Source: a virus. From it: a stretch of DNA of 64,000 nt. Within the stretch, counting starts at the first letter, position 1. Every line of letters begins with the position of its first letter. The position numbers were made by a program, and so were the translations under genes. Where the stretch lies: IMG/VR virus record IMGVR_UViG_3300045988_147571. One strand, given 5' to 3'. The notes beneath the pieces were generated by a model, which saw only the letters and a program-made list of their open reading frames with translations, searched no databases and was not told the DNA's origin. This document shows positions 1 through 64,000 of the stretch, piece after piece.

Positions 1-2127
1 ATTTACAATAAGGATCTGAACCGCTGCTAATAGAGCAGAACCACCAGAAATAATTGGAAATACCATACTTAAGATCAACAATGAAATGTTGATAGGCAAC
101 TGGAATTCAAGGAACATCATAATGTTATGCATAAATGTTCTACCAAGTTCCACTGCTTTTACTACACTTGCAAAGTTATTGTCTGTCAAAACAATATCTG
201 CTGCTTCTTTTGCTACATCAGATCCATCCTGCATTCCAAAGCCTACATCTGCTTTCTTTAATGCGGGAGCATCGTTCACACCGTCACCTGTCATTGCTAC
301 AGACATTCCAATTTCTTGTGCTAATGTTACAAGGCGAAGCTTCGTATTCGGTGAACATCTGGAAATTACCCTTAACTGTGGAATAATTTCTTTTACTTTT
401 ACATCTGACATTGCCTCAAACTCATCATTGGTAACTGCTAAGTCTCCGGGCTTATAAATGCCAGCTTCCATAGCAACAGCCTTAGCAGTCTCCATGCAAT
501 CGCCAGTAATTTCAATTACCTGAATTCCAGCTTTATGAGCAATTTTTACTGCTTCTGGAACTTCATTTCTAACCGGGTCAACAACTCCAATGACTCCAAG
601 GAAATTCATTTCATCAGGGAGGCCATCATCAGTTTTATCTGAGATAGTCAATGCAATACACCTCATTGCTTTCTCTGTTAATCCCTTAATATGGCTCTTT
701 AAAGCTTTTCGTTTCTCTTCTGTCAGCTCAACTACATTGCCATCATTATCAAGATAAGATTTGCATTTCTCAATTAATTTCTCCGGCGCACCTTTATAGG
801 CAGTAAAATCATTTGCTCCATTATTTAAAGTAACTGCAGAAAATTTATTTTCACTGCTAAATGGAACACGCTTCTTCATAGCAACTTTGTTTTGAATTGT
901 CAGTGCGTTTTCAGGAGAAAGCATATCAAGTACTGCTCGATCAATTGAGTTACCGCCAGTGATATTCCCATTAGAGTCAAACACTGCACTATTGTTCATG
1001 CAAATATTCAAATTGATTAACTCGTTGAGTGAACTTTCCTTATTAAAAATATCCTGACAATTACCGTTAATCATAACTGTAGAAGTCATTTCACCTGTTG
1101 TGAGAGTTCCTGTCTTATCTGTGCAAATTAAATTAACATATGCTAATTCAGGGATTTTACCAGTATTCTTCGCAAGGATATTGAATTTTTCCATTGTTGA
1201 TACATTCTGTTTAGTGACAAGCTTTACAATGAGTGGTAAGCCTTCTGGTACAGCCGCAACAATAATTGTTAATGCATTTGAGATATTCTGTGCTACTTTC
1301 TGAATATTTTCAAGAATGTTTCCTGAGAAATACTGACTTAAACCACCAGCATTTAAGATACCTGTAATTGTCATAACTACAAATGCCAATACTGCCGCAA
1401 TTGTTCCCCATTTTGAAATGAAATCACATAAATGATCTAAAGCCATGTCGAGCGCTGTCTTAGGTGGCTCTAAAGTCTGCATTTTAACTAAAGTGTCACC
1501 ATTAACTGTATTAGTTCCAACATCTGTAACAATCATTTTCCCTTCACCAGACATAATAACTGTTCCTGCAAAGAGAGAACACTGATCCGTATATGCAGCA
1601 GTAGATGTTGTTTTAACATGTTTATAATTAGCACTAGGAATTTTTCTACATTCTTTTGTCTCTCCATTGATAGCGGCATTATTAACAGAAATTTCTCCTT
1701 CAACAATAAAACCATCTGCAAAAATCTCTTGTCCAGTTCTCAATAGAACTAAATCACCTACTACCAGATCATCTTTATTAATTGTCTGTATGCTTCCATC
1801 TCGGACAACATCACAATATCTAACTGCCGTTTTTGCTCTTAACTCTGCTGCAGATTTCTGTATGCCTAGACCTGTCTTAATAGCAATTTCAGTAACAATA
1901 GCTAAAACTACTATAATCATTATAGGTTCAGAAAGAGACATTACTCCCATAGCTCCTAAAACTAACTGGAATAAAGCAATTATTATTAGAATCATAGTAA
2001 TTGGTTCAGTTAATGCTTCCTTAGCAAAATGATACCATTTTTTCAATTCAGGTTCCGGAAGTTTATTACTTCCATATGTAGTCCTACTAACCTCTACTTC
2101 GCTACTTTTTAATCCATTAAAATTCAT
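1..2127 (-). CDS. P-type cation-transporting ATPase (P2/Ca2+-type), C-terminal end cut by window edge
   Basis: Minus-strand frame is open from ATG (rc) at 2125-2127 to nt 1, so it is absent from the ORF track. My translation contains ICTDKTGTLT (rc of ~1100-1130), AAVPEGLPL (rc of ~1231-1257) and MTGDGVNDAPALKKADVGF (rc of ~240-300). The plus-strand ORFs 86-457, 135-386, 1100-1303 and 1667-2032 are antisense shadows. Confidence 0.93.
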   Translation of the reverse strand, partial: MNFNGLKSSEVEVSRTTYGSNKLPEPELKKWYHFAKEALTEPITMILIIIALFQLVLGAMGVMSLSEPIMIIVVLAIVTEIAIKTGLGIQKSAAELRAKTAVRYCDVVRDGSIQTINKDDLVVGDLVLLRTGQEIFADGFIVEGEISVNNAAINGETKECRKIPSANYKHVKTTSTAAYTDQCSLFAGTVIMSGEGKMIVTDVGTNTVNGDTLVKMQTLEPPKTALDMALDHLCDFISKWGTIAAVLAFVVMTITGILNAGGLSQYFSGNILENIQKVAQNISNALTIIVAAVPEGLPLIVKLVTKQNVSTMEKFNILAKNTGKIPELAYVNLICTDKTGTLTTGEMTSTVMINGNCQDIFNKESSLNELINLNICMNNSAVFDSNGNITGGNSIDRAVLDMLSPENALTIQNKVAMKKRVPFSSENKFSAVTLNNGANDFTAYKGAPEKLIEKCKSYLDNDGNVVELTEEKRKALKSHIKGLTEKAMRCIALTISDKTDDGLPDEMNFLGVIGVVDPVRNEVPEAVKIAHKAGIQVIEITGDCMETAKAVAMEAGIYKPGDLAVTNDEFEAMSDVKVKEIIPQLRVISRCSPNTKLRLVTLAQEIGMSVAMTGDGVNDAPALKKADVGFGMQDGSDVAKEAADIVLTDNNFASVVKAVELGRTFMHNIMMFLEFQLPINISLLILSMVFPIISGGSALLAAVQILIVN

Positions 2128-2129
2128 TC

Positions 2130-3164
2130 TTAAATCTCTCCTAATACAATTCTTTCATTGACAGACATTACAAATTCTTCTATAGCTTTATAATTTGGTT
2201 TATCAGGCAATGAGGTATTCTTTGAATCATACTCAAGTCTTTTCTCTAACTCGTTTACCATTTCAAAAAATTCTGGGATAGGCTGACTGTTTGCATCCAA
2301 ATATTCACCATTACGTAGAGCCATAAGAAGCTCATGATCATCTTCTCTATATGTAATAATTTTGCCTTTTTCAAGGATATCAAAGCACATAAGATACAAT
2401 CTCACTAAATGGCACATATGCTTTCCTAACTTGTTATGTTCTATGGCATGCTTATTTCTCTTCCCAATTTTGGAATAATCCCTAACAATGTTTTTCATTT
2501 CGGCCCACATCCCCTGATAATCATTCAAAGGATAGTGCTTCAACTGGATATCCATAAATACTTCTGTTTCATAATCTTCCTGACTACCTTTATCTACATA
2601 AAGCTTTATTGCATCTTCTGGAAAATTGAAATACTTTTCAGGGAAAGTATAAAAAGCATTCATAATACTATTAAGAACATGCTGCATTCTTTCTTCTTGC
2701 CCTAGCTTTCTAGCAGCTTTATTATCGAGCCTTCTTGATTGGTTTGTAGCATAGCCTCCAAAAGAATAGATCGCTTTCTTAGATAAAAACATTTCAGCAT
2801 TATCAAGAAGTTCTTGACCAATTGGATGAATATAAAGATAATGTTCTGGTTTCAATCCTATCAGCTCAATTGTGTTTGGGTTGCAGTTTGACAATAGAGT
2901 TATCAATTTATTAAAAGAATAGATTGTTGTATCTGTTGTCTCTTCCGTTACTTGCTCAAAATTGTGTGTAGAGATTAAAATTTCTTCTTTTTTATTTAAA
3001 GCACAACCTCTAATATCCAAATCAGAGTTTTCTGTATCTGTACCATAGGCATGAGACCCACCTAAACCTAATAGAATTATGTTACTCCCCAGGTGCTCAT
3101 TCACTCTTAAGAAATCATAGTGTTTACTTTTCAATAACTTTTTGATTTTCTCTATTTTCATCAA
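2130..3164 (-). CDS. pol-beta-fold nucleotidyltransferase (RNA-ligase-associated RlaP-like, from memory)
   Basis: 344-aa ORF. GLGGSHAYGTDTENSDLDIRG matches the G-S ... D-x-D minimal nucleotidyltransferase signature. Confidence 0.7.
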   Translation of the reverse strand: MMKIEKIKKLLKSKHYDFLRVNEHLGSNIILLGLGGSHAYGTDTENSDLDIRGCALNKKEEILISTHNFEQVTEETTDTTIYSFNKLITLLSNCNPNTIELIGLKPEHYLYIHPIGQELLDNAEMFLSKKAIYSFGGYATNQSRRLDNKAARKLGQEERMQHVLNSIMNAFYTFPEKYFNFPEDAIKLYVDKGSQEDYETEVFMDIQLKHYPLNDYQGMWAEMKNIVRDYSKIGKRNKHAIEHNKLGKHMCHLVRLYLMCFDILEKGKIITYREDDHELLMALRNGEYLDANSQPIPEFFEMVNELEKRLEYDSKNTSLPDKPNYKAIEEFVMSVNERIVLGEI

Positions 3165-3642
3165 TTTCTCCTGTTGAATAATAATAATTTACTATATCGT
3201 CTAAGTTCCTTATCTCTTTTTCTAACTCTGCACACTTTTTCTTGCTATCACATGCCCATAACTGTTTTCGTAGCTTCGTTGCAACCTCAGATACCTTTTC
3301 TGCTTCTTCTGTTTTATCAATGGTTTCTATGACATCAACTTCAATTGGTTCTCCGCAAAATGGACAGAATTTAAGAGGGTAATAATAGTCTTCAGGCCAT
3401 GTATCTTCCCAGTCTTGAACTTCTTCGCTTACATAAAAGAAAATTCCAAAAGTTTCATCAGTTTTATAGTCACAACCATGGCATTCTATAGTTTCACAAG
3501 TTCTACATAAATAGTTATCAGGATATTCATTAGAAATAACTATCCTAGGATTCTCTTCCAATGCTTTGCAACAGAATTTAGGTTTATAATATTTATAAGA
3601 TGTGTTTCCATCTACAATTATTTCCTTTGCTTTTATTTCCAT
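3124..3642 (-). CDS. hypothetical Cys-rich protein (zinc-ribbon-like)
   Basis: 172-aa ORF with CRTCETIECHGC and CPFCG clusters. Overlaps the downstream gene by 41 nt. Confidence 0.6.
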   Translation of the reverse strand: MEIKAKEIIVDGNTSYKYYKPKFCCKALEENPRIVISNEYPDNYLCRTCETIECHGCDYKTDETFGIFFYVSEEVQDWEDTWPEDYYYPLKFCPFCGEPIEVDVIETIDKTEEAEKVSEVATKLRKQLWACDSKKKCAELEKEIRNLDDIVNYYYSTGEIDENRENQKVIEK

Positions 3643-3651
3643 GTTTACACC

Positions 3652-4035
3652 TCAGATAATCTGTAAGTTGTTATCACCAATAAGCCATGCAGAATCTAAA
3701 ATAAAATTTTCATATGAGTCACCGTTTTCACTCCAGAATTCATCTGATCCAACAGTCCAATCACCCAATGTTCCATCATTAAAACTATTATATAAATAAT
3801 CTGCTACATCTTCTAAAAACGCATCTACAGCCTTATCATAATCTCCTTTTCTTATTGACTCTTCTACATCCGGCTCAAGATCAATCCATTTATGCTGTTC
3901 AATCAAAAAAGATTTAGCGTTGTCTTTTACTTTCAGCAGTGAGTTTTTAATGTCTGTCAATGTTGCATCTTTCTTTTTTGCAATAATATAACTTGAAGAC
4001 GAACTATTAGTGACAAATCCTCTTCTTATTTTCAT
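3652..4035 (-). CDS. GFVTNSSSSS-motif family protein, copy 1
   Basis: N-terminus MKIRRGFVTNSSSSSYII. Paralogous N-terminus shared with 4035-4430, 26825-27592, 28410-28868 and 28865-29137. Confidence 0.7.
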   Translation of the reverse strand: MKIRRGFVTNSSSSSYIIAKKKDATLTDIKNSLLKVKDNAKSFLIEQHKWIDLEPDVEESIRKGDYDKAVDAFLEDVADYLYNSFNDGTLGDWTVGSDEFWSENGDSYENFILDSAWLIGDNNLQII

Positions 4036-4430
4036 TAACCATCTCTCCCTTCTCCTTCGGCAACTTTTATATCAGCAAATCCATTTACTTTCGTAATAGC
4101 ATTTATCGCTTCACTCATAGAGAAATCATAATCATATATAGCATCACCCCATTCATCATAATAGGCATCATTACGGTCCTCAATTACGATATATTCTCCA
4201 TCAGGGTGCTTTTCTAAAATGTCATCAACCCCATAAATGACCGCTCCGCACCAACTAGCACCAAGCTCACCGGACCAGTTTCTTTCATCATTCACACCAG
4301 TAACATCTAATACATCAAGATTGAACTGATCAATTATCTTCTGAGCTTTTTCTTTGTCAGCAATTCTTGCAAAGCAGATAATAAAACTACTAGAACTTGA
4401 ATTGGTAACAAATCCTTTTCGTATTTTCAT
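4035..4430 (-). CDS. GFVTNSSSSS-motif family protein, copy 2
   Basis: N-terminus MKIRKGFVTNSSSSSFII. TAATG stop/start overlap with copy 1. Confidence 0.7.
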   Translation of the reverse strand: MKIRKGFVTNSSSSSFIICFARIADKEKAQKIIDQFNLDVLDVTGVNDERNWSGELGASWCGAVIYGVDDILEKHPDGEYIVIEDRNDAYYDEWGDAIYDYDFSMSEAINAITKVNGFADIKVAEGEGRDG

Positions 4431-4442
4431 ATACCCTCCTTC

Positions 4443-4631
4443 CTAGTGGCTTTCGCCACTAGACTTCTTATTCCACTTAGGTTTATCGATTTTCATTTTA
4501 TTTACATGTTTAGAAAAAGCAAGTGACTTCTTAGACTGCTTCATCCCATGTTTAACCATTCTAGTATGTTTTTTCCCGTTTTTGTCTACTTTTGTCTCAT
4601 ACTCTTTGTTCCAGGAATTCTTTGATCTCAT
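4443..4631 (-). CDS. small Lys-rich basic protein
   Basis: 62-aa ORF, very basic (many K/H), packed tightly between its neighbours. Confidence 0.45.
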   Translation of the reverse strand: MRSKNSWNKEYETKVDKNGKKHTRMVKHGMKQSKKSLAFSKHVNKMKIDKPKWNKKSSGESH

Positions 4632-4632
4632 A

Positions 4633-5778
4633 TTACATGTCCTCCATTGAATAAATCACTTTTTCTAAGCTTCTTTTTGATTTGAAACACTTCTTAAGTA
4701 AACACCACATAATTGCTTTTTCAGTGTCATCTTCATCTTCCCACTCATTTAAAACCACAGAAGTCTGTGTCCCATCTTTGAATCCTACAGTAGTTCTAAT
4801 TTTCCCTGTAGCAATATCTTTTGTTCTTCCTACAAATGAAACATCTTCTTTTGACAGGGTTTTATAAACCTGTTTATCAAATTCATCTTTAGGTGCAATA
4901 TATACATCAACACCTAAACCGTCTTTAATCTGACGTTCACAGCTTCTAAGCTCTTTATATAATGTGTGTCTACGATTGATAGTTTCTTGAGCTTTCTCTA
5001 AGGCTATAGCGATATCTTCTGGTGAGCAACATGTCATATAGTTATCCTCCTTGTAATTGAAATATGGCATTGGTTTCATTTTAAACTTATTTTTTGTATG
5101 TAAACGATCAATCCGTCTTTTAATTTCCGGATCATCGCAAATACCTGTACGAATATATCTATCTAATACTGCATAGGTAAATCCGAAGTTATCTTCATCT
5201 GATTTACCGCATAACCCATCTGATGGTGTTTTCTCTACATATTTTTTAGGCAGTCCTAAGTAATAACCAATTCTTTTTACTTCACTCTTTGTGAACTGTG
5301 CCAATGGAGCAAAGTCTCCTGCCGAGTCCCCATATCTGGTGGCGTATCCGATGTAATCCTCACTAAGGTTACAAGTATTAACTACTCTTCCATTATGTGA
5401 CTGTGATACTCCATACAGAGTGGCCATTCTTAGTCTAGGAGCGAGATTAATTAATGTCTGATCTGTTACATTAAATGCAGCATCAATTTGATCAATAATA
5501 TCATCATAAGCTGATCCAATATTAATAGTAAGATAATCAATGTTTAATACATGCTGGCAAATATCATAAGCCACACAAATATCATCCTGTTTATAATTTG
5601 GCATAATTACTCCAAGAACTTTGTCAGCTCCAACAGCTTCCACACATAACTTAGCAGCTACTAAAGAATCAACGCCACCGGAAATACCTACTATGAGATT
5701 ACATCCAGGACCATTCTCTTCTCTCCAATCTCTAATCCACTGAATACAATCATTTGTTGCTTTTTCTACATTAAACAT
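4633..5778 (-). CDS. nadE: NH3-dependent NAD+ synthetase with ~130-aa C-terminal extension
   Basis: GISGGVDSLVAAKL PP-loop (SGGxDS). Also YGDSAGDFAPL and EKTPSDGL motifs typical of NadE. At 381 aa it is longer than the ~270 aa usual for NadE. Confidence 0.85.
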   Translation of the reverse strand: MFNVEKATNDCIQWIRDWREENGPGCNLIVGISGGVDSLVAAKLCVEAVGADKVLGVIMPNYKQDDICVAYDICQHVLNIDYLTINIGSAYDDIIDQIDAAFNVTDQTLINLAPRLRMATLYGVSQSHNGRVVNTCNLSEDYIGYATRYGDSAGDFAPLAQFTKSEVKRIGYYLGLPKKYVEKTPSDGLCGKSDEDNFGFTYAVLDRYIRTGICDDPEIKRRIDRLHTKNKFKMKPMPYFNYKEDNYMTCCSPEDIAIALEKAQETINRRHTLYKELRSCERQIKDGLGVDVYIAPKDEFDKQVYKTLSKEDVSFVGRTKDIATGKIRTTVGFKDGTQTSVVLNEWEDEDDTEKAIMWCLLKKCFKSKRSLEKVIYSMEDM

Positions 5779-6271
5779 TCTGCTCCTCCAATTTCCACAG
5801 TTCTACTTTAAAACTACTTAATTCTTCTTCTATAATCTTATAAACCACTTCCCAGTCTGCTCCTCCTCTTCCGCAGCCTATTTTGTATGGGAGTGCAATG
5901 GTTGTCTTGTAAGGCCTGTTATCAGCATCAAACCAATAAACAGGTATTTGTTGTCGAATAAAATTTAATCCTTCTCGAAAAGCTTTAACATCAGTATATT
6001 GTTTCCCATCATATCCATACATGTCTTGTGCAAATAAGGATAATATTCCTTGATTTTTCCTTCTGATAAAGTACTCGTCATATGTTCCAAGAAGTAATTC
6101 TGGATTAAACTCACGTAATTTACAGACGTTTCTATAATGTATATAAATACCTTCGTCATAATCTCTTAATGCTTTAGCAACTCCAGTATTCATTTCTCCT
6201 TGGCAATTAACTTGATGAATTATATAGTCGGTCTGTGCATCTACAATGTTACCTTCAATAATTTTAATCAT
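5771..6271 (-). CDS. macro domain protein (ADP-ribose binding/hydrolase family)
   Basis: MIKIIEGNIVDAQTDYIIHQVNCQGEMNTGVAKAL resembles the macro-domain N-terminus (GDIT..DAIVN.AN....GGV..AI). I prefer the internal ATG at 6269-6271 because upstream codons would overlap gene 6282-6689. Its 3' end overlaps the nadE start by 8 nt. Confidence 0.75.
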   Translation of the reverse strand: MIKIIEGNIVDAQTDYIIHQVNCQGEMNTGVAKALRDYDEGIYIHYRNVCKLREFNPELLLGTYDEYFIRRKNQGILSLFAQDMYGYDGKQYTDVKAFREGLNFIRQQIPVYWFDADNRPYKTTIALPYKIGCGRGGADWEVVYKIIEEELSSFKVELWKLEEQNV

Positions 6272-6281
6272 AAATCTTTTC

Positions 6282-6689
6282 CTATAAATCCTGAAATGTA
6301 AACTTCTCGCCACAGGAGCAAATCACTTCTCCAATAGTTCCTATTGATGTTGGTGTAAAGCACCATGTAAGAGAACCGCCTATGCAACCATGTCCCATTG
6401 CTCTCTGTTTAGAAGTTTTCAGACCATGTTTCTCAGCATCATGTTTTAATTCCCACTCTGTGATTTTCTCTTGTTCTTTTTCTGAAATTGGAAATCCTCT
6501 ATATAAATCATCTTTTGCTTTTTTCAGTTCTGCTTCCATTCTCTGCATTTCTGAGTCTTTATAATGCTCATCTTTGAGCTTCTTGTTTTCTTCTCCTAAG
6601 TATTTAATTCGTTTTTCATAAGTATCTACTTTATCAATAATCCCCTGACAAAGATCTGAAACTGAATCCGTAAAATATGTTTTTCCCAT
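6282..6689 (-). CDS. hypothetical protein (coiled-coil N-half, Cys/His-rich C-half)
   Basis: 135-aa ORF. No motif recognised. Confidence 0.55.
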   Translation of the reverse strand: MGKTYFTDSVSDLCQGIIDKVDTYEKRIKYLGEENKKLKDEHYKDSEMQRMEAELKKAKDDLYRGFPISEKEQEKITEWELKHDAEKHGLKTSKQRAMGHGCIGGSLTWCFTPTSIGTIGEVICSCGEKFTFQDL

Positions 6690-6696
6690 TTTCGTT

Positions 6697-8154
6697 TCAC
6701 CTATTTAACCTTTCTCTAATGTCCTCAAATGTTTCTTTATTACAAACTTTCCCATCTACAAATACAGTTCTTAATGCTCCGTCACGAAATACATCATTAT
6801 ATCCATCTTTACACTGTAATTCTCCATTATCATCGTAATATATACGACAACACCCCTTATGAGATTTTTTCAAATGGCTCGTATCGGTTTTTGGATCTTT
6901 ATAAATCATAATTGGCTCGCCATTAACAATTCCATATGTAGCTTTCATAGCAATACCAAACATATCCCTAGTCACAACAACCATATATCCATCAGACTCT
7001 ACAACTGCTGAGAAGCAAAATGCTCCGACTCCGAATACGATATTGTTTGCAGCAAATCCTTTTCCTTTAAGTTCTTCCCATACCTGTTCTACATTATTAA
7101 GAGTACATCCATCTCCATAGATAATTCCAATGTGCGGGTCAAGCACTTTATATCCCTTGCTATTTACTGTTCCGCCAAATGTATTCCAAAGCTTTTCAAT
7201 TGTCTGTACAGCAATTTCTACCATATCTCCGGAATCTGGACGGACCAGAAGTTTGCCATTATGCTGCATGATTTCTTTTTTACAAGCTGGAAGAATATTA
7301 TTAATCATATTCCAGTAATCGTAAGTGTCAGACACCATACTAAAAGATGCATTAGGATATAGTTCTGTAAGCAATCTCTTTACAAATGTAATTTCATCAC
7401 CGTCTACTGCATAATTTGAAGCCATGCAGCTATGCTCTGTTGATACAGCACCAATTCCAATCTTTTCAGTCCAGCAACAAGCATCATAATATGTATCTAT
7501 ATAATCAATAGCAGGAATTGTGCTTGTCTTATCAAATGATAATAACCAAGCAGATGAACATCTTACGGCCTCTTCCATACAAGACATTCCTCTCATACCA
7601 AAGTCTGAGCAGGCCATTTCAGGTCTTAAAAAGTCATCACAGGTCATTTTATAGTAGTCATTTGCAAGTTCTCTATACATATGACCAATTGTTGCATGAG
7701 CACATGGTTTCCAGAGTTCAACCTGCAGGATACATTCGATCCACTGTACTACCCAAGCAAAATCTGGATGTGTGTTTGTAATTTCGATACATGGGATACC
7801 CATTGGTACTAATGTTCCCTCCGGGATAGCACGTATCTGAATTGGAAGATAACCTAATTTATGAAGTTTCATAATAGGCCCTAGGTCATAACTGTTTCCT
7901 AACTGTATATCCATACTGTATTTATATGTATGTTCAACTTCTGCTGCTGTTAATTCAAAAAAGTTTTTATTAAAATAATCAATTAGATATTCTTCAATAA
8001 ATGCCTGTAGACCAAAGAATACCATTTTGTTCTGATTCTTAAGCATTGATCTTCGTGGGGTCCAGTAAGATACTAATTTCGTCAGTCCTTTCGGATAGAT
8101 TTTATTATGGATCTGTTTATATGTGTCTGAGAGCAAAATTGCCATTGTATTCAT
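6697..8154 (-). CDS. nicotinamide phosphoribosyltransferase-like enzyme (NadV/NAMPT family; candidate Namat of NARP1)
   Basis: 485 aa. N-terminal LLSDTYKQIHNKIYPKG parallels the NAMPT TDSYK..H motif. Length and overall pattern are typical of type II PRTases. Confidence 0.85.
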   Translation of the reverse strand: MNTMAILLSDTYKQIHNKIYPKGLTKLVSYWTPRRSMLKNQNKMVFFGLQAFIEEYLIDYFNKNFFELTAAEVEHTYKYSMDIQLGNSYDLGPIMKLHKLGYLPIQIRAIPEGTLVPMGIPCIEITNTHPDFAWVVQWIECILQVELWKPCAHATIGHMYRELANDYYKMTCDDFLRPEMACSDFGMRGMSCMEEAVRCSSAWLLSFDKTSTIPAIDYIDTYYDACCWTEKIGIGAVSTEHSCMASNYAVDGDEITFVKRLLTELYPNASFSMVSDTYDYWNMINNILPACKKEIMQHNGKLLVRPDSGDMVEIAVQTIEKLWNTFGGTVNSKGYKVLDPHIGIIYGDGCTLNNVEQVWEELKGKGFAANNIVFGVGAFCFSAVVESDGYMVVVTRDMFGIAMKATYGIVNGEPIMIYKDPKTDTSHLKKSHKGCCRIYYDDNGELQCKDGYNDVFRDGALRTVFVDGKVCNKETFEDIRERLNR

Positions 8155-8522
8155 TATTTTTTATTCTCCTCTTTGTCGTTTACAACTTTGTCAATCTGGT
8201 CAGTAATGTAATCCACTACATCTTTTCCAGTTTTGCCAATTGTTTGAATATTATCTGGTGTGATTTCATTTACAACTGCCATCGTATATATTGTTTCTGT
8301 ATTAGGTGTCATGATTGTAATGATAGTCATTACAACACATCCGATAATTAATTTGCTAATAGTTTTTCTAAACTTAAATGGTTCGTTATATCCGGCTAAT
8401 CCGGCAAAGAAAGCACATATAGCAATAGATCCACATATTCCTGCGATCACTCCAAAAAATGTCGTTAAATTATCTGCTCTACTAGCGAAATAAATCAACC
8501 AAGGACTAATAATCGGTTTCAT
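8154..8522 (-). CDS. small membrane protein
   Basis: 122 aa with hydrophobic spans (FFGVIAGICGSIAICAFFAGLAG, LIIGCVVMTIITIM). Stop/start abuts the NAMPT-like gene at 8154. Confidence 0.6.
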   Translation of the reverse strand: MKPIISPWLIYFASRADNLTTFFGVIAGICGSIAICAFFAGLAGYNEPFKFRKTISKLIIGCVVMTIITIMTPNTETIYTMAVVNEITPDNIQTIGKTGKDVVDYITDQIDKVVNDKEENKK

Positions 8523-8535
8523 ATTTTTATCTCCC

Positions 8536-8925
8536 TTATAACTTTCCTATCAAACAACTCCAAGTAAAAGCAATCTGAAACATATGAGTTATCTGATCTT
8601 GAATTAGATTAATTTTCTTTTTATTGGCTTTCATATCATCTACTAACATATGTATCAATAAATTCATAACCAATAATAAAGGATTCCATTTACCGCCAAT
8701 AATCATAAGCGCAATTGTTGGTGGTAACATAATCATAAATGACCAACTAAAGCTATGCATAAACAACGCTGCTAAATAATCATATTTATATAATTTTCCT
8801 GGTGAATTCTTTTCCCACCATGATTTTTGTTTTGCAGATGCCAACCATCCTTGTAAATAATAATCGTCTACAATGTGGCAGAAAATCATTGTAAATAAGA
8901 TAAATATTTTATATCCAATATTCAT
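8536..8925 (-). CDS. membrane protein (DUF3307-like, from memory)
   Basis: 129 aa and multi-span hydrophobic. HIVDDYYLQ resembles the H..DF.LQ motif of DUF3307. Confidence 0.5.
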   Translation of the reverse strand: MNIGYKIFILFTMIFCHIVDDYYLQGWLASAKQKSWWEKNSPGKLYKYDYLAALFMHSFSWSFMIMLPPTIALMIIGGKWNPLLLVMNLLIHMLVDDMKANKKKINLIQDQITHMFQIAFTWSCLIGKL

Positions 8926-8958
8926 ATTTCACCTCCATGAAATCGAGAATTTATCGGA

Positions 8959-9141
8959 TTAAACTACATCATCTACTTCCAGGTCTGTTGTTTCGATAGC
9001 AATTTTAATAGTTGGCTTGTCTATTGCTTCACTGTTTGTTATTCTACTATACGATACAGTAATAAGATCTGATTCAGTATTAAATCTTTCAGCTACAACA
9101 CTTACAATATCTTTCTCATTTAATTCGTAAATTGTTTTCAT
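8959..9141 (-). CDS. hypothetical protein
   Basis: 60-aa ORF on the coding strand. Confidence 0.45.
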   Translation of the reverse strand: MKTIYELNEKDIVSVVAERFNTESDLITVSYSRITNSEAIDKPTIKIAIETTDLEVDDVV

Positions 9142-9241
9142 TTTTTATGTTCTCCTTTTATAATCATATCTCCAAGCTACAATATCTATATCGCTGCGCC
9201 ATTCGTCACATGAGTTAGGTTCTTCTATAAGTAACATAACT

Positions 9242-9541
9242 TTACTCATTATTATTTTCTCCTGTAATTTCTCTCAAACAATCATTCCAACCGATATCAT
9301 AACTTGGTGACTTTCCATTTCTTTCAAAGTGAAAACAACCCAACTTCTCTGGCAAGGGCTTCAGCAGGCGCAGTAGGCACCATCCTGGCCTCTCTTTAAG
9401 CTCTTTGATTTCATGTCTATTCAGCCTGCAATGCGATGTGGCATACTTTTTATTTATGCCTTCACCGATGTATTCACTTTCGCAAAACTGACAGCCGGCA
9501 CATATTCTTGGCTCGTTTATTAGTAATACTAATTTATTCAT
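9242..9541 (-). CDS. Cys-rich small protein (CxxC...RPxWC family)
   Basis: CAGCQFCE ... HCRL ... ERPGWCLL. Same pattern as 36370-36621 (CGKCKF ... WCRA ... IPNWCPL). Confidence 0.55.
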   Translation of the reverse strand: MNKLVLLINEPRICAGCQFCESEYIGEGINKKYATSHCRLNRHEIKELKERPGWCLLRLLKPLPEKLGCFHFERNGKSPSYDIGWNDCLREITGENNNE

Positions 9542-9556
9542 TTTCTCCTACTTCTT

Positions 9557-10363
9557 TTATCTAAACCTCTCAACAAGTTCAATCTTAGGACTTTCCAGAT
9601 TTGTCAAGATCGTATCTGTCGTATAAATCTTCTCAATCAGTCCATTGTTTTTCAGAAGCTCTCCATCATAAACAGTATTCTCACAATGAGTTACATAGAG
9701 ATAAATCTTACCTACACCGGCCTCTTTCAACTTTTTAGCACTATAATAAAAAGTACCTCCTTTGCTGCAGATATCATCTACAATAAGGATATCTTTACCT
9801 GGCAGTTGATTGATTTCTCCAGATAAATCTAAACCTTTAATTTCTCCGGTCTCCCAATCTCTATTCTTGATACCAAAAGTATATGGAAGATGTACTGCTG
9901 AAGAATATCTTTTCATAGCTCCAGCATCCGGATAAAACATCATAAGATTATTACTAGCAATCTTCTTAACAGCAGATTCAATCATTCGATTCGGGGATTC
10001 TACATGTACTTTATTAAATAATGCGGCAGATACATCAGAGTGAGGATCTAAAACTTCTACCTTATCAAAATGCAATGAATTAATAGTCTGAGCGAAGTAT
10101 TTTAAAGTGAATATCTCATTTTCTTTTTTAACTCGATCCATACGAGCATCTGGGACATAAGGCATGTATAAGTAAGGCATTACTTTATGATCCCAACAGT
10201 ATCGTGCAATATAAACTACTGCTGCGAATTCTTCCATTGAATCAAAAAACCATTCAATAATACTGCTATGCCATCCTCCAATAGATGATGGAATATTCTT
10301 AAATAAAAATGTTCCATCCGGATATTTATCAAGTTTGATTTCTACACCGTTTAATTTAATCAT
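9557..10363 (-). CDS. ribose-phosphate pyrophosphokinase-like protein (Prs family; candidate ADPR-pyrophosphokinase Adps of NARP1)
   Basis: 268 aa. ILIVDDICSKGGTFYYSAKKLKEAG is a PRPP-binding loop. VLDPHSDV and FYPDAGAMKRY parallel the Prs motifs DLH and SPD.G. Shorter than canonical Prs. Confidence 0.75.
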   Translation of the reverse strand: MIKLNGVEIKLDKYPDGTFLFKNIPSSIGGWHSSIIEWFFDSMEEFAAVVYIARYCWDHKVMPYLYMPYVPDARMDRVKKENEIFTLKYFAQTINSLHFDKVEVLDPHSDVSAALFNKVHVESPNRMIESAVKKIASNNLMMFYPDAGAMKRYSSAVHLPYTFGIKNRDWETGEIKGLDLSGEINQLPGKDILIVDDICSKGGTFYYSAKKLKEAGVGKIYLYVTHCENTVYDGELLKNNGLIEKIYTTDTILTNLESPKIELVERFR

Positions 10364-10718
10364 TCCAAATCTCCTTATAGTTTATTTTTCGCTGATCAAT
10401 GATGTTATCTCTTGTAAAAACAATCTCAAAATCTGAAATCTGCTTTGTACCAACAAGTTGAAACTCATAAACTTTATATCCAAGTTTCTGAAGTTCAAGA
10501 ACATCAGTAAGACTGAACCAGTGCTTTAATGTTTCTTTTGATGGTGCTGCTGAAAACCACCGTTTTCCATCTTCTCTGTATAGCTCATTGTCTTCCATTG
10601 GCAAATTTCTGCTTAATCCTTCTGAGAGCTGATCGAATACAGGATTCCAAGTTCCATCAAAGTTTCGCCACAGTCCATGTTTTTCAGCCTGATCTTCTAC
10701 TCTATATCCGAAAATCAT
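10356..10718 (-). CDS. hypothetical protein, translationally coupled between pncA and prs-like
   Basis: 120-aa ORF. Overlaps the prs-like start by 8 nt and begins 1 nt after the pncA stop. No motif recognised. Confidence 0.6.
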   Translation of the reverse strand: MIFGYRVEDQAEKHGLWRNFDGTWNPVFDQLSEGLSRNLPMEDNELYREDGKRWFSAAPSKETLKHWFSLTDVLELQKLGYKVYEFQLVGTKQISDFEIVFTRDNIIDQRKINYKEIWND

Positions 10719-10719
10719 T

Positions 10720-11253
10720 TTATTCTCCTTCTACTACATTGATCTGGCAACTTTTCATTACTTCCAGGGCAGCTTTATGCTTTTCCGGTGTAACTCCTGC
10801 ACAGCAGTTTGCGTATACTGTAATTTCTGTATTTGGATATAACATTCGTAGAACCAGAGCGTTTGACACCACACAAATATCTGTACAAACTCCCATTAAC
10901 TCAATTTCTTCCACTTCGTCATTTCTAAATACCATATTGAACATTTTGTCCCACGCATTATATCCAAATGTATACTTTCTTAAATAGAAACCTGCAATAT
11001 TTCTAAGTTCTGGGATAATCTGCCATCCATCTGAGTTGTCAATGCAATGTTTTACTGGAAGATATTTTCCTTCAAATGTTTCCATATAGTCTTCATCATG
11101 TGTATCTCTTGTAAAAAATGCAATATATCCTTCCGCTATAAGTTTTTCTGCACGTTCTTTTACATTGTCCACAATAGCAACTGCTTCTTTTGAACCAAGT
11201 GCGCCACGGATGAAATCATTTTGCATATCCACAATAATCAATGCTTTTGCCAT
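10720..11253 (-). CDS. pncA: nicotinamidase / isochorismatase-family hydrolase
   Basis: ALIIVDMQNDFIRGALG (catalytic Asp region) and GVCTDICVVSNA (catalytic Cys region). Confidence 0.85.
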   Translation of the reverse strand: MAKALIIVDMQNDFIRGALGSKEAVAIVDNVKERAEKLIAEGYIAFFTRDTHDEDYMETFEGKYLPVKHCIDNSDGWQIIPELRNIAGFYLRKYTFGYNAWDKMFNMVFRNDEVEEIELMGVCTDICVVSNALVLRMLYPNTEITVYANCCAGVTPEKHKAALEVMKSCQINVVEGE

Positions 11254-11272
11254 TTTATACTTCCTCTTGTTT

Positions 11273-11470
11273 TTATTTTTCTCTATTCATTATTTCTTTT
11301 ACTTTACTTTGTGTATCATAATTCAGCATTTTAATTGCATGTTTTACATCGTTTAAAGCCTTATGCCTAAATGTGTTTTTCTGTTGGTCGTTCATACCTC
11401 TTTCTATTCTATTACCCACAATTTCTAAAAGATCTGTATTGCTAAATATATCAATATCAATCATTTTCAT
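11273..11470 (-). CDS. hypothetical protein
   Basis: 65-aa ORF on the coding strand. Confidence 0.45.
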   Translation of the reverse strand: MKMIDIDIFSNTDLLEIVGNRIERGMNDQQKNTFRHKALNDVKHAIKMLNYDTQSKVKEIMNREK

Positions 11471-11490
11471 ATAGATTTCCTCATATTAAC

Positions 11491-11637
11491 TTAACAGGTA
11501 TATACTTTCCTCTCACATTCCGGACATACAGAATAAAAACGGTTTATGGAAAAGTATGGGTCAATTTCATATTCATTTGTTTTATATACACATTCGCAAT
11601 AATCACAACGGAATTTTTTAGTCGGCTTATATTTCAT
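11491..11637 (-). CDS. small zinc-ribbon protein (below ORF-track cutoff)
   Basis: My translation: MKYKPTKKFRCDYCECVYKTNEYEIDPYFSINRFYSVCPECERKVYTC (CxxC...CxxC). An in-frame ATG at 11662-11664 would add 9 aa. Confidence 0.4.
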   Translation of the reverse strand: MKYKPTKKFRCDYCECVYKTNEYEIDPYFSINRFYSVCPECERKVYTC

Positions 11638-11656
11638 ATAACCGCTTGATAATATT

Positions 11657-11740
11657 TTAATCATTCGGTGTACCTAGCGAACCTGTTACAAAATCATTCT
11701 GCACATCAATAACAATTAAAATTTTCTTTTTATTTTCCAC
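11657..11740 (-). pseudogene. 27-codon remnant of a second isochorismatase/nicotinamidase N-terminus
   Basis: Minus-strand translation VENKKKILIVIDVQNDFVTGSLGTPND* matches the N-terminus of the intact PncA (ALIIVDMQNDFIRGALGS) and then stops. Confidence 0.6.
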
Positions 11741-12356
11741 AAGTACTACCTCCAACCGTCATTCTCCCGAATGGATACTCTACAACTCTATAGCTACAAA
11801 GAATCTCCATTTCTTTAACAACGTCTCCTTTGCACATCTCTAATAAGACACCAACTTCTTCTGCTACTTTTTTAATTTCAACTTTTTTCTCTTCTGCTGA
11901 ACTTAAAGTAATAGTTCTCATTCCTCTGGTATAATCAGAAGTCATATCATAAATATTATTTGGTATTTCAACTTTAAACCCGGCATCTTTTAGATCATTC
12001 ATATGTAAAATTAAATCATGAGTATATTCATCTTCTGCAAGCAATTCCATTAATTTAATTTCAGTTTCCTTATCAATCTTTTCAATACTTCTTTTCTCCC
12101 AAAGCTTTACAACTGATGTAGAATTACCCACTGTTTTCACTTCCTCCTGTTCTGTCTGTAAAATATTTGATAAATTTTCTTCTTCTAAATAAAAATACCC
12201 AAAACTGGATTTTTCATTGTGTTTTCCAGGTACCTCTACCGCAACGCGGCCATTACCACATATGCCTTTAATGGTTCCACTTAAATGTAATAAATTACAG
12301 CATTGATATTTTTGGGGAACCGATATTATAAAGACTTTACTCCCTACTTGAAACAT
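11730..12356 (-). CDS. hypothetical protein
   Basis: ORF 11730-12386, but its first 10 codons overlap tRNA-Leu. The internal start MFQVGSKVFII at 12356 is preceded by GGGGTGA. Confidence 0.55.
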   Translation of the reverse strand: MFQVGSKVFIISVPQKYQCCNLLHLSGTIKGICGNGRVAVEVPGKHNEKSSFGYFYLEEENLSNILQTEQEEVKTVGNSTSVVKLWEKRSIEKIDKETEIKLMELLAEDEYTHDLILHMNDLKDAGFKVEIPNNIYDMTSDYTRGMRTITLSSAEEKKVEIKKVAEEVGVLLEMCKGDVVKEMEILCSYRVVEYPFGRMTVGGSTCGK

Positions 12357-12381
12357 ATTCTCACCCCTTTCACTTTTTAAA

Positions 12382-12463
12382 TCCACCCAGAGAGACTCGA
12401 ACTCTCACGCTATTAAGCATTAGAACCTAAATCTAACGTGTCTGCCAATTCCACCATGAGTGG
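12382..12463 (-). tRNA. tRNA-Leu (anticodon UAG), long variable arm
   Basis: Folded by hand (rc): CCACTCA TG GTG GAATTGGCAGA CAC G TTAGA TTTAGGT TCTAA [variable arm] GAGAG TTCGAGT CTCTC TGGGTGG A. No encoded CCA. Confidence 0.85.
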
Positions 12464-12651
12464 ATGTTGCTGACAGATTTTCATCTGCCAGCTTACTTAT
12501 GAAAAAAACGATTATATCTACATTTATTCACTACTTACCAGCCTTGTACAAACTAAGAGCCAAGTATAATCATGCTCATAAACTTTTACCAAGGATTTGA
12601 TAAATCTTTATTCTTTATGCTTTATTCTTTAATCTTTAAACTGGGATAAAC

Positions 12652-12700
12652 TTTGAATTTTGAATTTTAAGATTTGATATTTGAACTTTGAACTTTACAG
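12652..12700. repeat. seven tandem heptamers TTTGAAN
   Basis: TTTGAAT TTTGAAT TTTAAGA TTTGATA TTTGAAC TTTGAAC TTTACAG. Preceded by 2x CTTTATTCTTTA (12605-12630). Lies in the spacer between gene 12901-13539 and tRNA-Leu. Confidence 0.8.
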
Positions 12701-12900
12701 CAGGCTATCTGCCTCATCCAATAATATATATTAAGCTTACAGGTCCTATACGACCACGTAACCCTAATCCATTTTGTATTTTATACTATTATCTACTGTA
12801 TAAGTAATGCTGTGGTTTCTTTATTATTTTATATATGTCTAACCCAGCGAAAAGACATATAGATTATAGTTTAAAGTTTTCGATAAGCAGTGAATATGTA

Positions 12901-13539
12901 TTAATATGTAATTTCGATTTCTGTCAGAGAGTTACTTACTGAAAGTGCTGCATCTACTTCAGCAGTAAACTCTGCAATTTCTGTTTCTAAATCCTCCATT
13001 TCTTTAAGAACACCAATTGGATCAACAAGTTCCATTGTCTGAGCTTCTATGTAAGCTTCTCTAGTTTTTGTGAACTCTTCAGTAGAAGTTTTTCCCTCTT
13101 TACTACCATAGAGTCCAACAACATAATTTTCAGCCTTATCTTCCAATTTGCCATTCTCAGTTATGATCTGAGCCATGGCAGCATCATACTGTTTTTTGAT
13201 CTTCTGTTTTAAAAGCTTCTTGAAGTCCATTCCATGATTTTTCATTTCAATAGCTTCAGCTACTGTATACTCTTTATCAGCAACAGTGACCTTAGTTACT
13301 GCATTTGAAAGAACTACAGCTCTTTTAATAGCTTCTCTTCTCTTGATTAAGTCGGTTGCCTTATCATAAGAAGATTTCATAACCCCTGTGTAAACTTTAA
13401 TGTCCACACCTTTGACCTTAGTGTTAGAATGCTTATTTGAGATACAAGCCTCCACACTATTAATTGCTTTTACAATGCGGTCATCTAAGATTTTCAATTC
13501 CGCTAATGCTTTGTGTACATTCATTTTTTCTGTTGTCAT
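12901..13539 (-). CDS. hypothetical coiled-coil protein
   Basis: 212-aa ORF isolated inside the tRNA region. The N-terminal HKALAELKILDDRI pattern is vaguely DIP1984-like (weak, from memory). Confidence 0.6.
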   Translation of the reverse strand: MTTEKMNVHKALAELKILDDRIVKAINSVEACISNKHSNTKVKGVDIKVYTGVMKSSYDKATDLIKRREAIKRAVVLSNAVTKVTVADKEYTVAEAIEMKNHGMDFKKLLKQKIKKQYDAAMAQIITENGKLEDKAENYVVGLYGSKEGKTSTEEFTKTREAYIEAQTMELVDPIGVLKEMEDLETEIAEFTAEVDAALSVSNSLTEIEITY

Positions 13540-13783
13540 AATAAAGACCTCCTGAATTTTAAATTTTAATAGTTACTATTTTCTTTTGTTCAACAGTAAA
13601 CGCTACTTTACTGTCAGTTCTCTTATGAACTTCTTATCATTCATTTCTGATAAGATCATCCCTCATAACTGATGAATCAGTTGCTTTCGCAGTACAATCG
13701 CTTTACTACTATTCACGTTTTTTATATGTTTCTGGGATCATTGGGATTTAAACCAATTTTGTTACCATCTCAGGATCACAAAT

Positions 13784-13857
13784 ATGATAAGGATGGACTC
13801 GAACCACCGACCTCCGCCGTGACAGGGCGGCGCTCTAACCAACTGAGCTACTTATCA
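13784..13857 (-). tRNA. tRNA-Asp (anticodon GUC)
   Basis: rc: TGATAAG TA GCTC AGTTGGTTA GAGC G CCGCC CTGTCAC GGCGG AGGTC GGTGG TTCGAGT CCATC CTTATCA. Confidence 0.88.
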
Positions 13858-14078
13858 CTTTTCATGCATGACCTGTCATGCTGCAGTCATAACAGGATTA
13901 TGTGTTCTTTGATCAGCTCAATTCCCTACATTTTCTCTAAAGCTAGTACGTTTCTACTTTGGAAACAATCTCAAAATGTCACTGTCTTTCCAGTGCCATC
14001 TGATTTTACGTCCTAATCAGCAACGGCTCTTTCATATTGAAAATGGAGCTATAAAAGTCACTCCTTCGTCAGGAGAAA

Positions 14079-14152
14079 TGGAAACTCTGGGACTCGAACC
14101 CAGGACCGACCGGTTATGAGCCGGTTGCTCTAACCAACTGAGCTAAGTTTCC
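14079..14152 (-). tRNA. tRNA with CAU anticodon (elongator Met or Ile-lysidine type; not initiator-like)
   Basis: rc: GGAAACT TA GCTC AGTTGGTTA GAGC A ACCGG CTCATAA CCGGT CGGTC CTGGG TTCGAGT CCCAG AGTTTCC A. Lacks the three consecutive G-C pairs of initiator tRNAs. Confidence 0.88.
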
Positions 14153-14568
14153 ATAGTGGGTGAACTTTGAAAACACCCACATATAAAAACGTAACAACTA
14201 TAATGATTGATTTGTAATCTCACAACTACACGAACAATCGTCACCGTTCCTACACCCTCCAAGCTCTTATCGGAACCTCTGCATCCTCATCGTGGATTAC
14301 ATTTGCTCTTCACTAACTACACTCATGCATCACATGACTATTACCTTGCCTCAAACCTACACCTCGTCAGCTTAAGCACATCTATATAAATGTTTCGTAC
14401 ATCCAAACCATTACTACCAATGTACTGTGTTCCCTTCTTCGAACAGGTTCCAGTTATTAAACCATCCAAATTTTCACTTAAGTTTTATCTATGTTCGCCA
14501 TGAACATAAGTAGGTATACCTTAGTTCTAACAGTTACCTCTTTGGCCTTCAGAGTTAACTTAGAACTA

Positions 14569-14640
14569 CGGGGTAGATGGGGTTCGAACCCATGAATGCT
14601 GGAGTCAAATTCCAGAGCCTTACCGCTTGGCTACTACCCT
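14569..14640 (-). tRNA. tRNA-Gln (anticodon UUG)
   Basis: rc: AGGGTAG TA GCCAAGCGGTAAGGCT CTGGA ATTTGAC TCCAG CATTC ATGGG TTCGAAC CCCAT CTACCCC G. Closely parallels the E. coli tRNA-Gln layout, including an unpaired 1-72 position. Confidence 0.85.
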
Positions 14641-14677
14641 CTATAGATACCTATAAAGGTACCTATATATAGATTAT

Positions 14678-15778
14678 TTACACTGTATAATGCAATTCTC
14701 TACTTTTTGTTCTTACAAAAGTCATATATGCTGGTTTCATTGCTTCGATAATCTTTTTATCTTCATCATCATTGTAGTAATTATCACTTTCTAATTTAAT
14801 ATCATTGCCAGATACATAAATGATGCCTTTCTTATGATCAAACTCGCAATCAAGAACCTTACAAGAAGCATCTACATAAGTTCCTTTAAAGCAGAATTCC
14901 GGTTCAATCCTTGCACTTTTATCAAAGAAATCAATGGCCAATTTTGTGGTTGCCTCAGAACCATCTTCAAGATGTAGAGTGACTTCATACATAATACTGT
15001 TTAAATTAATAATATTTAGATCTTTGATTGCTGTTTCAAAAGGTTCTCCAAAGTTTAATTCAAATGCAATTGCTCTTAAGCAGTCATAGTTTAAATCTAC
15101 TTTGTGAGCAAAAGAAATTACTTTTTCAATTTCGCTGTAATACTGTTTATCCAACTTATCTTCTAAATACTCTGTAATTTCAGCATCTGACGGATACTCA
15201 AATCTAAAGTGATAGTGGAACCTTCCAGGTCTGTTTACTAAATAACTATTTAACGAGTTGAGGTCGTTACAAGTAATCACAAACATTTTCTTCCCTTGGG
15301 ACAATCCATCAAACAATGTAAGCATTTCTGTTTGAGGATCTGCCATGCCATCAGCAGCTTTAATACTACCAAATGTTTTATCAAATTCATCAAACAGTAT
15401 CATTACTTCCTGTTCAATTTCTTCTATGAAACTTGCAATTCCAGGAATATACGTGTCTACAATGATAACTGGTAAACCAACTTTTGTCGCTTCCACAGCC
15501 AATGTCTTTGCAAACAATGATTTGCCGATTCCTTTATTGCCTGACAGGATAACGCCAAGGTTCTTTTCTGCTTTTGGGAAAGCTTTAAGAACTTTTGCAA
15601 CCTTACTCATATGTACTCCGTAGGTTTTTTCTTTGATTTCTATGTCTGCATATTTTTCTAAAAAGAAACCAGAATTCTTTTGAAACCTCACAACATAATT
15701 CTGAGCCGGAAGCTTGTCAAAAGTTTCTAATGAATCGTCGTAAGTTCTAAATGTGTTTCCTACCTTAATAATTCTCAT
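14678..15778 (-). CDS. AAA+ ATPase
   Basis: Walker A GVILSGNKGIGKSLFAKT, Walker B VMILFDEFDK. 366 aa. Confidence 0.8.
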   Translation of the reverse strand: MRIIKVGNTFRTYDDSLETFDKLPAQNYVVRFQKNSGFFLEKYADIEIKEKTYGVHMSKVAKVLKAFPKAEKNLGVILSGNKGIGKSLFAKTLAVEATKVGLPVIIVDTYIPGIASFIEEIEQEVMILFDEFDKTFGSIKAADGMADPQTEMLTLFDGLSQGKKMFVITCNDLNSLNSYLVNRPGRFHYHFRFEYPSDAEITEYLEDKLDKQYYSEIEKVISFAHKVDLNYDCLRAIAFELNFGEPFETAIKDLNIINLNSIMYEVTLHLEDGSEATTKLAIDFFDKSARIEPEFCFKGTYVDASCKVLDCEFDHKKGIIYVSGNDIKLESDNYYNDDEDKKIIEAMKPAYMTFVRTKSRELHYTV

Positions 15779-15818
15779 TTTTTATTCTCCTGTTTTATAT
15801 CATTGTTTATATCGAAAA

Positions 15819-16721
15819 TCAATGCCCTTTAACATCTGCTTCATGTAATAGCATCACATCTGAAAACATCTGTTTTCCAATTAAATACTTATCTTTATTC
15901 TTTGCCTTGTTTGATTGCGACCATGATAAATAGGGATGCATATGATAATAAATCAAATTTGCTGTATAAAAAGCATCATATATATCTTTTCCTGTAACCA
16001 CACCGGAAAAATCAAAACATGTTAAATATTCATAAGCTCCAACACAATGATGCTGATAATAGTGACAGTAATCATCCTCTTCACCTTTTCCATTAATTCT
16101 TGATTTAGTGAAAAGCTTTCCAATATCATGGAGACTGGCTGCCACCCATAAGTTTTCTTCTCTAGGTACCCCATCTGAAACCTTTTTCAGATGTTCATAA
16201 AGAGTCAAAGAGTGATGTGGATTCTCTTGATCGAAGTCACGAGCCATATCTATTAATTCTTTTATATCTTTATGATCATCTTGTATAACTCTAATTTCAT
16301 TGAACCCTTCATGGTACATTGGTGGAGAAAATACTTTTCTCATTCTGGTAATCACTTCGTCTGGAACTGAATTTTCCCTTTTTGAGTTATCCTCTAAACA
16401 TTTTTCATATGTTTTCAAAAATACAACGCATGTTTTATAAACATGTTTAGGAACTGTTTTTAAAAAATGCACTCTTCTTTTCTTTACCAAATTAGTAGCA
16501 TCATAAATAACCGAATGCATTTTCAAATCTTCCAGTATTCTACGATGCAGTTCTTCAAATACTTTACTGTTGTCTGCGTCATCATAATTATCTCCATACA
16601 TTTCTTCTCTGAGCTTATCAGAAGAGTGCACTATATAATCAGGATGAGTTTCTGAATACTCTTTAGCCCATGTACTTTTACCGGAAGCAGGTAAACCTAC
16701 CAGCATAATTAATTCATTCAT
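15819..16721 (-). CDS. P-loop kinase fused to HD phosphohydrolase domain (polynucleotide end-healing type)
   Basis: MNELIMLVGLPASGKSTWA (P-loop) then HHSL...ASLHDIGK...HEADVKGH (HD domain). I chose the start at 16721 (TAATG overlap with the upstream stop). Confidence 0.75.
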   Translation of the reverse strand: MNELIMLVGLPASGKSTWAKEYSETHPDYIVHSSDKLREEMYGDNYDDADNSKVFEELHRRILEDLKMHSVIYDATNLVKKRRVHFLKTVPKHVYKTCVVFLKTYEKCLEDNSKRENSVPDEVITRMRKVFSPPMYHEGFNEIRVIQDDHKDIKELIDMARDFDQENPHHSLTLYEHLKKVSDGVPREENLWVAASLHDIGKLFTKSRINGKGEEDDYCHYYQHHCVGAYEYLTCFDFSGVVTGKDIYDAFYTANLIYYHMHPYLSWSQSNKAKNKDKYLIGKQMFSDVMLLHEADVKGH

Positions 16722-17356
16722 TATGTAATCTCCTCTATTTCTTTGCAAATCTTCTCTGCTATTTCTTTAGATATGTACTTCTGATTAAAAAACTCTTGTC
16801 CAATATCTGATCTAATTTGATATTTTTGATTATCTGGATTAGGCTTCCCTTCTCCGTTTACAATTTGAGGCAACGAAGCAGTCTGAAGATAATCTATATA
16901 GTATAAATCCTCTTTTATGCTTCTTCGTTTCTCTCTAATCACTTTCCTAATTTTATATGCCCAATATCCAGAAGTAACATTCAGTTTATTAAATTCTATA
17001 TAGTGATCAAGATCCTGAGATATAAGCTCCAGTTCCTTTAGCTGTTTTTCTAAAGGTTTTCTATTACCTAATATTTCTTTAATAGGCAATATGCTGTCAT
17101 CTATTTTCTTTTTATAATCACCAATCTCTACAAGAGATTTATTCTGCTGTACAAAACCAACTCTCTCATCAACTGATGTTACTTTCCAAGGGGCGTATAT
17201 GCTTAAATTTTTAGGAATTGTTGATATCCTGTTTAAAGCTTTCGGTACATTGTCAAACTTCTGAGCAGATTTTAAATCCACTACATGAGGAGGATTTCCA
17301 TGTTTAAATACCAAATAATTTCCAGGATATTTTTCACTTTCTAAAACATATCTCAT
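16721..17356 (-). CDS. hypothetical protein
   Basis: 211-aa ORF. First gene downstream of the tandem promoters at 17383-17527. Confidence 0.6.
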   Translation of the reverse strand: MRYVLESEKYPGNYLVFKHGNPPHVVDLKSAQKFDNVPKALNRISTIPKNLSIYAPWKVTSVDERVGFVQQNKSLVEIGDYKKKIDDSILPIKEILGNRKPLEKQLKELELISQDLDHYIEFNKLNVTSGYWAYKIRKVIREKRRSIKEDLYYIDYLQTASLPQIVNGEGKPNPDNQKYQIRSDIGQEFFNQKYISKEIAEKICKEIEEIT

Positions 17357-17382
17357 TTTCCTCTTCCTTTTGTGATATATGT

Positions 17383-17435
17383 ATTATAACATACTTCGTA
17401 TTCTGTGTCAACAAGTTTTTTTACAAACTTGTTTA
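17383..17435 (-). promoter_or_regulatory. consensus sigma70-type promoter with upstream AAACAAGTTTGTAAA element
   Basis: rc reads AAACAAGTTTGTAAAAAAACTTG TTGACA (17406-17411) cagaatacgaagtatgt (17 nt) TATAAT (17383-17388), ~25 nt upstream of the ATG at 17356. Confidence 0.75.
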
Positions 17436-17473
17436 TCGGTTGAAACTATTCTCCTTTCTCTTAACTTGTTCTA

Positions 17474-17527
17474 AGTATACCATAGTCATTTCACCTTGTC
17501 AACACTTTTTTTACAAACTTGTTTATA
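17474..17527 (-). promoter_or_regulatory. second tandem promoter with the same upstream element, embedded in the ligA 3' end
   Basis: rc reads AAACAAGTTTGTAAAAAAAGTG TTGACA (17497-17502) aggtgaaatgactatgg (17 nt) TATACT (17474-17479). Confidence 0.65.
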
Positions 17528-19536
17528 AATTCTTTTTCTGAAATAATCGGGATACCAAGCTGCATAGCTTTCACATTCTTGCTACTCTTTGACAATGTAT
17601 CATTATTAATAAGGTAGTTAGTTTTTTTAGTTACTGATCCTGTGACTTTACCTCCAAGAGACTCTATTTTTTCTACTAGAGCTGCTCTATTGGCAAACTC
17701 GGTGAGTGTCCCAGTAATACAGAATATTGCCCCATTCAAACCATCTTTTACAGTCTCCTGAGAAATTTCTTCAAACTGGAATTCCGCAGCAAGCTCAGTT
17801 ATGTATCTTTGATTTTCTTCAAAATAATTTTTCAAAGAAGAAGCTTTCGCAAAACCAAAGTCTTCCAAACATGTAAAATCATACTGAGAATCCATATCTT
17901 CAATGAAACTATCAAAAGCTGTCTTTAATCCTTTTTCTCTTGCTCTCTTCTCTTCAACAGTGTTTAGCTGCTTACTAACACTTCGACCGATTAAATGTAT
18001 GGACAGCCCATAAAGGAATTTAGGCAGAGTTGTCTTGCGGCATTTTTCTATTGATTCCAGGATTTTATCAACTTTTTTTGCTCCTAGCCCTTGTAATGTC
18101 ACTAACATTCCCCGGCAGTCTTTTAGATAAAATAAGTCTAAAGGCCCTTTAATAAATTCTTTCTCTATTAATAGACTCAGAGTAGATTTAGAAAGCCCTG
18201 TAATATCATGTGCTTCTTTGCTTACAAAAGTACATAATTCACCAAGAAGTTTCCCTTTACATTCAAGGTTCATGCACTGAAGCTCTTCTGTCTCATTTTC
18301 ACCTGTAATTTTTACATGACCACCACAAATAGGGCACTTGTCAGGCACAGTAAACAATTTGTCACCGTTTCTGGTCAAATTCTCTGCAATCTGCGGAATG
18401 ATCATGTTTGCCTTATATACCGTAATCGTATCTCCTACTGACAGTTCATAACTTTTGAAAATACTCACATTATGTAAGCTAGCTCTTTCAACAATAGTAT
18501 CATCTATTTCAACCGGATCAAAAACTGCCACAGGTGTCAACTGTCCAGTCTTTCCCATGCTCCATTCCACATCTCTAATTACTGTTTCAAACTTATCATC
18601 TGCAAATTTATACGCCAATTGTGATCGAACATGATGTGATGTGTTTCCTAAGCTTTCACTATAATCAATGTCATCATATGAAAATACGATTCCATCAATA
18701 GGAACATCTTTTTCTCTTGCGATTTCTCTAAGTTTTTTAATATTCTCTTCAATATTATCAACTTTTACCCAAGGGACCACTTCAAATCCTAGCAGATCTA
18801 ATATCTGTAATCTTTTCATGAAACTATTTCCATCTATTCCACGAACGGCCTTCCAAGCAACGAACTTGATTTTTCTTTCTTTTGTAACGGAGTTATCAAG
18901 CTGTCTAACAGAGCCAGCAGTTAAATTTCTGATATTCTTAATACCATTATCTTTAATATATTTTTCTAATTCTTCACCAAAAAGTCCCTTTCTTTCTCCA
19001 TCTTTTTTCAGATCAATATCTTTTAGCTCTTTAAGATGAGTATAATGATGGATCTCCATGACAGCTTCCCCATCAATTACCACTTCATCTCTATAAGGAA
19101 TTTTCTTTGGAACATTTACAAAACTGTTTACTGTATGTAAAACATTTTCTCCGATGATTCCATTCCCCCTAGTTTCTGCAGCAACCAATTTACCATCTAT
19201 ATACTTTACTGAAATAGTAAGTCCATCCATTTTTAACATAGCCAATCCTGGCAAACCATTCATAAAACTTTCAACTTCATTTATATCTTTTGTTTTGTCT
19301 AAGGACAACATTGGATGATCATGTTCGACTTTTTCTAACTCACTAACTGTTTCTGAGCCAACATTGATAGTGGGACTGTTGGCTAAAATAATACCTGTAA
19401 CTTTCTCAAGTTCTTTAAGTCGATCATATTTTTTATCATATTCATAATCAGAAATTAGAGAAGTATCTTCCATATAATACGCATGAGCATATATGTTTAA
19501 TTCTTCCACTAATTCACGCATTTCTTTTAAAAGCAC
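17491..19536 (-). CDS. ligA: NAD+-dependent DNA ligase
   Basis: 681 aa. Adenylation motif LKMDGLTISV (KxDG), Zn finger CPICGGHV...C.NLEC, C-terminal BRCT-like GAIFCITGTL. Confidence 0.92.
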   Translation of the reverse strand: MLLKEMRELVEELNIYAHAYYMEDTSLISDYEYDKKYDRLKELEKVTGIILANSPTINVGSETVSELEKVEHDHPMLSLDKTKDINEVESFMNGLPGLAMLKMDGLTISVKYIDGKLVAAETRGNGIIGENVLHTVNSFVNVPKKIPYRDEVVIDGEAVMEIHHYTHLKELKDIDLKKDGERKGLFGEELEKYIKDNGIKNIRNLTAGSVRQLDNSVTKERKIKFVAWKAVRGIDGNSFMKRLQILDLLGFEVVPWVKVDNIEENIKKLREIAREKDVPIDGIVFSYDDIDYSESLGNTSHHVRSQLAYKFADDKFETVIRDVEWSMGKTGQLTPVAVFDPVEIDDTIVERASLHNVSIFKSYELSVGDTITVYKANMIIPQIAENLTRNGDKLFTVPDKCPICGGHVKITGENETEELQCMNLECKGKLLGELCTFVSKEAHDITGLSKSTLSLLIEKEFIKGPLDLFYLKDCRGMLVTLQGLGAKKVDKILESIEKCRKTTLPKFLYGLSIHLIGRSVSKQLNTVEEKRAREKGLKTAFDSFIEDMDSQYDFTCLEDFGFAKASSLKNYFEENQRYITELAAEFQFEEISQETVKDGLNGAIFCITGTLTEFANRAALVEKIESLGGKVTGSVTKKTNYLINNDTLSKSSKNVKAMQLGIPIISEKEFINKFVKKVLTR

Positions 19537-19793
19537 TCTTCTTCCTCCATTTTATACAATATAATATAATCTTTACCATGAACAAATTTTTCCCCTTCTC
19601 CAACCGGAACCTCTTCATATAGCTTCGGTTCCAATCTTATGTAGGAATCTCCGGTTTCTACTCTTACAACATCTCCCTCTTCATATATATTTTCAATTAC
19701 AAAGTTCATCCACCCCATTTCCATGCCATTTATGTGACAAATTAATCCAATTCTCTCCTCAGTTCCAAAACATTCATAAAGTCTCTCTAACAC
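19527..19793 (-). CDS. hypothetical protein (GTG start)
   Basis: 88-aa ORF. GGAGGG lies 7 nt upstream of the GTG. Overlaps the ligA start by 10 nt. Confidence 0.55.
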   Translation of the reverse strand: MLERLYECFGTEERIGLICHINGMEMGWMNFVIENIYEEGDVVRVETGDSYIRLEPKLYEEVPVGEGEKFVHGKDYIILYKMEEEECF

Positions 19794-19888
19794 TGCAATC
19801 CCTCCAATGTTCGAACGTTTGTTCGTTTGTTATGTTTAAATATTACCACACACAGCAAATTAAGTCAATCTATGTGTGGTATTATCTA

Positions 19889-20800
19889 TTATAAATAACT
19901 ATAAAATTTATTTTTAAGAGTTCCTTTGCCATAAGAACTTATATTATAATTTGAACTAACCATTTCAACATACTGGCTTTCAAAGATATCTTCCTTAGAA
20001 ACATTATATTTCTTCATTATTTCTCTAAACTGCTCTACAATTCCGGCTGTATAGAGTCGAGGAATAGTCAGATACGGAATATTAAGCTCTTTTCTAAGCG
20101 CAATTAACCTATTTGTCAGTCTTAGATTTAAAGCTTCTAATGAATCACTACGTGTATTATTCCTGGAGTTAACAATATTCCCCTTCATACTTAATAAAGA
20201 AGCAGTTCCAGTAAAAGATATATACTCCTCCTCTTGTGAACTAACTTTAGCCAAGTCTACCAGCGTCTCTGACAAAGTTTTTTCCTCTCCGTTTTCGAAA
20301 GTAAGGATATTACCATTCAACTTACTTATTTTAGCTCTTAAAAGCTCACCGGGGGCTTCTGTTCTTACTCCTTCAAACAAAGCCAGAATTAAAAATTTAT
20401 CAGAATAGTTTCTAATTTTAGAAATATCCTTTAAAACCTGTTCTCTGCTGGGACACACCGCTCTCTCCTTATTAAGATATTTCTGTAGACTTTCAATTTC
20501 CATATTTATTTCATCATAGTGATTTATGTTGTCTATAGATATGTTGCAGGAACAACACCAGTCAGCATATTTCCGTAAAACACTTATATTTTTCCTTAAG
20601 GCATTTATTGATGAGGCTGCAAATGTAGACAACAATTTATCTATTTCAGGAAAAGTAAAATCACATAAGTCCTTGTTAAGTAAGTCCTCATAGTCTTCCG
20701 TTTTGTTAAAAAGAGCTTTCGCACTTTGTGGAGTTTGTCCAAGATCTTCTACTACATGTCGCAGATATTCTTTCTTCCGTTCTTCATTATACATAATCAC
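19889..20800 (-). CDS. tyrosine-recombinase-like protein without obvious catalytic H-x-x-R / Tyr (possible regulator)
   Basis: 303 aa. LILALFEGVRTEAPGELL resembles the recombinase Arg-I box. I could not find the later catalytic boxes. Confidence 0.4.
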   Translation of the reverse strand: MIMYNEERKKEYLRHVVEDLGQTPQSAKALFNKTEDYEDLLNKDLCDFTFPEIDKLLSTFAASSINALRKNISVLRKYADWCCSCNISIDNINHYDEINMEIESLQKYLNKERAVCPSREQVLKDISKIRNYSDKFLILALFEGVRTEAPGELLRAKISKLNGNILTFENGEEKTLSETLVDLAKVSSQEEEYISFTGTASLLSMKGNIVNSRNNTRSDSLEALNLRLTNRLIALRKELNIPYLTIPRLYTAGIVEQFREIMKKYNVSKEDIFESQYVEMVSSNYNISSYGKGTLKNKFYSYL

Positions 20801-22005
20801 ACCTCCTCAAATAAAGCTTTTATTTTATTTACTTTCATGTTTGTAACACTATTAATAATCGGCACATCTTTTCCTAATGCACTTTCTATTTTTTCTGCAC
20901 ATTCATATACATCCTTTGAGATAGATGAACCATATAACACTACTGGCATAGTGGTGTCATCAAATACAACATCTGGATTATTCTCTTGAACTATCTTCAA
21001 AATATTTATGATAAATACCGCAGTTTTGATACACTGACTCCGGTTCATATTTTTAGTTTTAAGAATAAACTCCAATAATGAAAACAAAGTAGCTCTGTCT
21101 ATTTCTCCTCTATGTGCTCTTTCAATTTTACTTCTTACTGGACTATCCAATGTGTTGTTTAGCTTGTCAATAATTATATTAGTAGGAGACGACTTATCCA
21201 TAGAAGCTAAGTAACTTTTAGAAATCTTATTTCTCTTATCTTCCTGCTCAATATACTGACATGCTTTGTCTTCTGTAAAATTCATGATATTCAGGATAAA
21301 ATTAAACTGAAAATCAGGATTCTTAATTTTCGTGTTTATTGCAGCTCTAAACCGGTGAAAACCATCAATGATATCAAATTTACCAGAATTAAGTATCAAT
21401 TCTGATCCAACAATATCAAAATCTACCTCTGGATCATCAACATTGAGATTAAGAGTTAAAGCATTAGGTACAAATTCTCCCTTGCTCATTAAACCTTCAA
21501 TAGCTTTTACTGATGAAGAAACTATATCAATTGTATATGATACATCTTGTCCTCTACGTCTCTGTTTAAGTTGACGCTGAGTCCTTGGATTGTATATTAT
21601 AAGCTGGTTATCGTAAAACTCTTTTAGTAAATCAATACTTATTTTTGTCACCCATTGATCTTCAGCTATCTCTATCACTGGACTTATTCTTATTGGATAA
21701 ATATCTGTTTTTAAATAATCTGCCTTTAGGCTCGAAAATCTTACTATTTCCTTATCAGAAAAATATGTTTTCATTTCCGTATTTGCCTTAAAAACATTAT
21801 TAAATGCATCAATAAGCCAATACATTTCATTGTCTGAGATCTCATCTTTACTTTTCGCTCCAATGATATACTGCATATATTCAATATCTGAATATTCATA
21901 TTTTTTCATAAGAAATTTTTGTACTTCTCTCTTGTAATATGAATTTTTCTGGATCTGAGAAAAATACTTATCCAGTATCTCATACAGGTTTTCACTTCTT
22001 AACAT
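20797..22005 (-). CDS. ParB/Srx-fold DGQHR-type domain protein (DndB-like)
   Basis: 402 aa. FDIIDGFHRFRAAI resembles the DGQHR / ParB-box motif. ATGA-type overlap with the downstream gene. Confidence 0.55.
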   Translation of the reverse strand: MLRSENLYEILDKYFSQIQKNSYYKREVQKFLMKKYEYSDIEYMQYIIGAKSKDEISDNEMYWLIDAFNNVFKANTEMKTYFSDKEIVRFSSLKADYLKTDIYPIRISPVIEIAEDQWVTKISIDLLKEFYDNQLIIYNPRTQRQLKQRRRGQDVSYTIDIVSSSVKAIEGLMSKGEFVPNALTLNLNVDDPEVDFDIVGSELILNSGKFDIIDGFHRFRAAINTKIKNPDFQFNFILNIMNFTEDKACQYIEQEDKRNKISKSYLASMDKSSPTNIIIDKLNNTLDSPVRSKIERAHRGEIDRATLFSLLEFILKTKNMNRSQCIKTAVFIINILKIVQENNPDVVFDDTTMPVVLYGSSISKDVYECAEKIESALGKDVPIINSVTNMKVNKIKALFEEV

Positions 22006-22045
22006 TTTGCAACCTCCTTTCTTGTATTATATCATTGTTTAGAAC

Positions 22046-23053
22046 TTATTTCAATAAACTATTTACATATTTAGCAGCTTCAGCATTAATGGGCTTTCGA
22101 ACGATGTATCTTTGTGTCGTGTCAGGTCGAGAATGATTCATTAATTGCTGTACATATGCAATGTCTCCTGTCTGATCATATAATAATGTAGCAAAAGTAC
22201 TTCTAAATTTATGAGGAGTAATATGTTTTTCAAAATCTGCGGTATATGCCTTAACTAAATCTCTCACTGATTTGTCAGTGATTCTTGTTCGTCTGTTAGA
22301 AATAAAAAGAGCATTACAATCTCTTTTATTCAAAAGTTCTGCACGTTTTATTACCCAATTTCTTAAAATATCCATACTATCATCATCAAGTTCACATTCA
22401 TAAGTGTTTCTGCGCTTATCAGTAACCCTAATAATCTTCTGATCCCAGAATATATCTTCCATATTAAGTTCTGTAAGCGCAGTAACACGAATACCAGTTA
22501 CCATAAGAAGAGTAAATATAGCAAGGTTTCTTTCCTTCCATGCTTCTCTTCTTGCGTTGGCCCTTTTTGTACCAATAGAATTATCATTTATTCTTTCAAC
22601 AACTTTTTTCAACTCTGCGGCTGTCATTGCAACCTGTTTAAGCGGATCTTTTACAGAAACTCTTTTTATGCCACAATCAAAAGGGCTCTCTGAAATCATT
22701 TTTCTGCTTAACAAATAATCAGCAAATGATTTTAATGCCGTATAAGTAGTTGCTTTAGCACTATCTGAACTATATCCTCCATCTCTTCCTCTTAAGCAAG
22801 AGAGATAAGAGTTTACATTGTCAATAGTCATTGCTCCATTACAATCTTCTATTGACTCTATAAACCCGTTTTCTTTCAAATAGTTCATAAACCTAACAGC
22901 CGTCATAGTATAATTTTGCGCAGTAAGATATTCGCATGAATTGAATAGACCATTATAATAACCAGTGAAATATTGTGGCTTATCCCTAAGCAATGTTCTC
23001 ATCTTGCTTTCTGATTTATATTTATGTTCTTCTCTTCCTTTCATGCTATTCAC
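22046..23053 (-). CDS. tyrosine recombinase / integrase
   Basis: LMVTGIRVTALTEL (Arg I), ITPHKFRSTFATLL (H-x-x-R), LMNHSRPDTTQRYI (His...Tyr). Confidence 0.88.
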   Translation of the reverse strand: MNSMKGREEHKYKSESKMRTLLRDKPQYFTGYYNGLFNSCEYLTAQNYTMTAVRFMNYLKENGFIESIEDCNGAMTIDNVNSYLSCLRGRDGGYSSDSAKATTYTALKSFADYLLSRKMISESPFDCGIKRVSVKDPLKQVAMTAAELKKVVERINDNSIGTKRANARREAWKERNLAIFTLLMVTGIRVTALTELNMEDIFWDQKIIRVTDKRRNTYECELDDDSMDILRNWVIKRAELLNKRDCNALFISNRRTRITDKSVRDLVKAYTADFEKHITPHKFRSTFATLLYDQTGDIAYVQQLMNHSRPDTTQRYIVRKPINAEAAKYVNSLLK

Positions 23054-23054
23054 C

Positions 23055-23756
23055 TCACCATCTAAATTTGTGATCTAATCCATCTCCACGAATTCCATGT
23101 TTCTCTCTTTCTTCAAGAACTTCCCTTCTAATCTTATTGTGTTTTGAACGAAAATATACCATTGCAAATAACCAAATCATTATTATCATACTCCAACCAG
23201 ACGGACCGGCTAATAAGAATATGAATGATATTATCCCTAATACAATTAAAGTTTTAATATCAGATTCATCCCATACACTGACATAATTATCTGATTTAGA
23301 TGCAGTTTCACTTTGTGCTTTTTGCCACGTCCATGGATTAGGAAGTGGTATTGGTGCATAGTCATCCCTCACTATCGCAACTGGAAAAGGATGAGCCTCT
23401 TCCATTTCAAAATCCAATGAATCTACTTTCACCCAGATGTGATAATTCGGATGATATGACCAAATTTTATTTCCAGTTCTTACTACTTGAAAGGTTCCTT
23501 GTTGCCCAGGTCTCAATGGTTTTTCTGTTAATTCATTTGCTTCTTGTACTAAATAGAGATGAAAACCATATGTATCATCATATGTATCATGATTAATTTT
23601 TGAAGTTAAAAATAGTCCTGTATTAGGAACCATATTTTCAAGATTTGCTGAAATGTTATGCTGCTCTTTATATAACTCTTCTATAGTTTTATCAGACATA
23701 GTATATGTCCAGCCTCGTTGCATATCTTTTACTTTAACTTTCTTTCCCAAATTCAC
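23055..23756 (-). CDS. hypothetical protein with C-terminal transmembrane segments
   Basis: 233 aa. LIVLGIISFIFLLAGPSGWSMIIMIWLFAMVYF near the C-terminus. Confidence 0.6.
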   Translation of the reverse strand: MNLGKKVKVKDMQRGWTYTMSDKTIEELYKEQHNISANLENMVPNTGLFLTSKINHDTYDDTYGFHLYLVQEANELTEKPLRPGQQGTFQVVRTGNKIWSYHPNYHIWVKVDSLDFEMEEAHPFPVAIVRDDYAPIPLPNPWTWQKAQSETASKSDNYVSVWDESDIKTLIVLGIISFIFLLAGPSGWSMIIMIWLFAMVYFRSKHNKIRREVLEEREKHGIRGDGLDHKFRW

Positions 23757-23825
23757 CTTACCTTTCCTTGGTACAAAAAGATGGCTATTTACAGTTTATA
23801 GCGTATCTACATGCTTTTCAATATA

Positions 23826-24221
23826 TCATGAGATTTCTTCTGTATAGCAGCCACTATCATAACAGTTGTTTGGAGCATCTCTTTTCCCTTCAAAAATATC
23901 ATTTCTTACAATTTCTTCCGCTTCTTCTTTGTTAGCTGCCTCTACTTCATACCCCTTACTATATGCTTCATAGTAAGTAACTATGTATTTTTTTAGCCCC
24001 ATCTGTTGTTCTTCTTTACATTCTTTGTACAGATCATCAACAATATTATAATTTTTATTGCTTTTCCCATTGATTTCTATTAATTTGTCATCTAACATAG
24101 GAATATGTTCGTTGCTACTTTCTATATCTAACACAAATTCTCTTTTTGAATTCCATTCATAGTTTATATATCTTCCATCACAATTAATTACAGTTATTTT
24201 TAACATAGTGATTTCCTCCAA
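23826..24221 (-). CDS. hypothetical protein
   Basis: 131-aa ORF on the coding strand. Confidence 0.55.
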   Translation of the reverse strand: MEEITMLKITVINCDGRYINYEWNSKREFVLDIESSNEHIPMLDDKLIEINGKSNKNYNIVDDLYKECKEEQQMGLKKYIVTYYEAYSKGYEVEAANKEEAEEIVRNDIFEGKRDAPNNCYDSGCYTEEIS

Positions 24222-24242
24222 TTATACTCGCAATAGTATCTC

Positions 24243-24431
24243 TTATGTAACTAACCCAAATTCTTTAATTAGTCTCTGAAAGACCATCCGGTTACATTTC
24301 TTATAGGCAATAGATAATGTCTTCTTTACACCTTCTTTCTTATAAATTGAATGCCCACCAGTACAATGGTCTAATTCCCAGCCATTCTTTAGAATAATTC
24401 TCTCAACCTCTCTTCTGTTATAAGTTTTCAT
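24243..24431 (-). CDS. hicA: HicA-family mRNA interferase toxin
   Basis: 62 aa. RREVERIILKNGWELDHCTGGHSIYKK matches the HicA pattern (..GW......GSH....). Confidence 0.75.
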   Translation of the reverse strand: MKTYNRREVERIILKNGWELDHCTGGHSIYKKEGVKKTLSIAYKKCNRMVFQRLIKEFGLVT

Positions 24432-24586
24432 TTATTCACCACCTTGTTGTCTATCTCTACAATAATTTTCTCAGCGCCTTGTCTTAATGCTGCAGCAAAA
24501 GCATCTCTGAATATTTTTGTTTCATATTCTTCCAATGTACAGCTGATTGTCACTGTTTTTTCTGATGGAGTAGTTTTATATACCAC
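24428..24586 (-). CDS. 52-aa protein coupled to hicA (putative antitoxin; below ORF-track cutoff)
   Basis: GTG start 7 nt after GAGGAGG. My translation: VVYKTTPSEKTVTISCTLEEYETKIFRDAFAAALRQGAEKIIVEIDNKVVNK. Its stop overlaps the hicA ATG (ATGA). Confidence 0.55.
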   Translation of the reverse strand: MVYKTTPSEKTVTISCTLEEYETKIFRDAFAAALRQGAEKIIVEIDNKVVNK

Positions 24587-24711
24587 TAATCAACCTCCTC
24601 TGGTATGTCCCACTCAAAATTATCTCTAACCTGTTCTAAAATATCTTTATCAGCTGCCATAGCGGAGCAGCAAAGACAAATCTGGATAGTTTTCTGAACC
24701 CGTTTTCCCAT
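24586..24711 (-). CDS. small Cys-rich ORF coupled to the hicA operon (minimal ATG version)
   Basis: MGKRVQKTIQICLCCSAMAADKDILEQVRDNFEWDIPEEVD. Its stop overlaps the downstream GTG (TAGTG). The frame stays open upstream to 24780 and there encodes a first CxxC (SCWYCG), but has no ATG/GTG/TTG. Confidence 0.35.
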   Translation of the reverse strand: MGKRVQKTIQICLCCSAMAADKDILEQVRDNFEWDIPEEVD

Positions 24712-24782
24712 TTTCTTTCCATAATATGTGCACTTTTCAAGAGGTACTCCATCATTGATAGTACCGCAATACCAACAACTTC

Positions 24783-25268
24783 CTATATAACATCACCTGC
24801 CTTGAACTGAATAATATCGTGCATATGCCACTGACAACCATCATCAACACACGAATCAAATAAATTAACTTCAAATACATAATCATCAGTTATATCAATG
24901 TCATAGTCATTTGCTATTCTGGCTGTAGAGTCTAACATTTGGTTTCTACACTCTTCTAAAGTACCAATTTTTTCTACATAGAATCCGACACCATCATAAG
25001 CATGATGATAAATACAGAGATGATCTCCGTCTTCTATTTCGATTTCATGAATAGTATGGACATAGAATTCTCCGTTACTGCATGAGTAGTCAATACGCAT
25101 AATCTGATCTTTAGAACCATCTACATTTCTGCAATCTTGCTTGCCATTCATCCCATAAGATAAATTATTTACAATCCATTCCTGAGCCCTATGAACAGTT
25201 TCAAAAAAGTAAAAGTATGGTTCCCTGTAATGTTCACTATCTAATGTACATAGTAAATATATCTTCAT
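24783..25268 (-). CDS. hypothetical protein
   Basis: ORF 24783-25289. The internal ATG at 25268 forms an ATGA overlap with the upstream stop and follows GAAGGTGA. Confidence 0.55.
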   Translation of the reverse strand: MKIYLLCTLDSEHYREPYFYFFETVHRAQEWIVNNLSYGMNGKQDCRNVDGSKDQIMRIDYSCSNGEFYVHTIHEIEIEDGDHLCIYHHAYDGVGFYVEKIGTLEECRNQMLDSTARIANDYDIDITDDYVFEVNLFDSCVDDGCQWHMHDIIQFKAGDVI

Positions 25269-25846
25269 TTTTTCACCTTCGTCTTCCACTGTTTTCTTCT
25301 CTTACTCTGCATCTTCCAACCAGAAATTTTATTACATTTATAATCCCATGAGTCTATTTTTCTTTTTGGTTTTATAGGTTTGAGAGTAATACCATATTCA
25401 TCTTTTATATCTCTTATTTCTTCCGGTGTAATGCTTTTTCGCTGATCAGATGTTAATTTCACCCAATGTTCATTCCAGCCTCCTCCACGATGACTATAAA
25501 TCCATGTTGCTGGTCTTTTCTTTTTATATTGATCTGTAAGCTCACGAAAATTCCTTACATTACCATCATCATCTACAATCAGATATCTATGATGTTTTTT
25601 TGCCATCATAAATTCAAATCTGTCGTATATGTATTCATCTTCAAAGTAATTAAATTTATTATAAAATTGTTTATCATATTTTCTTTTGAAATATATAAAC
25701 ACTTCTTTGGTGCCTGTCAGACATCCGAGGTATTCCCATGGCAGCCATCTATGTTTAGCCCATCTACAATGATATTCAACCATTTTTGTTCTCTGTACGT
25801 AAATATGGTATTTTCTCATAATCATTCTCCTATTAGCCCCTCTCAA
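25265..25846 (-). CDS. hypothetical basic protein
   Basis: 193-aa ORF on the coding strand. Confidence 0.55.
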   Translation of the reverse strand: MRGANRRMIMRKYHIYVQRTKMVEYHCRWAKHRWLPWEYLGCLTGTKEVFIYFKRKYDKQFYNKFNYFEDEYIYDRFEFMMAKKHHRYLIVDDDGNVRNFRELTDQYKKKRPATWIYSHRGGGWNEHWVKLTSDQRKSITPEEIRDIKDEYGITLKPIKPKRKIDSWDYKCNKISGWKMQSKRRKQWKTKVKK

Positions 25847-25864
25847 GAAGAGAGAGGCTATTTT

Positions 25865-26806
25865 TTATATAACGCAAAGAAATTTATGAGTATCTTTTTC
25901 ATACTTATATATTTTCTTTGTAAGAAAATTTTTTCTAGGTGTAGCTTCCTCCAATGTATCCTGCAAGATTATTGATAAATCTACTGCATCAACATCATCA
26001 GCCTTATGAATCATCACCTCATGTACACTGGTAAACACTAAATACAAATCTGAATCCAATACATTAGCAAAGCGTTCAGCCACGCCGGGATAAAATATAG
26101 CTACGGCACCGTTTATTTTCTTTGCTGTAGTTAAACAATTTCCAATAAAATCTTGGCTAATTGCTTCTTCTGTACCGGGACTCATAAACTCTTCTCCTTC
26201 ATATTCCGGATTAAAGATCATCTGCTCCCATCTGTAAATTCTCGGTGGATACATACGTTCTGTATTTCTTAATGCTTCTTCCAGAATATTGCCTTCACTT
26301 AAGGTCAAACCATCTTCTTTCCATTTCTCTACTACACATTTAAAAATCTTAGTGCTCATAATGTTTCCATCATTTTCAGATACCTTCATATATAATACCT
26401 GAACAATGTCACCAATTCTTTTATAAATAGCATTACTCAATTCTTTAGAATTATCATCATAATTAAGCAGCCTTATAAAAAGAGAATCTTTAACAGTTTC
26501 GTAGTTCCAAATTTTCTTTGTTTTTTCATAAGAATTTTGTCCTTGTAACTGTCTAATGTCTCTTACAGTACTATCAAGAATGGTGTCAAACGATGTTCCA
26601 TTTAAGAATTCTCTAAAAAGCTCTTTTGTATGTATTCCACAGACCTCCCAGGCATCATCATGCTCTGCAAACTTCACCAGCAGTCTGTCTCCTGTCGGAG
26701 AAAATCTATCTCCATCTTTTGAAAATTCTATATTCTCAATAGGAATGTTGATAGCTGCACTTATTTTATTTTTAAGTTCTTCCACAAACATTTCATAGTT
26801 CATCAT
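25865..26806 (-). CDS. hypothetical protein (DUF5688-like, from memory); paralog of 48761-49255
   Basis: 313 aa. The C-terminal GAVAIFYPGVAERFANVLDSDLYLVFTSVHEVMIHK aligns with GAIALFYPGAMERFAQFIGSFFVIPSSTEEVILMP of 48761-49255. Confidence 0.6.
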   Translation of the reverse strand: MMNYEMFVEELKNKISAAINIPIENIEFSKDGDRFSPTGDRLLVKFAEHDDAWEVCGIHTKELFREFLNGTSFDTILDSTVRDIRQLQGQNSYEKTKKIWNYETVKDSLFIRLLNYDDNSKELSNAIYKRIGDIVQVLYMKVSENDGNIMSTKIFKCVVEKWKEDGLTLSEGNILEEALRNTERMYPPRIYRWEQMIFNPEYEGEEFMSPGTEEAISQDFIGNCLTTAKKINGAVAIFYPGVAERFANVLDSDLYLVFTSVHEVMIHKADDVDAVDLSIILQDTLEEATPRKNFLTKKIYKYEKDTHKFLCVI

Positions 26807-26824
26807 AACTAATCCCTCTTTTTC

Positions 26825-27592
26825 TTAACCCATATGATTACATGAATATTCTGATATTCCTTCTAATCTTTCAACTACATAGTCAGGCAAATATCCACAT
26901 TCTGAACATACACAAATTTTACCAAGAACATATAGGCATACCTTATCTTCTGGGATGTCTTTCCCTTTGAACAATTCAGCCATAGAATCACATTCTTCGC
27001 TTCTATCTTTCTCACAATAGTATTGTGCAGGACATCTGTTACATCCATAAACAACACCTTCAAAATTGGGAAAATACCAATTTAATATATCTGACTCAAT
27101 TCCATTACCGTTATCTCCTGAGCACTCTATCATTTGTGTACTGAAATCAAGAGGGACATACGGATCATTGCAGGAAAAGTCTCTTATATAAAAAGGTGCA
27201 TGAACTCCGATTTCCATTTTAGAAATCCAAAAATTGACATAGTCTTTGTATGTCTCACAGTTGATCCAATCAATTACTCCCGGTAATTCTTCATAATGGT
27301 CAAGGCCAAACATCAATCTCAACTGAGTGTCAGCAATTTTTGTACAGTCCCACGATTTCTTTGAGTGTAAATATTTACCTCTTTTTTCAGTAACAACTTC
27401 AAACACATCAGGATAATATTCTTCTACATAGCTATACATTTCAGAGCAAGATTTATAATATTGTTTATAAAATTCTTTTATTTCTTGATATGCCGAATCA
27501 ATAGTTACTGTGTTGTCGTTTGCTTTGCCAATAATAAAACTTGAAGAACTACTATTGGTTACAAACCCGTTACGAATCTTCAATGGTATCAC
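26825..27592 (-). CDS. GFVTNSSSSS-motif family protein, copy 3 (long, Cys-rich C-terminus)
   Basis: MIPLKIRNGFVTNSSSSSFIIGK. The C-terminal part has several CxxC pairs. Confidence 0.7.
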   Translation of the reverse strand: MIPLKIRNGFVTNSSSSSFIIGKANDNTVTIDSAYQEIKEFYKQYYKSCSEMYSYVEEYYPDVFEVVTEKRGKYLHSKKSWDCTKIADTQLRLMFGLDHYEELPGVIDWINCETYKDYVNFWISKMEIGVHAPFYIRDFSCNDPYVPLDFSTQMIECSGDNGNGIESDILNWYFPNFEGVVYGCNRCPAQYYCEKDRSEECDSMAELFKGKDIPEDKVCLYVLGKICVCSECGYLPDYVVERLEGISEYSCNHMG

Positions 27593-28130
27593 CTCTTCCT
27601 ATATCATATGCTCTTTTACAGTACTTCCAATCATCACACAACGATCCATCCATTTTCTTGTAGCAGCCTTTACACAGGTACTCTCTACTTTCTATGATTT
27701 TATTAAACTGCTCATAGTTCGCATAAAATTCTTTCCGGTAAGTTCCATCTTCATCTTCAATAGTACCTAAATAACCACCATCTACTTCATCAAGAATACT
27801 AGAATCAAAATATGGATACAGAAAATCATAAATATCTTGTCCTAAGTCTTCACCTAAATACATATACCCTTTCATACAGAAGCTAGCAGTTAGGAACCAC
27901 ATTCCTTCTGAAAATTCTAATGTGTAAGTTGGATATAAAACTCTATAATGATTCATCCACTTGGACTCTTTTAGTTCTTTATGTTGTAACAATGGTTTTA
28001 TATCTCTATCACGGCTCCGCTCACTTGTAATAATTGACAAATCATGTAATAACTCATCTGGAAGACTCCTTTTCAAGGCAAAAATCAGTCTTCCCTCATA
28101 ATAATTTCCCATCTTCCTGCACCCTTTCAA
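27570..28130 (-). CDS. hypothetical protein
   Basis: 186-aa ORF on the coding strand. Confidence 0.55.
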   Translation of the reverse strand: MKGCRKMGNYYEGRLIFALKRSLPDELLHDLSIITSERSRDRDIKPLLQHKELKESKWMNHYRVLYPTYTLEFSEGMWFLTASFCMKGYMYLGEDLGQDIYDFLYPYFDSSILDEVDGGYLGTIEDEDGTYRKEFYANYEQFNKIIESREYLCKGCYKKMDGSLCDDWKYCKRAYDIGRGDTIEDS

Positions 28131-28401
28131 ATATATAAATAGAGTTTAAAGTTGTCACCTTCAATTTGTTTATATTTTCACTTATTGAAATAATATAGCT
28201 CGTAAACAGATATAATCCTTCGATAGGTGTCCCATCTGATTCCCGAACATACCTAATAACCATAGATCTATCTACTTGGAGCTTATTCGAATCAATTTCA
28301 ACAACTCGGCCAATTCGTTTAGGATAGCGTCCATCTGTTCTTTCCGTTCCAAAATCTCCACAAGTACCAGTATGTAGAATCTGTTTTATTTTATATAACA
28401 T
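28096..28401 (-). CDS. hypothetical protein
   Basis: 101-aa ORF on the coding strand. Confidence 0.5.
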   Translation of the reverse strand: MLYKIKQILHTGTCGDFGTERTDGRYPKRIGRVVEIDSNKLQVDRSMVIRYVRESDGTPIEGLYLFTSYIISISENINKLKVTTLNSIYIFERVQEDGKLL

Positions 28402-28409
28402 AGCGCCTC

Positions 28410-28868
28410 CTAATGATGACTAATAGCAGCAAGACAACAATTCATATTCGGTGCAACATGATGTTCAAGGGTTGAATACCTAAAACCATCCTCGTCTGAA
28501 TAATTAATCTCTACAAATACAGAGTACCCTTGCATATCTTCCTCTAACTCAGACACCCTATCTGTTATTGCTTTATTGAGCTTATTCTGGAACTCTTTCG
28601 TTTCTCGTATTTCGAACTTCTTATCATAAGGTACATCAAGTCTATACTCTAAATCCCAGAGAGTATCATAATAAATTTCTTTTGAGTACCCTTTCAAAAC
28701 TTCATCTTTAGTCAATTTTGTAGCTCTCATTACATCTTCCAGGACTTCATCAAAATATTCTTTGAGATCCTCTGCTTCCAGTTCTTTTTTGATATTCTCT
28801 TCGCTTGTAAAACCAAGAATGAAACTACTACTGCTGCTATTAGTTACGAATCCTTTTCTAATTTTCAT
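28410..28868 (-). CDS. GFVTNSSSSS-motif family protein, copy 4
   Basis: I prefer the start MKIRKGFVTNSSSSSFILGF at 28868, which forms an ATGA overlap with the upstream stop. Confidence 0.7.
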   Translation of the reverse strand: MKIRKGFVTNSSSSSFILGFTSEENIKKELEAEDLKEYFDEVLEDVMRATKLTKDEVLKGYSKEIYYDTLWDLEYRLDVPYDKKFEIRETKEFQNKLNKAITDRVSELEEDMQGYSVFVEINYSDEDGFRYSTLEHHVAPNMNCCLAAISHH

Positions 28869-29137
28869 GACCAGTCCTCCCATTCAACAATATCTCTGTT
28901 AATACCAATTAGCCTTAAAAACTTATTCATATCTCCATTGTCCATACATGTGAAGCCTCTAATTTCAAAATTTGTTTCATTAATATCCCAACAGTCGTCA
29001 AATTCATTCATTCCAACCTCTTTGGCAGCTTCAAAGTAATTTTTAATCTTTTCAATCTGATTGTCTGTTAAATCACTTCTAGCAATAGTAAAACTGGATG
29101 AAGAACTATTGGTTACAAAGCCTATTCTTAATTTCAT
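28865..29137 (-). CDS. GFVTNSSSSS-motif family protein, copy 5 (short)
   Basis: MKLRIGFVTNSSSSSFTIAR. 90 aa. Confidence 0.7.
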   Translation of the reverse strand: MKLRIGFVTNSSSSSFTIARSDLTDNQIEKIKNYFEAAKEVGMNEFDDCWDINETNFEIRGFTCMDNGDMNKFLRLIGINRDIVEWEDWS

Positions 29138-29240
29138 ACGTCCTCCTCTATAATTTTGTAATTGTGTTCTTGTGCATAAGTTTTTGTATGAGTGTCACAT
29201 GTAGCACAAGTATAGACTTCTTTATTCATTCCATTAAAAT

Positions 29241-29552
29241 TTATCTGGCAAAATCTCTCGCTTTTGCTTCGGCTTCAAAATGATTCTGTGCTTTTATGGC
29301 TACATATTCTTTGAAATAAGTATCTATACACACCAGATAGTACTCTTTAGGCTCTTCTGAAACCTCTTCATACATAGCACTAAGGTCATCAGTGTCAAAA
29401 TCTATTGTTTTACTCTCTGGATCACAATGAATATATCCATTCTTTTCCCCTTCGAAATGGACAATACCATCCTGAGGCAACCGCTGCAGAGCTTCAATCA
29501 TCTCTGCAACAGTTGTTTCCTCACACCTCACTCTCTTGTTAATATCTAACAT
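29241..29552 (-). CDS. hypothetical protein
   Basis: 103-aa ORF on the coding strand. Confidence 0.5.
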   Translation of the reverse strand: MLDINKRVRCEETTVAEMIEALQRLPQDGIVHFEGEKNGYIHCDPESKTIDFDTDDLSAMYEEVSEEPKEYYLVCIDTYFKEYVAIKAQNHFEAEAKARDFAR

Positions 29553-29563
29553 ATGGCTCCTTT

Positions 29564-29830
29564 CTACTCTGTCACTTTAATGACGTAGATTTTATTTCCA
29601 CGTTTAGCGTATTTGATAACTTCTTTTTCGCCTTCTTCATTGAGTCTCTTGCAGCAATTCATTACTGCAGAAGCTCTTCTCTTAGCTTCAGCCTCATCAT
29701 CATACTCAAAGCACATGTTAGCTCTACTTGTTTTCATAAACTCAACAATAGCTCTTCCTTCTTCTGAAGTAACAAGACCTCTTCTGTTTGCTCCTAACTC
29801 CTCAACCTGTACATCATAGCTCATTTTCAT
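29564..29830 (-). CDS. hypothetical protein
   Basis: 88-aa ORF on the coding strand. Confidence 0.5.
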   Translation of the reverse strand: MKMSYDVQVEELGANRRGLVTSEEGRAIVEFMKTSRANMCFEYDDEAEAKRRASAVMNCCKRLNEEGEKEVIKYAKRGNKIYVIKVTE

Positions 29831-29834
29831 AATT

Positions 29835-30056
29835 TTAGTTCTCCTTTTCTTGTTTATTTAAAATTAATAATTTTAACGAATTTAGCGGCACCATAAAGCA
29901 TCTATTGACAGGACGATCATTCTCCATTACTGGATAGTAGATATTCCCCCAACCATTTGTTTGTTTTTCTCCAGTTAATGTAAAAATTCTATTTTCCCAT
30001 CCTGGAGTACAAGTGTTTTTCATAATAACTTGCAAACCTTTTTTGTTCGGAATCAT
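29835..30056 (-). CDS. hypothetical protein
   Basis: ORF 29835-30119. The internal ATG at 30056 lies just after the upstream stop at 30058. Confidence 0.45.
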   Translation of the reverse strand: MIPNKKGLQVIMKNTCTPGWENRIFTLTGEKQTNGWGNIYYPVMENDRPVNRCFMVPLNSLKLLILNKQEKEN

Positions 30057-30057
30057 A

Positions 30058-30870
30058 TTATATACCTGTTTGCTTTCCAACAAAGTTAATTGGTTTACCA
30101 GTAACCTTGTTAATGCCATGTCCTACTACTTCCAAAACATAATATTCCCAGTATTCACCTTTCTTCCAGTAGTCGGTATCTTCCTCATAATAACCTTCAA
30201 TGTGTTTAACAGCAAATTCTACTGTTCCTTTGAAGTCTTTAATCACTGTTGCAGTAAAAGGTTTTGTTATATGCCAATCGTAGTCTGGATTATATTTCAG
30301 GACTTCATCCAATAAAAATACTGAAACTAATCCAGCATCTGCACAAAACTCACCAATAGCTTCTTTTGTATCAGTGTCAAAAGTAGTACAACTCCAATCT
30401 CCATAGAGAGTATCTCTTGTCATATAGTGAATTATTCCAAGTGCTTCCATATCGTCCCCATAATTACATGTTACCCAATCATCATCTTCTCTCATAATAT
30501 AACAAGGATCTGTAATGATAATATCTCCGTCAAATTCCATTGACATATCAAGATAGTCTTCCCAAGAATCTTTCGATTTATATTTGGCAATTAAATCTTC
30601 TAATTTTGAATTTTTTATAAACTTTGTAAAATTTTCATAGTCACTATCAAAATCCTCATCTTCACCATTGCCACAATAAGACATATACTTCAATCCTAAA
30701 AATGGTATAATACCTCCAGTTGAGCTATACTTGCTTTCTATTGAGTCAATAAAATCATTATAATCTTTATCTGACATGTTCAATGATTTCACAAGTTTTT
30801 CAATCTCTGGTCTCACTGCCTCGCATTCTTCCTGCTTTGCCTTAACCCATTTTTCATCCATAAATTGCAC
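30058..30870 (-). CDS. hypothetical acidic protein
   Basis: 270-aa ORF on the coding strand. Confidence 0.6.
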   Translation of the reverse strand: MQFMDEKWVKAKQEECEAVRPEIEKLVKSLNMSDKDYNDFIDSIESKYSSTGGIIPFLGLKYMSYCGNGEDEDFDSDYENFTKFIKNSKLEDLIAKYKSKDSWEDYLDMSMEFDGDIIITDPCYIMREDDDWVTCNYGDDMEALGIIHYMTRDTLYGDWSCTTFDTDTKEAIGEFCADAGLVSVFLLDEVLKYNPDYDWHITKPFTATVIKDFKGTVEFAVKHIEGYYEEDTDYWKKGEYWEYYVLEVVGHGINKVTGKPINFVGKQTGI

Positions 30871-30907
30871 CTCCTATAAGAATAACCTGTATTATTTACT
30901 TCAAATG

Positions 30908-31351
30908 TCACTTCGAATACAATTCAATCTCTATATGGATATATTTACCCATGTTCCCTTCTAAGATCTTTAACAAGTCATGACCACCACATTTGAATTC
31001 TTCTTCAGTCCAAAGATAACCAGTATAATCACTATACCGATGATAATATTCAGACTCTGTGATTCCTTCCATTGATACAATCTTTGTTTCATCAATGTGA
31101 TCCATATCAATAGGTGTGTCTCCCGTGAGCATTTGAATACTTGCGTATCTGTCAAGCCACCCACATCGGCTTTCCATTTCTTTTGAAAAAGCAAATCCAT
31201 CATTAGATACAACAATTTCTTCACCAGAAAATCTTTTTACTTTCTGGATATTCTGTATTCCAATAATACTATCGGCATCATCTCCTGTATTTACCCATCC
31301 TACTTTTCCATTAAGGATGATAGTATCCTCTAATTTATAACCATCTTTCAT
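30908..31351 (-). CDS. hypothetical protein
   Basis: 147-aa ORF on the coding strand. Confidence 0.55.
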   Translation of the reverse strand: MKDGYKLEDTIILNGKVGWVNTGDDADSIIGIQNIQKVKRFSGEEIVVSNDGFAFSKEMESRCGWLDRYASIQMLTGDTPIDMDHIDETKIVSMEGITESEYYHRYSDYTGYLWTEEEFKCGGHDLLKILEGNMGKYIHIEIELYSK

Positions 31352-31353
31352 AT

Positions 31354-31584
31354 TTATGTTCTCCTTTTCTTTTTCTCTATAAGTGTTCTCAGATTCTGTT
31401 TACCATATATAATAATAGAATAATACTTCAATGCTTCTGGTAATGGTACCGGATTTGCATTTAAAAAGTATCCATAACCATTGCCACATTTATGTTTGGA
31501 ATTTATGGAACTTATTGGACAATTAATATATAAACGCCCATTGCAGAATCCTCTTAACTTGGAGTATATTACATTTTTATTCAT
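31354..31584 (-). CDS. hypothetical protein
   Basis: 76-aa ORF. Its start overlaps the stop of family copy A. Confidence 0.5.
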   Translation of the reverse strand: MNKNVIYSKLRGFCNGRLYINCPISSINSKHKCGNGYGYFLNANPVPLPEALKYYSIIIYGKQNLRTLIEKKKRRT

Positions 31585-31870
31585 GTTTCCTCCTATGGAT
31601 CAAACCCTCTAAAGGACTAATTTCTAACATTTGACTTGTCCAGGCCCACCTATAATTATCTTCTTTTATAGAATATATATCATGAGAATATGAAAAATGT
31701 CCACTTTCTATAGTAACAACACATCCACATAATTTTTTCATGTCACTATTAAATCCTAGCATGACATTAGGCATTTCTCTGTCGGTTTTGCCATACTCTT
31801 TAATAAGTCTTTCAAATGATTTTACTCGGTATTTCCTTCCTATTTTTAATTTTCTAAGCTTTTCCATCAT
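31577..31870 (-). CDS. small tandem-paralog family protein (K-x-G ... L-I-x-R-R), copy A
   Basis: LKIGRKYRVKSF ... MKKLCG ... WAWTSQMLEISPLEGLIHRRKHE. Confidence 0.7.
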   Translation of the reverse strand: MMEKLRKLKIGRKYRVKSFERLIKEYGKTDREMPNVMLGFNSDMKKLCGCVVTIESGHFSYSHDIYSIKEDNYRWAWTSQMLEISPLEGLIHRRKHE

Positions 31871-32187
31871 TTCATCCTTTCATATAGTTTTCTAAACTTT
31901 ACAAAATCTTCTTGTTTACCTCCATTGTCAGGATGAGCTTTAACCATTGCGTAATGAACAGCTTCTTCTATTTCTAAAGATGATGTAATAATTTGGGGCT
32001 TTTTAAGTTTTATTGCAAGTCTTTTATTTTCTTCACATACACATATGATATCGGAGAGTAAAGAGTCATTCTTTATTTTTAATTTATCCACTTCCATTTT
32101 CAAATTTATGTTTTCACCTATACAAGCAAACAAAATTATTAATGTTGCTACCAATACAACACTCAACCCTACTATTTGTACTAACAT
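31867..32187 (-). CDS. membrane-anchored J-domain-like protein
   Basis: N-terminal hydrophobic LVQIVGLSVVLVATLIILFACI. C-terminal VKAHPDNGGKQEDFVKFRKLYE carries the HPD motif. Start at 32187 follows GAGGAGAAAG. Confidence 0.5.
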   Translation of the reverse strand: MLVQIVGLSVVLVATLIILFACIGENINLKMEVDKLKIKNDSLLSDIICVCEENKRLAIKLKKPQIITSSLEIEEAVHYAMVKAHPDNGGKQEDFVKFRKLYERMK

Positions 32188-33245
32188 AAATCTTTCTCCT
32201 CTTTTGTGCACAAGACAATTTCTCTTCTAATCGGGCATCCACCTAAGCAATCACATTGACGACTACAACATTTACAAGAATTCCTGAAATGGCTTCTGAA
32301 ATCATCGAACACATCTGAATCCCATGCTTCCTGAATAGTGTGTTCATTAAGATCAACTGCCCACTTAAGTTCCTGATTGTCAAAGCTACATGGCAGCATT
32401 TTCATATCTGACGTAATATAACCAGAAAATCTTGCTCCTTCACATGGTTCCAGAGTAGAGTTTAAAATCTCTTTTGTAAAATTCAGCAGTCCTGGCACTG
32501 AACATGAATCAAATCCAATCTGAAATTTATAATCATGTTTATCTATCAGAGAGAAAAATTCTTTGACTCTTTCGTCATCAGGAGACAACACATTTGCCTG
32601 AGTGCCTAAACCTACTGGCTTATGAAGTAAAAAGATTACTGCGTTGATGCCATTTGGAAAATCTTCCTGCTGCAAATGTTGAATAGCTTCATCAATAGAA
32701 TTCCGTCCAAGTACATAATGAATATTGGTAGTAACTCCTGCAGATATTAACATGTTAATTGCTTTCTCTGTATATTCGCTTCTATACCAAGAAATAGCTA
32801 CGGCTCCACAGTATTTTTTACAAAGAGATACAATCTCATCTGTAAACCCTAAGCCAGAACTTGTAAAGTTTGGTACAATTCCTTGTGATCTACAATACTT
32901 AAGGATTTCTTCAAAGTCTTCATGCTGATCCACATCCCCTCTACCACCAAGAGCAAATTGAAATGTTTTCCCTTTGCATTCATCTACTATTCTTTTGAAA
33001 TTCTCAAGAGACATATTAGGCTCCTGTGTATGCAGCCCATTCTGATAACACTGAACTCCTGACTGAATGCATAAACCAGATGCTCCATGGACACAATGCC
33101 CCATAACACCGATGTCCAACAAAGCAGGAAAATCTCTCATAAATGGTTCCTTTCCTGTTGTAAGATCATCAGACCGGATATACAATCCTGTCTCCGGATC
33201 AAATGTTTCTACAAAGTTGTTTTTCTTGTCGTGATATTTATACAT
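32181..33245 (-). CDS. radical-SAM/SPASM-like enzyme with non-canonical N-terminal Cys triad
   Basis: LLDIGVMGHCVHGASGLCIQSGVQCY (C-x8-C-x6-C instead of CxxxCxxC), ALGGRGD (GGEP-like), C-terminal CEGARFSGYITSDMKMLPC ... CKCCSRQCDCLGGC (SPASM-like). Start at 33245 lies 8 nt after AGGAG. Confidence 0.5.
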   Translation of the reverse strand: MYKYHDKKNNFVETFDPETGLYIRSDDLTTGKEPFMRDFPALLDIGVMGHCVHGASGLCIQSGVQCYQNGLHTQEPNMSLENFKRIVDECKGKTFQFALGGRGDVDQHEDFEEILKYCRSQGIVPNFTSSGLGFTDEIVSLCKKYCGAVAISWYRSEYTEKAINMLISAGVTTNIHYVLGRNSIDEAIQHLQQEDFPNGINAVIFLLHKPVGLGTQANVLSPDDERVKEFFSLIDKHDYKFQIGFDSCSVPGLLNFTKEILNSTLEPCEGARFSGYITSDMKMLPCSFDNQELKWAVDLNEHTIQEAWDSDVFDDFRSHFRNSCKCCSRQCDCLGGCPIRREIVLCTKEEKDLC

Positions 33246-33513
33246 GAATTTTTCTCCTCTCAATTAATTTTCTTATCCCTGTGGACTCAATCATTTCATT
33301 ATCCCATGACCAACCCTTTGTCTCGTCCTCAAAAAAAGCTAAGGTTTCTCCATGATTAAAAACGGATTTAATTGTATATGTATTCCCACAAAATACAATC
33401 ATTTTTCTTGTAAAAACTGAAGGTGTTGGTATGTTTCCCCGGCGATTAAGCCCATATTCTTTTTTCATTCGTTCCCAAGATTTAATTCTTACTTTCTGTC
33501 CTACTTTATACAT
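33238..33513 (-). CDS. small tandem-paralog family protein, copy B
   Basis: MYKVGQKVRIKSW ... MIVFCG ... WSWDNEMIESTGIRKLIERRKIHV. Confidence 0.75.
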   Translation of the reverse strand: MYKVGQKVRIKSWERMKKEYGLNRRGNIPTPSVFTRKMIVFCGNTYTIKSVFNHGETLAFFEDETKGWSWDNEMIESTGIRKLIERRKIHV

Positions 33514-33782
33514 GCCTGTCTCCTTGTGATTAACATTGATAAGTCTCCTTTTTCAAACATTTCACTTGTAAAAGTCCAATAGTTTCCAGTATTCAAATAA
33601 TAAGCATCATTAAAATTTCGTATATCAATTATCCGTAACTTTTTACCACAATACTTTTTCATTTCTTTTACAAAATACCAAGTCCTGCATGCAATAGAAC
33701 CATGAATAGTGGTGCCAAACTCCTCGGCCATATCATCCCATTGGCGAATCTGGACAATGTCTCCTATTTTGTATTGCCTCAT
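33501..33782 (-). CDS. small tandem-paralog family protein, copy C
   Basis: YKIGDIVQIRQW ... MKKYCG ... WTFTSEMFEKGDLSMLITRRQ. Confidence 0.75.
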   Translation of the reverse strand: MRQYKIGDIVQIRQWDDMAEEFGTTIHGSIACRTWYFVKEMKKYCGKKLRIIDIRNFNDAYYLNTGNYWTFTSEMFEKGDLSMLITRRQACIK

Positions 33783-34029
33783 ACAAACCTCCTATTGGCT
33801 TAACCATATCCATACTCCATATAAACTTTCCTTCATCTTCTTGGACTCTAAAGAGATTATACCAGCCTGTTGTACTAACAACTGTAACAATAGTGCCACA
33901 GTACTTTTTCATACTTAACATAAAGTCGCCCACACATAATATATATGTTTCGGCTACCCCTTCAGCAATTCCGAATTCTCTAACCATATCATCCCAAGAA
34001 CGAACTTTATACTTTTGTCCTACTTTCAT
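33733..34029 (-). CDS. small tandem-paralog family protein, copy D
   Basis: MKVGQKYKVRSW ... MKKYCG ... WSMDMVKPIGGLYEAIQNRR. Its 50-nt tail overlaps the start of copy C. Confidence 0.7.
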   Translation of the reverse strand: MKVGQKYKVRSWDDMVREFGIAEGVAETYILCVGDFMLSMKKYCGTIVTVVSTTGWYNLFRVQEDEGKFIWSMDMVKPIGGLYEAIQNRRHCPDSPMG

Positions 34030-34300
34030 TTCTCACCTCAATCATTCTTTTCAAGCTAGGTACGACCAACATATTCTCAGTAAACAAAAATTGTTCTGAA
34101 GTGTTTATACTTTTTCCTTGGTATACTCCTTCATAAAGAGGATCTTTTCCAATTATACGTATCTTGTCTCCACATAAAACCTTCATCCTAGATAAAAATA
34201 GTATGTCTCCAAAATCTAAAGCTCCAAGATAATCACCATTAGAAGCCTTTTTAAGTTCTTCCCAAGTTTTTAAATAATATGTTTTCCCTATTTTTAACAT
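34007..34300 (-). CDS. small tandem-paralog family protein, copy E
   Basis: MLKIGKTYYLKTW ... MKVLCG ... FTENMLVVPSLKRMIEVR. Confidence 0.7.
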   Translation of the reverse strand: MLKIGKTYYLKTWEELKKASNGDYLGALDFGDILFLSRMKVLCGDKIRIIGKDPLYEGVYQGKSINTSEQFLFTENMLVVPSLKRMIEVRNESRTKV

Positions 34301-34305
34301 AGTCT

Positions 34306-35382
34306 TTACCCAACCATCATGACATCAACTGCATTTTTAAATTTTCTCAGCATTTCCGGATTAGAAGAAATGATTTTCTTTCTTCTTGCTCTTGCCTTTC
34401 CATGCTTATTAATATAACGAGTTTCTAAGTTGTGCCAATTAATTGGAGTCATTTCTCCCATCTTTTTGTATACTTTTCTATATGTAACCATTCCTCCATT
34501 GCTCTTATCTCCATATTTTTCTACAAGAGGCGCAATAATAGAATCTGTTGCATCCTGATTACAGATTGATTCATATTTCTCATACAGATCCCCTAATGCA
34601 GCACTAAAGATAGACCTCAGAGTATCGTTGGCGTAGACAACATCATAAGTACTAAATTTACTTACTGGATTATGCTTCTCTTTATAATCTTTCACTTCCT
34701 GATCCCAACAAATACCATAGTTTTTATTCATATACTTATATACGGTTTTCATTACAGAACCACGATCAGAAAATTTATCACAAGTAGTGAGAGCATCAAT
34801 CATCTGATACATATCATTTTTCCATTTTTTGCCTGGATCCTCTACTTTCTTTACAGGAAGAGGTGTCGTAACAGCTTTCTCCTGAACCATCATAGAAGCT
34901 AAACGTCCCATATCTTCAAAGATTTTATCTACTTTTCTTTCTAATACTTCAATTTTGTTATTGAAATCTGGCAACTGTAACTGGATAACATTCGAGTTAG
35001 TGACTTTCTTCTCAAGGAAAGCTGCTGCCAATACATCTTTTGCCTTGAGCTGATATGTTATAAGTTTTTCTGCTATCCCTGGTTGTTCCTTTCTCATAGT
35101 TGGAGTTACTGAGATTTTAGCCAACCATAATGGTAAATAATCTAACTGTAAGCACATAACATTCTGATTCCCGCCATTAGTAAGGAGGGTAAAATTTTGT
35201 ACCCCCTTTGAAATTACTGAATCCGTCTGCATTTTTCTTCTTTCATATTTAATCCGGTTATCATCTAAACCGATAGCTTCACACACCCAACAAGCACCAA
35301 CCCAAATATTTCCATCAGGATCCTGTGCTGCTTTAAGAATATCTCCGTTAAATTCTACTTCTTTTGCTGTTAATCTATCCAT
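34306..35382 (-). CDS. phage antirepressor-like protein (P22 Ant N-terminal-like, from memory)
   Basis: 358 aa. The pattern NIWVGACWVCEAIGL ... LQLDYLPLWLAKISV resembles antirepressor N-terminal domains. Confidence 0.5.
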   Translation of the reverse strand: MDRLTAKEVEFNGDILKAAQDPDGNIWVGACWVCEAIGLDDNRIKYERRKMQTDSVISKGVQNFTLLTNGGNQNVMCLQLDYLPLWLAKISVTPTMRKEQPGIAEKLITYQLKAKDVLAAAFLEKKVTNSNVIQLQLPDFNNKIEVLERKVDKIFEDMGRLASMMVQEKAVTTPLPVKKVEDPGKKWKNDMYQMIDALTTCDKFSDRGSVMKTVYKYMNKNYGICWDQEVKDYKEKHNPVSKFSTYDVVYANDTLRSIFSAALGDLYEKYESICNQDATDSIIAPLVEKYGDKSNGGMVTYRKVYKKMGEMTPINWHNLETRYINKHGKARARRKKIISSNPEMLRKFKNAVDVMMVG

Positions 35383-35399
35383 AATACTGTTCCTTTCAT

Positions 35400-35825
35400 T
35401 TAAAATTTATGACACTGCATTTTACTTAATCTTTGAGCACTATAGTAAATCTGGTAATAAGAGAATGTATTATACGCATTTAAAGCGTATAGCTCACCGT
35501 TATGAATTTCTTCTTCTATTTTGGAAATATCGTAAGTACCAGAATAAAACTCTTTTTCGTCTTCAGTAACGTCGTTATAAACTAAATCTATAAGAATCTG
35601 CTTAATCTGATCAACAGTGCCAGATACACGCATGAATCTAATGCCATTAACTATTGAACATGAAATAGCAATAATCCATTCTTCTGCGTCTTCGTAGTCA
35701 GCAAGTGCATTCATTACATCATATTCTCTTTCTCCCTCGAAACAAACATCTGGGAAATCACTTCCGTCATGTATTGCAATAGCTTTTTCGCCATCATTAT
35801 TAAATCTTTCAGTCCATCTATTCAT
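35400..35825 (-). CDS. hypothetical protein
   Basis: 141-aa ORF on the coding strand. Confidence 0.55.
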   Translation of the reverse strand: MNRWTERFNNDGEKAIAIHDGSDFPDVCFEGEREYDVMNALADYEDAEEWIIAISCSIVNGIRFMRVSGTVDQIKQILIDLVYNDVTEDEKEFYSGTYDISKIEEEIHNGELYALNAYNTFSYYQIYYSAQRLSKMQCHKF

Positions 35826-36377
35826 TTACTCCACCTCTTTCAACTTCTCCACTGCAAGCTTCAATGACTCTACAAATTCATCATTCAACGCTGTACGGTC
35901 TGGATTTTCGATAAATTTTTCAATATCTTCAATTGCTTTTTCTTCAGGTGTAGAAACTGTCACTTTTCCTGTTTTCACAATTTCAATAAGTTCATCAATG
36001 CCATCTTTCCAGTTGCATGTATTACACAAACTACAGTTACACTTAGTGTTCGTGTAGTGCAATACGCATTCTGAACAACCTCCGTTGCAATCGCTTATAT
36101 CTGCAATACGATTAGCAAACTCTCTTGCCGTCATTTCTTTCGTCCCGAGAAGTTCTGAGGCTTCGTAGAAAGCATCACACTCTACTCCGATACGTACGCT
36201 GTGCACCACATCTTTGTTATTACAAAATTTTAAAATATCTGGAAAATGTTGTCCTGGCAATGGCTTACAATTGCCTTTCGAATACCAATGAAATCCCTGT
36301 TTCTCAGCTTCTTTGAGAAGCATTTCATTTTCTTCTTCTGTCTTAACCAAGATACATGTATTTCTTAAATCAACCAT
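35826..36377 (-). CDS. hypothetical protein; N-terminal domain paralogous to 37737-38012 and 37975-38283
   Basis: Start MVDLRNTCILVKTEEENEMLLKEAEKQGFHW at 36377 follows AAAGGAGGAAAC. The C-terminal part is Cys-rich. Confidence 0.6.
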   Translation of the reverse strand: MVDLRNTCILVKTEEENEMLLKEAEKQGFHWYSKGNCKPLPGQHFPDILKFCNNKDVVHSVRIGVECDAFYEASELLGTKEMTAREFANRIADISDCNGGCSECVLHYTNTKCNCSLCNTCNWKDGIDELIEIVKTGKVTVSTPEEKAIEDIEKFIENPDRTALNDEFVESLKLAVEKLKEVE

Positions 36378-36621
36378 CTGCGTTTCCTCCTTTAATTTTG
36401 CTAATACAAGTGTTCCAACCTCGAATCCATGCAAGACTAAGTTTACTTCTCCAATATTCCTCTTCTTTCTCCTCCAGCAATGGCTTCAATGGACACCAAT
36501 TAGGGATTACATCATTGTTCGGAACTCTCCTATCATTCATTGCTCTGCACCAAAATCCGCTTATAAATTTACATTTTCCGCAATTCTCTGGTGTGTCAAT
36601 CACTAATACTGATTTACTCAT
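36370..36621 (-). CDS. Cys-rich small protein (CxxC...PxWCPL family)
   Basis: PENCGKCKFISGFWCRAMNDRRVPNNDVIPNWCPL. Paralogous pattern to 9242-9541. Confidence 0.55.
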   Translation of the reverse strand: MSKSVLVIDTPENCGKCKFISGFWCRAMNDRRVPNNDVIPNWCPLKPLLEEKEEEYWRSKLSLAWIRGWNTCISKIKGGNADG

Positions 36622-36863
36622 TCAACTCCACCACATTTCACGATTTCAATAACCGTCTGATATAGCGCAGCATTTCTTCCAACCAGTTTTGTTATGTATG
36701 TATCCAACTGCTCCACAACTGCTTCCACATCATAGGCGGTCGGCTGCGCATCAATCATTTTAAACGCACTTTCTGCCGTAATTAAACTGTCTTTTCCTCC
36801 AACTTGCTTGTAAAATAACTCTTCATTCATTGCATCCGCATCAATCAGTCTCATATTCCTCAC
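36618..36863 (-). CDS. hypothetical protein
   Basis: 81-aa ORF (MRLIDADA...QPTAYDV pattern common in small phage proteins, from memory). Confidence 0.5.
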   Translation of the reverse strand: MRNMRLIDADAMNEELFYKQVGGKDSLITAESAFKMIDAQPTAYDVEAVVEQLDTYITKLVGRNAALYQTVIEIVKCGGVE

Positions 36864-37323
36864 ACTCCAGTTTTTTCAAATCCTCAATTAACCAGGGTTC
36901 TTCATCTTCCCATTTGATAAAGTCAAACATATTACCATACATATTGCTTGATACATAATAATAACGATCATTATCCTCATCATCAGGTATCCAATAATTA
37001 TCCATAGAATTACGTTTTGGCTTATTATAATAAATACAAAGGTTATCATTGAAGTCTCTTGCAATATATTTAAAATTAGGTAAAATGGCATCAAGGAAGT
37101 TCTTTTCTCTTGATGTAATTGTAGGTTTCTCTATGTATTCTGATTCTGACCATTCATATCGTTTAGTTCTACAACTTTTTTCACCAGTAGAATCATTAAA
37201 TTTACACATATCACATTTAAAACGATCACAAAAAGTAATTTCACTTGACTTTGTAACTGAAAATGAATCTCCTTTGCAAGCAATATCTATAATTTCTTTG
37301 GCAAATTTCTCTCTATTTTTCAT
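36841..37323 (-). CDS. hypothetical protein
   Basis: 160-aa ORF on the coding strand. Confidence 0.55.
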   Translation of the reverse strand: MKNREKFAKEIIDIACKGDSFSVTKSSEITFCDRFKCDMCKFNDSTGEKSCRTKRYEWSESEYIEKPTITSREKNFLDAILPNFKYIARDFNDNLCIYYNKPKRNSMDNYWIPDDEDNDRYYYVSSNMYGNMFDFIKWEDEEPWLIEDLKKLECEEYETD

Positions 37324-37332
37324 AAAATCACC

Positions 37333-37743
37333 TCAATAAATCTCTTTAACAGCTCCCCAAAACATAATTGAATTATCAATATCAATGCCCCATTGCTCCT
37401 CATGCGAAGAGCATGTACTTTCATACTCATACTGTGGAAAACCAACTGTAACATCTTCTGTTTCAATAACTTTTCCTACTGATGTAGGTTCTTTGTCTTC
37501 CTGATGGTAGTAAACTATTCCAGTAAGAAACTCTATTACCATCTCTTTATACTTTGGATCACACCAAACATATACCTTATTTCCTGAGTCATTTTCTATT
37601 CTCCAGATAATGTCTTTATATTCTCTTGCGTTGTTACACAGTCTAAGCCATGCCATTGCATAACTTTCTGTTGTAGGTGCTGTAAAATCAGCAGTAATCA
37701 TTACCGCCTTTTTCCGCTCAATAGATAATTTCTCTTTTAACAT
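37333..37743 (-). CDS. hypothetical protein
   Basis: ORF 37333-37803. The start at 37743 follows AAAGAGGAA and overlaps the upstream stop. Confidence 0.5.
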   Translation of the reverse strand: MLKEKLSIERKKAVMITADFTAPTTESYAMAWLRLCNNAREYKDIIWRIENDSGNKVYVWCDPKYKEMVIEFLTGIVYYHQEDKEPTSVGKVIETEDVTVGFPQYEYESTCSSHEEQWGIDIDNSIMFWGAVKEIY

Positions 37744-38012
37744 AATTGTTCCTCTTTTCTTTTCAGTATTAAATTTCCTAACGTGCTCACTATATCCTTG
37801 CATTGATAATCACGATTATAGAAATCAGCGGAAGAATTATAACGTACTTCATAGTGTTCATCAAAACGTAATCTTGTTGGAAAGTCACAAAGTATATTGG
37901 TTAATTTAATTCCGGTTGCCCATGTGAAACCTTGATTTTGAGCTTCTTTGATTAACGCTATATATTCTGCTTTATTATTCACCAAAACAGTGCACTTTTT
38001 TAAATTTATCAT
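37737..38012 (-). CDS. DLR...QGF(T/H)W paralog family protein
   Basis: MINLKKCTVLVNNKAEYIALIKEAQNQGFTWATG...FPTRLRF. Confidence 0.65.
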   Translation of the reverse strand: MINLKKCTVLVNNKAEYIALIKEAQNQGFTWATGIKLTNILCDFPTRLRFDEHYEVRYNSSADFYNRDYQCKDIVSTLGNLILKRKEEQLC

Positions 38013-38283
38013 TAGCCATTTCCTTTCTAATCATTATGAGCCTTCGCACTCCTTCAATTAAAACCATGCATTCAGGATAATCTCGTGCACGTCTTCCACG
38101 ACTAGAACCATAATATGTATAATAATTTTTTCTAAATTCTAGCCTCGTTGGAAACCTGCAGAAAACTTTATTTAAAGAATCCCCAGATGCCCATGTAAAT
38201 CCTTGCTTCATAGCAATTTTAGTTATAGCCGAATATTCTTTTATATTGTTGACCAATACAGTAGAATCTCTAAGATCAATCAT
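37975..38283 (-). CDS. DLR...QGF(T/H)W paralog family protein
   Basis: MIDLRDSTVLVNNIKEYSAITKIAMKQGFTWASG...FPTRLEF. Ends ...RRLIMIRKE. Confidence 0.65.
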   Translation of the reverse strand: MIDLRDSTVLVNNIKEYSAITKIAMKQGFTWASGDSLNKVFCRFPTRLEFRKNYYTYYGSSRGRRARDYPECMVLIEGVRRLIMIRKEMANDKFKKVHCFGE

Positions 38284-38420
38284 TTCCACCCCCAACCTTT
38301 CCAGACGAGCATTTTCTTCAAGTTTTTACACTTAATGAAACTTGGAGTGTATTCCTTTGTCTGTTCGCAATAGCCGAACCATTTACCTGACACATCCTGA
38401 TGAAGTTCAAATACTTTCAT
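38280..38420 (-). CDS. 46-aa ORF (below track cutoff), translationally coupled
   Basis: MKVFELHQDVSGKWFGYCEQTKEYTPSFIKCKNLKKMLVWKGWGWK. Lies 10 nt after the AGGAGG in the tail of copy F and forms an ATGA overlap with the next gene. Confidence 0.4.
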   Translation of the reverse strand: MKVFELHQDVSGKWFGYCEQTKEYTPSFIKCKNLKKMLVWKGWGWK

Positions 38421-38424
38421 TATA

Positions 38425-38697
38425 TTACTGCCTCCTTGCTATTATTAAATGTTCTAAACTGTTTGCCGGAAGTAGCATTGCATTGTTAAAATACCAAGTT
38501 ATTTCTTCATCATCTATTAATAGATGATATTCATCTAATTCAGGATCTGTAATTTTAGTTATTACACAAACTTTCCCACAAAGTTTATACATGTCTTTGC
38601 TGAACCATAATCTTTCCATTGAATTTTCATAATAGTAATACTGCTCACTATTTAAATCTTTTCTAATTACTACTCTATCTCCGACTTCGTACTTCAT
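38425..38697 (-). CDS. small tandem-paralog family protein, copy F
   Basis: MKYEVGDRVVIRKD ... MYKLCG ... WYFNNAMLLPANSLEHLIIARRQ. Confidence 0.75.
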   Translation of the reverse strand: MKYEVGDRVVIRKDLNSEQYYYYENSMERLWFSKDMYKLCGKVCVITKITDPELDEYHLLIDDEEITWYFNNAMLLPANSLEHLIIARRQ

Positions 38698-38990
38698 AAT
38701 TTTTCCTTTCTAATTTCTATAAGCTTTGCTAAACATTGAACAGGTTCTAACATTGTGTCACTAAAAACCCATTCCCTTGCTTCATCTCCCAGTGCTAGCC
38801 TATAGTTCATACAGTCAAAGTGTCGCGATGGAACCTTATCTATGATTTTATACGCATGGCCACAGAATTTTTGCATGTTAACGTTAAAAAACAAATATGC
38901 ATTATCGGCACCATTATAATAATATTTTGAGCCACCTTCCAAGCCACTTCTAACTCTCACTATATCACCTATTTTATATTTCTCTTGCAT
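38694..38990 (-). CDS. small tandem-paralog family protein, copy G
   Basis: YKIGDIVRVRSG ... MQKFCG ... WVFSDTMLEPVQCLAKLIEIRK. Confidence 0.75.
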   Translation of the reverse strand: MQEKYKIGDIVRVRSGLEGGSKYYYNGADNAYLFFNVNMQKFCGHAYKIIDKVPSRHFDCMNYRLALGDEAREWVFSDTMLEPVQCLAKLIEIRKEKL

Positions 38991-39247
38991 ATCAAACTCC
39001 TTAACCCATCAACAGGTATCAGCATTGCATCATTAAATACCCATCTATATTCCTCTTTTCCCAGAGATAATCTATAAGTTATTTGATCACAACCAATTGC
39101 TACTATTTCATACTCTCTTCCACGAAATTTTTCCATTGCCTGAGCAAAATACAACTCCTCTTCATAGAATGGATCTGAAAATGGATAACATCGTCCACCA
39201 ATTAAGTCTGTTCGGACGATTACTCTATCCCCAACTTTATATTTCAT
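38969..39247 (-). CDS. small tandem-paralog family protein, copy H
   Basis: Start MKYKVGDRVIVRTD at 39247 (after AGGAGG in the tail of copy I) ... MEKFRG ... WVFNDAMLIPVDGLRSLICKR. Confidence 0.75.
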   Translation of the reverse strand: MKYKVGDRVIVRTDLIGGRCYPFSDPFYEEELYFAQAMEKFRGREYEIVAIGCDQITYRLSLGKEEYRWVFNDAMLIPVDGLRSLICKRNIK

Positions 39248-39473
39248 GTTTCCTCCTCTTATCAATTAGTACAGTTAGTCCTTTGTAAGGAATGAATTCC
39301 TCTGCAGGAAACCAATAATTACTAGCTTCTTCCAGTTCATAAGCTTTTCTTCCAGAAGTTAGTTTTATAATTGATTTTATAGTACATATATTTCCTAATA
39401 GATAATTTATATCTACGCCCCATAGAATACGAGATATATTAGATCTGAGAATCACTTTATCCCCTTTTTCCAT
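39237..39473 (-). CDS. small tandem-paralog family protein, copy I
   Basis: MEKGDKVILRSN ... YWFPAEEFIPYKGLTVLIDKRRK. Confidence 0.7.
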   Translation of the reverse strand: MEKGDKVILRSNISRILWGVDINYLLGNICTIKSIIKLTSGRKAYELEEASNYWFPAEEFIPYKGLTVLIDKRRKHEI

Positions 39474-39705
39474 ACTGTCTCCTTTTGTGAATTGCTAAAA
39501 ATAAAGTACCTTCTGCAGGAATAAATATGCTACAAGGGAAAACATATATTTCTTCCTCTACATAACAATAAGATGTGCTATCATCATCACCTATACGTTT
39601 TATAGTCATAATTTTACCTTTAATTTGTTCCATAGGGATTCCCCATATGAAGTCATATGACCTAAGTAGAATAGGATCAACTATTACTTTATCTCCAACT
39701 TTCAT
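39457..39705 (-). CDS. small tandem-paralog family protein, copy J
   Basis: Start MKVGDKVIVDP at 39705 ... VFPCSIFIPAEGTLFLAIHKRRQ. Confidence 0.7.
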   Translation of the reverse strand: MKVGDKVIVDPILLRSYDFIWGIPMEQIKGKIMTIKRIGDDDSTSYCYVEEEIYVFPCSIFIPAEGTLFLAIHKRRQYGKRG

Positions 39706-39706
39706 C

Positions 39707-39862
39707 TTATTCCTCCAGTATAAAACCAAGTACTTCCGCAATGCTCATACCTGATATGTCTAATAGTTTCATTTCCTTTGAGGCATATTGCACAATGCAA
39801 ATCCCGTCCTTGATTGTGCAACTTATTATGTCTCTCTTTTTAAATAACTTACTCAATTCCAT
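39707..39862 (-). CDS. 51-aa ORF (below track cutoff)
   Basis: AAGGAG lies 5 nt upstream of the ATG. MELSKLFKKRDIISCTIKDGICIVQYASKEMKLLDISGMSIAEVLGFILEE. Its last codons (CTGGAGGAATAA) supply the SD for copy J. Confidence 0.5.
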   Translation of the reverse strand: MELSKLFKKRDIISCTIKDGICIVQYASKEMKLLDISGMSIAEVLGFILEE

Positions 39863-39923
39863 AATGGCTCCTTAAGATTCTCTTGGGGAGTCGAACCCCA
39901 AGAGAACTGTTTTATTTTATTGT

Positions 39924-40448
39924 TTACTCAGCATCTGGAAGATAGAACTTTTTGATTCTATCCTCTCCTACAGCTTCGACAGCAGCCATTGCTACCTCAT
40001 GAGAGCTGAAGTAAATACCATCTGTGATTTTTCTTCTGCTCCATGTGGAATCAACTTTCTCTGTCTCTCTGTTCCAGCAGAGTTTGTATTTTCTCTGAGA
40101 GTGATCGTCCCAGTCAATCTCTGCATTGTGATCAATAGCGAAGCGTTTCAGCTCTGCTACAATCATCAGATATTCAGCGGCTGCATCTCTCTCTTCCTCA
40201 GTCTTAAAGCAGTTGCCTACTGCAAGTCTCATCACGTCTTTCTGGTTCTCAGTTGTGAATACTCCACCATCTTTCTTGCCTGTACCCCACAGGTAGAAAT
40301 ACTGCTCACCCTCTGTTGGCTCCCAATGTTTCTGTGCTGTCTCTGGTGCATCAACCATTCCCTGAAGTGCTCCGATGAGTTCTTTAAGCTCGTCCTGTCC
40401 AAGTGCTGCCATAATGTTTGTAATAATAGTTGTGTTCATCATAATCAT
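39924..40448 (-). CDS. hypothetical protein
   Basis: 174-aa ORF, visibly less AT-rich than its neighbours. Confidence 0.6.
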   Translation of the reverse strand: MIMMNTTIITNIMAALGQDELKELIGALQGMVDAPETAQKHWEPTEGEQYFYLWGTGKKDGGVFTTENQKDVMRLAVGNCFKTEEERDAAAEYLMIVAELKRFAIDHNAEIDWDDHSQRKYKLCWNRETEKVDSTWSRRKITDGIYFSSHEVAMAAVEAVGEDRIKKFYLPDAE

Positions 40449-40508
40449 AATCTCCTATTCTTGTTTAAAATTTGTTTTTTTGTTTGTTTCAATCTTTACC
40501 CATAATCC

Positions 40509-40546
40509 ATATTCAGTTGTAATTTTTCTATATTCAGTTGTAATTT
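40509..40546. repeat. two perfect 17-bp direct repeats ATATTCAGTTGTAATTT, 21-bp period
   Basis: Copies at 40509-40525 and 40530-40546, between a terminator-like hairpin and the start of gene 39924-40448. Confidence 0.85.
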
Positions 40547-40550
40547 ATAT

Positions 40551-40575
40551 GAAAACCTCTTAGTGGGCTAGAGGT
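40551..40575 (-). terminator. terminator-like hairpin after the peptidase gene
   Basis: rc: ACCTCT agcccacta AGAGGT followed by TTTTCATATAAATT. Confidence 0.45.
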
Positions 40576-40607
40576 CAATCATATACTTTGGCATAAACAT
40601 TCCTCCC

Positions 40608-41588
40608 TTACTGTGTTCTTATATCAATAATGTCACAAGCAGAATAGTACTGGTAGTGACTTAATAACATACCAATTGCTTCCATTTCATTTACTGCAAG
40701 GATTTCACAACAGATTTCATCTCCATTGGTCTGAAGATAAATATGGAAGAATTTCTTTGCTTTTTCCTCTTTCGAGAAGATATAAGTACAATCATCTGTA
40801 TAAGCTGTTATGTAATCAGTGCTAATAGGTGATGCTTCTTCATCATCATAATCTCTCCACCAATTTCCATATCTACCGTACCCACCATAAGCAGCTTCAA
40901 TATACTCAAAAGGTTCTTCACATGGCAAAGCAAGGATCTTTTTCGCTTCTTCAATTGTAGAAAGCAATGCTTCTACATTGATTGTTTCTCCTAAGGTGTG
41001 CTCATTGAAATATCCAGAAGATAAATTAACTGCTGCTACTCTAAGTGCCGGAGCAATTGTTGAAATATCTGAAAGAGAACCCCATTGCGTTTTAAAGTAA
41101 CCAGTAGATTCAATAAACTCTTTAAAATCTGGATTATCACAAGAGTAGAACACACAATCGTTTGTTCCTCTCCTATCAATTTCTATGATGTAATTTATAT
41201 CATTGTTTACTATGTAGTCACTTACAGCAAACTTCTCAGCTCCTACGCATCCAATTTCTTCGTCCTCTGTAAATAATACAGAACACTTGAAATCTTTAAT
41301 AATCTGTAAGATAGCGTAGATGCCACACCGGTCGTCTCCCCCAATCCCTTGAGGAGAAGACATGATTGCTCCAGTATACTTAATTTTCTGGACACATTCT
41401 TTATGTACTGTATCCATATGAGCTACTAAAAGTACTGGGAAAGTTCCCTTGGCATAGAGGAATCCATCTTCTGATTTAGGTTCATAACCAGCTGCTTCCA
41501 ACTTATCTTCCAGATGTCTCTTAAGAGTCATCTGTTTCATTCTTAAAATTTCTTCAAATTCTGTGATTTTATATTTGTTTTTACTCAT
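40608..41588 (-). CDS. Zn-dependent peptidase (M20/M28/M42 superfamily)
   Basis: VLLVAHMDTVH, GGDDRCG and FTEDEEIGCVGA are the metal-ligand motifs of this clan. Confidence 0.7.
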   Translation of the reverse strand: MSKNKYKITEFEEILRMKQMTLKRHLEDKLEAAGYEPKSEDGFLYAKGTFPVLLVAHMDTVHKECVQKIKYTGAIMSSPQGIGGDDRCGIYAILQIIKDFKCSVLFTEDEEIGCVGAEKFAVSDYIVNNDINYIIEIDRRGTNDCVFYSCDNPDFKEFIESTGYFKTQWGSLSDISTIAPALRVAAVNLSSGYFNEHTLGETINVEALLSTIEEAKKILALPCEEPFEYIEAAYGGYGRYGNWWRDYDDEEASPISTDYITAYTDDCTYIFSKEEKAKKFFHIYLQTNGDEICCEILAVNEMEAIGMLLSHYQYYSACDIIDIRTQ

Positions 41589-43116
41589 CGCTGGCCTCCT
41601 CTTCTACACAATCTGGACAAAGCAGCCCTTTGTCACCTTCTTTAATTACATAGTATTTTCCACAGTGGATGCATTCTTTAACTTTTCTATCGGGGAAAAA
41701 ATCATCCTCACTTTCAATATATGTATATTTCTCTTCTAAGCAATGACTACATACTTCCTCATCTGTTGATGCTACATAAGTAATATCATCATTGTTTCGA
41801 AGTCTTCCACAACAATCACATTCTGTGAAATCTTCTTCCCTGCAACTATTACAGATATCCATATCTAACTCTCTGTAATACTGAATTTCTGAATTAGGAA
41901 CTCTTTCATTGCAGCAGTCACAATAAGTAGAACAGTCACAGCAATACCAGTTTCCGTTGATACAATACATCTCATCTTCGTCATAGCGATCACCGCAATC
42001 ACAACATCTATGAGATCCACTATCACCATAGTTATCATAACAATCCTCACAAAGAAGAGTGCTTTCCATGGTGTGATAATCTCCACACTTTACACAGTAG
42101 ATGTCATGTCCTACTGTCATACGTCTATCATCAACTCTTCCCTTGGGAATCATCTTGACGATTTTACTGACTGAGCATTCGCTCTGGCAGCTATAGTCTC
42201 TGTAATGAGTACCTTCAGAATTGATGACTGAACAACATGCAGATATACCACCTTTCTTTTTCCAAAGATTAGGAGCAACCAAACAGTCAGCAATAATCTT
42301 CTGAATCTGTGCTCTGATTGGAGTATATAGTGAATTTTTTCCATCGTTACACTGAGGATATAACCTTCCTTGTACAAGGATTCCATCCTTATAATGAAAC
42401 AACTGACGGATGATTTTAGGTTCGAACTCTAAGTCATTGCCATCATATTCTTTGTCCACCTGATAGTAAACCATTGTAGTTCCATCAAGTAAGTAACTCA
42501 TAGTTCCAGAACAGTGGCAACCAGAGTACCCATTAGGGTTATTCTTATCCAATGTATGACAGGATGACCAGCTATTTCCATTAGAGGACAACAGATAATC
42601 AACCGGATTAACTGACAAAATAGTATGTCTAATCTGATCCAGTGGATTAATTGCATCTGAGTATTTTGCATACGCTCTCTCAAAGTTACTATAATTTTCA
42701 GGTGTAATACTTACCAAATTACAGATTTTCTTTACTGCTCTTGAAGTTTTCTGTCCTTCAGCAATTCCTTTAATATCAGGATAAGATTCCTTAATGCAAT
42801 CAGCCATTTCCTTTGTAAGAAGCTGTTCTTTATATCTTCTTAACTTATCAAGAGCACATGTAGTATAAGTTCTATCTATAACCCATTCAATAAAGTTATA
42901 GATTTTATCTTCATCAGGCTGTCCCTTGATATTCTGGTCAAATGCTACATAACACTTGTCCTCATTCCAATTCGGATGATGTTTTAACACCTCCATCAGA
43001 GGTGCCTTGTTGTCTGCCCAGATATTGATAATTTTATCAATGGCTGAATCTCCCCAAGGAATGCTATATGTATCAAGAACTTTAATCATACCCTGTTTCA
43101 TTGTTTCTTTATTCAT
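41581..43116 (-). CDS. hypothetical protein with C-terminal array of CxxC zinc-ribbon repeats
   Basis: 511 aa. The last ~170 aa contain at least 8 CxxC pairs (CVKCGDYH, CEDC, CCDCGD, CCDC, CDCC, CNSC, CDCCG, CSHC, CIHCG, CPDC). Confidence 0.65.
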   Translation of the reverse strand: MNKETMKQGMIKVLDTYSIPWGDSAIDKIINIWADNKAPLMEVLKHHPNWNEDKCYVAFDQNIKGQPDEDKIYNFIEWVIDRTYTTCALDKLRRYKEQLLTKEMADCIKESYPDIKGIAEGQKTSRAVKKICNLVSITPENYSNFERAYAKYSDAINPLDQIRHTILSVNPVDYLLSSNGNSWSSCHTLDKNNPNGYSGCHCSGTMSYLLDGTTMVYYQVDKEYDGNDLEFEPKIIRQLFHYKDGILVQGRLYPQCNDGKNSLYTPIRAQIQKIIADCLVAPNLWKKKGGISACCSVINSEGTHYRDYSCQSECSVSKIVKMIPKGRVDDRRMTVGHDIYCVKCGDYHTMESTLLCEDCYDNYGDSGSHRCCDCGDRYDEDEMYCINGNWYCCDCSTYCDCCNERVPNSEIQYYRELDMDICNSCREEDFTECDCCGRLRNNDDITYVASTDEEVCSHCLEEKYTYIESEDDFFPDRKVKECIHCGKYYVIKEGDKGLLCPDCVEEEASDE

Positions 43117-43772
43117 GCTACAAATCCTCCTAAAATCTGTTCGTACAGCTCCTGTGGAATCTGTTCTTTTCCAAGAAGCTCTTCGCTGAGTTCCTTTGCT
43201 TTAGCCACTGCTGCAGTGCCCTTATCTTTGATTCTGTCATAAAAGACCTCAATTATGTTCATGACTTTAGAAACCGCTTCGTATTCTGTGTAGAGCTCTT
43301 TGTCGTCTGACTGGATCTGCTCGAACACTTCCTGTACTCCATAGGTTACGAAGCATTCTGGACAATAATCATTGACTAAAGGTCCGGAAATAATCTTTCC
43401 GCAGTGCTTACAGATGGAGAGTTTATAATCTCTCTCATCCAAATCTTTATAGTCACCGTTTTCAAACTTGAATACCTCATACTGGTCAAAGATATAAGCT
43501 GCTTCGTATTCCTTGGCGAGCTCCTCAAACTGAATCAGAACCTCTACAGAATCCTCTTTTTCTTGCGTAAACTTTTTTATTTTCTTGTTTAGAGGTTTCA
43601 TTTTAAACTTGCTGTCCTCAATGTAGAGAAACTTTGAGTCAAAGTTTTCTGTGATATCTTCTCCTAAGACATAATTCTTGAAGAGGAATCCAAGGACAAT
43701 ATCAATGTCCTTGGATTCTACCTCTGATGAGGTAATTTTATTATCTTTATAAAAACTAATAAGTGTTGCCAT
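43113..43772 (-). CDS. hypothetical protein with one zinc ribbon
   Basis: 219 aa. CKHCGKIISGPLVNDYCPEC. Confidence 0.6.
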   Translation of the reverse strand: MATLISFYKDNKITSSEVESKDIDIVLGFLFKNYVLGEDITENFDSKFLYIEDSKFKMKPLNKKIKKFTQEKEDSVEVLIQFEELAKEYEAAYIFDQYEVFKFENGDYKDLDERDYKLSICKHCGKIISGPLVNDYCPECFVTYGVQEVFEQIQSDDKELYTEYEAVSKVMNIIEVFYDRIKDKGTAAVAKAKELSEELLGKEQIPQELYEQILGGFVA

Positions 43773-43802
43773 TTGTTCTTCTCCTTTCTTAACTGTAACT
43801 GC

Positions 43803-43851
43803 ATTATAAACCAGTTTGTAAAACTTGTCAATACTTTTTACAAACTGGTTT
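43803..43851 (-). promoter_or_regulatory. consensus promoter whose -35 is bracketed by a perfect 16-bp inverted repeat
   Basis: rc: AAACCAGTTTGTAAAA agta TTGACA (43826-43831) ag TTTTACAAACTGGTT (17-nt spacer) TATAAT (43803-43808). IR arms at 43808-43823 and 43836-43851. Confidence 0.75.
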
Positions 43852-44692
43852 AAGAAATTTTCTTTCCTCTTTCATTGAACTGTTTTGGCTCACCGAGAGA
43901 TACGAGATAGTCCTGCATATAGAGAGCTAAACTCAATCCAACTCTTTTTGGATAAGCAGCTATCCCTTCAGCTTTAAGCGTGCTTGGTGGAGTTTCTCTC
44001 ATAATAGGTAATACTTTTGCTAATCCAATATCTCCGTAGAAGCTATAAATTTTATACAAGCTCATAATTATCTTATCACACAATCCATCTCCTGATAAGT
44101 TATAGCCAGCTTTACAACAAGTAGATATAATACTTTCATAAGCCGTCTTACCTTTTGCTTTAATTATCTTGTAAGCGGATGAATAGCTACCAATAGTTCC
44201 TGGTTTCCTTGCTCCTTTATCCTCTGCAATGCTCAACTTATGCCTGTCAAGCACTGCCTGCAGTGCTGTAGCATTTGGCTCTCCTAAGATAAGGTTTGCC
44301 TTATGCATCTGTAAAGGCGTAACTTTTTCAGTATATAAACTCTGTCTTGTAAAGATACTTGCTTCGAAACATCTTCTCTCATCCGGATCAGATGGGGCTG
44401 AAGTAATAACAACACATTCGAGTTTATCTAAAATACCTTCTGATGCAATGAAACGACCATAACCGTCTACAATAGAAAAAGTGCACTCTTCTGGATGTGG
44501 CACCACTAATAATGCATCCATAATCATATGATCAAAATTGTCATGCATTGCTTTAATTTTTCTATGATTTCGTGTTTCCAGCCGCTGATAAGCAGGATCG
44601 ACAGACATCAGTTCCCTTGGAATTACTGCGCATGCCTTTGTACCAGAGATTAATAAGTTGCTCATAACTGTGTTGTAAACGATGTTTTCCAT
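43850..44692 (-). CDS. ParB N-terminal-domain-like protein
   Basis: 280 aa. MSVDPAYQR and FSIVDGYGRFIASE resemble ParB/Srx motifs. Confidence 0.5.
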   Translation of the reverse strand: MENIVYNTVMSNLLISGTKACAVIPRELMSVDPAYQRLETRNHRKIKAMHDNFDHMIMDALLVVPHPEECTFSIVDGYGRFIASEGILDKLECVVITSAPSDPDERRCFEASIFTRQSLYTEKVTPLQMHKANLILGEPNATALQAVLDRHKLSIAEDKGARKPGTIGSYSSAYKIIKAKGKTAYESIISTCCKAGYNLSGDGLCDKIIMSLYKIYSFYGDIGLAKVLPIMRETPPSTLKAEGIAAYPKRVGLSLALYMQDYLVSLGEPKQFNERGKKIS

Positions 44693-44719
44693 TTTGTTTT
44701 CCTCTTTTCTTTTATATAA

Positions 44720-44745
44720 TAAAAAAGAGCTGTTTTCACAGCTCT
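44720..44745 (-). terminator. rho-independent terminator
   Basis: rc: AGAGCTG tgaaaa CAGCTCT followed by TTTTTTATTAT. Lies directly after the stop of 44762-44995. Confidence 0.65.
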
Positions 44746-44761
44746 AGTTTTATTTCATTGT

Positions 44762-44995
44762 TTAATAATTAGTTTCTACTAAGTTGGTGAGATACTCAAT
44801 CCCGTGACCACATAAAGCAGTCAGAACTTCATCTAAGATGTCAAGTTCTCCGTCTGTTTCACATGATTCAAGGGCCTGAATAATCCCGTACCCCTTTTCA
44901 TATTCGCTTGTATTCACAAGCTCTTTTGTTATTGTGTCGCCGAGCTTTTCCTCGGCATAGTCGACTCCGTAGAGTCTTTCCTTTGCTGTCTTCAT
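44762..44995 (-). CDS. hypothetical acidic protein
   Basis: 77-aa ORF on the coding strand. Confidence 0.5.
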   Translation of the reverse strand: MKTAKERLYGVDYAEEKLGDTITKELVNTSEYEKGYGIIQALESCETDGELDILDEVLTALCGHGIEYLTNLVETNY

Positions 44996-45309
44996 TTTGA
45001 AAACCTCCTTGATATAATTAATTCTTTAAGATTTTTGGGGTACCTTGTCCAAATTAAATCTTTATCTTCATAGGTCATACTGTATGTAAGGCCATCTACA
45101 GTTGGTTTATATAGAGCATTTATAGAATACCTTTTACTATGATTTAAATTTTCATCATAGCCACTACCCGTCATAAACCCTGTAGCGTTAATAAAACATA
45201 TATTTTGACTGCCGTAATGCTTTGTTTCACAATCGGTAAGGATAATGTAAGTTCCCGCATACATAACAGCTATCATTCCAGACCGGAGCTTCTTCCTTAA
45301 ATCAACCAT
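44992..45309 (-). CDS. small protein sharing only the family C-terminus (copy K, divergent)
   Basis: The body is unlike the other copies, but it ends NLKELIISRRFSK with an embedded AGGAGG. Confidence 0.55.
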   Translation of the reverse strand: MVDLRKKLRSGMIAVMYAGTYIILTDCETKHYGSQNICFINATGFMTGSGYDENLNHSKRYSINALYKPTVDGLTYSMTYEDKDLIWTRYPKNLKELIISRRFSK

Positions 45310-45547
45310 GCTGCCTCCTTATTATTAAAAAGCGAAGTGGCGAAATAGATATCAGATCCTCTATCCAAGACCACCAATAGTGATAATTTGAGCCACCATT
45401 TCCATTGTGTAATGAAATGTTTTCTTTATAGTAATAAACTAAATATTGGAATGGTTCAAAACTTTTGTCAATATCTTCTATCTGTCCTATACCGTAATAT
45501 TTATGATAAACTATGTCACCTATATTTAATTCTTTAGGATGTTGCAT
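45302..45547 (-). CDS. small tandem-paralog family protein, copy L (GxGxV / YFFK..LH.G subfamily)
   Basis: LNIGDIVYHKYYGIGQIEDID ... LVYYYKENISLHNGNG ... HYWWSW ... LRFLIIRRQ. Confidence 0.75.
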   Translation of the reverse strand: MQHPKELNIGDIVYHKYYGIGQIEDIDKSFEPFQYLVYYYKENISLHNGNGGSNYHYWWSWIEDLISISPLRFLIIRRQHG

Positions 45548-45770
45548 TTCTTCTCCTTTCTATTAGCTTGCACAAAGACACTGAACGGACAAGAGTAAGT
45601 GAGTTTTCCATACATAACCAATAATGACAATCTGGGCCTCTACCGTTGCCATTATGTAAACATTTATTTTCTTTGTAGAAATAAACCAAACATGGTGCTA
45701 AGCAATGTTCAAACCCTACTACCCTCCCCATCCCATAGTCACTTCGCCATACTATATCACCTATTTTCAT
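45534..45770 (-). CDS. small tandem-paralog family protein, copy M
   Basis: Start MKIGDIVWRSDYGMGRVVGFE at 45770 (ATGA overlap, after AGGAGG) ... LVYFYKENKCLHNGNG ... LCKLIERRR. Confidence 0.75.
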   Translation of the reverse strand: MKIGDIVWRSDYGMGRVVGFEHCLAPCLVYFYKENKCLHNGNGRGPDCHYWLCMENSLTLVRSVSLCKLIERRRNATS

Positions 45771-45988
45771 TGTTGCCTCCTTCCTATTATCCAACGTAAT
45801 GATTGGCACTTGGCAACTTCTTCTGGCCAGAACCACCAGCAATGATTATATAGTCCACAACCTCCATCATGAAGCTGATGACTCTCTTTGAAAAAGTATA
45901 TCAAATAAAGACCATCTAAGCCTTCAACAATTACTATACCTTCTCCAAAGTGCTCATGAAACACTTTTTCTCCTATTTCTAATGACAT
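45767..45988 (-). CDS. small tandem-paralog family protein, copy N
   Basis: LEIGEKVFHEHFGEGIVIVEG ... LIYFFKESHQLHDGG ... HCWWFW ... LRWIIGRRQ. Confidence 0.75.
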   Translation of the reverse strand: MSLEIGEKVFHEHFGEGIVIVEGLDGLYLIYFFKESHQLHDGGCGLYNHCWWFWPEEVAKCQSLRWIIGRRQQ

Positions 45989-46194
45989 TACCTAGGCTCC
46001 TTTCTGGTATAAGCATATAATCTGGTGCTATCCAGTAGTCTGTATAGTAAATATTTATTCCCATGCTTTTACCATTTTTTTTTTACAGTCATCACAGGAG
46101 GCGTTCTGTCTTCGACGATACAATAATCGTAGGTTTTTGTTGTAGATTTCCTCCAGAAACGATTAAGTTTCACTTTATCACCTACACAATACAT
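45954..46194 (-). pseudogene. family copy interrupted by a frameshift in an A10 run (T10 on + strand, 46075-46084)
   Basis: ATG at 46192-46194 follows AGGAGG in the tail of copy O. MYCVGDKVKLNRFW...VMTVKKKW* terminates right after the homopolymer. The other frame continues NGKSMGINIYYTDYWIAPDYMLIPERSLGNVIRNRRK. The 241-nt span equals 80 codons plus 1 nt. Confidence 0.7.
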
Positions 46195-46420
46195 GTTGCC
46201 TCCTTTTTATCAAAGATGCCAGTGGTGGAACATATTTCATATCTTGGATTTCGTCATTACTGAACCACCAGCCATGGTTATCTTTACAGGATCTTGGCTC
46301 TATTGCACCATCATGTAGAGCATCATTTGCCTTGAAAAAGTATACAAGCTCACTTCCGGGACGGAGTTTTATTACTTTTCCTAGCCCATAAAACGGGTCT
46401 TTAACATAGGTTCCTATCAT
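46178..46420 (-). CDS. small tandem-paralog family protein, copy O
   Basis: MIGTYVKDPFYGLGKVIKL ... LVYFFKANDALHDG ... HGWWFS ... LASLIKRRQ. Confidence 0.75.
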   Translation of the reverse strand: MIGTYVKDPFYGLGKVIKLRPGSELVYFFKANDALHDGAIEPRSCKDNHGWWFSNDEIQDMKYVPPLASLIKRRQHVLCR

Positions 46421-46640
46421 TTTGTCTCCTTTCTATGAGTAACCTTAACGTAGAAAGATATTCCATATCTGCAATTTCTCTATAACTGAACCACCAACCG
46501 TGATGATCTCCACATGAACCATCCCCTCCATCGTGCAATTCTTTATTTGCCTCGAAGAAAAAGACGAGTCCACTAATACTATCTATTTTGATAACTTTCC
46601 CTAATCCATATACTGGGTGTTTAATATAAGTTCCGATCAT
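46401..46640 (-). CDS. small tandem-paralog family protein, copy P
   Basis: MIGTYIKHPVYGLGKVIKI ... LVFFFEANKELHDGG ... HGWWFS ... LRLLIERRQ. Confidence 0.75.
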   Translation of the reverse strand: MIGTYIKHPVYGLGKVIKIDSISGLVFFFEANKELHDGGDGSCGDHHGWWFSYREIADMEYLSTLRLLIERRQNDRNLC

Positions 46641-46853
46641 TTGCCTTGCCTCTTTTCTATAAAATGTCTCAATGGTTTCTTATGCAAGAGCTTTATTTCA
46701 TCTTTTCTATAAGCCATACAGTCTACAACAATTCTATCATCAATTAAGCCGCTATATAAAAACATTCTATTGTAGGGATGACTATAAGTGACTACATAAG
46801 GATAAAGGACTATACCCTATACCATATCAATTTCCCTACTTTCCCGTAAGGGT
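46637..46853 (-). pseudogene. decayed family copy (only a 42-codon C-terminal ORF survives, 46637-46765)
   Basis: The surviving ORF MFLYSGLIDDRIVVDCMAYRKDEIKLLHKKPLRHFIEKRQGK ends with the family motif and an ATGA overlap. Upstream frames read GKVGKLIWYRV* and contain several stops. Confidence 0.5.
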
Positions 46854-47110
46854 CATATACATATATGTTCTGCATTGACACATTCCTTTCTCTTGGTGAT
46901 CAGATCAATCAGCGGTCTCTTCTTGAGAAACTTGATATGTTTTTTGCCATAGCAGGATGCGTTAGTTATATATCTTCCTTCATAGTATCCAGAGTAAAAG
47001 TTTGGATTATGTTTATAATGGTCTACTATGTAGTGAGAGAACCATAATGATCCATCATAAAAATTTAATTTACCTAAACCATCAGGTGTCTTTACATAAA
47101 TATGTCTCAC
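46853..47110 (-). CDS. small tandem-paralog family protein, copy Q (divergent, GTG start)
   Basis: MRHIYVKTPDGLGKLNFYDG ... RPLIDLITKRKE. AGGAGA lies upstream of the GTG. Confidence 0.6.
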   Translation of the reverse strand: MRHIYVKTPDGLGKLNFYDGSLWFSHYIVDHYKHNPNFYSGYYEGRYITNASCYGKKHIKFLKKRPLIDLITKRKECVNAEHICI

Positions 47111-47144
47111 CGTTATTCTCCTTTTCGATTTTATTTACGTGTTT

Positions 47145-47173
47145 ATAATAGCAAACATCTGTTCTCTTGTCAA
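47145..47173 (-). promoter_or_regulatory. near-consensus sigma70-type promoter in front of the third paralog array
   Basis: rc: TTGACA (47168-47173) agagaacagatgtttgc (17 nt) TATTAT (47145-47150). Confidence 0.7.
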
Positions 47174-47391
47174 GCATCTATATAACAGAAACTTCCGGTT
47201 CCTGTATCTAATGTGCAACAGGTATGCTCATACTTCATTATCAGTCGATTAAATTTCTCTTCTGACATTTTTGTTGTGACCTTAAACGGGTGCGCCCAAG
47301 GTGAGTCCACTTGCATTTTATTAGGAAGTAAATATACCGGATTTCCTGCAACAAGCTCTTTATGAGCTTCTCTTCTAGTTACTTTTTTCAT
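47170..47391 (-). CDS. hypothetical protein
   Basis: 73-aa ORF on the coding strand. Confidence 0.5.
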   Translation of the reverse strand: MKKVTRREAHKELVAGNPVYLLPNKMQVDSPWAHPFKVTTKMSEEKFNRLIMKYEHTCCTLDTGTGSFCYIDA

Positions 47392-47439
47392 AATAGTTCC
47401 TTTCTTTAAGCAGCATACTTAAATATCTTGGAGGAAAAC

Positions 47440-47465
47440 GGGTAGCCCTAGATTTCATGCTACCC
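47440..47465. terminator. bidirectional terminator-like hairpin
   Basis: GGGTAGC cctagatttcat GCTACCC, with TTTTG on the + strand and GTTTTCC on the - strand after the stem. Confidence 0.45.
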
Positions 47466-47490
47466 TTTTGAGCAATACAAGATACTTAAA

Positions 47491-47510
47491 TATACTGCCT
47501 AAGCAGTATA
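47491..47510 (-). terminator. terminator-like hairpin after 47515-47856
   Basis: TATACTGC ctaa GCAGTATA (8-bp stem, tetraloop) flanked by T/A runs. A 13-nt repeat ATACTTAAATAT occurs at ~47415 and ~47482. Confidence 0.5.
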
Positions 47511-47514
47511 TTTT

Positions 47515-47856
47515 TTAAATTACATAGAGTTTTCTACCATTGACGCATGCACAACTCTCGATTAAGCCGTAGCTTCTTAAGGCTTCCAACCCGTTGATGC
47601 CACAGATAGATACAATAGTATCTTCGTAAAGTGCTTCTGCTTTCGGAAAAACAAACAGAAGTTTTTCATAGTAGAGTTTTGCCTTGTACCCCTCCAATTC
47701 TTTAATTCTGTTAAAACACACTTTTCCTAAGCTGGTGTCCAATAATTCCTTTAATGTAGCAATTCTCTTGTCAACACAAGCAATACTTATATCTGTTGAT
47801 ACAAGTGCCTTTACCTCTTCTTCTGTGCAGTTTGTGTATTTTCTTAAAATTATCAT
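47515..47856 (-). CDS. hypothetical protein
   Basis: 113-aa ORF on the coding strand. Confidence 0.55.
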   Translation of the reverse strand: MIILRKYTNCTEEEVKALVSTDISIACVDKRIATLKELLDTSLGKVCFNRIKELEGYKAKLYYEKLLFVFPKAEALYEDTIVSICGINGLEALRSYGLIESCACVNGRKLYVI

Positions 47857-47866
47857 AATGTCCTCC

Positions 47867-48052
47867 TTAAAACATTCTTACCCACGCATCTCCTACTAAT
47901 TCCCATGTTGTAGGATTTAAAGCATAGTCTTTAGGGTTAAACAGTTGCTCATATCTTTCCCGCATTAGTTCCTTTGTAGGAAAGAACTCCTCCTTGTGCA
48001 GGTTTCCTTTGTTATATCCAGTCTTAAAATAGATTCTAAGTTTATATCTCAT
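47867..48052 (-). CDS. hypothetical protein
   Basis: ORF 47867-48100. The start MRYKLRIYF at 48052 follows AGGGAGGAC. Confidence 0.5.
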   Translation of the reverse strand: MRYKLRIYFKTGYNKGNLHKEEFFPTKELMRERYEQLFNPKDYALNPTTWELVGDAWVRMF

Positions 48053-48053
48053 G

Positions 48054-48452
48054 TTAGTCCTCCCTTGCATACTGTGCGAAGTGTTTAAGTCCACCTGCAT
48101 AATGAGCTAATACAACTTCGTCGTCGTACACACGCTTGGTTCCATTGGCATACATGATACATGAAGCAAGATCATACAGCTCCCAACAATCGCTAGAATC
48201 TGCATACCATGAGAATCGATTTCCGTTGGCACATGTAATAGTAATCAAATCTGTTTCTGAATCAACAGACTCTACTTCTGTTACGATTCCTGTTAGAGGA
48301 TAGTAACCATTCATTGTCTGTAATCCAGGAATGTCTATGTGATACTGCCAATGGATTTCGCTTTCTGTTCCATCTGTGAACTCTTCGGCTGCTGCTACAG
48401 GTGTTGCTACTACTAATGCTAATGCTACTAAGATAGATAATAATTTCTTCAT
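48054..48452 (-). CDS. secreted protein (signal peptide)
   Basis: MKKLLSILVALALVVATPVAAAEE is a classical Sec signal peptide. Confidence 0.65.
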   Translation of the reverse strand: MKKLLSILVALALVVATPVAAAEEFTDGTESEIHWQYHIDIPGLQTMNGYYPLTGIVTEVESVDSETDLITITCANGNRFSWYADSSDCWELYDLASCIMYANGTKRVYDDEVVLAHYAGGLKHFAQYARED

Positions 48453-48530
48453 AATGATTTCCCTTTCTATATAACAATGATAAATTTATAGATATCTACA
48501 TATTGATCTAATTGATAGACAGGTGCCTTG

Positions 48531-48764
48531 TCAAATGAAGTTGACTATCTCCCTTGCAAGATAGCTATACATAACAGACACTGAAATTCTGTGCCAGTTT
48601 CCATTCTGAAACATTAACACAGGAATGTTCATAGGATCCTTTGGACGTTCAGTGCAGATAAACTGAAGTCCATTGCCTCTAATAAATAAGGCTCCTTTAG
48701 GTATTGTGTAACCCAAAAGAGCCTCTTTCCGTTGTATTCTGACAGTTGTGTATTTGTATGTCAT
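48531..48764 (-). CDS. hypothetical protein
   Basis: 77-aa ORF on the coding strand. Confidence 0.5.
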   Translation of the reverse strand: MTYKYTTVRIQRKEALLGYTIPKGALFIRGNGLQFICTERPKDPMNIPVLMFQNGNWHRISVSVMYSYLAREIVNFI

Positions 48765-49255
48765 GCTGACCTCCTCTCTGCTATAGAATCACTCAGAGAT
48801 ACTACAGGTTTCAGTGTGCTAGTTGCCTTGTCAAAGAAGTAGGCATGACTATCTAAAACTAAACCATCTTCTACACATTGAGCATTTACATCTCTGATCA
48901 TCTCATTGATGCCTGAAGGGTCAGTTCCAGGCATGAGAATCACTTCTTCTGTTGAAGACGGGATGACAAAGAAACTTCCAATAAATTGAGCGAAGCGTTC
49001 CATTGCTCCTGGATAAAACAGAGCTATTGCCCCGCAAGAAGTTTTATTGGTTACAATGTAGCCTATAGGAGACTGTGACACCAAAGACGTATAGAATCCT
49101 TCATCATTAAAGGATCCAAAAAGAGCATTTTCCATTGTGCAGAAAATCCCTGGGTAATCTGCCTCCAGTTTATCAAGATAGATTGACTGTCTATCTTCTG
49201 GAGTTTCAAAACTATCATTTCCTGAGAACTGTTTGTAAAATATATTAAGAGTCAT
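48761..49255 (-). CDS. hypothetical protein, paralog of the C-terminal half of 25865-26806
   Basis: GAIALFYPGAMERFAQFIGSFFVIPSSTEEVILMP ... DVNAQCVEDGL aligns with the 25865-26806 protein. Confidence 0.6.
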   Translation of the reverse strand: MTLNIFYKQFSGNDSFETPEDRQSIYLDKLEADYPGIFCTMENALFGSFNDEGFYTSLVSQSPIGYIVTNKTSCGAIALFYPGAMERFAQFIGSFFVIPSSTEEVILMPGTDPSGINEMIRDVNAQCVEDGLVLDSHAYFFDKATSTLKPVVSLSDSIAERRSA

Positions 49256-49256
49256 A

Positions 49257-49661
49257 TCAATACCTTCTTTCTAAATAATACGTTTCGCTTGCAAAACGAA
49301 CTAAAGCACCTTCTTCAGCTGCACATATGCTGACAGGAGATGTATTTGTGACAACAGCAGACTTAATATAATCGTCCACTGTCTTTGAGGTTCCGTTGTT
49401 AGAAACCACACAAGATACTGTATCTCCTACTGTGAAGCCTTTTCCTTTGTAGCTCCAGGTGCATTTATCTGGAGATACAATAGATACAGAACGTCCAGAA
49501 ACAAAATAGACAGTGCCCGTCATTGGACGAGTACTGTCTTCGTTTGCTTTGGTCGGCTTAACTACTGCTAATAGGAACAGCAGAGCTATGAATAGCCCTA
49601 ACAGTGATGGGATAATGATTTCCCTTATGAGTTTTCGTTTGATTCTATCTGCCTTATTCAT
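49257..49661 (-). CDS. membrane-anchored protein
   Basis: 134 aa with the N-terminal hydrophobic span IIIPSLLGLFIALLFLLAVV. Confidence 0.55.
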   Translation of the reverse strand: MNKADRIKRKLIREIIIPSLLGLFIALLFLLAVVKPTKANEDSTRPMTGTVYFVSGRSVSIVSPDKCTWSYKGKGFTVGDTVSCVVSNNGTSKTVDDYIKSAVVTNTSPVSICAAEEGALVRFASETYYLERRY

Positions 49662-49819
49662 AACGATTTCCTCCTAGCTACAATTTCAGCAGAACGTTTT
49701 TCATACATTTCCTTGCTGATTGTCTTTTTATTCCAATATGCATTGCGCACTTCTTCCCAGATACAGGAAAGTTCAAAACTTGTTTTCGCTTGTGCGATTC
49801 TGGTTTTATAATTCTGCAT
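49658..49819 (-). CDS. 53-aa ORF (below track cutoff)
   Basis: GGAGGG lies 5 nt upstream of the ATG. MQNYKTRIAQAKTSFELSCIWEEVRNAYWNKKTISKEMYEKRSAEIVARRKSL. Forms an ATGA overlap with the next gene. Confidence 0.5.
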   Translation of the reverse strand: MQNYKTRIAQAKTSFELSCIWEEVRNAYWNKKTISKEMYEKRSAEIVARRKSL

Positions 49820-49829
49820 GATTTCCCTC

Positions 49830-50393
49830 CTAGAAATTTCCTTCTATAATGTCCATGTCTGCATAGCTTACTACTTCGCCTGTGAACATGTTTACAGTGA
49901 GTTCATAATCCGGTCCCTTGACAGGAACGAACAGACATTTTTTAAGCTTCTTATTTCCTTTCCAGAGAAGAGAGAGTTCGTTTGTGCTTGGGTACATTAC
50001 TGGAATACATCCATAGTTAAACAATTCACTGTGACTGAGAATCAGTACAGCTGCTTTCTTTTCCTTTGCGGAAAGAGTTTTGTAGAACTTAGGGAAAAAA
50101 CTATAATCATACTCGCTAAAGAATTCTGTCAGTTTCTCTTTAACAAGGTTGATGATTTCCCTGTGCTTTGCTTTGCCTTCTGTAATGTCTAACCAAGTGT
50201 TGTTGTATTCTGCCCATTCCACAAGGTCAGAGATATACTGACAGAACTGTTCTGATGTGTAGCTGAAAGAAAATTCATTGAGTACATCTGTCCAGTTTCC
50301 ATTGTTACAGATGTAGAGTTCTCTGCCTAAAACAGATTTCAGCTCTACTGATGTGGTTTTCTTGTTGATGATTCTTGTAATAGTCTTTGTCAT
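49830..50393 (-). CDS. hypothetical protein
   Basis: ORF 49830-50429. The start MTKTITR at 50393 follows AGGAGGAAAATT. Confidence 0.55.
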   Translation of the reverse strand: MTKTITRIINKKTTSVELKSVLGRELYICNNGNWTDVLNEFSFSYTSEQFCQYISDLVEWAEYNNTWLDITEGKAKHREIINLVKEKLTEFFSEYDYSFFPKFYKTLSAKEKKAAVLILSHSELFNYGCIPVMYPSTNELSLLWKGNKKLKKCLFVPVKGPDYELTVNMFTGEVVSYADMDIIEGNF

Positions 50394-50493
50394 AATTTTC
50401 CTCCTGCCTTTTAAAGTGGCATAACTCATAGATTAATGCTCTATCAAGGTTTGACCTTGCCTTGTCTACTCCTCGTAGAAATAGAGCATCTGC

Positions 50494-50889
50494 TTAGATA
50501 TACATTACTCTCCGGAAATCGTGAAGCGGTTCCTTTGTACATTCATAATCAGTAGTATATGAACTGCTACCTAAACGACTGCCGCCAGAAGCACGTTTCT
50601 TTTTTCTGGAGTGACTCATCAGTGCAGCATAATTCTTATGGGATTTCTTCTGCTGAACTGACTTCCTATAGTAAGCCCACATGATTTCAGTGAGCTGATT
50701 CTTCTCGTAGGTGCGCACCCATCCCTGTTTAGGGAGATGCACGTATATCTCAATCTTCTTACTGCGAGAATGATTGAAGTCACTACATACTAGACATGCG
50801 CCATTGTCTAATGTCAGTACAACCGAGTTCATAGAAAAAGCTCTCCCGTAAACAAAGTCACGGGAGAGCAGATGATACACTCTATACAT
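50494..50889 (-). CDS. hypothetical protein
   Basis: 131-aa ORF on the coding strand. Confidence 0.5.
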   Translation of the reverse strand: MYRVYHLLSRDFVYGRAFSMNSVVLTLDNGACLVCSDFNHSRSKKIEIYVHLPKQGWVRTYEKNQLTEIMWAYYRKSVQQKKSHKNYAALMSHSRKKKRASGGSRLGSSSYTTDYECTKEPLHDFRRVMYI

Positions 50890-50898
50890 GATAACCTC

Positions 50899-51723
50899 CT
50901 ATGCAAAGTAGTGCTTAATTACAATGTTAGAGATGGTGGTAGCAAGGCCTGAATAGTCATACTGCATCTCTCCGGTCTTTTTGTCCTTCTTCTCCTTGAC
51001 TAATTTAGTCAACTGTCTGGAAGAGAATGACACTTTGCCAGAATCATCCTGTGAGAACTTATTCTTGAAACCTTTAATGTAGCAATCATTCAAGAGTTTC
51101 TTATCCTCTGCTGTCATCTTCACACGGGTCTTAGAGGTATAAGGTGTTTCAAAAGGTAGAGAGAATGTCACCTTGATAATTCGCTCCAATTCCTGTGAAG
51201 CTGTTTTATAAGCCTGTTTAACCTCTTTAGACATTACAAGATTACCATCTTCGCCAGCTTTAGAGGTTACGTGGATGGTTTCCAGTGCTTCATAGAGTTC
51301 AGGACTTTTGAAAGCTGGAATAATGGCATACTTCACCAGCTTAGAGTTGTCCCATGTGCCGAGCACACGAAGTACTGTACGCACTACGTCCTTGTCATTG
51401 CCAAAATGGTCAGCATTCTTCTGAGACATTGTGTCTACTACAAGTGTGTGGACTTCTTCTGTCTCAGCAGCAGACTCCTCCTGTGCAGCTTTTTCGTCCT
51501 TTAAGGACTGAAGCTGGACTTTCAGAGCTTCCAATTCTTCTGGCGTAGTGGTAGACTCAGCCTCTTCGCCTTTTTCAATCTTCTTCTCAAGAGAAACAAT
51601 CTGTCTGTCAAGTTCTTGAATGTTCATAAGTGCTGTCTCATGGGAAATAGCAGTCATAAACTCAGACCGCTGTTCTTCTGTGATATTCTCTGCCCAAAAA
51701 TTAATTGATAATGTAGTTGTCAT
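50899..51723 (-). CDS. hypothetical protein, first gene of the leftward block
   Basis: 274-aa ORF preceded by AGGAGGAAAATACT. Central acidic coiled-coil. Confidence 0.6.
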   Translation of the reverse strand: MTTTLSINFWAENITEEQRSEFMTAISHETALMNIQELDRQIVSLEKKIEKGEEAESTTTPEELEALKVQLQSLKDEKAAQEESAAETEEVHTLVVDTMSQKNADHFGNDKDVVRTVLRVLGTWDNSKLVKYAIIPAFKSPELYEALETIHVTSKAGEDGNLVMSKEVKQAYKTASQELERIIKVTFSLPFETPYTSKTRVKMTAEDKKLLNDCYIKGFKNKFSQDDSGKVSFSSRQLTKLVKEKKDKKTGEMQYDYSGLATTISNIVIKHYFA

Positions 51724-52419
51724 AGTATTTTCCTCCTAGTGCTTTTAAGGGAAAAGCATAACCATGATTTATAAACGTGTTTAGTGTGTAAAAAAATATG
51801 CACACTTTACAAGCCCATAGAATGAGCCTGTGAACTATGCATAAAAATTATAGCTGTCAGAGGTTATCGGTCATGCTGGCAGGCATTACCCTACACAAAG
51901 AACAACAGGTGTTACCCTGTCTGTCTGCCTCTATAACTTAACAGCTATCTCATATGTATTTCTCGCCCCTTGAAGTGTGGTTATGAATCGGGGGCAAGCA
52001 CCTTTTTTTTAGTAGGTGAATTATTTATTTTTAAGAACCTTTTACGGTTCGCCGTTCTTTCAAACTTCTGGAAGCTTACCACTGCCTAGAATATGGACAG
52101 AAGTTTGAAAGCCGTTCGCATAAGGGAATCACCCTCTTCTCTAGGCTTATGCCTAGAGGTCGCATACAAGTAATAAACTGATATGCTGGAGACTTTTCGG
52201 GACAGTCTCTTAAAATCCGCATATGAAATTTGTATAGGGAAAAACCGTAAAGGAAAAATTTTTTAATGGACAGAACATCCCCCTAGCACCTTCCCACCTG
52301 TTACCGCAGCTTTTGTATCTATCTAGGATAGCAACTACTTACTACGCAAGTGGTACAATGTTTTTTTATGAAATTGTCAAACCTGTAATCTTCTCAACTC
52401 CTCTCCTGTTGATGTACCT

Positions 52420-52448
52420 ATCATACTACGCAATAGGTAGTATGTCAA
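52420..52448 (-). promoter_or_regulatory. leftward promoter PL-1
   Basis: rc: ttttcaaaaaagtac TTGACA (52443-52448) tactacctattgcgtag (17 nt) TATGAT (52420-52425). Confidence 0.7.
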
Positions 52449-52550
52449 GTACTTTTTTGAAAAAGTTTTATTTGCTGCTTTAGGAATTTTTCTGTGGATT
52501 CCAGAACCACCGCTTGAACTTGCCGACCGCTTTTCCTTATCGACACGTTT

Positions 52551-52579
52551 ATACTACTACGCCATAGGTATTTTGTCAA
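52551..52579 (-). promoter_or_regulatory. leftward promoter PL-2 (paralogous to PL-1)
   Basis: rc: ttttcaaaaaactg TTGACA (52574-52579) aaatacctatggcgtag (17 nt) TAGTAT (52551-52556). Shares the ACCTAT(T/G)GCGTAGTA spacer and the A-rich upstream tract with PL-1. Confidence 0.6.
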
Positions 52580-52896
52580 CAGTTTTTTGAAAATATTTTT
52601 ATTTACACGTTTACAAAAGTCTGCAAACCCGCATAAATACAGGCTTTTTGGCATGAAAAAAAGTTTTTTCTGAAATAATTCCTTCCTATTAAAGCGAAAA
52701 AATGAGTTAGGGTGGATCTCCTGTTGCTATACAAGGTGTAGTATGTATTACACAATGTATAAATATACAGTATGTCAGACGTATGACAAGATGTGATTAT
52801 ATACGGATTGTAAGACGTATTAACAGAAGTAGTATAGATGAACTATACAAAGTAATACGTCTTATAAAAGATAATATGTCAGATAATATATATAGT

Positions 52897-53073
52897 TTAT
52901 TCAATTATGTCTGCAATTCGTGATTTAATGAAAGTTGACACTGCAATGTTGTTAGAATCACAATATTTTTTGAGTTTTTCGTATTGTTCAATTCGCAAAC
53001 TGACAGTTGCGGATTTCATATTCTTTTTATCCCACTCTTTAGCATATTTCTTGTTATATTCATAATTCGACAT
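52897..53073 (-). CDS. ribbon-helix-helix (Arc/CopG-type) DNA-binding protein, 58 aa (below track cutoff)
   Basis: AAGAGGTG lies upstream of the ATG at 53071-53073. MSNYEYNKKYAKEWDKKNMKSATVSLRIEQYEKLKKYCDSNNIAVSTFIKSRIADIIE. The strand (VSLRI) then helix then helix pattern is typical of RHH. Confidence 0.6.
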   Translation of the reverse strand: MSNYEYNKKYAKEWDKKNMKSATVSLRIEQYEKLKKYCDSNNIAVSTFIKSRIADIIE

Positions 53074-53105
53074 AAATATACACCTCTTTTCTATTCAATT
53101 TGTTG

Positions 53106-53121
53106 AATTGTAAATACAATT
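53106..53121. promoter_or_regulatory. palindromic operator candidate AATTGTA-AA-TACAATT
   Basis: Perfect 7-bp arms, ~35 nt upstream of the RHH gene start. The same half-site recurs at 53257-53275 (TACAAT n7 ATTGTA). Confidence 0.5.
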
Positions 53122-53299
53122 AAACATCTAGTAAGAATTATTAGATAATTTACTACAAAAGAAAACAATTGTCAGAAACATTGAGTTTTAAAGTAAAATT
53201 GTATTCATAATCTTAAAAACACTATGCTTCGATCAGAGAAACCAGACACAATTCAATACAATTCGCTATATTGTACGAATATTCTAATTACTTTAGTAC

Positions 53300-53364
53300 T
53301 GTAAAATTCTGTAGTATTATCACTGCAAAATTTTTCAATTGTAAAATTTCAATACTATAAAATT
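53300..53364. repeat. four direct iteron-like repeats (A)CTGTAAAATT
   Basis: TGTAAAATT 53300-53308, TGCAAAATT 53324-53332, TGTAAAATT 53340-53348, TATAAAATT 53356-53364. Spacing is 24/16/16 nt. Confidence 0.7.
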
Positions 53365-53803
53365 TTGCTACGGTACGAATGCTACGCACTGATTTATTAA
53401 AGTATACTAGGGCTATCCACTTTTACGCTTTAAAGTCCCAAAAACAGGGTTTGTGTATTACGATAGTTTTTACCATTGCACTATCCCCACCTTTCCTAGT
53501 ACTTAACTAGGTTTAGTTGAACGCATGTTCTTTTCGCTCTATTTTGCGCCCATTCTGTACCAAACCAGCTCTAAAATGTTAGAAAATAAGCATTTTCGAA
53601 CCTTTTACAGGAGGGGGTACTTATGCCCAGCGAGCCGTTCAGGTCCTGGATTTCCGCCCTATGCTGGTGTTTTTAGACACCAAGTCCAAATTTCGGATCA
53701 TGTTCCCAGATTCTCTGATCATCACATCTCTCTCACTCGTTTTTCAGATCAGAGTTTCTTCCTTATTTATATACGTTTCTCCGCTACACCTATTTTTATT
53801 TTT

Positions 53804-53877
53804 CTAAACAAGTTTGTAAATCACATGTTGACTTTTGGTCTAAACAATGTTATAATACACTTATCCCGAAAGGGATA
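53804..53877 (+). promoter_or_regulatory. rightward consensus promoter with AAACAAGTTTGTAAA element and 5' hairpin
   Basis: AAACAAGTTTGTAAA tcacatg TTGACT (53828-53833), 17 nt, TGt TATAAT (53851-56; extended -10). Followed by TATCCC GAAA GGGATA (53862-53877) and AGGAGG-ATG at 53898. Confidence 0.8.
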
Positions 53878-53897
53878 GAAAATCACAGGAGGCACAT

Positions 53898-54167
53898 ATG
53901 AACGACATTACTCTTATTGGAGTCAACATTACCTAAGAACTCCAAAAACAGCTAGATTCCCACAAATCAGCTATTTTATCTACTGCACCTCCAGAGGCAG
54001 TAAAAGGCTACGACCTAGGCGTACAAAACACTCTTCTACTCTTAGAATCACTTCTCTCATCTCTTGAACCCAACGAGTTCCTGATCAATACCACAGATTC
54101 CCACTTAAATGAGTATGACTATGATGAGCTTGAAGCTTTAGTCCGTAAACAAGTTTATAAATCATAA
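53898..54167 (+). pseudogene. 90-codon frame with strong SD, interrupted by an in-frame TAA at codon 13
   Basis: ACAGGAGGcacatATG. MNDITLIGVNIT * ELQKQLDSHKSAILSTAPPEAVKGYDLGVQNTLLLLESLLSSLEPNEFLINTTDSHLNEYDYDELEALVRKQVYKS *. There is no ATG/GTG/TTG in the 76 codons after the TAA (53934-53936). Confidence 0.5.
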
Positions 54168-54178
54168 GGAGCATTTAT

Positions 54179-55252
54179 ATGAAAACTTTTACTAATATCC
54201 ACACATTACTATACCACATTAATAATTCAATTTCAATCCCTCTTAGATACTCTATGATTGAAGGTACCACATGGTTCATCGGCAAAGATGTTGCAGCCAT
54301 CTGTGGGTACAAAGACACATGGCGAGCTATAAAATACCATGTTTCACCTGAGAATACTGATTATACCATTTTTAATTCCCGTAAACTTATCATCATCAAT
54401 TATGCAGGATTCAAAGAAATAGACCCTACTGAAGGACATCTAAACTGGTTTCTGAAAGAAACTAAGTCAGACTCGCCCACTGTGTTCAATCATCCAGAAT
54501 TTGGCACTGTCAGAATAATAGAGGTTTCCGGAAAACCCTGGTTCGTAGGTAAGGATGTAGCTACCGCCTTGGGATATGCAAATCCTACAAAGGCTGCTAG
54601 AGAGAAAGTTTTCCAAGAGGATCGAGGGATGTCCAAAATAGACACCCCCTCTGGAGCACAACAAATGACTATTATTAACGAATCCGGACTTTACTCCCTT
54701 ATCCTCAGCAGCAAGCTTCCATCAGCAAAAGAGTTCAAGCACTGGGTTACAGCAGAGGTACTCCCTTCTATCCGTAAGACAGGGGGCTATGTTAACCCAT
54801 CACAATCCGATCTTTTCCTAGATACCTATCTCCCATTTGCAGATCAGAACACTCGACTTCTTTTTAAGACTACTCTTGATACTATCCAGCAACAGAACAA
54901 TACTATCCAGCAACAGAATCACACTATTTCACATCAAGAAGACATCATTCGTAATCTTACATCAGACATTCCATTAGCAGATAAACGTCAGATCCTCAAT
55001 AGAATTGTACGCTTCGGAGGAAGTCCTCAAACACGTTGGCCATTCCTCTACAGAGAGTTCGACAATAAGTTCCATATGAATACTAAAGTACAGCTTGAAC
55101 ATTACAATGAGACGCATAAACCTAAGCTGCAGAACCGTTTAGATTACATAGAGCACATTGGTATGTTCAATGATTTAGCTGAAATAGCATGTGTAATCTT
55201 CGGTCCAGACATCGAGAAATTGTCTGCTCAGTATTATGAAATCTGTAAGTAA
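54179..55252 (+). CDS. Bro-N domain protein (two Bro-N-like segments) / prophage antirepressor family
   Basis: TTWFIGKDVAAICGY and FGTVRIIEVSGKPWFVGKDVATALGYANPTKAA ... GLYSLILSSKLPSAKEFKHWVTAEVLPSIRKTGGY. Confidence 0.85.
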   Translation: MKTFTNIHTLLYHINNSISIPLRYSMIEGTTWFIGKDVAAICGYKDTWRAIKYHVSPENTDYTIFNSRKLIIINYAGFKEIDPTEGHLNWFLKETKSDSPTVFNHPEFGTVRIIEVSGKPWFVGKDVATALGYANPTKAAREKVFQEDRGMSKIDTPSGAQQMTIINESGLYSLILSSKLPSAKEFKHWVTAEVLPSIRKTGGYVNPSQSDLFLDTYLPFADQNTRLLFKTTLDTIQQQNNTIQQQNHTISHQEDIIRNLTSDIPLADKRQILNRIVRFGGSPQTRWPFLYREFDNKFHMNTKVQLEHYNETHKPKLQNRLDYIEHIGMFNDLAEIACVIFGPDIEKLSAQYYEICK

Positions 55253-55356
55253 ATTTTGATTCTACAGTGAGAGGCTTACAACTTTACAGTGAGCCTCTTA
55301 CAAAAGAAATTTGATCCATATACTCAAATAAAATCATTATATAGGGGGTAAGAAAG

Positions 55357-56223
55357 TTGATTGACACCACAAAAATTTTACCGGGTCAAGAATTTAAAAA
55401 TATGCAGGAACTGTCAGTAGCACTTACTGGTCAGAAGATGCCAGCCGGTAAAGGTTATGTTCTACAGCAGGAGAAATTTAAACTGTATTTCTCATGGAAA
55501 AAAGTTACAGGATCTCATAAATTGATCATTGATGAAGTATATAAAGAACCAAAGACTAAAACTAAACGCAAACAGAAAGAGTATTGTCCACATGGAAAGT
55601 ATAATGCAGCAATCTATGCAAATTTACAGCAATTAGAACTCAATAAAAAATATTCTGTGACAGATCTCTATGAACTCTTAGGGTTTACGAGTGACAGATT
55701 TACGAGACCAAAATATTTTTTAGATTGTGTGAATGCAACAGAACTCTCTCTTTCTTCTTATAGATATTTTCATAAAAAAATAAATTGTATCATTGCACAA
55801 ATATTATATATAAATTTGAGGAAGTTTGAAGAAAAAGGCTGTATCTCATATCATATGGACTATGCCTATACATTCAGAGAAGGGCATAAGCCAGTAGACA
55901 TTCCAATAGACTATATGGAAGATATAAAAGCTCAAGCTTTAGCACAAACTTCATATAAAGATGAGTGGTCTGTCTTACATAGTTCCAAAGCAAAAGAATA
56001 CACTGATTTTATTCTTAAAAGATTGGAGCCGCTAGGAGTAAAAAGATATACAAAATGTTACGTATTTACTGAAATTAAGCAGTTTAATACTCTTCCGTTA
56101 TCAGACCCTCATATTCTAAACAATTTAATAATACAAAAGTTGAAAGATGCAAGTTCCAAATATGATGTGCTGAATAACAAAAAAATGAATTCAATAATTG
56201 ACACCGCTGTCAGGTTGCAATAG
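55357..56223 (+). CDS. hypothetical protein (TTG start)
   Basis: 288-aa ORF with GGGGGT upstream. No motif recognised. Confidence 0.55.
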   Translation: MIDTTKILPGQEFKNMQELSVALTGQKMPAGKGYVLQQEKFKLYFSWKKVTGSHKLIIDEVYKEPKTKTKRKQKEYCPHGKYNAAIYANLQQLELNKKYSVTDLYELLGFTSDRFTRPKYFLDCVNATELSLSSYRYFHKKINCIIAQILYINLRKFEEKGCISYHMDYAYTFREGHKPVDIPIDYMEDIKAQALAQTSYKDEWSVLHSSKAKEYTDFILKRLEPLGVKRYTKCYVFTEIKQFNTLPLSDPHILNNLIIQKLKDASSKYDVLNNKKMNSIIDTAVRLQ

Positions 56224-56511
56224 AGCGAAAGGCGAAGCCTGAGGTCTGAACACATGAAAGTTTTTTCAGCGCTACTTTCTACACTCGGCGGTTAAGCGCC
56301 TCGCCTAAAGCAGCTGCTTCTGAAAAAATTTTGCGTTCAGACGGTGATTGTTTTTTGTTACACCAAAAAAATATAGTAATTATTTTTTATATAAATAATA
56401 ATTATTGTTTTTTACAGGTGTAATAAATCCAACTCGAACTGATTGAACGAATGAGTGAAGCGAATGAGAGAAAGAAAGTAAGACCCTCATAGCTCGCTAC
56501 CAAAGAAAGGA

Positions 56512-58158
56512 ATGATTACAATAGCAAAGCAGAAAAAATGTAAAAGATACTTATTCAAGCTCCACAGTGAACGTCTTCGTAGATCACGCTGGAAGCTAGA
56601 ATATCCATTAGAGGAAGCTCTAAACACAGAAGACATTATTTCTCTGTCTGATAGCCAGATTCTTAGATTCATTGATGAACTCAACGGAGACACCAGTGAA
56701 GCCAGAGAAGAAGAAGCTTCTTATATAAAGAAAGAAATCAAGCGTCTCAAAAAATCTGATTCTTCTAAGAAAGATACTCTCATAGCAAATCTCTATAAAA
56801 GATTCTATAATCTTCAATTTGTTCCAGATTACATGTGCCTGATCATTGATAAAATGTCTGATTATGACAGAGCCAACAAAGGTTTCTCTATCAATGGAGT
56901 CAAATATCATAGGTTCCTAGGTACCAACGGGGGTATAAAAAATTCTACTATTGTTTATGTCTCTGAAAGACTATATCCCCAGCTCTATGAGCGTCTCTGC
57001 TGTGGCAGGAACCTAGAACAAAAATTTGTACCAGCTAAACTTGAAGCATATCAGGCTCTGATCTGTTCTGGCAGCATTCCAGTGAGTATGCCAAAAGGGG
57101 TTATAGTTGTCCCTGACTGCGTTACTCATTTTAAAGAAGACATTATTCGTGTGGATGATTCCCAGTCTGATGAACCAATAGTAGAATTCCTCAAGGACCA
57201 AGAAATAGAGCTTACAGAATCAGACGGTTACGGAATCATGCTTCCATCACTCTCTTACCGCTGGGCTAGAGAACTTGACGAAGAAGAAGATTTTTTATCT
57301 GGCTGTAATCTCAGAGGGCTTCCATGGACAAAGGGCATGGTTTTCACAATGGACTACTTAGCTTTTGGGGAATCTATAGCGAAAAACTTCTATATAAAAG
57401 ATGCCTGGGGAGATATGAGAGACATCAGAGAATCTGAATTGATTATTACTACTTCTATGCTTAAACTATGGGACTCCTACTCTTCTTTCGAAGATTACTG
57501 GTCCAACATAGAAAAATATCATTATCAGATATCTATAGCCAAGACTGCTCCTGCTAAATTGGATGAGTACAGAAGCACTAATTACCAGTTCCTGCAGAAT
57601 TACCATCTTACACCGGAAGAAGTAACTGAATTGGTCCGTCCTACAATAGAAGAAATTCAAGAAATCCTTGGATTAGATTACAGGAAGTCACTCCTATTCC
57701 TGAGAGGAACCAATCTAACAGAAGATTCCTACATTGATGAAGAGCCATATATCAACGCTCTCATGATTGAGCCGCAGATGATTCATGATCCCTACATCAG
57801 AGACAGAATCTACAATATGATAAAGAAAAAAATCAGGCAAGCCAAGATAGGCGTACTCAAAGTGAGAGGTAACTTTGCCATCATTGGTGGTGATCCGTAT
57901 AGCCTGATGCAGAGTATCTTTGGTTTGCCTGTTACAGGACTACTCCACTCTGGAGAATGTTGGCATAAACATTGGCTTGATCGAGGAGTCAGCGAGGTCT
58001 GCTGCTTCAGAGCACCTATGACAAGCAAATACAATGTGCGTAAGCTTAAGATAGTAGGGACTCCTGATATGACTTATTGGTACAGATATATAAATACATG
58101 TATGCTGCTGAATTCCTGGGATTCTACTGCGGAAGCCCTCAACGGCAGCGACAAGGAT
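56512..58158 (+). CDS. YonO/RdRP-like single-subunit RNA polymerase, exon 1 (549 codons)
   Basis: Ends ...AEALNGSDKD at the proposed 5' splice site (U at 58158). Joined to exon 2 it gives GSDKDGDLYF, i.e. a D-x-D-G-D metal-binding loop. Confidence 0.6.
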
Positions 58159-59149
58159 GAACAATCTCTGTCCTTGTAAAACTGGGTGAACTCGTACATG
58201 CGAGGTGTTTGGCATCAGCCAAGCTAACGGGGGACACTTATGAGTTTTGGTTGGCTTTTAAGCAATCCCGTGCTAAAAGTTATGGAATCTTTCTATATGG
58301 GAAGGAGAACCGAAATGAATGAATTAGTAAATACCACAGAACAGACACCAATAGAGATAGCTCTTGGTGTAGATGCAGATGGAATGACAACTGCTAAACA
58401 ACTTTATAAGTTTTTAGAATTAAATTCTACGAACTATAAACGCTGGACTACAAAGAATATAGTACAAAATCCTTACGGAGAAGAAAATGTTGATTATTTC
58501 CCATTCGTCCTTCATGACGAATGCGGTGGACAAGCTACTACTGATTACAAAATCACAGCAAACTTTGCTAAAAAGCTTTCCATGATGACTTCTTCTCCAA
58601 AAGGAGAAATTGCCAGAGAATATTTTCTTTCCTGTGAAAAAGTCATAAAAGAAAATATTGCTGCGCTAAAGAAGGAAAATCAGAAATTAAAACTGCTCAC
58701 TGTCAGTAAATCCCAGAAATTCTCTGCAATGTATCCTAAATTTGACTTACTGACAAAATCGCTACATATATCTATGAAAGAACTGTACAAGAAAATCTTC
58801 GACACAATGCAGTCTGAGCGTGGCATCGACTTAACAAGCAAGACACTTCAATACTGCTATGAGCATAATCTTTCAAACTGCTACACAATGACAGTTATAC
58901 AGGAAGATCCGCAGCTCTTCATATGTATGTACGAAATAGTTGATGATATGATTGCAAACTTAAAGTGATTTTTTACAAAGGGTTCCATAGCTTATGTGTA
59001 ACGACTATCGAAAGCATAGCTTAAGAGAAAGACTTAAGTGAAGAAGCAAGTAGAGTACTTTATAAGTGTAACTCTTATAGAGGAAGCGCCCAGTAGTATT
59101 ACTTTGGTAATAGAGGTATTACTAATGAGATAGTCTAGTATATAAATTG
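58159..59149 (+). mobile_element. group I intron (991 nt) carrying an ORF
   Basis: P1: exon ACAAGGAU (58151-58158) pairs with the internal guide GUCCUUGU (58170-58177), with the splice-site U opposite G. P7-like pairing GACTAT (59003-59008) / ATAGTC (59130-59135). The context TAACGACTATC ... GAGATAGTCT matches what I recall of the T4 td intron core. The last intron nt (59149) is G. Confidence 0.8.
58315..58968 (+). CDS. intron-encoded AntA/AntB-type (antirepressor-like DNA-binding) protein
   Basis: GGAAGGAGAA lies 5 nt before the ATG at 58315. TTDYKITANFAKKLSMMTSSPKGEIAREYFLSCEK resembles the AntA domain. No GIY-YIG/HNH/LAGLIDADG motif seen. Confidence 0.6.
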   Translation: MNELVNTTEQTPIEIALGVDADGMTTAKQLYKFLELNSTNYKRWTTKNIVQNPYGEENVDYFPFVLHDECGGQATTDYKITANFAKKLSMMTSSPKGEIAREYFLSCEKVIKENIAALKKENQKLKLLTVSKSQKFSAMYPKFDLLTKSLHISMKELYKKIFDTMQSERGIDLTSKTLQYCYEHNLSNCYTMTVIQEDPQLFICMYEIVDDMIANLK

Positions 59150-60235
59150 GGAGATTTATATTTTACAACCAACAATGAAATACTTTTGAAACATACAGAA
59201 AACTTACCACCAATCTACTGCATTCAGCGCAAAGGAAATAAGGTTGTCCCAACTGAAGCAGATATGATACAAGCTAACAAAGGATCTTTCGGTGATGCCA
59301 TTGGTTCTATTACTAATGTTATTACTTCACAGATATGTCTACAGGCAAGGTTCCCAAAAGACAGTGAGGAATATAAGGTCTTAGACTATAGGATACTGTG
59401 TGGACAAATGTTCCAGCAGAATGCTATTGATCGTGCTAAGGGAATTATTGCCAAACCTATGCCTAAGCACTGGTATGATAACAATTATAATCGCATAGAA
59501 GAATCAGATACACCGGAAGAAATAGCTAAAAAAGAATTCAATCAAAGGATCTGTGCAGATAAGAAGCCATACTTCTTCATCTATAACTACCCTACTCTCA
59601 TGAAGGAATACAAAGACTACATCAAAACTTCAGATGCCGTGAGTAGGTCCAGATTTAATATTCCTCTGGAAACATTGTTAGCTGCTGAAGAATTAACTGA
59701 AGAACAGGCAGAGTTTCTCAAATTCTATAAAGAGTTCTACCCAGTCAATGCAGAAACCTGTGTAGTTAATGAACTCTGTTGGGAAATTGAAAAGCAGCTT
59801 GCAGACGTAAAAGAAAGTAAGGTACCGTTTGACAGCTCTATTCTGAAGTCGGATGCCTCTTATACTGAAAATGAAAAGATGTTCATAGGATATATTTATG
59901 ACAAGTATAACAAAACCTATGCAAACAGAATGAGCCGCCACAGCTCTGTATATGAAGATACTTCTTTAACACCCATTGGGATGACTTTTGAATCAGAGTG
60001 TGCTGAATATGTGCCAAATGCAGAAAAGCTTTGCAACATTCTGGTTGACTTAGGATATAACACAAAAAAGGGTAAGACTTTCGTCTGGGAAATGTCCGGG
60101 GATACCATTATTGATAATCTTCTCTCTCGAACAGATGGTTATGCTCAGTTTCCTGTAAAGGATCCAGACGGTGATATAGAGTTTTGCGGTGAACACTTCT
60201 CAATGAAAAAAGTAAAAATGAAAGGCGAAGAATAA
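59150..60235 (+). CDS. YonO/RdRP-like single-subunit RNA polymerase, exon 2 (361 aa)
   Basis: Begins GDLYFTTNNE. The track ORF 59147-60235 only has a TTG one codon upstream and no SD. Confidence 0.6.
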   Translation, partial: GDLYFTTNNEILLKHTENLPPIYCIQRKGNKVVPTEADMIQANKGSFGDAIGSITNVITSQICLQARFPKDSEEYKVLDYRILCGQMFQQNAIDRAKGIIAKPMPKHWYDNNYNRIEESDTPEEIAKKEFNQRICADKKPYFFIYNYPTLMKEYKDYIKTSDAVSRSRFNIPLETLLAAEELTEEQAEFLKFYKEFYPVNAETCVVNELCWEIEKQLADVKESKVPFDSSILKSDASYTENEKMFIGYIYDKYNKTYANRMSRHSSVYEDTSLTPIGMTFESECAEYVPNAEKLCNILVDLGYNTKKGKTFVWEMSGDTIIDNLLSRTDGYAQFPVKDPDGDIEFCGEHFSMKKVKMKGEE

Positions 60236-61098
60236 TGGATTTAATACTCAATGAAAAACAATATGTAGAAAAAATGTTAGAACTTGGTGATTGCAGCCCT
60301 AAAGATTTAGGAGCAAACATAGCTCTTCTAACCAGATATATGTATCAGGAAAAATATACTCAGAAAGAAATTTATAATGGTATAGAAGAATTTGCTTCAA
60401 AAGTAGATTCTGATTTTGATATCAATAACTGGTACTCATTCATAGACAAATGTATCAGTAAAGCTAAGAAGAGAGATCTGTTGAACATTGACTATATACC
60501 TATTACGCAGAAAGAATTAGATACTATCAAGGAAATCAAGAATCCTGCCAGGGAAAGACTTGCATTCACTCTTTTAGTCATTGCCAAGTTTAATAATCTA
60601 AAATCAGAAACCAACAATAACTGGATCAATTATTCTATGGACGTATATTTCAACCTTGCCAGAGTAACTTGTAAAGTAGATGATCGTCCGTACATGATTT
60701 ATGACTTAAAGGAATTGGGGTTAGTTGAAGTGAGTAAAAAAATAACTCGCTTCAATATAAGAATCACATTTGTTGATAATGAGTCTGATCCGGTACTTAA
60801 AATTACAGATATGCGTGAATTGGGCTATCAATATCAGAACTTGGGTCCGAAGTCTAAAATAAAATTGTGTAAGCGCTGCGGGAAGCCTTATAAAGTAAAG
60901 AATTCCAAAGCAAGAAGTGCTTTCTGTTCCGACTGTCAGAGCCAAGTAGAATCAAAACCAAAAGTCATCAAATGTGAATGTTGCGGGAAAGATTTTTTAA
61001 CTTCTCCTTATAACACTCGTGCAACATTGTGTATACAGTGTCATACACTTCAAAGGAATGAATTAAATAAACTTGCCATGCGTAAAAGACGACAGTAA
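60235..61098 (+). CDS. hypothetical protein with C-terminal zinc fingers
   Basis: 287 aa. CKRCGKPY...CSDCQ...CECCGKDF...CIQCH. ATGA-type overlap with the polymerase stop. Confidence 0.6.
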   Translation: MDLILNEKQYVEKMLELGDCSPKDLGANIALLTRYMYQEKYTQKEIYNGIEEFASKVDSDFDINNWYSFIDKCISKAKKRDLLNIDYIPITQKELDTIKEIKNPARERLAFTLLVIAKFNNLKSETNNNWINYSMDVYFNLARVTCKVDDRPYMIYDLKELGLVEVSKKITRFNIRITFVDNESDPVLKITDMRELGYQYQNLGPKSKIKLCKRCGKPYKVKNSKARSAFCSDCQSQVESKPKVIKCECCGKDFLTSPYNTRATLCIQCHTLQRNELNKLAMRKRRQ

Positions 61099-61186
61099 AA
61101 GACCAACGGTGGGTAGTAGAGGGTTCTTTGTAGGTGTTTGAGGGCGTTTTAGGGGATTTGTGTACAGACCCTCAAAAGTTCAGTCT

Positions 61187-61217
61187 TCGCAAATGCGCTC
61201 TACAGGCGCGTTTGCGA
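61187..61217 (+). terminator. GC-rich terminator-like hairpin
   Basis: TCGCAAATGCGC tctacag GCGCGTTTGCGA (12-bp stem, one G-U) followed by GATTTCGTTGATT. Confidence 0.6.
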
Positions 61218-61258
61218 GATTTCGTTGATTGAGTATATATGAAAGGGAAGATATAAGG

Positions 61259-61489
61259 ATGAAAAACAATAATAGACTTTATTTTGCCAGACAGAAATTT
61301 TTAGGAAAATGTCCTGTCTGTGGGAAAACATTGAAAAAAGTAGATGGAGTAAATATCCTCCGCTGTAACAACGCAGCCTGTGCCGGAGTGACTGTGAGAA
61401 GAAATGGGGAGTCTTCTCAGGAACCTTACTACAGGATGCTGAATGACAGGGGTATGGAAATCTACGAACATCTATTTAATAAAAAATAA
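61259..61489 (+). CDS. small zinc-ribbon protein
   Basis: MKNNNRLYFARQKFLGKCPVCGKTL...CNNAAC. I prefer the ATG at 61259 over the TTG at 61229. Confidence 0.55.
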   Translation: MKNNNRLYFARQKFLGKCPVCGKTLKKVDGVNILRCNNAACAGVTVRRNGESSQEPYYRMLNDRGMEIYEHLFNKK

Positions 61490-61502
61490 ATTATAGAAAG
61501 AG

Positions 61503-61682
61503 TTGATTATTATTAAACCGATTTCTAAGAAAGAAATTGAAAAACTAATGGACAAAGGTATCATTAGAAACACACACAAAGGCTACATTAACAAAAAAGG
61601 ATATCATGTAGGATATTACAAGACCTCAGGCAATAACAGATATATTGAGGACTATTATGCTGATAAAGCAAAATCACTGTAA
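61503..61682 (+). CDS. 59-aa ORF (TTG start; below track cutoff)
   Basis: LIIIKPISKKEIEKLMDKGIIRNTHKGYINKKGYHVGYYKTSGNNRYIEDYYADKAKSL. An alternative start is the internal ATG (MDKG...). Confidence 0.4.
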   Translation: MIIIKPISKKEIEKLMDKGIIRNTHKGYINKKGYHVGYYKTSGNNRYIEDYYADKAKSL

Positions 61683-61696
61683 AGGAGTGCCTAACT

Positions 61697-62908
61697 ATTA
61701 CTAAATTTTATGATACGAATGCTCTCCTGAATCTTCAGGAAGAGGCATTCAAAGAAAGATTCTTTATCTCTGATGAAACTCTTAGAGAAATCGAAAATAT
61801 CAAAACATCCTCTCGGAAAGATGAGGATATCAAATACAAAGCTAGACATATAGCTCGTCTTTTAGATCAGAATCATGATCAGTATTCCGTAATAAATTAT
61901 AATTTTGAAATGGAAAAACAGCTGTTAAATTTCGAATTGGATCCAGTTAGACCAGACAATAGAATTGTTTTTAGTGCTTATACTCTATCCAAATCTCAAG
62001 ACATTGTATTCATTTCAGATGATTTGTGCTGCAAAAATATTGCAAGGAAAGTCTTTAACCTGCCAGTGTATGGAATCGTAGAGCCTACTAACGAGATATA
62101 TAAAGGATATAAAGTAATTAAAGGTGATACTAATGCTATCAATCAGGCTATGGCTGAACTAGATTATTCAACTTGGCATATCAATGAATATCTCATTATT
62201 GAAAATACCGATGACGGCACTACTAAAGAAATGCGCTATGACGGTCAGGGGTTTGTGGCATTAAAACTGCCATCTTCCAAATTTATTAAAGCAAAAAACT
62301 CTTTACAACGTTGTGCATTAGATATTTTGAATAACCCAGATATCACTATTGCGGCTATTCTCGGTGGTTACGGCAGCGGAAAAACTTATCTTTCTATGCA
62401 AATGGCATTATACAATGTAAAGGAGAAAGGCAGAAATAGTAAAATCTTAGGTGTACGAGAAGTTTCTGGCGAAGGTAAAGAGATCGGTTTTCTGCCAGGA
62501 GATATGGAAGATAAAGTCGGAAGATTCTTTGAACCACTCTCTCAGTCTCTTAATGGTGGAGAATTTGAATTACAGAGCTTAAAAGTGTCTGGTGTGTTAG
62601 ATACTAATGTACCGTTCTTTATGAAAGGTACTACTTATAATGACACTGTTATCCTCTGTGATGAAGCAGAAGATTTATCAGAAAGTCAAATTAAACTTAT
62701 TGGTACACGACTCGGAGAGAACAGTAAAATTTATCTTGCAGGTGATTATAAACAATCCCTGTTAAGTAAAACGATTAATAATCCTCTCATTAAAATGTGC
62801 AATGAGTTTAAAGGGAATGAAAAATTTGGATGTATCTATCTTGGAGAAGATGTGCGATCAGAAACCAGTAAACTCTTCGCTGATCTTTTCGAAAAGGATC
62901 ACTTCTAA
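61697..62908 (+). CDS. phoH: PIN-domain + PhoH-like ATPase (YlaK-type), probable ATT start
   Basis: Walker A LGGYGSGKTYLS and Walker B VILCDEAEDL. The frame is open upstream of the annotated ATG (61910) and encodes the PIN N-terminus (I)TKFYDTNALLNLQ. AAGGAG (61682-61687) lies 9 nt before the ATT at 61697. There is no ATG/GTG/TTG in that stretch. Confidence 0.8.
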   Translation: MTKFYDTNALLNLQEEAFKERFFISDETLREIENIKTSSRKDEDIKYKARHIARLLDQNHDQYSVINYNFEMEKQLLNFELDPVRPDNRIVFSAYTLSKSQDIVFISDDLCCKNIARKVFNLPVYGIVEPTNEIYKGYKVIKGDTNAINQAMAELDYSTWHINEYLIIENTDDGTTKEMRYDGQGFVALKLPSSKFIKAKNSLQRCALDILNNPDITIAAILGGYGSGKTYLSMQMALYNVKEKGRNSKILGVREVSGEGKEIGFLPGDMEDKVGRFFEPLSQSLNGGEFELQSLKVSGVLDTNVPFFMKGTTYNDTVILCDEAEDLSESQIKLIGTRLGENSKIYLAGDYKQSLLSKTINNPLIKMCNEFKGNEKFGCIYLGEDVRSETSKLFADLFEKDHF

Positions 62909-62935
62909 AAATATAAGGATTACAAGGAGAAACAT

Positions 62936-63553
62936 ATGGAAGAATTATTTGATTTTCCAATTATGAAAAGTGGAGTAGATGAATTAGTTGCTGACATCAT
63001 CAAAAGTAACTATGACAATCGTAGATTAATTATCAATGATAAAATCAATAATAATCTGTTAGAGTCCATCTGTTTATATATTTTGAAATATAATCAGGAA
63101 GATAAAGATGTTCCTGAAGATAAAAGAAAGCCTATTTGGATTATTTTAAATTCAGTAGGTGGAGTCGTAAACTTCGGAATGGGACTCATTGATTGTATTA
63201 AACATAGTATCACACCTGTTTATTGCTTAATAATTGGAATGGCTGCAAGTATGGCAAGTTATATTCCAATGGTCTGTGATAAATCATATATCTTTCCTAA
63301 TAGTACAATTTGTATTCATGACGGACAAACCGGTATTATGCAGACTTCCAGAAAAGCAAATGACATCATGAATTTTTATAATAAATGTGATGAACGATTA
63401 GCTGAACTTGTATATGCCAATACCTCTATTACCAAAGATTTTTTAGACGGTATTGCTGATCGAGAATATTATATGTTCCCAGAAGAAGCTAAAGAATTGG
63501 GAATTGTTGATACTATTGTTGGTGTCGATTGCCCTATTGATGAAATATTATGA
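62936..63553 (+). CDS. ClpP-family serine protease
   Basis: ILNSVGGVVNFGMGLIDCIK and LIIGMAASMASYI parallel ClpP INSPGG...G..IYD and GQAASMG (catalytic Ser). Confidence 0.75.
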   Translation: MEELFDFPIMKSGVDELVADIIKSNYDNRRLIINDKINNNLLESICLYILKYNQEDKDVPEDKRKPIWIILNSVGGVVNFGMGLIDCIKHSITPVYCLIIGMAASMASYIPMVCDKSYIFPNSTICIHDGQTGIMQTSRKANDIMNFYNKCDERLAELVYANTSITKDFLDGIADREYYMFPEEAKELGIVDTIVGVDCPIDEIL

Positions 63554-63894
63554 AATATTCCAAAAAAGAATTGATTGCTAAGGTTTCAGAAAAAACAGGC
63601 TATCAAGAAGAAAATATAGCTGAAATATATGAAGCTTTAGAAGAAACTGTGTATGATTTACTCCTGTCAGCAAATGAACATAAGGATGTAGAAATTCGAC
63701 TGTTCACAGGATTTGGTATGTTTAGTAAATTAGTACCAAGTCATGAGAAAAAGATGCCTGACGGAGAAATTAAATCAATAGAACCCACTTTAAAATTCTC
63801 TGCACGTTATAGTGCTCGTTGGAGAAAAGATAATATCAAAGTGTACAGAGAAGCTTTAAAACTATGGGAAAGAGTGAAAGGAAGAAAAGGATGA
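63550..63894 (+). CDS. HU/IHF-like DNA-binding protein
   Basis: KKELIAKVSEKTGYQEENIAEIYEALEETVYDLL ... FTGFGMF parallels the HU N-terminal helices and beta-arm start. Confidence 0.65.
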   Translation: MKYSKKELIAKVSEKTGYQEENIAEIYEALEETVYDLLLSANEHKDVEIRLFTGFGMFSKLVPSHEKKMPDGEIKSIEPTLKFSARYSARWRKDNIKVYREALKLWERVKGRKG

Positions 63895-64000
63895 ATGGCG
63901 TAGAAATTAAAACAACAACTACTACTCAGATGAAGATCAAAAAAGCTACCATTGATGAACAGGGGGCTGTTTATGTAGATGGCGAGGTAGTTGATCTTAT
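63891..64000 (+). CDS. hypothetical protein, 5' fragment (runs off window)
   Basis: ATGA overlap with the HU-like stop. MNGVEIKTTTTTQMKIKKATIDEQGAVYVDGEVVDL... Confidence 0.4.
   Translation, partial: MNGVEIKTTTTTQMKIKKATIDEQGAVYVDGEVVDL

Follow-up and report, generated by a model that had tools for sequence, protein, structure and literature searches.

The window, a 64,000-nucleotide stretch of viral DNA, contains five minus-strand open reading frames (ORFs; g1 to g5), each opening with MK[IL]RxGFVTNSSSSS[FY]. The first-pass annotation had attributed a near-invariant N-terminal motif to five proteins, and both the ORFs and a six-frame scan bore this out: the core NSSSS occurs exactly five times in the entire window, and every occurrence falls at the beginning of one of the five ORFs. 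The g1 product (3652..4035) is a 127-aa protein of subfamily c11 that begins MKIRRGFVTNSSSSSY..., and g2 (4035..4430) encodes a 131-aa protein of subfamily c5 (MKIRKGFVTNSSSSSFIICFARIAD...GEGRDG). The others are g3 (26825..27583; subfamily c3), g4 (28410..28868; 152 aa, subfamily c0, the most abundant subfamily among the loci examined) and g5 (28865..29137; 90 aa, subfamily c1, beginning MKLRIGFVTNSSSSSFTIARSDLT...). A GGAG-type ribosome-binding site lies upstream of all five copies. As had also been reported, there are two adjacent overlapping pairs, translationally coupled: the g5 stop overlaps the g4 start (ATGA), and the g2 stop overlaps the g1 start (TAATG). An orthologue of g2 in Blautia wexlerae is annotated merely as a hypothetical protein.

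The earlier description of near-identical starts on divergent remainders held when the five copies were compared, with 14 of the first 15 residues invariant and only 29-39% identity overall across the remainders. A 14-residue identity found five times within 64 kb cannot have arisen by chance. Since the Ser and Gly codons vary between copies (AGT, AGC and TCN mixed), the motif is conserved at the protein level and is neither a DNA repeat nor a product of recent gene conversion; a DNA-level repeat or regulatory element was excluded on the same ground. All five ORFs were where the first-pass annotation had placed them, apart from the start of g3, which it had set at 27592. The likeliest start of this gene is the TTG at 27583 (MKIRNGF, 252 aa) and not the GTG at 27592, because family members almost always carry the motif from residue 1 onwards and TTG is a frequent start codon (36/290). 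A possible sixth, degenerate copy at 48761-49255 was rejected: NSS is out of frame there, and the ORF is a relative of DUF5688.

A search with the family profile returned 5,946 clusters at 50% identity (E ≤ 1e-3), with the motif at residue 1 in nearly all of the best 150 of these clusters. The family-wide consensus is MK(I/V)R-x-(D/G)-(F/Y)-V-T-N-S-S-S-S-S-(F/Y). All five window proteins matched the first 22-91 positions of PHROG 7397 (g4, E = 1.5e-6; g1, 5.5e-5; g3, 1.6e-4; g2, 3.8e-4; g5, 7.4e-3), which is a sequence cluster without an assigned function and not a characterised system. Searches of Pfam, NCBIfam and PADLOC with the five window proteins, of Pfam with ten other subfamilies, and of PDB sequences with the family profile gave no match, nor did megablast and tblastn searches of the g4 region against cultured phages. 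When a 44-aa N-terminal profile was used in a word-indexed search, all that came back were truncated or frameshifted orthologues, and in the literature, where we looked for the motif string as well as for SPASM maturases and RiPPs of phages, we found neither the motif nor the gene cassette described. Profile searching uncovered a large uncharacterised family, and the original impression of a motif outside any characterised family stands. Across 82 related loci, motif genes form tandem arrays of 1-10, most often 3-6, and the genes around the arrays are non-structural (NAD salvage, ligase, anti-repressor-like and RlaP). A Sec, Tat or lipoprotein signal peptide was rejected as the identity of the motif: residues 5-16 are polar (D/G, T, N and five Ser) and include neither a hydrophobic core nor a lipobox.

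With the motif removed, the protein bodies fell into at least 15 groups (23 BLAST groups) without BLAST similarity between groups, and profile-profile comparison with hhalign linked only groups 0, 13 and 14, and groups 10 and 11. Each group occurs about once per locus, and Zn-ribbon types are among them. Conserved residues of g4 comprise D45, Y123-x-D125, E135-H136, P140 and a C-terminal SHH, while the g3 C-terminus carries a conserved ...SECGY.P.YVV..L...S..CNHMG. AlphaFold models of g4 (pLDDT 88.1) and g3 (pLDDT 85.4) were confident except at residues 1-11 and 1-10, respectively, where pLDDT fell below 50, although these low-confidence columns are the best conserved, fully covered ones in the g3 and g4 alignments. 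In both models, strand 1 follows directly on the motif, beginning within the Ser run so that Ser 13-15 lie inside it, and the C-terminus forms a beta-alpha-beta unit. Foldseek searches with both models against the PDB, and with the g4 model against BFVD, gave no match at E ≤ 0.001; weaker ferredoxin-like and HAD-like matches were not considered credible.

These models bear on whether the motif is buried or exposed. Because residues 1-10 or 1-11 are unpacked in the two models, the motif seems to be an exposed linear element rather than a catalytic loop buried in the fold. The first-pass annotation had offered two readings. The first, in which the motif is the catalytic strand-loop of a single diverged enzyme family, is not supported, given at least 15 body groups, nearly all unrelated, and a motif whose residues 1-10/11 are the sole unpacked part of the models. 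The second, a portable tag at the N-terminus of diverse cargo, agrees better with the evidence, but the ClpP-like protease suggested as its partner is not supported: its gene lies about 34 kb away, and no protease is found among the shared neighbouring gene clusters.

The sole universal neighbour of the arrays is instead a gene outside the coordinates covered by that annotation, at 32181..33245 on the minus strand. It encodes a radical SAM/SPASM protein of 354 aa from an ATG at 33245 (the longest ORF opens at TTG 33263) and lies upstream of g5-g4-g3 on the same strand. Pfam SPASM matched above its gathering score (E = 1e-6 to 1e-4), and Pfam Radical_SAM matched below threshold (2.8e-5). A PDB profile search retrieved PqqE (3e-6, including the SPASM region), SkfB (5e-5) and BtrN. 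In the enzyme alignment, C57 and C72-Y73 are invariant, a GGxGD motif (GGE-like, SAM-binding) is conserved, and the SPASM CX2CX5CX3C is present as SC-x2-C-x5-C-x3-C-P. The radical SAM cluster of the window enzyme is spaced C-x8-C-x6-C; distant enzymes keep the canonical CX3CX2C-Tyr (CKNKCPFCY in L077, CPNKCEFCY in L081), and others carry insertions. These sequence features identify the enzyme as a genuine radical SAM/SPASM protein. NCBIfam gave weak matches to MftC, PqqE, GeoRSP and W-cofactor maturase, all far below their cut-offs, and no curated model predicts the chemistry. The enzyme showed no detectable RiPP recognition element (PqqD-like domain).

In 78 of 83 loci (49/53 from distant lineages and 29/30 from close ones) the SPASM gene is encoded upstream of the array in the same orientation, and it often overlaps the first array gene. 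Distances from the enzyme gene to the nearest motif gene range from a 28-nt overlap to 3.4 kb, with one exception of 6.8 kb (L044). In the window lineage about 3 kb separates the enzyme gene from g5, and about 28 kb separates it from g1 and g2. In the reverse scan, starting from the enzyme, 79 loci were kept and 73 of these contained motif genes; of the remaining six, four end within ~0.5 kb past the enzyme gene, one ends ~3.2 kb past it, and the sixth stops at a recombinase. Among the gene clusters near arrays, only the radical SAM/SPASM cluster is common to the window's lineage and to distant lineages. The linkage of enzyme and array is near-obligatory in both search directions, and a cassette of one enzyme with many protein partners is widespread across large phages.

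A second connection between enzyme and motif came from motif position 6. Within any one genome this position is uniform, with Asp in every copy or Gly/Ser in every copy. The five window copies all have Gly, as does the whole window lineage; nearly all other genomes have Asp, and so do the orthologues of g1 in other phages. Codons vary between copies, so recent gene conversion is not the cause of this concerted change. Exactly one enzyme column matches this split, with Lys in 15 Asp-type lineages and Gln in three Gly/Ser-type lineages; the window enzyme has Gln248, directly before IGFDSC. Over 148 loci, the enzyme residue and motif position 6 paired as Lys with Asp in 80, Gln with Gly in 60 and Gln with Gly/Ser in one; Gln never occurred with Asp, nor Lys with an all-Gly array. 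A perfect two-state column arises in only 4 of 816 possible triples of 18 enzymes and the Gln lineages do not form one clade, but the covariation amounts to only two to three independent state changes. It shows a shared partner and not catalysis. A glycyl-radical site was also considered for the motif. Glycyl-radical proteins have an invariant Gly in R-V-x-G-aromatic (RVxG[FWY]) and an activase without a SPASM domain, whereas position 6 is Asp in 76% of the family and the enzyme has a SPASM domain; this identity was rejected.

On balance, we consider it probable that the motif is a shared recognition or modification site of the radical SAM/SPASM enzyme on many protein substrates. The 16-residue N-terminal segment would be the common recognition site for the upstream enzyme, and probably also the site that is modified. 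Close to the first auxiliary-cluster cysteine, Lys248 may contact Asp6 of the motif in its bound state, and the enzyme would chemically modify a residue in or beside the T9-N10-Ser5 stretch, with conversion of Ser to formylglycine, epimerisation and a cross-link as candidate chemistries. Such an arrangement would follow the logic of one maturase for many substrates, the substrates here being folded proteins, 90-260 aa long, of which a phage genome encodes 3-10. Weighing against this explanation are the lack of a detected RiPP recognition element, the distances between enzyme gene and motif genes in the window lineage, the small number of independent state changes behind the covariation, enzyme homologues that occur apart from motif genes (see below) and the preference of known SPASM enzymes for short peptides. 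Should the enzyme indeed modify the motif, radical SAM chemistry on proteins would gain a new reaction, directed by a very simple and portable recognition cassette of 16 residues; this would interest enzymologists and could be put to use in protein tagging. It would also mean that phages apply a RiPP-like logic of one enzyme and many substrates to folded proteins, and it would provide a first handle on a phage protein family that has thousands of uncharacterised members and abounds in human-gut viromes. The covariation of Lys248 and Asp6 offers an immediately testable contact.

A more specific form of this proposal, which we put forward tentatively, is that in large phages of gut Firmicutes and other bacteria the enzyme installs an undescribed Asn-Ser5 modification on 3-10 structurally unrelated proteins, and that the modified N-terminus makes these proteins active, for example as anti-host effectors. 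If so, RiPP maturation would have a counterpart at the scale of whole proteins, with the 16-residue cassette turning any body into a substrate.

Linkage and covariation prove a shared partner and not catalysis on the motif, and the same observations would be expected if the motif were a docking peptide for the enzyme. The proteins would then be interchangeable adaptor, specificity or regulatory subunits that bring targets (nucleic acid, a metabolite or a host protein), or would be recruited without being substrates. The diverse bodies, including Zn-ribbon types, would suit adaptors. In T4-like Slopekvirus phages, distant homologues of the enzyme (27% identity) lack neighbouring motif genes, which indicates that the wider enzyme clade can act on something else and is consistent with a docking role for the motif. 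However, the invariant T-N-S-S-S-S-S is conserved beyond what a docking strand would need. In the alignment, residue 248 also lies six residues ahead of the first auxiliary-cluster cysteine, a region that we take to be where substrates bind in solved SPASM enzymes. We know of no characterised SPASM enzyme with a set of adaptor subunits, and we regard this explanation as rather unlikely.

We consider it improbable that the motif is an intrinsic active or ligand site, such as a Ser-rich anion- or phosphate-binding loop before strand 1 acting with the C-terminal His residues, in a very diverged enzyme superfamily, with the radical SAM gene a mere pathway or operon neighbour. The shared placement of strand 1, Ser 13-15 within it and the C-terminal beta-alpha-beta unit in both models would fit such a site, as would the acidic and His residues conserved in g4-like and g3-like proteins, which end in SHH or NHMG. 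Yet most subfamilies, including those of g1, g2 and g5, lack this His and acidic set, their bodies are not detectably related, and neither model packs residues 1-10. Pfam, PDB and fold searches gave no match in support of an enzyme, and an intrinsic site gives no account of a concerted change at position 6 that tracks one residue of the neighbouring enzyme.

The tag could alternatively be a virion- or capsid-targeting leader, or one that is cut by the ClpP-like head-maturation protease encoded at 62936-63553. T4 internal proteins carry a short conserved N-terminal capsid-targeting tag on polymorphic, unrelated small phage proteins, and a conserved tag on hypervariable bodies repeats that pattern. 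The tag is predicted to be exposed, and the best matches of the ClpP-like protein are head-maturation protease PHROGs. Nevertheless, the protease gene is on the other strand as well as distant, none of the gene clusters common to arrays of the window's and distant lineages encodes a protease, and the arrays lie amid non-structural rather than head genes. The conserved partner is a radical SAM enzyme, a link that a leader leaves unexplained. Furthermore, the tag runs straight into the first strand of the fold, unlike that of the T4 proteins; since strand 1 begins inside the Ser run in the models, a cut behind the motif would cost the fold part of its core. We judge a leader function highly unlikely. 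Equally improbable is homo- or hetero-oligomerisation of the paralogues into one complex by addition of the N-terminal strand, possibly with a covalent bond between Lys2 and Asn10. In its favour, monomer models leave the best-conserved segment unpacked, several different paralogues are co-encoded and translationally coupled, and mutually interacting strands would also be expected to change in concert at position 6, but the covariation with an enzyme residue and the near-obligatory enzyme gene would be unexplained, and arrays with just one or two genes exist.

Recognition or modification of the motif by the radical SAM/SPASM enzyme can be compared with several known systems. The enzyme resembles those of the PqqE-PqqA, MftC-MftA, SkfB-SkfA and QhpD-QhpC pairs in its radical SAM core, its SPASM CX2CX5CX3C and its profile matches to PqqE and SkfB, and its partner genes lie directly downstream and share a strictly conserved short sequence. 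It differs in matching no curated family and in lacking a detected PqqD-like domain; it is also phage-borne, with variable spacing of the cluster motif. Known SPASM substrates are mainly short peptides and not folded proteins. In place of short precursor peptides with a leader and core, the phage partners are proteins of 90-260 aa with unrelated bodies, two of which were confidently modelled as folded. Their conserved element lies at residue 1 and has no Cys, Tyr-Glu or other known target pair.

The best precedent for a protein substrate and a serine target is anSME/AtsB, a SPASM enzyme that modifies Ser in a short motif near the N-terminus of full-length sulfatases, before or during folding. 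The phage motif T-N-S-S-S-S-S-F lacks the (C/S)-x-(P/A)-x-R of sulfatases, having no Pro or Arg, the phage bodies have no sulfatase domain in Pfam, and the anSME model reached only E = 0.025 on one homologue. The one-maturase-many-substrates logic itself is known from sulfatase maturation and from prochlorosin-type RiPP systems, where one lanthipeptide synthetase, ProcM, acts on many precursors with a near-identical leader and diverse cores. The phage arrays likewise combine one enzyme with many co-occurring putative substrates that share a near-identical segment and are otherwise hypervariable. In contrast to the prochlorosin systems, the enzyme is of another class, the partners are proteins, and the shared 16-residue segment may itself host the chemistry.

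The five open reading frames that share an N-terminal motif were confirmed, all on the minus strand: g1 (3652-4035), g2 (4035-4430), g3 (26825-27583 or 27592), g4 (28410-28868) and g5 (28865-29137). Each starts with MK[IL]RxGFVTNSSSSS[FY] (motif peptide, MKIRKGFVTNSSSSSFILGF), and a six-frame scan of the 64 kb found the core NSSSS five times, each at the start of one of these ORFs. The five proteins are identical at 14 of their first 15 positions and align poorly beyond. For g3, the ORF and its motif stood, but the likely start codon is the TTG at 27583 rather than the GTG at 27592, since proteins of this family have the motif at residue 1. In a DNA alignment, a GGAG-type ribosome-binding site precedes each gene, while the Ser and Gly codons of the motif vary from copy to copy, indicating that selection acts on the peptide. 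A DNA repeat or recent gene conversion as the origin of the motif was ruled out by the same codon differences.

Searches of Pfam, NCBIfam and PADLOC with the motif proteins gave no match. All five matched PHROG 7397, a family of unknown function, and public databases name these proteins only as 'hypothetical protein'. One JGI record, the g4 orthologue P0071, is named 'C-terminal processing protease CtpA/Prc', a name supported by neither its sequence nor the model. One of the g2 orthologues belongs to Blautia wexlerae, pointing to a Lachnospiraceae host. A profile of the five proteins, run against 1.84 billion representative proteins, recovered 5,946 clusters at E<=1e-3; among the best 150 of these, the motif lies at residue 1 in nearly all, and lengths of ~150-160 and 210-280 aa are common. 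In 374 non-redundant members, K2, R4, D/G6, F/Y7, V8, T9, S13, S15 and F/Y16 are 97-100% conserved; N10, S11, S12 and S14 were selection criteria for this set. Only six motif loci, mostly on MAG contigs, were found in ~185,000 species-representative genomes, and many were found in IMG/VR, on contigs of 20-416 kb.

Across 82 related loci, motif genes occur in tandem, with 1-10 per array and most often 3-6; a five-gene array lies in the complete Clostridiales bacterium CCNA10 genome. When the motif was removed, the remaining protein bodies fell into 23 BLAST groups, each occurring about once per locus; profile-profile comparison joined only groups 0/13/14 and 10/11, and g1-g5 belong to five separate groups. 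The suggestion that the motif is the best-conserved part of a single diverged domain was thus not borne out, as most bodies are unlinked by either comparison. Because the body groups are unrelated, the motif is, as judged from sequence, a common module on heterologous bodies. Further conserved features mark some of the groups: g4-like proteins share D45, Y123-x-D125, E135-H136 and P140 plus a C-terminal SHH, g3-like proteins carry a C-terminal SECGY.P.YVV...CNHMG, and in one group a Zn-ribbon immediately follows the motif.

All ORFs of 83 loci were clustered to find families neighbouring the motif genes. Exactly one non-motif family was nearly universal, a ~355-aa protein encoded in the window at 32181-33263 (minus strand); 49 of the 53 distant loci carry it, as do 29 of the 30 close ones. 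Its gene is always upstream of the motif genes on the same strand; at one extreme it overlaps the nearest of them by 28 nt, at the other it lies 3.4 kb away, with one exception at 6.8 kb. The reverse search, from this protein, found 308 IMG/VR stretches, and motif genes were present in 73 of the 79 loci kept. Among the six others, four are cut ~0.5 kb or less after the gene, one is cut after ~3.2 kb, and one stops at a recombinase.

By its sequence features, the neighbour is a radical SAM/SPASM protein. Pfam placed SPASM above threshold and Radical_SAM just below, and NCBIfam gave weak matches to W-cofactor maturase, MftC, PqqE and GeoRSP models, all far below cut-offs. A profile search of the PDB matched PqqE, SkfB and BtrN. 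The alignment contains a GGxGD motif, a SPASM CX2CX5CX3C motif, and a three-Cys motif, which has its canonical form, CX3CX2C-Tyr, in the most distant enzymes and is expanded in others. Within this one orthologous family, radical SAM Cys spacing varies: the most distant members have CX3CX2C, many others C-x-C-x3-C-x3-C, and the window enzyme C-x8-C-x6-C. The SPASM region is shortened in the enzymes of loci L077 (8587-9585) and L081 (13079-14155), and two orthologues of 786 and 778 aa (L049 5007-7367; L053 3972-6308) carry a ~430-aa intein/homing-endonuclease-like insert within the radical SAM core. A distant homologue (27% identity over 92%) occurs in Klebsiella phage KP15 (L162, KP15_135) and in 171 other cultured T4-like phages; it is widespread among Slopekvirus and relatives infecting Enterobacteriaceae, where it is mostly annotated as hypothetical. 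No motif genes were found in the neighbourhood of these homologues, so the wider enzyme clade is not limited to the motif partnership.

Motif copies of the same genome agree at position 6. The residue is Gly in g1-g5 and the whole window lineage and Gly or Ser in L080 and L081; nearly all other genomes have Asp, as do the orthologues of g1-g5 in other phages. Asp in the orthologues, together with the differing codons, indicates that position 6 changed in parallel in all paralogues, a pattern expected if they adapted to a single shared partner. Exactly one column of the enzyme alignment tracks this split, that of window residue 248, which directly precedes IGFDSC and lies six positions N-terminal to the first SPASM cysteine. 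The 15 Asp-type lineages have Lys there, and the three Gly/Ser-type lineages have Gln. Over 148 loci, the pairs of residue 248 and position 6 were K/D in 80, Q/G in 60 and Q/GS in one; in addition, a small number of Lys enzymes go with mixed arrays. Gln248 never occurred with Asp6, nor Lys248 with an all-Gly array. The Gln248 lineages are not monophyletic, requiring at least two to three state changes, and only 4 of 816 possible enzyme triples give a perfect two-state column. Charge complementarity suggests a Lys248-Asp6 contact, although the number of events is small.

AlphaFold2 models built from family alignments had a pLDDT of 88.1 and pTM of 0.79 for g4, and 85.4 and 0.85 for g3. Values below 50 were confined to residues 1-11 (g4) and 1-10 (g3), although conservation is highest and alignment coverage complete in these columns; the motif would therefore behave as an exposed linear element needing a partner. 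In both models strand 1 begins at S13, and a beta-alpha-beta unit forms the C-terminal end. Foldseek returned no credible match in the PDB for either model, nor in BFVD for g4.

The best-supported reading, which we favour with some reserve, is that the motif serves as a common recognition site for the co-encoded radical SAM/SPASM enzyme, and probably also as its modification site. Such a cassette would pair one maturase with many substrates, these being folded proteins. Candidate chemistries include anSME-like serine oxidation, epimerisation and cross-linking. Radical SAM/SPASM enzymes with co-encoded partners bearing a recognition sequence are known, and this system would be of the same kind; what is not known is a phage-borne form in which several unrelated proteins act as partners and share an Asn-Ser5 motif at the N-terminus, and no paper in the library searched mentions the motif or a phage SPASM maturase system.

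The enzyme linkage and the covariation would also fit a docking site without modification, which we consider unlikely. It is more doubtful that the motif is an intrinsic Ser-rich ligand loop acting with C-terminal His residues. A capsid-targeting or protease-processed leader, raised in the first-pass annotation together with a ClpP-like protease, seems improbable: the protein encoded at 62936 does best match head-maturation proteases, but its gene is 34 kb distant and no protease cluster is among the neighbours common across lineages, and the proposed link gained no support. An oligomerisation strand is similarly improbable.

Several other window genes were noted. Beside g1 and g2, an NAD synthase domain protein with a ~150-aa C-terminal extension (4633-5778, minus) and a NAMPT-type nicotinamide phosphoribosyltransferase (6697-8154, minus) form a phage NAD-salvage module. 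Directly downstream of g1 is an RlaP-type nucleotidyltransferase (2130-3164, minus), and in CCNA10 (L005 8002-11469) the array is followed by RNA-ligase-like, RlaP-like and kinase-HD genes; an RNA-repair neighbourhood may recur beside arrays. A 313-aa DUF5688 protein (25865-26806, minus) abuts g3 and shares an ...A(I/V)A(I/L)FYPG..ERFA... segment with a 164-aa paralogue at 48761-49255 (minus; BLASTP E=1e-9). The same minus-strand block encodes an AAA/STAND-like ATPase (14678-15778) and an NAD-dependent DNA ligase with a BRCT domain (17491-19536). The ClpP-family gene (62936-63553, plus), with its best match in head-maturation protease PHROGs, neighbours genes for PhoH and a DNA-binding protein, not head genes. 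Nearly all genes lie on the minus strand up to ~51.7 kb and on the plus strand from ~53.5 kb, the interval being a divergent transcription switch region.

Follow-up and report, generated by a model that had tools for sequence, protein, structure and literature searches.

Gene content of the island

The 64,000-nt stretch of DNA analysed here (the window) belongs to the gut phage record IMGVR_UViG_3300045988_147571 and carries, between positions 4633 and 11253, an island of clustered NAD+ genes that includes a conserved set of four enzymes. Every ORF of the island was recovered in place on the minus strand, and consecutive genes are spaced by -8 to +33 nt with a single gap of 100 nt, so that the genes are tightly packed and their earlier characterization as mostly translationally coupled is fair. 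The cluster, reported in a preliminary description made from the sequence alone, is thus confirmed, its gene identities being borne out by ORF positions and domain matches. Because hundreds of related loci share this gene set, the arrangement is far beyond chance.

One end of the island encodes a PncA-type nicotinamidase of 177 aa (10720..11253, minus strand; PF00857, 1.4e-28). Its best solved relative is the nicotinamidase of P. horikoshii (1im5/1ilw; 62 bits for 1im5), with which the catalytic residues D9, K93 and C127 and the metal (Zn) ligands D50, H52 and H69 align. The other end encodes an NH3-dependent NadE of 381 aa (4633..5778, minus strand), which matches PF02540 (9.6e-48) and TIGR00552 (162.7 bits, cut-off 63.65). 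Its catalytic domain, with the PP-loop SGGVDS at residues 33-38 (nt 5665-5682), spans approximately residues 1-240 and is followed by some 140 further C-terminal residues (4633-5055), an extension that had no match in a Pfam search and, among related loci, is confined to near relatives.

The island also encodes an Adpp-type macro-domain protein (5771..6271, minus strand). The ORF extends to a GTG at 6313 (5771-6313); homology begins at the ATG at 6271, which is the likely true start. There was no Pfam match at 0.01, and the protein matched the NCBIfam DarG-macro model (2.4e-12) and phrog_335, annotated as "phosphatase" (1.7e-35 to 3.7e-35), which is also the best PHROG for the gene in the Adpp position of Vibrio phage Cody (1e-50). 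It shares 27% identity with Cody gp176 (E 8e-9). The preliminary description regarded the embedding of a macro domain beside NARP1 as undescribed; this association has already been published as NARP1-AP, in which the Adpp macro gene adjoins NARP1 in 15% of NARP1 phages and the Adpp phosphatase counters aRES defence (bioRxiv 10.64898/2026.01.28.702374).

Apart from the two core genes described below, the remaining ORFs, all on the minus strand, had been listed as parts of the island; they fall outside the conserved set and are lineage-specific accessories. An ORF of 120 aa (10356..10718) has two PHROGs of unknown function, phrog_23161 and phrog_1106, as its sole matches, lacks a Pfam match at E<=0.1 and is present in eight related loci only; its AF2 single-sequence model (pLDDT 42) was too low for use. 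A Cys-rich ORF of 99 aa (9242..9541), present in few relatives, had no family match in profile searches (Pfam, NCBIfam, PHROGs), and an ORF of 60 aa (8959..9141), shared with one related locus, had none in Pfam. Two membrane or hydrophobic proteins follow: a DUF3307 membrane protein of 129 aa (8536..8925; PF11750, 1.6e-5; phrog_2470, "membrane protein"), restricted to near relatives, and a hydrophobic protein of 122 aa (8154..8522; phrog_3878, unknown function), found in 4 of 23 representative lineages. The last of these ORFs, of 135 aa (6282..6689), gave only a sub-threshold match to Tox-REase-2 (0.0058) and has homologues in 59 loci, all inside the wider clade of the window.

An NAD-dependent ligase, LigA (17491-19536), lies 6.2 kb from the island, in line with the distance of about 6 kb given previously. 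A domain scan of the window ORFs of at least 70 aa (a few short ones were omitted) yielded no NMNAT (CTP_transf_like/NMNAT) or Nudix match, in agreement with the reported absence of NMNAT; this result applies to the 64-kb window only and not to the whole genome.

A NARP1-like core with a remodelled pyridine pocket

The Prs-like protein (268 aa; 9557..10363, minus strand) narrowly exceeds the cut-off of PF14572 (27.5 bits for 27), falls under that of TIGR01251 (95 bits for 113) and matches phrog_619 at 3.6e-71. The preliminary description had proposed a phylogenetic check of its affiliation, and neighbour joining placed it with Adps-like proteins, apart from true PRPP synthetases (bootstrap 100/100). 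It scored 243.7 bits with an HMM of Adps proteins from classical contexts versus 52.8 bits with a true-Prs HMM. Its motifs are of the Adps type, namely DPHS (residue 106), K166 within the loop IKNRDWETGEI, and DDICSKGGT (residue 196), and it has lost the R5P-loop Thr of Prs. The characterized Adps of SPbetaL1 is active on ADPR and gave no product in a PRPP-synthetase assay.

The second core gene encodes a Namat-like transferase of 485 aa (6697..8154, minus strand; NF006629, 468.6 bits, cut-off 405), which also matches PF04095 and PF18127. It scored 393 bits against the SPbetaL1 Namat (9w5x) and about 202 bits against human NAMPT. With the Prs-like protein in the Adps clade and the solved phage Namat as the closest match of the transferase, we consider the core to be NARP1-like; the assignment of this pair to the NARP1 type rather than to Prs plus NadV thus holds.

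The pyridine pocket of this transferase is remodelled. Lys209 (7528-7530), Ser211 (7522-7524) and Ser238 (7441-7443) occupy the positions of Namat Gly213, Asp215 and Ala242, respectively. All members of this type (hereafter non-Asp transferases) have Ser or Ala for Asp215, Ser for Ala242, and Lys, Arg or Asn for Gly213. Asp219 of NAMPT, the equivalent of Asp215, hydrogen-bonds to the amide and sets nicotinamide specificity, and reviews report at second hand that D219S switches substrate affinity. In an engineered Namat, D215A lowered the nicotinamide-derived output 8.1-fold and activity remained. The proposal that the transferase joins ADPR-PP to nicotinamide is probably wrong, given Ser211 in place of the amide-binding Asp and Ser238 in place of Ala242.

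The catalytic and ribose-phosphate contact residues are all invariant among the transferases. Position 392 (Phe379 in the window, 7018-7020, for Namat Phe392) holds an adenine-stacking aromatic residue in all 184 viral copies and in 80 of the 81 genomic ones; NAMPT has Gly at the equivalent position. In the clade of the window, the adenine-clamp motif is split by an insertion of 10 aa (residues 383-392, 6979-7008) and Arg40 is replaced by Met, whereas transferases of the Phass-1 clade retain the canonical Namat motif GAYTYQYVTRD. ADPR-PP use is therefore less certain for the clade of the window than for that of Phass-1. Namat enzymes also retain activity with PRPP in vitro, so that formation of NaMN is possible.

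The pocket changes track PncA and NadE

We compared 306 related loci, calling flank-complete those with full flanks. PncA and NadE accompany the Ser/Ala215, Ser242 transferase at all 152 flank-complete viral loci, and PncA, Adps and NadE accompany it at 38 of 40 flank-complete bacterial loci, the other two being exceptions to this rule. Neither PncA nor NadE was found at any of the 25 classical Asp/Ala loci. The macro gene has a homologue at 115 of the 152 viral loci. PncA homologues are rare in phages: they occur in just 7 of 50,697 phage records, and almost none is found among the approximately 1,500 records with Adps homologues. When transferases were grouped by gene context alone, column 242 ranked first of 466 in a column scan; columns 215, 213, 238-240, 184-187 and 304 were among the 15 that shared no residues between context groups, and they are grouped around the pocket.

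The gene set persists through rearrangement (MT835544) and through divergence to 31% identity, and in several lineages PncA, Adps, the transferase and NadE follow one another without intervening genes, forming a minimal operon. Any further family is shared by at most 4 of the 23 representative lineages, and NadD, NMNAT and PncB were not found in the related operons. The non-Asp transferases form one clade (support 95/100); the link between pocket and context may hence trace to one evolutionary event, and the counts are not independent. Bacterial copies are chromosomal in gut Bacillota and are often followed by NrtR, an ADP-ribose-sensing repressor whose effector is ADPR; NrtR is absent from all 226 viral and reference-phage loci.

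PncA and NadE had been presented as additions to a NARP1 core. Since the pocket changes track both genes at all flank-complete viral loci, the four enzymes look like one obligate pathway.

A predicted deamidated route to NAD+

Our preferred reading, which we hold to be somewhat more probable than not, is that the island encodes a self-contained, deamidated form of NARP1 in which NAD+ would be made via nicotinate and NaAD. PncA would convert nicotinamide to nicotinate and NH3, Adps would convert ADPR and ATP to ADPR-PP, the transferase would join nicotinate to ADPR-PP to give NaAD and PPi, and NadE would produce NAD+ from NaAD, ATP and NH3. The Adpp-type macro protein could act as an optional feeder, converting ADPR-1''-phosphate to ADPR. 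The inputs would be ADP-ribose and nicotinamide, both products of defensive NAD+ cleavage, and the role against NAD+ depletion suggested previously is plausible. The frequent macro gene and the NrtR that comes after bacterial copies are ties to ADPR that we counted in favour of this reading; the detour through deamidated intermediates spends one extra ATP for no demonstrated gain, which we counted against it. Overall, the preliminary interpretation is partly supported.

The pocket changes and the linkage to PncA and NadE would suit nicotinate use equally well in a Preiss-Handler pathway with replacement parts. The transferase would then be a nicotinate phosphoribosyltransferase making NaMN from nicotinate and PRPP, the Prs-like protein would supply PRPP, NadD of the host would make NaAD and the phage NadE would finish the route, ADPR being no substrate. 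NadD is known from nearly every bacterium, which favours this scheme, as do the PRPP activity of Namat-family enzymes in vitro and the broken clamp motif in the clade of the window. We nevertheless judge it unlikely: the Prs-like protein falls firmly in the Adps clade without the R5P-loop Thr, and its SPbetaL1 counterpart took ADPR and yielded nothing in the PRPP-synthetase assay. Moreover, the aromatic residue at position 392, Gly in NAMPT, is kept, the Phass-1 clade has a full adenine clamp, the macro gene and NrtR both indicate ADPR, and nadD, present in the classical clostridial operon, is in none of these operons.

An ordinary NARP1-AP, making NAD+ from nicotinamide and ADPR-PP while PncA and NadE boost host salvage in parallel, would agree with the NARP1-like core pair, and Ser/Ala215 might permit some nicotinamide use, as in the roughly 8-fold less active D215A enzyme. 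This seems quite improbable, however, as it explains neither the association, without exception at viral loci, of PncA and NadE with transferases that have lost Asp215 and gained Ser242, nor the fact that gene context is predicted best by the pocket columns. PncA would consume the substrate of the transferase itself, PncA and NadE without PncB and NadD make no pathway, and PncA is confined to 7 records against some 1,500 with Adps homologues. There is little to recommend a captured bacterial housekeeping operon that contributes hardly or not at all to counter-defence and raises NAD+ for enzymes of the phage, for instance the NAD-dependent ligase, even if the same operon is chromosomal and NrtR-regulated in gut Bacillota and LigA is encoded about 6 kb away. 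NrtR is lost from every viral and reference-phage locus, phage copies often add the Adpp phosphatase known to act against aRES, and the counter-defence action of classical NARP1 is proven. This last alternative concerns purpose rather than mechanism and is thus compatible with the deamidated route.

Relation to known NAD+ systems

The island resembles NARP1 (Adps + Namat; Osterman et al., 2024, bioRxiv 10.1101/2024.02.11.579819) in its phage setting, its Adps-clade pyrophosphokinase encoded a few genes from a Namat-like transferase, its conserved catalytic core and aromatic residue 392, and ADPR as the expected input. It differs in the substitutions at positions 215, 242 and 213, the clamp insertion of the window's clade, PncA and NadE as obligate partners and a transferase product predicted to be NaAD instead of NAD+. 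With NARP1-AP (NARP1 + Adpp) it shares an operonic macro protein of the same phrog_335, presumably converting ADPR-1''-phosphate to ADPR; the published form has three genes and uses nicotinamide, whereas the island type has the macro gene as an optional fifth component beside PncA and NadE.

The Clostridium acetobutylicum Preiss-Handler operon, nrtR-pncA-pncB-nadD-nadE (PMC2330246), likewise has PncA first and NadE last, with nicotinate and NaAD as expected intermediates, and cellular copies of the island are also NrtR-linked. The island lacks PncB and NadD, with Adps and the Namat-like transferase in their position, and its ribosyl donor would be ADPR-derived ADPR-PP instead of PRPP and then ATP. 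Chromosomal pairs of a Prs paralogue and a NadV/Namat homologue under ADPR-sensing NrtR are known from the prs-nadV operons of Shewanella and Acinetobacter (PMC2330246) and from bacterial classical NARP1 (Paenibacillus foliorum; PMC12774641). These have two genes, without PncA or NadE, and the sampled classical-type transferases retain Asp215 and Ala242, unlike those of the island type. NARP2 (Nampt + NMNAT) and NARP3 (PnuC + NadR-like; PMC13464706) also rebuild phage NAD+ against NAD+-depleting defence, but their chemistry and genes differ, and the window yielded no match to a PnuC, NadR, NMNAT or Nudix domain.

What appears undescribed is the combination of PncA and NadE with a NARP1-like core, and the nicotinate/deamido-NAD route would be new for phages. 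If this reading is true, the phage would regenerate NAD+ from what anti-phage cleavage of NAD+ leaves behind, using a gene set that gut bacteria also carry as a regulated operon.

Gene content of the NAD+ island

The ORFs of the island are present on the minus strand of 4633-11253, and profile searches back the gene identities proposed for them in the preliminary description. The gene at 4633-5778 encodes NadE (PF02540, 9.6e-48; TIGR00552, 162.7 bits for a cut-off of 63.65), that at 6697-8154 a NAMPT-family protein (NF006629, 468.6 bits for a cut-off of 405), hereafter the transferase, and that at 10720-11253 an isochorismatase-family protein (PncA), closest among solved structures to a nicotinamidase, with the catalytic and zinc residues all aligned. 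The macro-type protein (5771-6313) is detected by NCBIfam and PHROGs and missed by Pfam, and the Prs-like protein (9557-10363) scores slightly over the cut-off of PF14572 and under that of TIGR01251. Intergenic gaps across the island range from -8 to +33 nt, with a single exception of 100 nt. Promoter and terminator scans returned counts equal to the shuffled-sequence level. The C-terminal 140 amino acids of NadE (4633-5055) form an extension without detectable family, common to the nearest relatives only.

The 120-aa ORF located between PncA and the Prs-like gene (10356-10718) has neither a RyR domain nor any other Pfam match. Some published NARP1 loci (NARP1 being the pair Adps plus Namat) contain a further insert, a cADPR glycosidase with a RyR domain, and this ORF was considered as a possible glycosidase of this type (RyDEP); this candidate was rejected, RyR and Pfam matches being absent. 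The single-sequence AF2 model of the ORF had an unusably low pLDDT of 42. The NAD+-dependent ligase LigA was recovered at 17491-19536, as proposed. The claim that the window encodes no NMN adenylyltransferase (NMNAT) also stood, with no CTP_transf_like or Nudix match obtained with Pfam (other ORFs of at least 70 aa scanned as concatenated chunks, a few short ones omitted) in these 64 kb of a genome of probably 140-180 kb.

An Adps-like enzyme and a transferase with a modified pocket

The Prs-like protein clusters with the biochemically characterised Adps of SPbetaL1 and with other phage Adps, and the neighbour-joining split from genuine Prs is recovered in 100/100 bootstraps, which places it apart from true PRPP synthetases, as the preliminary description had anticipated. 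It scores 243.7 bits on an HMM of Adps from classical contexts vs 52.8 on a true-Prs HMM (59 bits for SPbetaL1 Adps on the latter), and has in common with Adps the motifs DPHS and K-x-R-[ND]-x-x-TGEI and the Thr-less loop DDICSKGGT. The gene arrangement used to recognise NARP1, a Namat homologue at most 10 genes from adps, is present here, four small ORFs lying between 9557-10363 and 6697-8154. The transferase is likewise nearer to Namat than to NAMPT, as had been suggested (393 bits with the solved SPbetaL1 Namat, 9w5x, vs about 202 with human NAMPT).

According to the Namat structure paper, nicotinamide is contacted by F189, R192, D215, A242, R306, D13′ and Y15′; Asp215 hydrogen-bonds the amide, and the D215A substitution cuts NAD+ output 8.1-fold. 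In the transferase, Ser211, Ser238 and Lys209 occupy the positions of Asp215, Ala242 and Gly213, and the remaining five nicotinamide-pocket residues are the same as in Namat. The Asp215 plus Ala242 pair characteristic of NARP1 is thus lacking in the window protein, as it is in 185/185 viral and 80/80 genomic relatives of what we call the non-Asp type (Ser or Ala at position 215 and Ser at 242, vs Asp215/Ala242 in the classical type). The selectivity-clamp helix of Namat, with the motif GS-X-φ-X-φ-X-φ-TRD, is also altered: in the window protein, 10 inserted residues separate GAFCFS from VVTRD. Positions 1-6, TRD and the aromatic of column 392 are retained, and the position-7 aromatic is without clear equivalent. 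Despite this insertion, the adenine-stacking aromatic is kept, Namat F392 corresponding to F379. The related transferase clade of the phage Phass-1 carries the complete Namat clamp motif (GAYTYQYVTRD). Bona fide NAMPT/NadV proteins have an Asp219 equivalent, which confers specificity for nicotinamide, and a Gly for the clamp aromatic; the transferase has Ser211 and Phe379 at these places.

We performed an unbiased residue scan in which groups were set by gene context alone and dereplicated at 80% identity, leaving 23 representatives linked to PncA and NadE and 24 classical ones. Zero residue overlap between the two groups was found in 15 of 466 alignment columns, column 242 ranking top; since the others include columns 215, 213, 238-240, 184, 185, 187 and 304, most of the set lies in or adjoins the pocket. 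Both groups have the same catalytic and ribose-phosphate contact residues. In an hhalign comparison of the Namat family with Escherichia coli PncB, the C-terminal part alone could be aligned; the presumed equivalence of the two diagnostic columns with Ser/Thr of true nicotinate phosphoribosyltransferases is based on motifs seen in PncB (GTS and T-x-x-H) and on the D219S literature.

Co-occurrence of PncA and NadE with the non-Asp transferase

Every ORF of 226 viral and reference phage loci and of 80 bacterial or archaeal genome loci was searched for homologues of PncA, NadE, Adps and the macro protein by means of HMMs, and loci whose flanks reach 5 kb or more on both sides were treated as flank-complete. 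Among flank-complete viral loci, PncA and NadE are both present next to the non-Asp transferase in 152/152 cases, and either of them next to the classical transferase in 0/25; in bacterial genomes, PncA, Adps and NadE accompany the non-Asp transferase in 38/40 flank-complete loci. These locus counts are not independent events, because the non-Asp transferases group in a single clade (95/100), and the association with PncA and NadE may stem from one origin followed by long retention. Each apparent viral exception is without only the gene expected on the truncated side of its contig. The two bacterial exceptions are MAG loci, one with transferase, macro protein and NadE and without PncA and Adps (L246), the other without NadE (L298). 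Of 50,697 phage records, 1,540 contain an Adps homologue and only seven, all from the human gut, a PncA homologue. The gene set is kept under rearrangement, as in MT835544 (order Adps, transferase, macro, NadE, PncA), and in Phass-1, which uses an alternative genetic code and whose transferase is 33-37% identical to that of the window, depending on the method.

The four genes encoding PncA, Adps, transferase and NadE are directly contiguous in five related loci (L164, L173, L224, L074 and L076) and in most bacterial loci. Besides the module genes, each family is confined to at most 4 of the 23 representative lineages. Ten accessory ORFs from related islands, taken from among the largest or most recurrent, were compared with Pfam, which gave matches to RlaP, a CCA-adding enzyme, Band_7 and an adenylosuccinate-synthetase-like protein; NadD, NMNAT and PncB, any of which could have been a hidden fifth conserved enzyme, were absent from this set. 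The membrane proteins and small ORFs that the preliminary description had counted as part of the novelty do lie in the island, but the restricted distribution of accessory families and the absence of such enzymes from the scan identify them as lineage-specific additions outside the conserved four-gene module. The adenylosuccinate-synthetase-like gene (L011:7692-8816; PF00709, 2.1e-38; also in L047 and L052) is located between PncA and Adps in the nearest relatives of the window phage and is missing from the window island. It could encode a PurZ-type enzyme, which would be a hint at 2-aminoadenine DNA.

A bacterial counterpart associated with NrtR

Genomic matches come mostly from gut Bacillota (Lachnospiraceae, Ruminococcus, Roseburia, Christensenella). 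In the isolates Pseudoruminococcus massiliensis and Clostridium sp. and in a Mogibacterium MAG (1.4-Mb contig), the operon has an ordinary chromosomal context, and the gene that follows it encodes NrtR (NUDIX plus NrtR_WHD), a repressor freed from DNA by ADPR. The NadE of P. massiliensis is the glutamine-dependent two-domain form. NrtR-like genes are present in 44/80 genome loci, in 26 of them immediately after NadE, vs 0/226 viral and reference-phage loci. Compared with a Preiss-Handler-type operon, PncA and NadE are kept, and Adps and the transferase occupy the places of PncB and NadD.

Relation to known NAD+ systems

In NARP1 itself, Adps pyrophosphorylates ADPR, and Namat combines the product with nicotinamide to yield NAD+. 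According to a January 2026 preprint, the operon of 15% of NARP1 phages includes Adpp, a macro-domain phosphatase; Adpp converts ADPR-1″-phosphate to ADPR, and the pathway was named NARP1-AP. The macro gene singled out in the preliminary description is thus indeed embedded beside the NARP1 genes here, but such an embedding is not new. The window macro protein and the gene in the Adpp position of the Vibrio phage Cody both have phrog_335 as best match and are 27% identical to each other by BLASTP (E 8e-9), and the Adps-phosphatase-Namat order of Cody is that described for the NARP1-AP model phage Gary. Unlike NARP2 (Nampt plus NMNAT), no phage-encoded NMN adenylyltransferase of the NadM/NatV type was found within the 64-kb window. 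NARP3, composed of a PnuC transporter and a NadR-like bifunctional enzyme (PMC13464706), was rejected as an explanation, being unrelated to the island; PnuC or NadR-like Pfam matches are absent from the window. The Preiss-Handler pathway (PncA-PncB-NadD-NadE) shares PncA and NadE with the window, whereas PncB, the canonical nicotinate phosphoribosyltransferase, and NadD were not found there. In the openly searchable literature (subscription journals lying outside this scope), we found no paper that combines NARP1 with NadE, and nicotinic acid appears together with NARP1 only in the NARP3 paper, in a generic pathway legend. A nicotinamidase is among the genes listed in the Phass-1 genome paper, which discusses no pathway.

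Other features of the window

Immediately upstream of the island, a region with few ORFs contains four tRNA genes (Leu, Asp, Met and Gln; 12381-12464, 13783-13858, 14078-14153 and 14569-14640, minus strand). Genes resembling RNA or tRNA repair functions surround the island (2130-3164, 15819-16748, 17491-19536) and encode an RlaP-type nucleotidyltransferase, an AAA_33 kinase-HD fusion and the NAD-dependent LigA; in relatives (L163:10805-13259; L049:12175-12939), this neighbourhood also includes a CCA-adding enzyme. It may represent a second, NAD+-consuming counter-defence module. Five paralogues (3652-4035, 4035-4430, 26825-27592, 28410-28883 and 28865-29137) constitute a multigene family with the near-identical N-terminus M-K-I/L-R-x-G-F-V-T-N-S-S-S-S-S-F/Y. 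A second repeated family, with at least 12 copies in tandem blocks (33238-34300, 38425-39741 and 45302-47110), comprises proteins of about 80-100 aa with a conserved hydrophobic-x-x-R-R-like tail.

Near 53 kb, coding passes from the minus to the plus strand and both GC skew and AT skew flip sign; transcription could diverge from this point, or replication could start there. Two tyrosine-recombinase-like genes lie close together (19889-20800 and 22046-23053; one MrpR_N_CB, one Phage_integrase) in a genome otherwise resembling that of a large virulent-type phage. A near-identical annotated phage was looked for, and the one overlap obtained covered 9%, with an unannotated faecal contig. Other genes encode a SPASM (radical-SAM-type) protein (32181-33263), two DUF5688 proteins (25865-26806 and 48761-49255), and PhoH and a ClpP protease (61910-63553).

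A predicted route to NAD+ through deamido-NAD

The system is real and strongly conserved. It is a form of NARP1 not described before, for which a new reaction is predicted, and both gut Bacillota and their phages carry it widely. From the observed gene identities, clades, residues and co-occurrence, we infer the substrates and products of all four steps: PncA would convert nicotinamide to nicotinate, Adps would convert ADPR into its pyrophosphate, ADPR-PP, the transferase would join nicotinate and ADPR-PP into NaAD, and NadE would convert NaAD to NAD+, with the macro protein as an optional feeder from ADPR-1″-phosphate. The four genes would then be the exact set required to turn both NADase products back into NAD+ with no host enzyme. 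We give even chances to the complete proposal, namely that the formation of NaAD from nicotinate and ADPR-PP is an undescribed reaction which, together with PncA, Adps and NadE, constitutes a fourth NAD+ reconstitution pathway, whose home would be gut Bacillota, where it would form a recycling operon induced by ADPR and controlled by NrtR, and which their large phages would have repeatedly captured without the repressor to counter NAD+-depleting immunity.

The pocket changes would also agree with a transferase that joins nicotinate to PRPP, leaving the resulting NaMN to the host NadD; we regard this as unlikely, since it is at odds with the membership of the Prs-like protein in the Adps clade, the retained clamp aromatic, the links with the macro protein and NrtR, and the absence of nadD. 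Less probable again appears an ordinary NARP1-AP accompanied by unrelated helper genes, which would leave the strict covariation unexplained and in which PncA would use up the substrate that the transferase itself needs. A purely housekeeping role of the module, which seems the least probable of these readings, bears on its purpose and is compatible with the mechanism proposed here.

If the formation of NaAD from ADPR-PP holds true, it would extend NAD+ metabolism by an enzymatic reaction and a branch that are both new, ADPR being recycled via deamido-NAD, and would provide a physiological role for bacterial operons of the Adps/Namat type, a point that the literature calls unresolved. At least two chemically different pathways would then stand behind the NARP1-type annotation, separable by two pocket residues, Ser or Ala at 215 and Ser at 242 offering a simple re-annotation rule for hundreds of database entries. 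The counter-defence repertoire of abundant human-gut phages would be correspondingly broader.

Follow-up and report, generated by a model that had tools for sequence, protein, structure and literature searches.

A large gut phage, of which we analyzed a stretch of 64,000 nucleotides (the window), carries 19 small head-to-tail genes in three arrays, all on the minus strand: A to E, F to J, and Q, R, P, O, X, N, M, L, K. At the sequence level, these cassettes belong to at least two unrelated protein families, not one, and this shared-tail cassette pattern is real and unusual. Eleven cores are SH3_15-like (A to J and X), five are clearly Tudor-like (L to P) with two divergent ones (Q and R), and the core of K is unrelated. 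The explanation that we favor overall, and hold to be probable though well short of certain, is that the genes are self-contained cassettes drawn from two barrel superfamilies, with a shared tail helix doubling as Shine-Dalgarno sequence, which evolve by unequal recombination and whose products would bind host proteins. The small open reading frames that an earlier note had described here are present where it placed them, on the minus strand, and its count of 17 to 19 becomes 19 when both interrupted copies are included. The cassettes, with neighboring genes and signals of the region, are as follows.

31354..31584, minus strand: 76-aa Cys-rich protein of another family; tail LRTLIEKKKRR
31577..31870, minus strand: cassette A, SH3_15-like; tail LEGLIHRRK; core HMM E 1.3e-31
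31867-32187, minus strand: membrane-anchored protein with HPD motif, between B and A, overlapping its neighbors
32181-33245, minus strand: radical SAM/SPASM-like gene, between B and A, overlapping its neighbors
33238..33513, minus strand: cassette B, SH3_15-like; tail IRKLIERRK; weak Pfam SH3_15 match
33501..33782, minus strand: cassette C, SH3_15-like; tail LSMLITRRQ; modeled copy of the SH3_15-like set
33733..34029, minus strand: cassette D, SH3_15-like; tail LYEAIQNRR; Shine-Dalgarno read as I-G-G
34007..34300, minus strand: cassette E, SH3_15-like; tail LKRMIEVRN; weaker Shine-Dalgarno (GAGGTGAGA)
37737-38012 and 37975-38283 (region 37737..38283), minus strand: two short genes of a third family ('QGFTW'); tails LGNLILKRKE and VRRLIMIRKE
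38425..38697, minus strand: cassette F, SH3_15-like; tail LEHLIIARRQ; core HMM match
38694..38990, minus strand: cassette G, SH3_15-like; tail LAKLIEIRKE; core HMM match
38969..39247, minus strand: cassette H, SH3_15-like; tail LRSLICKRN; real start at the ATG of MKYKVGD
39237..39473, minus strand: cassette I, short SH3_15-like; tail LTVLIDKRRK; core HMM E 1.1e-13
39457..39705, minus strand: cassette J, short SH3_15-like; tail LFLAIHKRRQ; core HMM E 3.9e-15
44726..44745, minus strand: terminator-like hairpin and T run, after the 77-aa gene following K
44992..45309, minus strand: cassette K, core unrelated to SH3_15-like or Tudor-like; tail NLKELIISRRF
45302..45547, minus strand: cassette L, Tudor-like; tail LRFLIIRRQ; modeled copy of the Tudor-like set
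45534..45770, minus strand: cassette M, Tudor-like; tail LCKLIERRR; core HMM E 6.9e-31
45767..45988, minus strand: cassette N, Tudor-like; tail LRWIIGRRQ; core HMM E 1.7e-22
45954..46194, minus strand: cassette X, short SH3_15-like, frameshifted; hhalign to SH3 profile 92.5% probability
46178..46420, minus strand: cassette O, Tudor-like; tail LASLIKRRQ; core HMM E 1.4e-27
46401..46640, minus strand: cassette P, Tudor-like; tail LRLLIERRQ; core HMM E 8.8e-27
46637..46875, minus strand: cassette R, Q paralog disrupted by a single-base change within a run of G; tail LRHFIEKRQ
46853..47110, minus strand: cassette Q, divergent Tudor-like; tail LIDLITKRKE
47145..47173, minus strand: promoter-like site of sigma-A type (TTGACA-17-TATTAT with TG), immediately upstream of Q; a consensus match only

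The genes had been described as a single family of 17 to 19 copies that was not recognized. Our results argue otherwise on both counts. Core-only HMMs found A to J at E <= 1e-13 and L to P at E <= 1e-22, with no cross matches between the two sets. Profile-profile comparison (hhalign) of the two families aligned only the last 30 columns, and K shares only a 10-residue tail with the other cassettes. A tail-only HMM joins A to J and L to P, and also picks up Q, R, and the QGFTW genes. The cores themselves belong to known superfamilies, Pfam SH3_15 and CarD_TRCF_RID / PcrA-UvrD Tudor, and the SH3/Tudor-like fold that had been expected was found, as the AlphaFold models of C and L are beta-barrels.

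The AlphaFold2 model of copy C (pLDDT 82) consists of a barrel and a helix at residues 81-91. Its best PDB matches in Foldseek were the Mib1 REP domain (4xi6/4tse) and YorP (2heq); E-values of the Foldseek matches, for C as for copy L, are weak, about 1e-2. The modeled fold of copy C is the same as that of Pfam SH3_15 (PF18346; Mind bomb 1 REP repeat) and YorP of the B. subtilis prophage SPbeta (PDB 2HEQ). Against Pfam SH3_15, the SH3-like copies of the window score 12-14 bits, under the cut-off of 24, and these weak matches come with a match to phrog_7488. Relatives of the SH3_15-like cores fill 6274 clusters at E <= 0.001, mostly as repeats within larger proteins, and 37 of 124 multi-repeat relatives match Pfam SH3_15. 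A protein identical to F is encoded on 148 contigs, the longest of 264 kb, and is labeled 'Mind bomb SH3 repeat domain' by one source. While SH3_15 domains are also commonly found as tandem repeats, in the phage arrays each repeat is a separate gene, and the copies have an extra C-terminal helix that is absent from distant relatives. At the central M-x-K-(F/Y/L)-C-G motif claimed for A to H, copy H has R-G in place of C-G.

Among the Tudor-like cassettes, copy L scores 23.8 bits against Pfam CarD_TRCF_RID (cut-off 23) and is the sole copy above a Pfam cut-off, by a narrow margin. The best PDB matches of its AlphaFold2 model (pLDDT 77) point to RNA-polymerase-interacting Tudor domains: the UvrD CTD bound to the RNA polymerase lobe (7egs), the UvrD1 Tudor domain (9dqs), Mfd, and PcrA (5dma), with CarD also among them. 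By sequence, the Tudor-like cores match the UvrD1 Tudor and TRCF RID in the PDB, and names given by the sources to these proteins include 'CarD-like' and 'DUF3553'. The first strands of L to P carry G-D-x-V-x-H-x-x-Y-G-x-G-x-V, as do the N-terminus of CarD/CdnL, the RID of Mfd (TRCF), the C-terminal domain of PcrA/UvrD, and DUF3553. Unlike the CarD, Mfd, and PcrA/UvrD domains, the phage proteins are stand-alone, of 73-81 aa, and occur as 5-7 tandem paralogs; their second half differs (Y-F-Y-K-E-N..L-H-x-G..H-x-W-W) and leads into the tail helix. Q aligns over its full length with the Tudor profile (hhalign, 67% probability, E 5e-5). With its reading frame restored, R is 36% identical to Q (E 3e-12) and reaches 88% probability against the Tudor profile by profile comparison. 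X and R, which had been regarded as decayed, are single-base homopolymer frameshifts, and the corresponding genes are intact in relatives: the A10 run that splits X in the window is A9 in one relative (L012), where the gene is intact at 79 aa.

It is conceivable, but in our view unlikely, that all cassettes form one very divergent family, as the earlier note saw them, and go back to one SH3-fold ancestor in which the C-terminal helix was already present. They are all small barrels beginning with K-[IV]-G-D-x-V, the last strand and tail were aligned by hhalign at 81% probability, and the arrays are confined to one genome region. However, the core HMMs give no cross matches, and L to P bear the CarD/PcrA Tudor signature while A to J match SH3_15 instead. 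Moreover, the tail sits on unrelated cores in K, the Cys-rich protein, and the QGFTW genes, and cross-family hybrids show 3' ends moving between cassettes. Since the fold class is shared, a very old common ancestry of SH3 and Tudor barrels is possible.

The strict tail motif L..[LIMF]I.{1,2}[RK][RK] matched 15 times among 101 window proteins, each time within 10 residues of the C-terminus and inside 31-47 kb. With 0.07 C-terminal matches expected from shuffled proteins, this is far more than chance would give. The tail, L-x-x-L-I-x(1-2)-R-R, is a predicted C-terminal helix, modeled in both C and L at low confidence (pLDDT about 50-64). Its leucine codons are TTA, TTG, CTT, CTA, CTG, and CTC and its isoleucine codons ATA, ATT, and ATC; as these vary synonymously, the tail peptide itself is conserved, which argues for a helix with a job of its own. 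In orthologs of K, the tail is nearly invariant and the most conserved segment, while the core varies. Distant single-domain relatives stop at M-[LF]-E and have no tail, and a distant array (L003) has its own variant, S-I-x-Y-Y-L-x-R-R. Three nearby genes of other families, the Cys-rich and the two QGFTW genes, also bear the tail. The Cys-rich protein has no match in Pfam or NCBIfam; the QGFTW genes rank directly behind the arrays in the tail-only search, and a 26-nt stretch of their region shares 81% identity with the G tail.

Arginine codons in the tails are AGG or AGA, with AGG accounting for 26/41 (63%) compared to 52/499 (10%) in other window gene bodies, and they form an AGGAGG/AGGAGA site 4-10 nt ahead of the next start codon. 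This enrichment and spacing confirm the dual coding proposed earlier, in which protein motif and ribosome-binding site are the same bases. The R-R codons of B are the Shine-Dalgarno of the radical SAM gene. In D, G, and H, the Shine-Dalgarno bases do not encode R-R but are translated in a different frame (IGG, KE, and GLRS). The tail of D falls in the 50 nt by which D and C overlap, where the Y-K-I-G-D codons of C, read in a different frame, specify it. Overlap had been claimed for every junction and was observed for 14 of the 15 scored (4 to 50 nt), the exception being a 4-nt gap between F and the next gene. A cassette would begin at a start codon of its own, encode one small beta-barrel, and end in a C-terminal helix of 11-15 residues, h-x-x-h-h-x(1-2)-R-R. 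Because its AGG AGR codons are the next Shine-Dalgarno, each cassette would supply its follower's ribosome-binding site, and the residues past R-R would be the 5' end of that follower in another reading frame.

In known translationally coupled gene pairs (PMC12548453), the next start likewise overlaps the end of the previous gene, with the Shine-Dalgarno within the upstream coding sequence, and 4- and 8-nt overlaps occur in the arrays. Unlike in such pairs, the array Shine-Dalgarno is held in one frame (R-R), inside a conserved peptide motif common to unrelated proteins, and many overlaps are 11-23 nt, beyond the usual optimum. As these exceed the lengths that couple best by reinitiation (reviewed in PMC12548453), tight coupling is not guaranteed, and initiation may simply be independent, driven by the strong Shine-Dalgarno.

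The whole tail might also be a by-product of the nucleotide needs of a ribosome-binding site (A/U-rich enhancer plus Shine-Dalgarno), with no peptide role. The strong enrichment of AGG, the ideal spacing to the next ATG, the A/U-rich TTA ATA, and the junction being the top direct-repeat family of the region are consistent with this. We nevertheless find it quite improbable, given that the 46 Shine-Dalgarno sites of other window genes have no such upstream pattern and that tail Leu and Ile positions use many synonymous codons. Furthermore, the distant array L003 retains the hydrophobic spacing with other residues (Y-Y-L), and D and X keep an I-x-N-R-R tail 26-35 nt into the following gene, a position from which it is unable to serve as that gene's Shine-Dalgarno.

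Relatives contain hybrid paralogs (P0278, P0351, P0373), cross-family deletion hybrids (P0442, P0440), in-frame two-domain fusions (P0001, P0032), and whole-array deletions, indicating that the arrays evolve by unequal recombination. Shuffling by recombination, as suggested earlier, is supported by these events and by the junction being the largest direct-repeat family of the region, although many breakpoints fall inside cores and not at the junction. Arrays would grow, shrink, fuse, and hybridize through unequal recombination, both among paralogs and at the conserved short junction, and in this way the tail would also reach unrelated neighboring genes. In T4-type phages, promoter-stem-loop (PeSL) cassettes mediate modular shuffling of small early genes; there too, small accessory genes are bordered by copies of a short conserved expression signal, whose presence accompanies insertions, deletions, and replacements among related phages (PMC2839356, PMC4122927). 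The array signal differs in being a ribosome-binding site that also codes, whereas PeSL is a non-coding promoter/terminator, and array breakpoints often lie within homologous cores. Tandem 'accordion' families of viral genes, such as amplified poxvirus K3L, are host-interacting accessory genes that change copy number and form hybrids by unequal recombination. The phage arrays resemble them in both processes but mix several unrelated cores within one array.

The radical SAM/SPASM-like gene of array 1 raises the idea that the small proteins are its substrates in a RiPP-like maturation, the tail or the conserved Cys serving for recognition or as the modified site. RiPP-like peptide-maturation clusters typically have tandem arrays of similar small genes, as present here, and the SPASM-domain protein overlaps its neighbors between B and A, a position and gene order that one relative (L013) retains. 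This is very doubtful, since the enzyme scores far under all NCBIfam cut-offs and does not show the CxxxCxxC spacing, no such enzyme accompanies arrays 2 and 3, which lie 5-13 kb off, the small proteins are folded domains of 75-105 aa, and the Cys is also conserved in the wider SH3_15-like family, in proteins without a fused SPASM-type enzyme. Least probable of all is a broken multi-repeat gene or a polyprotein read by frameshifting, despite the multi-repeat nature of most database relatives, the in-frame fusions, and the two cassettes frameshifted within homopolymer runs, because every cassette has its own ATG and strong Shine-Dalgarno, the overlaps (4 to 50 nt) have no common slippery site, and the same ORFs are seen, as separate genes, on dozens to hundreds of contigs and in distant arrays (L002, L003).

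Returning to self-contained cassettes, our best inference is that they encode early accessory proteins binding host proteins, the Tudor-like ones possibly binding RNA polymerase, plausibly at its beta subunit. The genes would be read by host RNA polymerase, the products would act as small protein-binding modules, and the shared helix would give them a common docking or assembly function. Promoter-like sites across the region are not commoner than in shuffled sequence. Array 3 has its own putative sigma-A-like promoter and terminator, and the terminator-like hairpin probably ends the array-3 operon.

Small ORFs were found where the earlier note had placed them. They form a cassette architecture of 19 genes, interrupted copies included, in three arrays:

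31577-31870, minus strand: cassette A
33238-34300, minus strand: cassettes B-E
38425-39705, minus strand: cassettes F-J
47110 down to 44992, minus strand: cassettes Q, R, P, O, X, N, M, L and K, in that order

Two copies had been described as decayed. Each is a single-base homopolymer frameshift of a gene that is intact in relatives. X (45954-46194) has an A10 run instead of the A9 of a related locus (L012), where a 79-aa gene is intact. R (46637-46875) is one G short in a G run (GGG instead of GGGG in relatives) and, once the missing base is restored, shows 36% identity to Q. These single-base differences could be sequencing errors, slippage or real pseudogenes.

The conserved C-terminal motif of the cassettes and the ribosome-binding site of the following gene had been proposed to be the same bases, and codon usage and spacing confirm it. 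Taken together, the cassettes have 41 Arg codons in their final 14 codons, 26 of them AGG and 13 AGA; in the bodies of the window's other genes, AGG accounts for 52 of 499 Arg codons. The tail Arg codons make AGGAGG or AGGAGA, 4-10 nt ahead of the next start. At 12 of the 15 cassette junctions the Shine-Dalgarno is in frame as R-R, R-K or V-R, and at 32 other junctions of the window it is spread about evenly over all three frames. The further claim that every junction is an overlap was true for 14 of the 15 scored; the junction between F and the next gene is a 4-nt gap. Overlap lengths were 4, 8, 11, 13, 14, 17, 20, 22, 23 and 50 nt. The downstream start lies in or next to the upstream stop and the Shine-Dalgarno inside the upstream ORF, the layout of translationally coupled overlapping genes. 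Coupling is most efficient at -4 to +3 nt according to a review (PMC12548453), and many cassette overlaps are longer than this optimum. Independent initiation at the strong Shine-Dalgarno sites would be just as probable as reinitiation. We consider a polyprotein a less likely arrangement for these overlapping ORFs; two-domain in-frame fusions do exist among database relatives (P0001 and P0032).

Residues past R-R come from the opening codons of the next cassette in another frame (RRQHG before MVD..., RRRNATS before MQHPK...). They are fixed by the follower's 5' end, and tail endings of database orthologs therefore show which cassette follows. The tails of D (I-Q-N-R-R) and X (V-I-R-N-R-R) are encoded by the follower's K-I-G-D/E codons in another frame; read from the ORFs, the long overlaps at these two cassettes are two-protein dual coding. 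Long overlaps were noted at 33733-33782 (50 nt) and 45954-45988 (35 nt), both on the minus strand.

The fit of the Arg codons to the Shine-Dalgarno would suit a tail that is purely a by-product of the ribosome-binding site. This explanation is less likely, and the residues and codons ahead of R-R argue that the tail is conserved at the peptide level, not solely as an RNA signal. Bases upstream of the 46 other Shine-Dalgarno sites in the window are not conserved; at the cassette junctions these positions carry L-I codons. The codons themselves vary, with six at the two Leu positions and three at the Ile position, and the Leu/Ile tail codons of two distant arrays (L002 and L003) are likewise varied. 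The tail variant of L003, S-I-x-Y-Y-L-x-R-R, keeps hydrophobics at the same three positions before R-R as the window tail. Among orthologs of K, core identity ranges from 62 to 99%, and NLKELIISRRF is nearly invariant. We scanned 101 proteins of the window with a strict motif, L..[LIMF]I.{1,2}[RK][RK]. It gave 15 matches, all within 10 residues of the C-terminus and all in the 31-47 kb region, and shuffled proteins led us to expect 0.07 C-terminal matches. The feature is real and statistically solid. A tail helix was predicted, with low confidence, in both AlphaFold models (C and L). Distant single-domain relatives of A-J stop right after the last strand (M-[LF]-E) without a tail, which makes it a group-specific addition of these phages.

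The tail is also present on unrelated neighbours, a 76-aa Cys-rich protein (31354-31584) and two short genes at 37737-38283. The latter belong to a third small paralog family with an L-V-N-N..E-Y....Q-G-F-T-W motif (35826-36377, 37737-38012 and 37975-38283, minus strand; hereafter QGFTW), in which only the two short members have the tail. Neither K and X nor the Cys-rich protein and the QGFTW genes had a match in scans of Pfam, PHROGs and NCBIfam. A J-domain-like protein (31867-32187) was removed from the tail set, its LYERMK ending being most likely part of the protein's final helix. Farther upstream, three genes (48761-49819) end in I-x-x-R-R; they were omitted, as they do not match the full motif.

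The earlier note had treated the 17-19 copies as a single family. This was not supported: the cores form two families. HMMs built on the cores alone recovered A-J at E 1e-31 to 1e-13 and L-P at E 1e-31 to 1e-22, with no match across sets. The profile-profile alignment of the SH3 set (A-J) with the Tudor-like set (L-P) was confined to the last strand and tail (30 columns, 81% probability). X was assigned to the A-J set (92.5% probability by profile comparison), and Q and R are related to L-P but divergent (67% and 88%, respectively). K has the 10-residue tail alone in common with the other cassettes. A single old family, to which the shared last strand and tail could be traced, is therefore less likely. 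In the ranking of a tail-only HMM of the SH3 set, the places directly below the set itself went to Q, L, P, R, one QGFTW gene, O and M.

The expected SH3/Tudor-like fold, on the other hand, was borne out by the AlphaFold2 barrels of C and L and by PDB matches. A-J match phrog_7488, whose function is unassigned in PHROGs, and weakly Pfam SH3_15, where B (12.7 bits) and F (14.3 bits) fell below the gathering cut-off of 24 bits and the other window copies had no match. An A-J profile matched 6274 clusters at E <= 0.001, most of them as tandem repeats within 150-1700-aa proteins at profile positions 1-77, the core without the tail. Of 124 multi-repeat relatives, 37 match SH3_15 at E <= 1e-4 (best 1.4e-92), so that A-J are homologous at the profile level to accepted SH3_15 members. 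Fusion partners of these repeats are scattered (DUF3310, ART, GNAT and others). The copy C model (pLDDT 82) is an SH3-like barrel resembling the Mib1 REP domain; its best fold matches were this Mind bomb 1 domain and the SPbeta prophage protein YorP (Foldseek top 4xi6, 4xi7 and 4tse, TM-scores about 0.52, E about 1e-2). Against PDB sequences the A-J profile gave only a chance proteasome match, and fold matches in BFVD were confined to small, unnamed viral barrels. Our literature search found no functional study of YorP, SH3_15, DUF3553 or phage Tudor/CarD paralogs and no paper on an SH3_15-like or Tudor-like family in phages.

For the Tudor-like cores, L scores barely above the Pfam cut-off of CarD_TRCF_RID (23.8 against 23 bits), P reaches 13.5 bits, and M, N and O have no match; a PF02559 match is precomputed for several orthologs of the set. 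By sequence, L-P are closest in the PDB to the UvrD1 Tudor domain and to the TRCF RID. The copy L model (pLDDT 77) is a Tudor-type barrel, closest to the UvrD C-terminal domain on the RNA polymerase lobe, UvrD1 Tudor, Mfd and PcrA Tudor (7egs_B, 9dqs, 6aca, 6yi2 and 5dma; target-normalised TM-scores 0.74-0.78). Although weak one by one, these values agree with each other on a Tudor-like identity of L-P.

Shuffling of cassettes by recombination, proposed from the junctions, is evident in database orthologs. Several are hybrids of neighbouring paralogs (P0278, M/L; P0351, M/O; P0373, O/M), and in P0442, P0440 and P0437 deletions join Q or R to K with loss of the entire Tudor array. The junction TAATAnnAAGGAGGCAaCA is the region's largest direct-repeat family, and a stretch of 26 nt connects G's tail to the tail of a QGFTW gene. 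Together with the in-frame fusions, these observations demonstrate turnover: unequal recombination reshapes the arrays and can transfer the tail onto further genes. Some relatives can dispense with the arrays.

Directly before Q lies TTGACA-17-TATTAT with an upstream TG, and a hairpin with a T run is found past the 77-aa gene that comes after K. Both are consensus matches only; on their account, array 3 appears to be a single operon transcribed by the host polymerase. A match to a sigma-70-type promoter at 12 of 12 positions (TTGACA-17-TATAAT) was seen at 43803-43831 (minus strand), in the gap before gene 43113-43772. In one related phage (L010), a HicA/HicB toxin-antitoxin pair (1279-1926) lies a few kb upstream of array 3, where the window and other relatives have other genes.

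Array 1 contains two embedded genes, in an order that the related locus L013 keeps: a radical SAM/SPASM-like protein whose Cys residues are unusually spaced (32181-33245, minus strand) and a membrane-anchored protein (31867-32187, minus strand) whose K-A-H-P-D-N-G-G motif is reminiscent of a J domain and which had no match in a Pfam scan. The position of the enzyme would suit cassette proteins as its substrates. This is less likely: its spacing is Cx7Cx6C rather than the CxxxCxxC of RiPP-like maturases, its one match is to SPASM (E 1.4e-4), and all NCBIfam maturase models gave 16-32 bits against cut-offs of 250-625.

We infer that the cassettes would be early accessory proteins binding host targets, with RNA polymerase as a putative target of the Tudor-like set, and that the tail helix may have a common docking or assembly role. 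A bolder and rather improbable extension would make the L-x-x-L-I-x-R-R helix a portable docking tag tethering fast-diversifying binding modules (SH3-like, Tudor-like and others) to one hub, either a phage factor or a host protein such as a chaperone, a protease or the RNA polymerase. If so, the arrays would be a modular phage adaptor arsenal, and since the tag codons double as the follower's ribosome-binding site, each cassette would be plug-and-play, expressed wherever recombination puts it. The parts are of known kinds (domains of SH3_15-like and Tudor-like type, coupled genes that overlap, and tandem families that recombine); their combination, with one transferable C-terminal helix on unrelated cores and Arg codons fixed as the follower's ribosome-binding site, appears undescribed. 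A functional tail would be a short transferable peptide tag marking a class of accessory proteins in a common human-gut phage group, and a handle for finding such proteins and pulling down their common partner. It would also provide a clean natural case of a 6-nt element jointly selected as two arginines and a ribosome-binding site. If RNA polymerase binding holds, five to seven tandem stand-alone Tudor domains would represent a new phage route to the host transcription machinery.

The window comes from a large, low-G+C phage (about 34%), with nearly all genes to about 53 kb on the minus strand, and codes for NAMPT, NAD synthase, NAD-dependent ligase, P22-type antirepressor, BRO and PhoH proteins. 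Contigs of 95-264 kb from human-gut metagenomes, of which some are labelled Caudoviricetes, encode identical or near-identical small cassette proteins, and individual members are present on 150-190 contigs. A near-identical DNA search of the array region against 50,697 phage records gave two short unannotated matches and nothing else. A related-locus search with copy F as query returned one locus. Retrieved relatives are about 99% identical where aligned, and more distant ones were represented by protein sequences. A Firmicute would be the probable host in view of the strong AGGAGG ribosome-binding sites. An NAD-related cluster (4633-8154, 10720-11253 and 17491-19536, minus strand) comprises NAD synthase, a macro/DarG-like ADP-ribose hydrolase, NAMPT, a nicotinamidase-like hydrolase and NAD-dependent DNA ligase, and possibly replenishes NAD+ against host defence. 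Five proteins of a second paralog family start with M-K-I-R-K-G-F-V-T-N-S-S-S-S (3652-4035, 4035-4430, 26825-27592, 28410-28868 and 28865-29137, minus strand); the one member scanned had no NCBIfam match. A 511-aa protein without family match, its C-terminal half rich in CxxC pairs (41581-43116, minus strand), is followed by an M28/PepT-like peptidase (40608-41588, minus strand). At about 53000-56000 the sign of gene strand and GC skew flips, with a cumulative-skew minimum near 56 kb, possibly marking a divergence point of replication or transcription.
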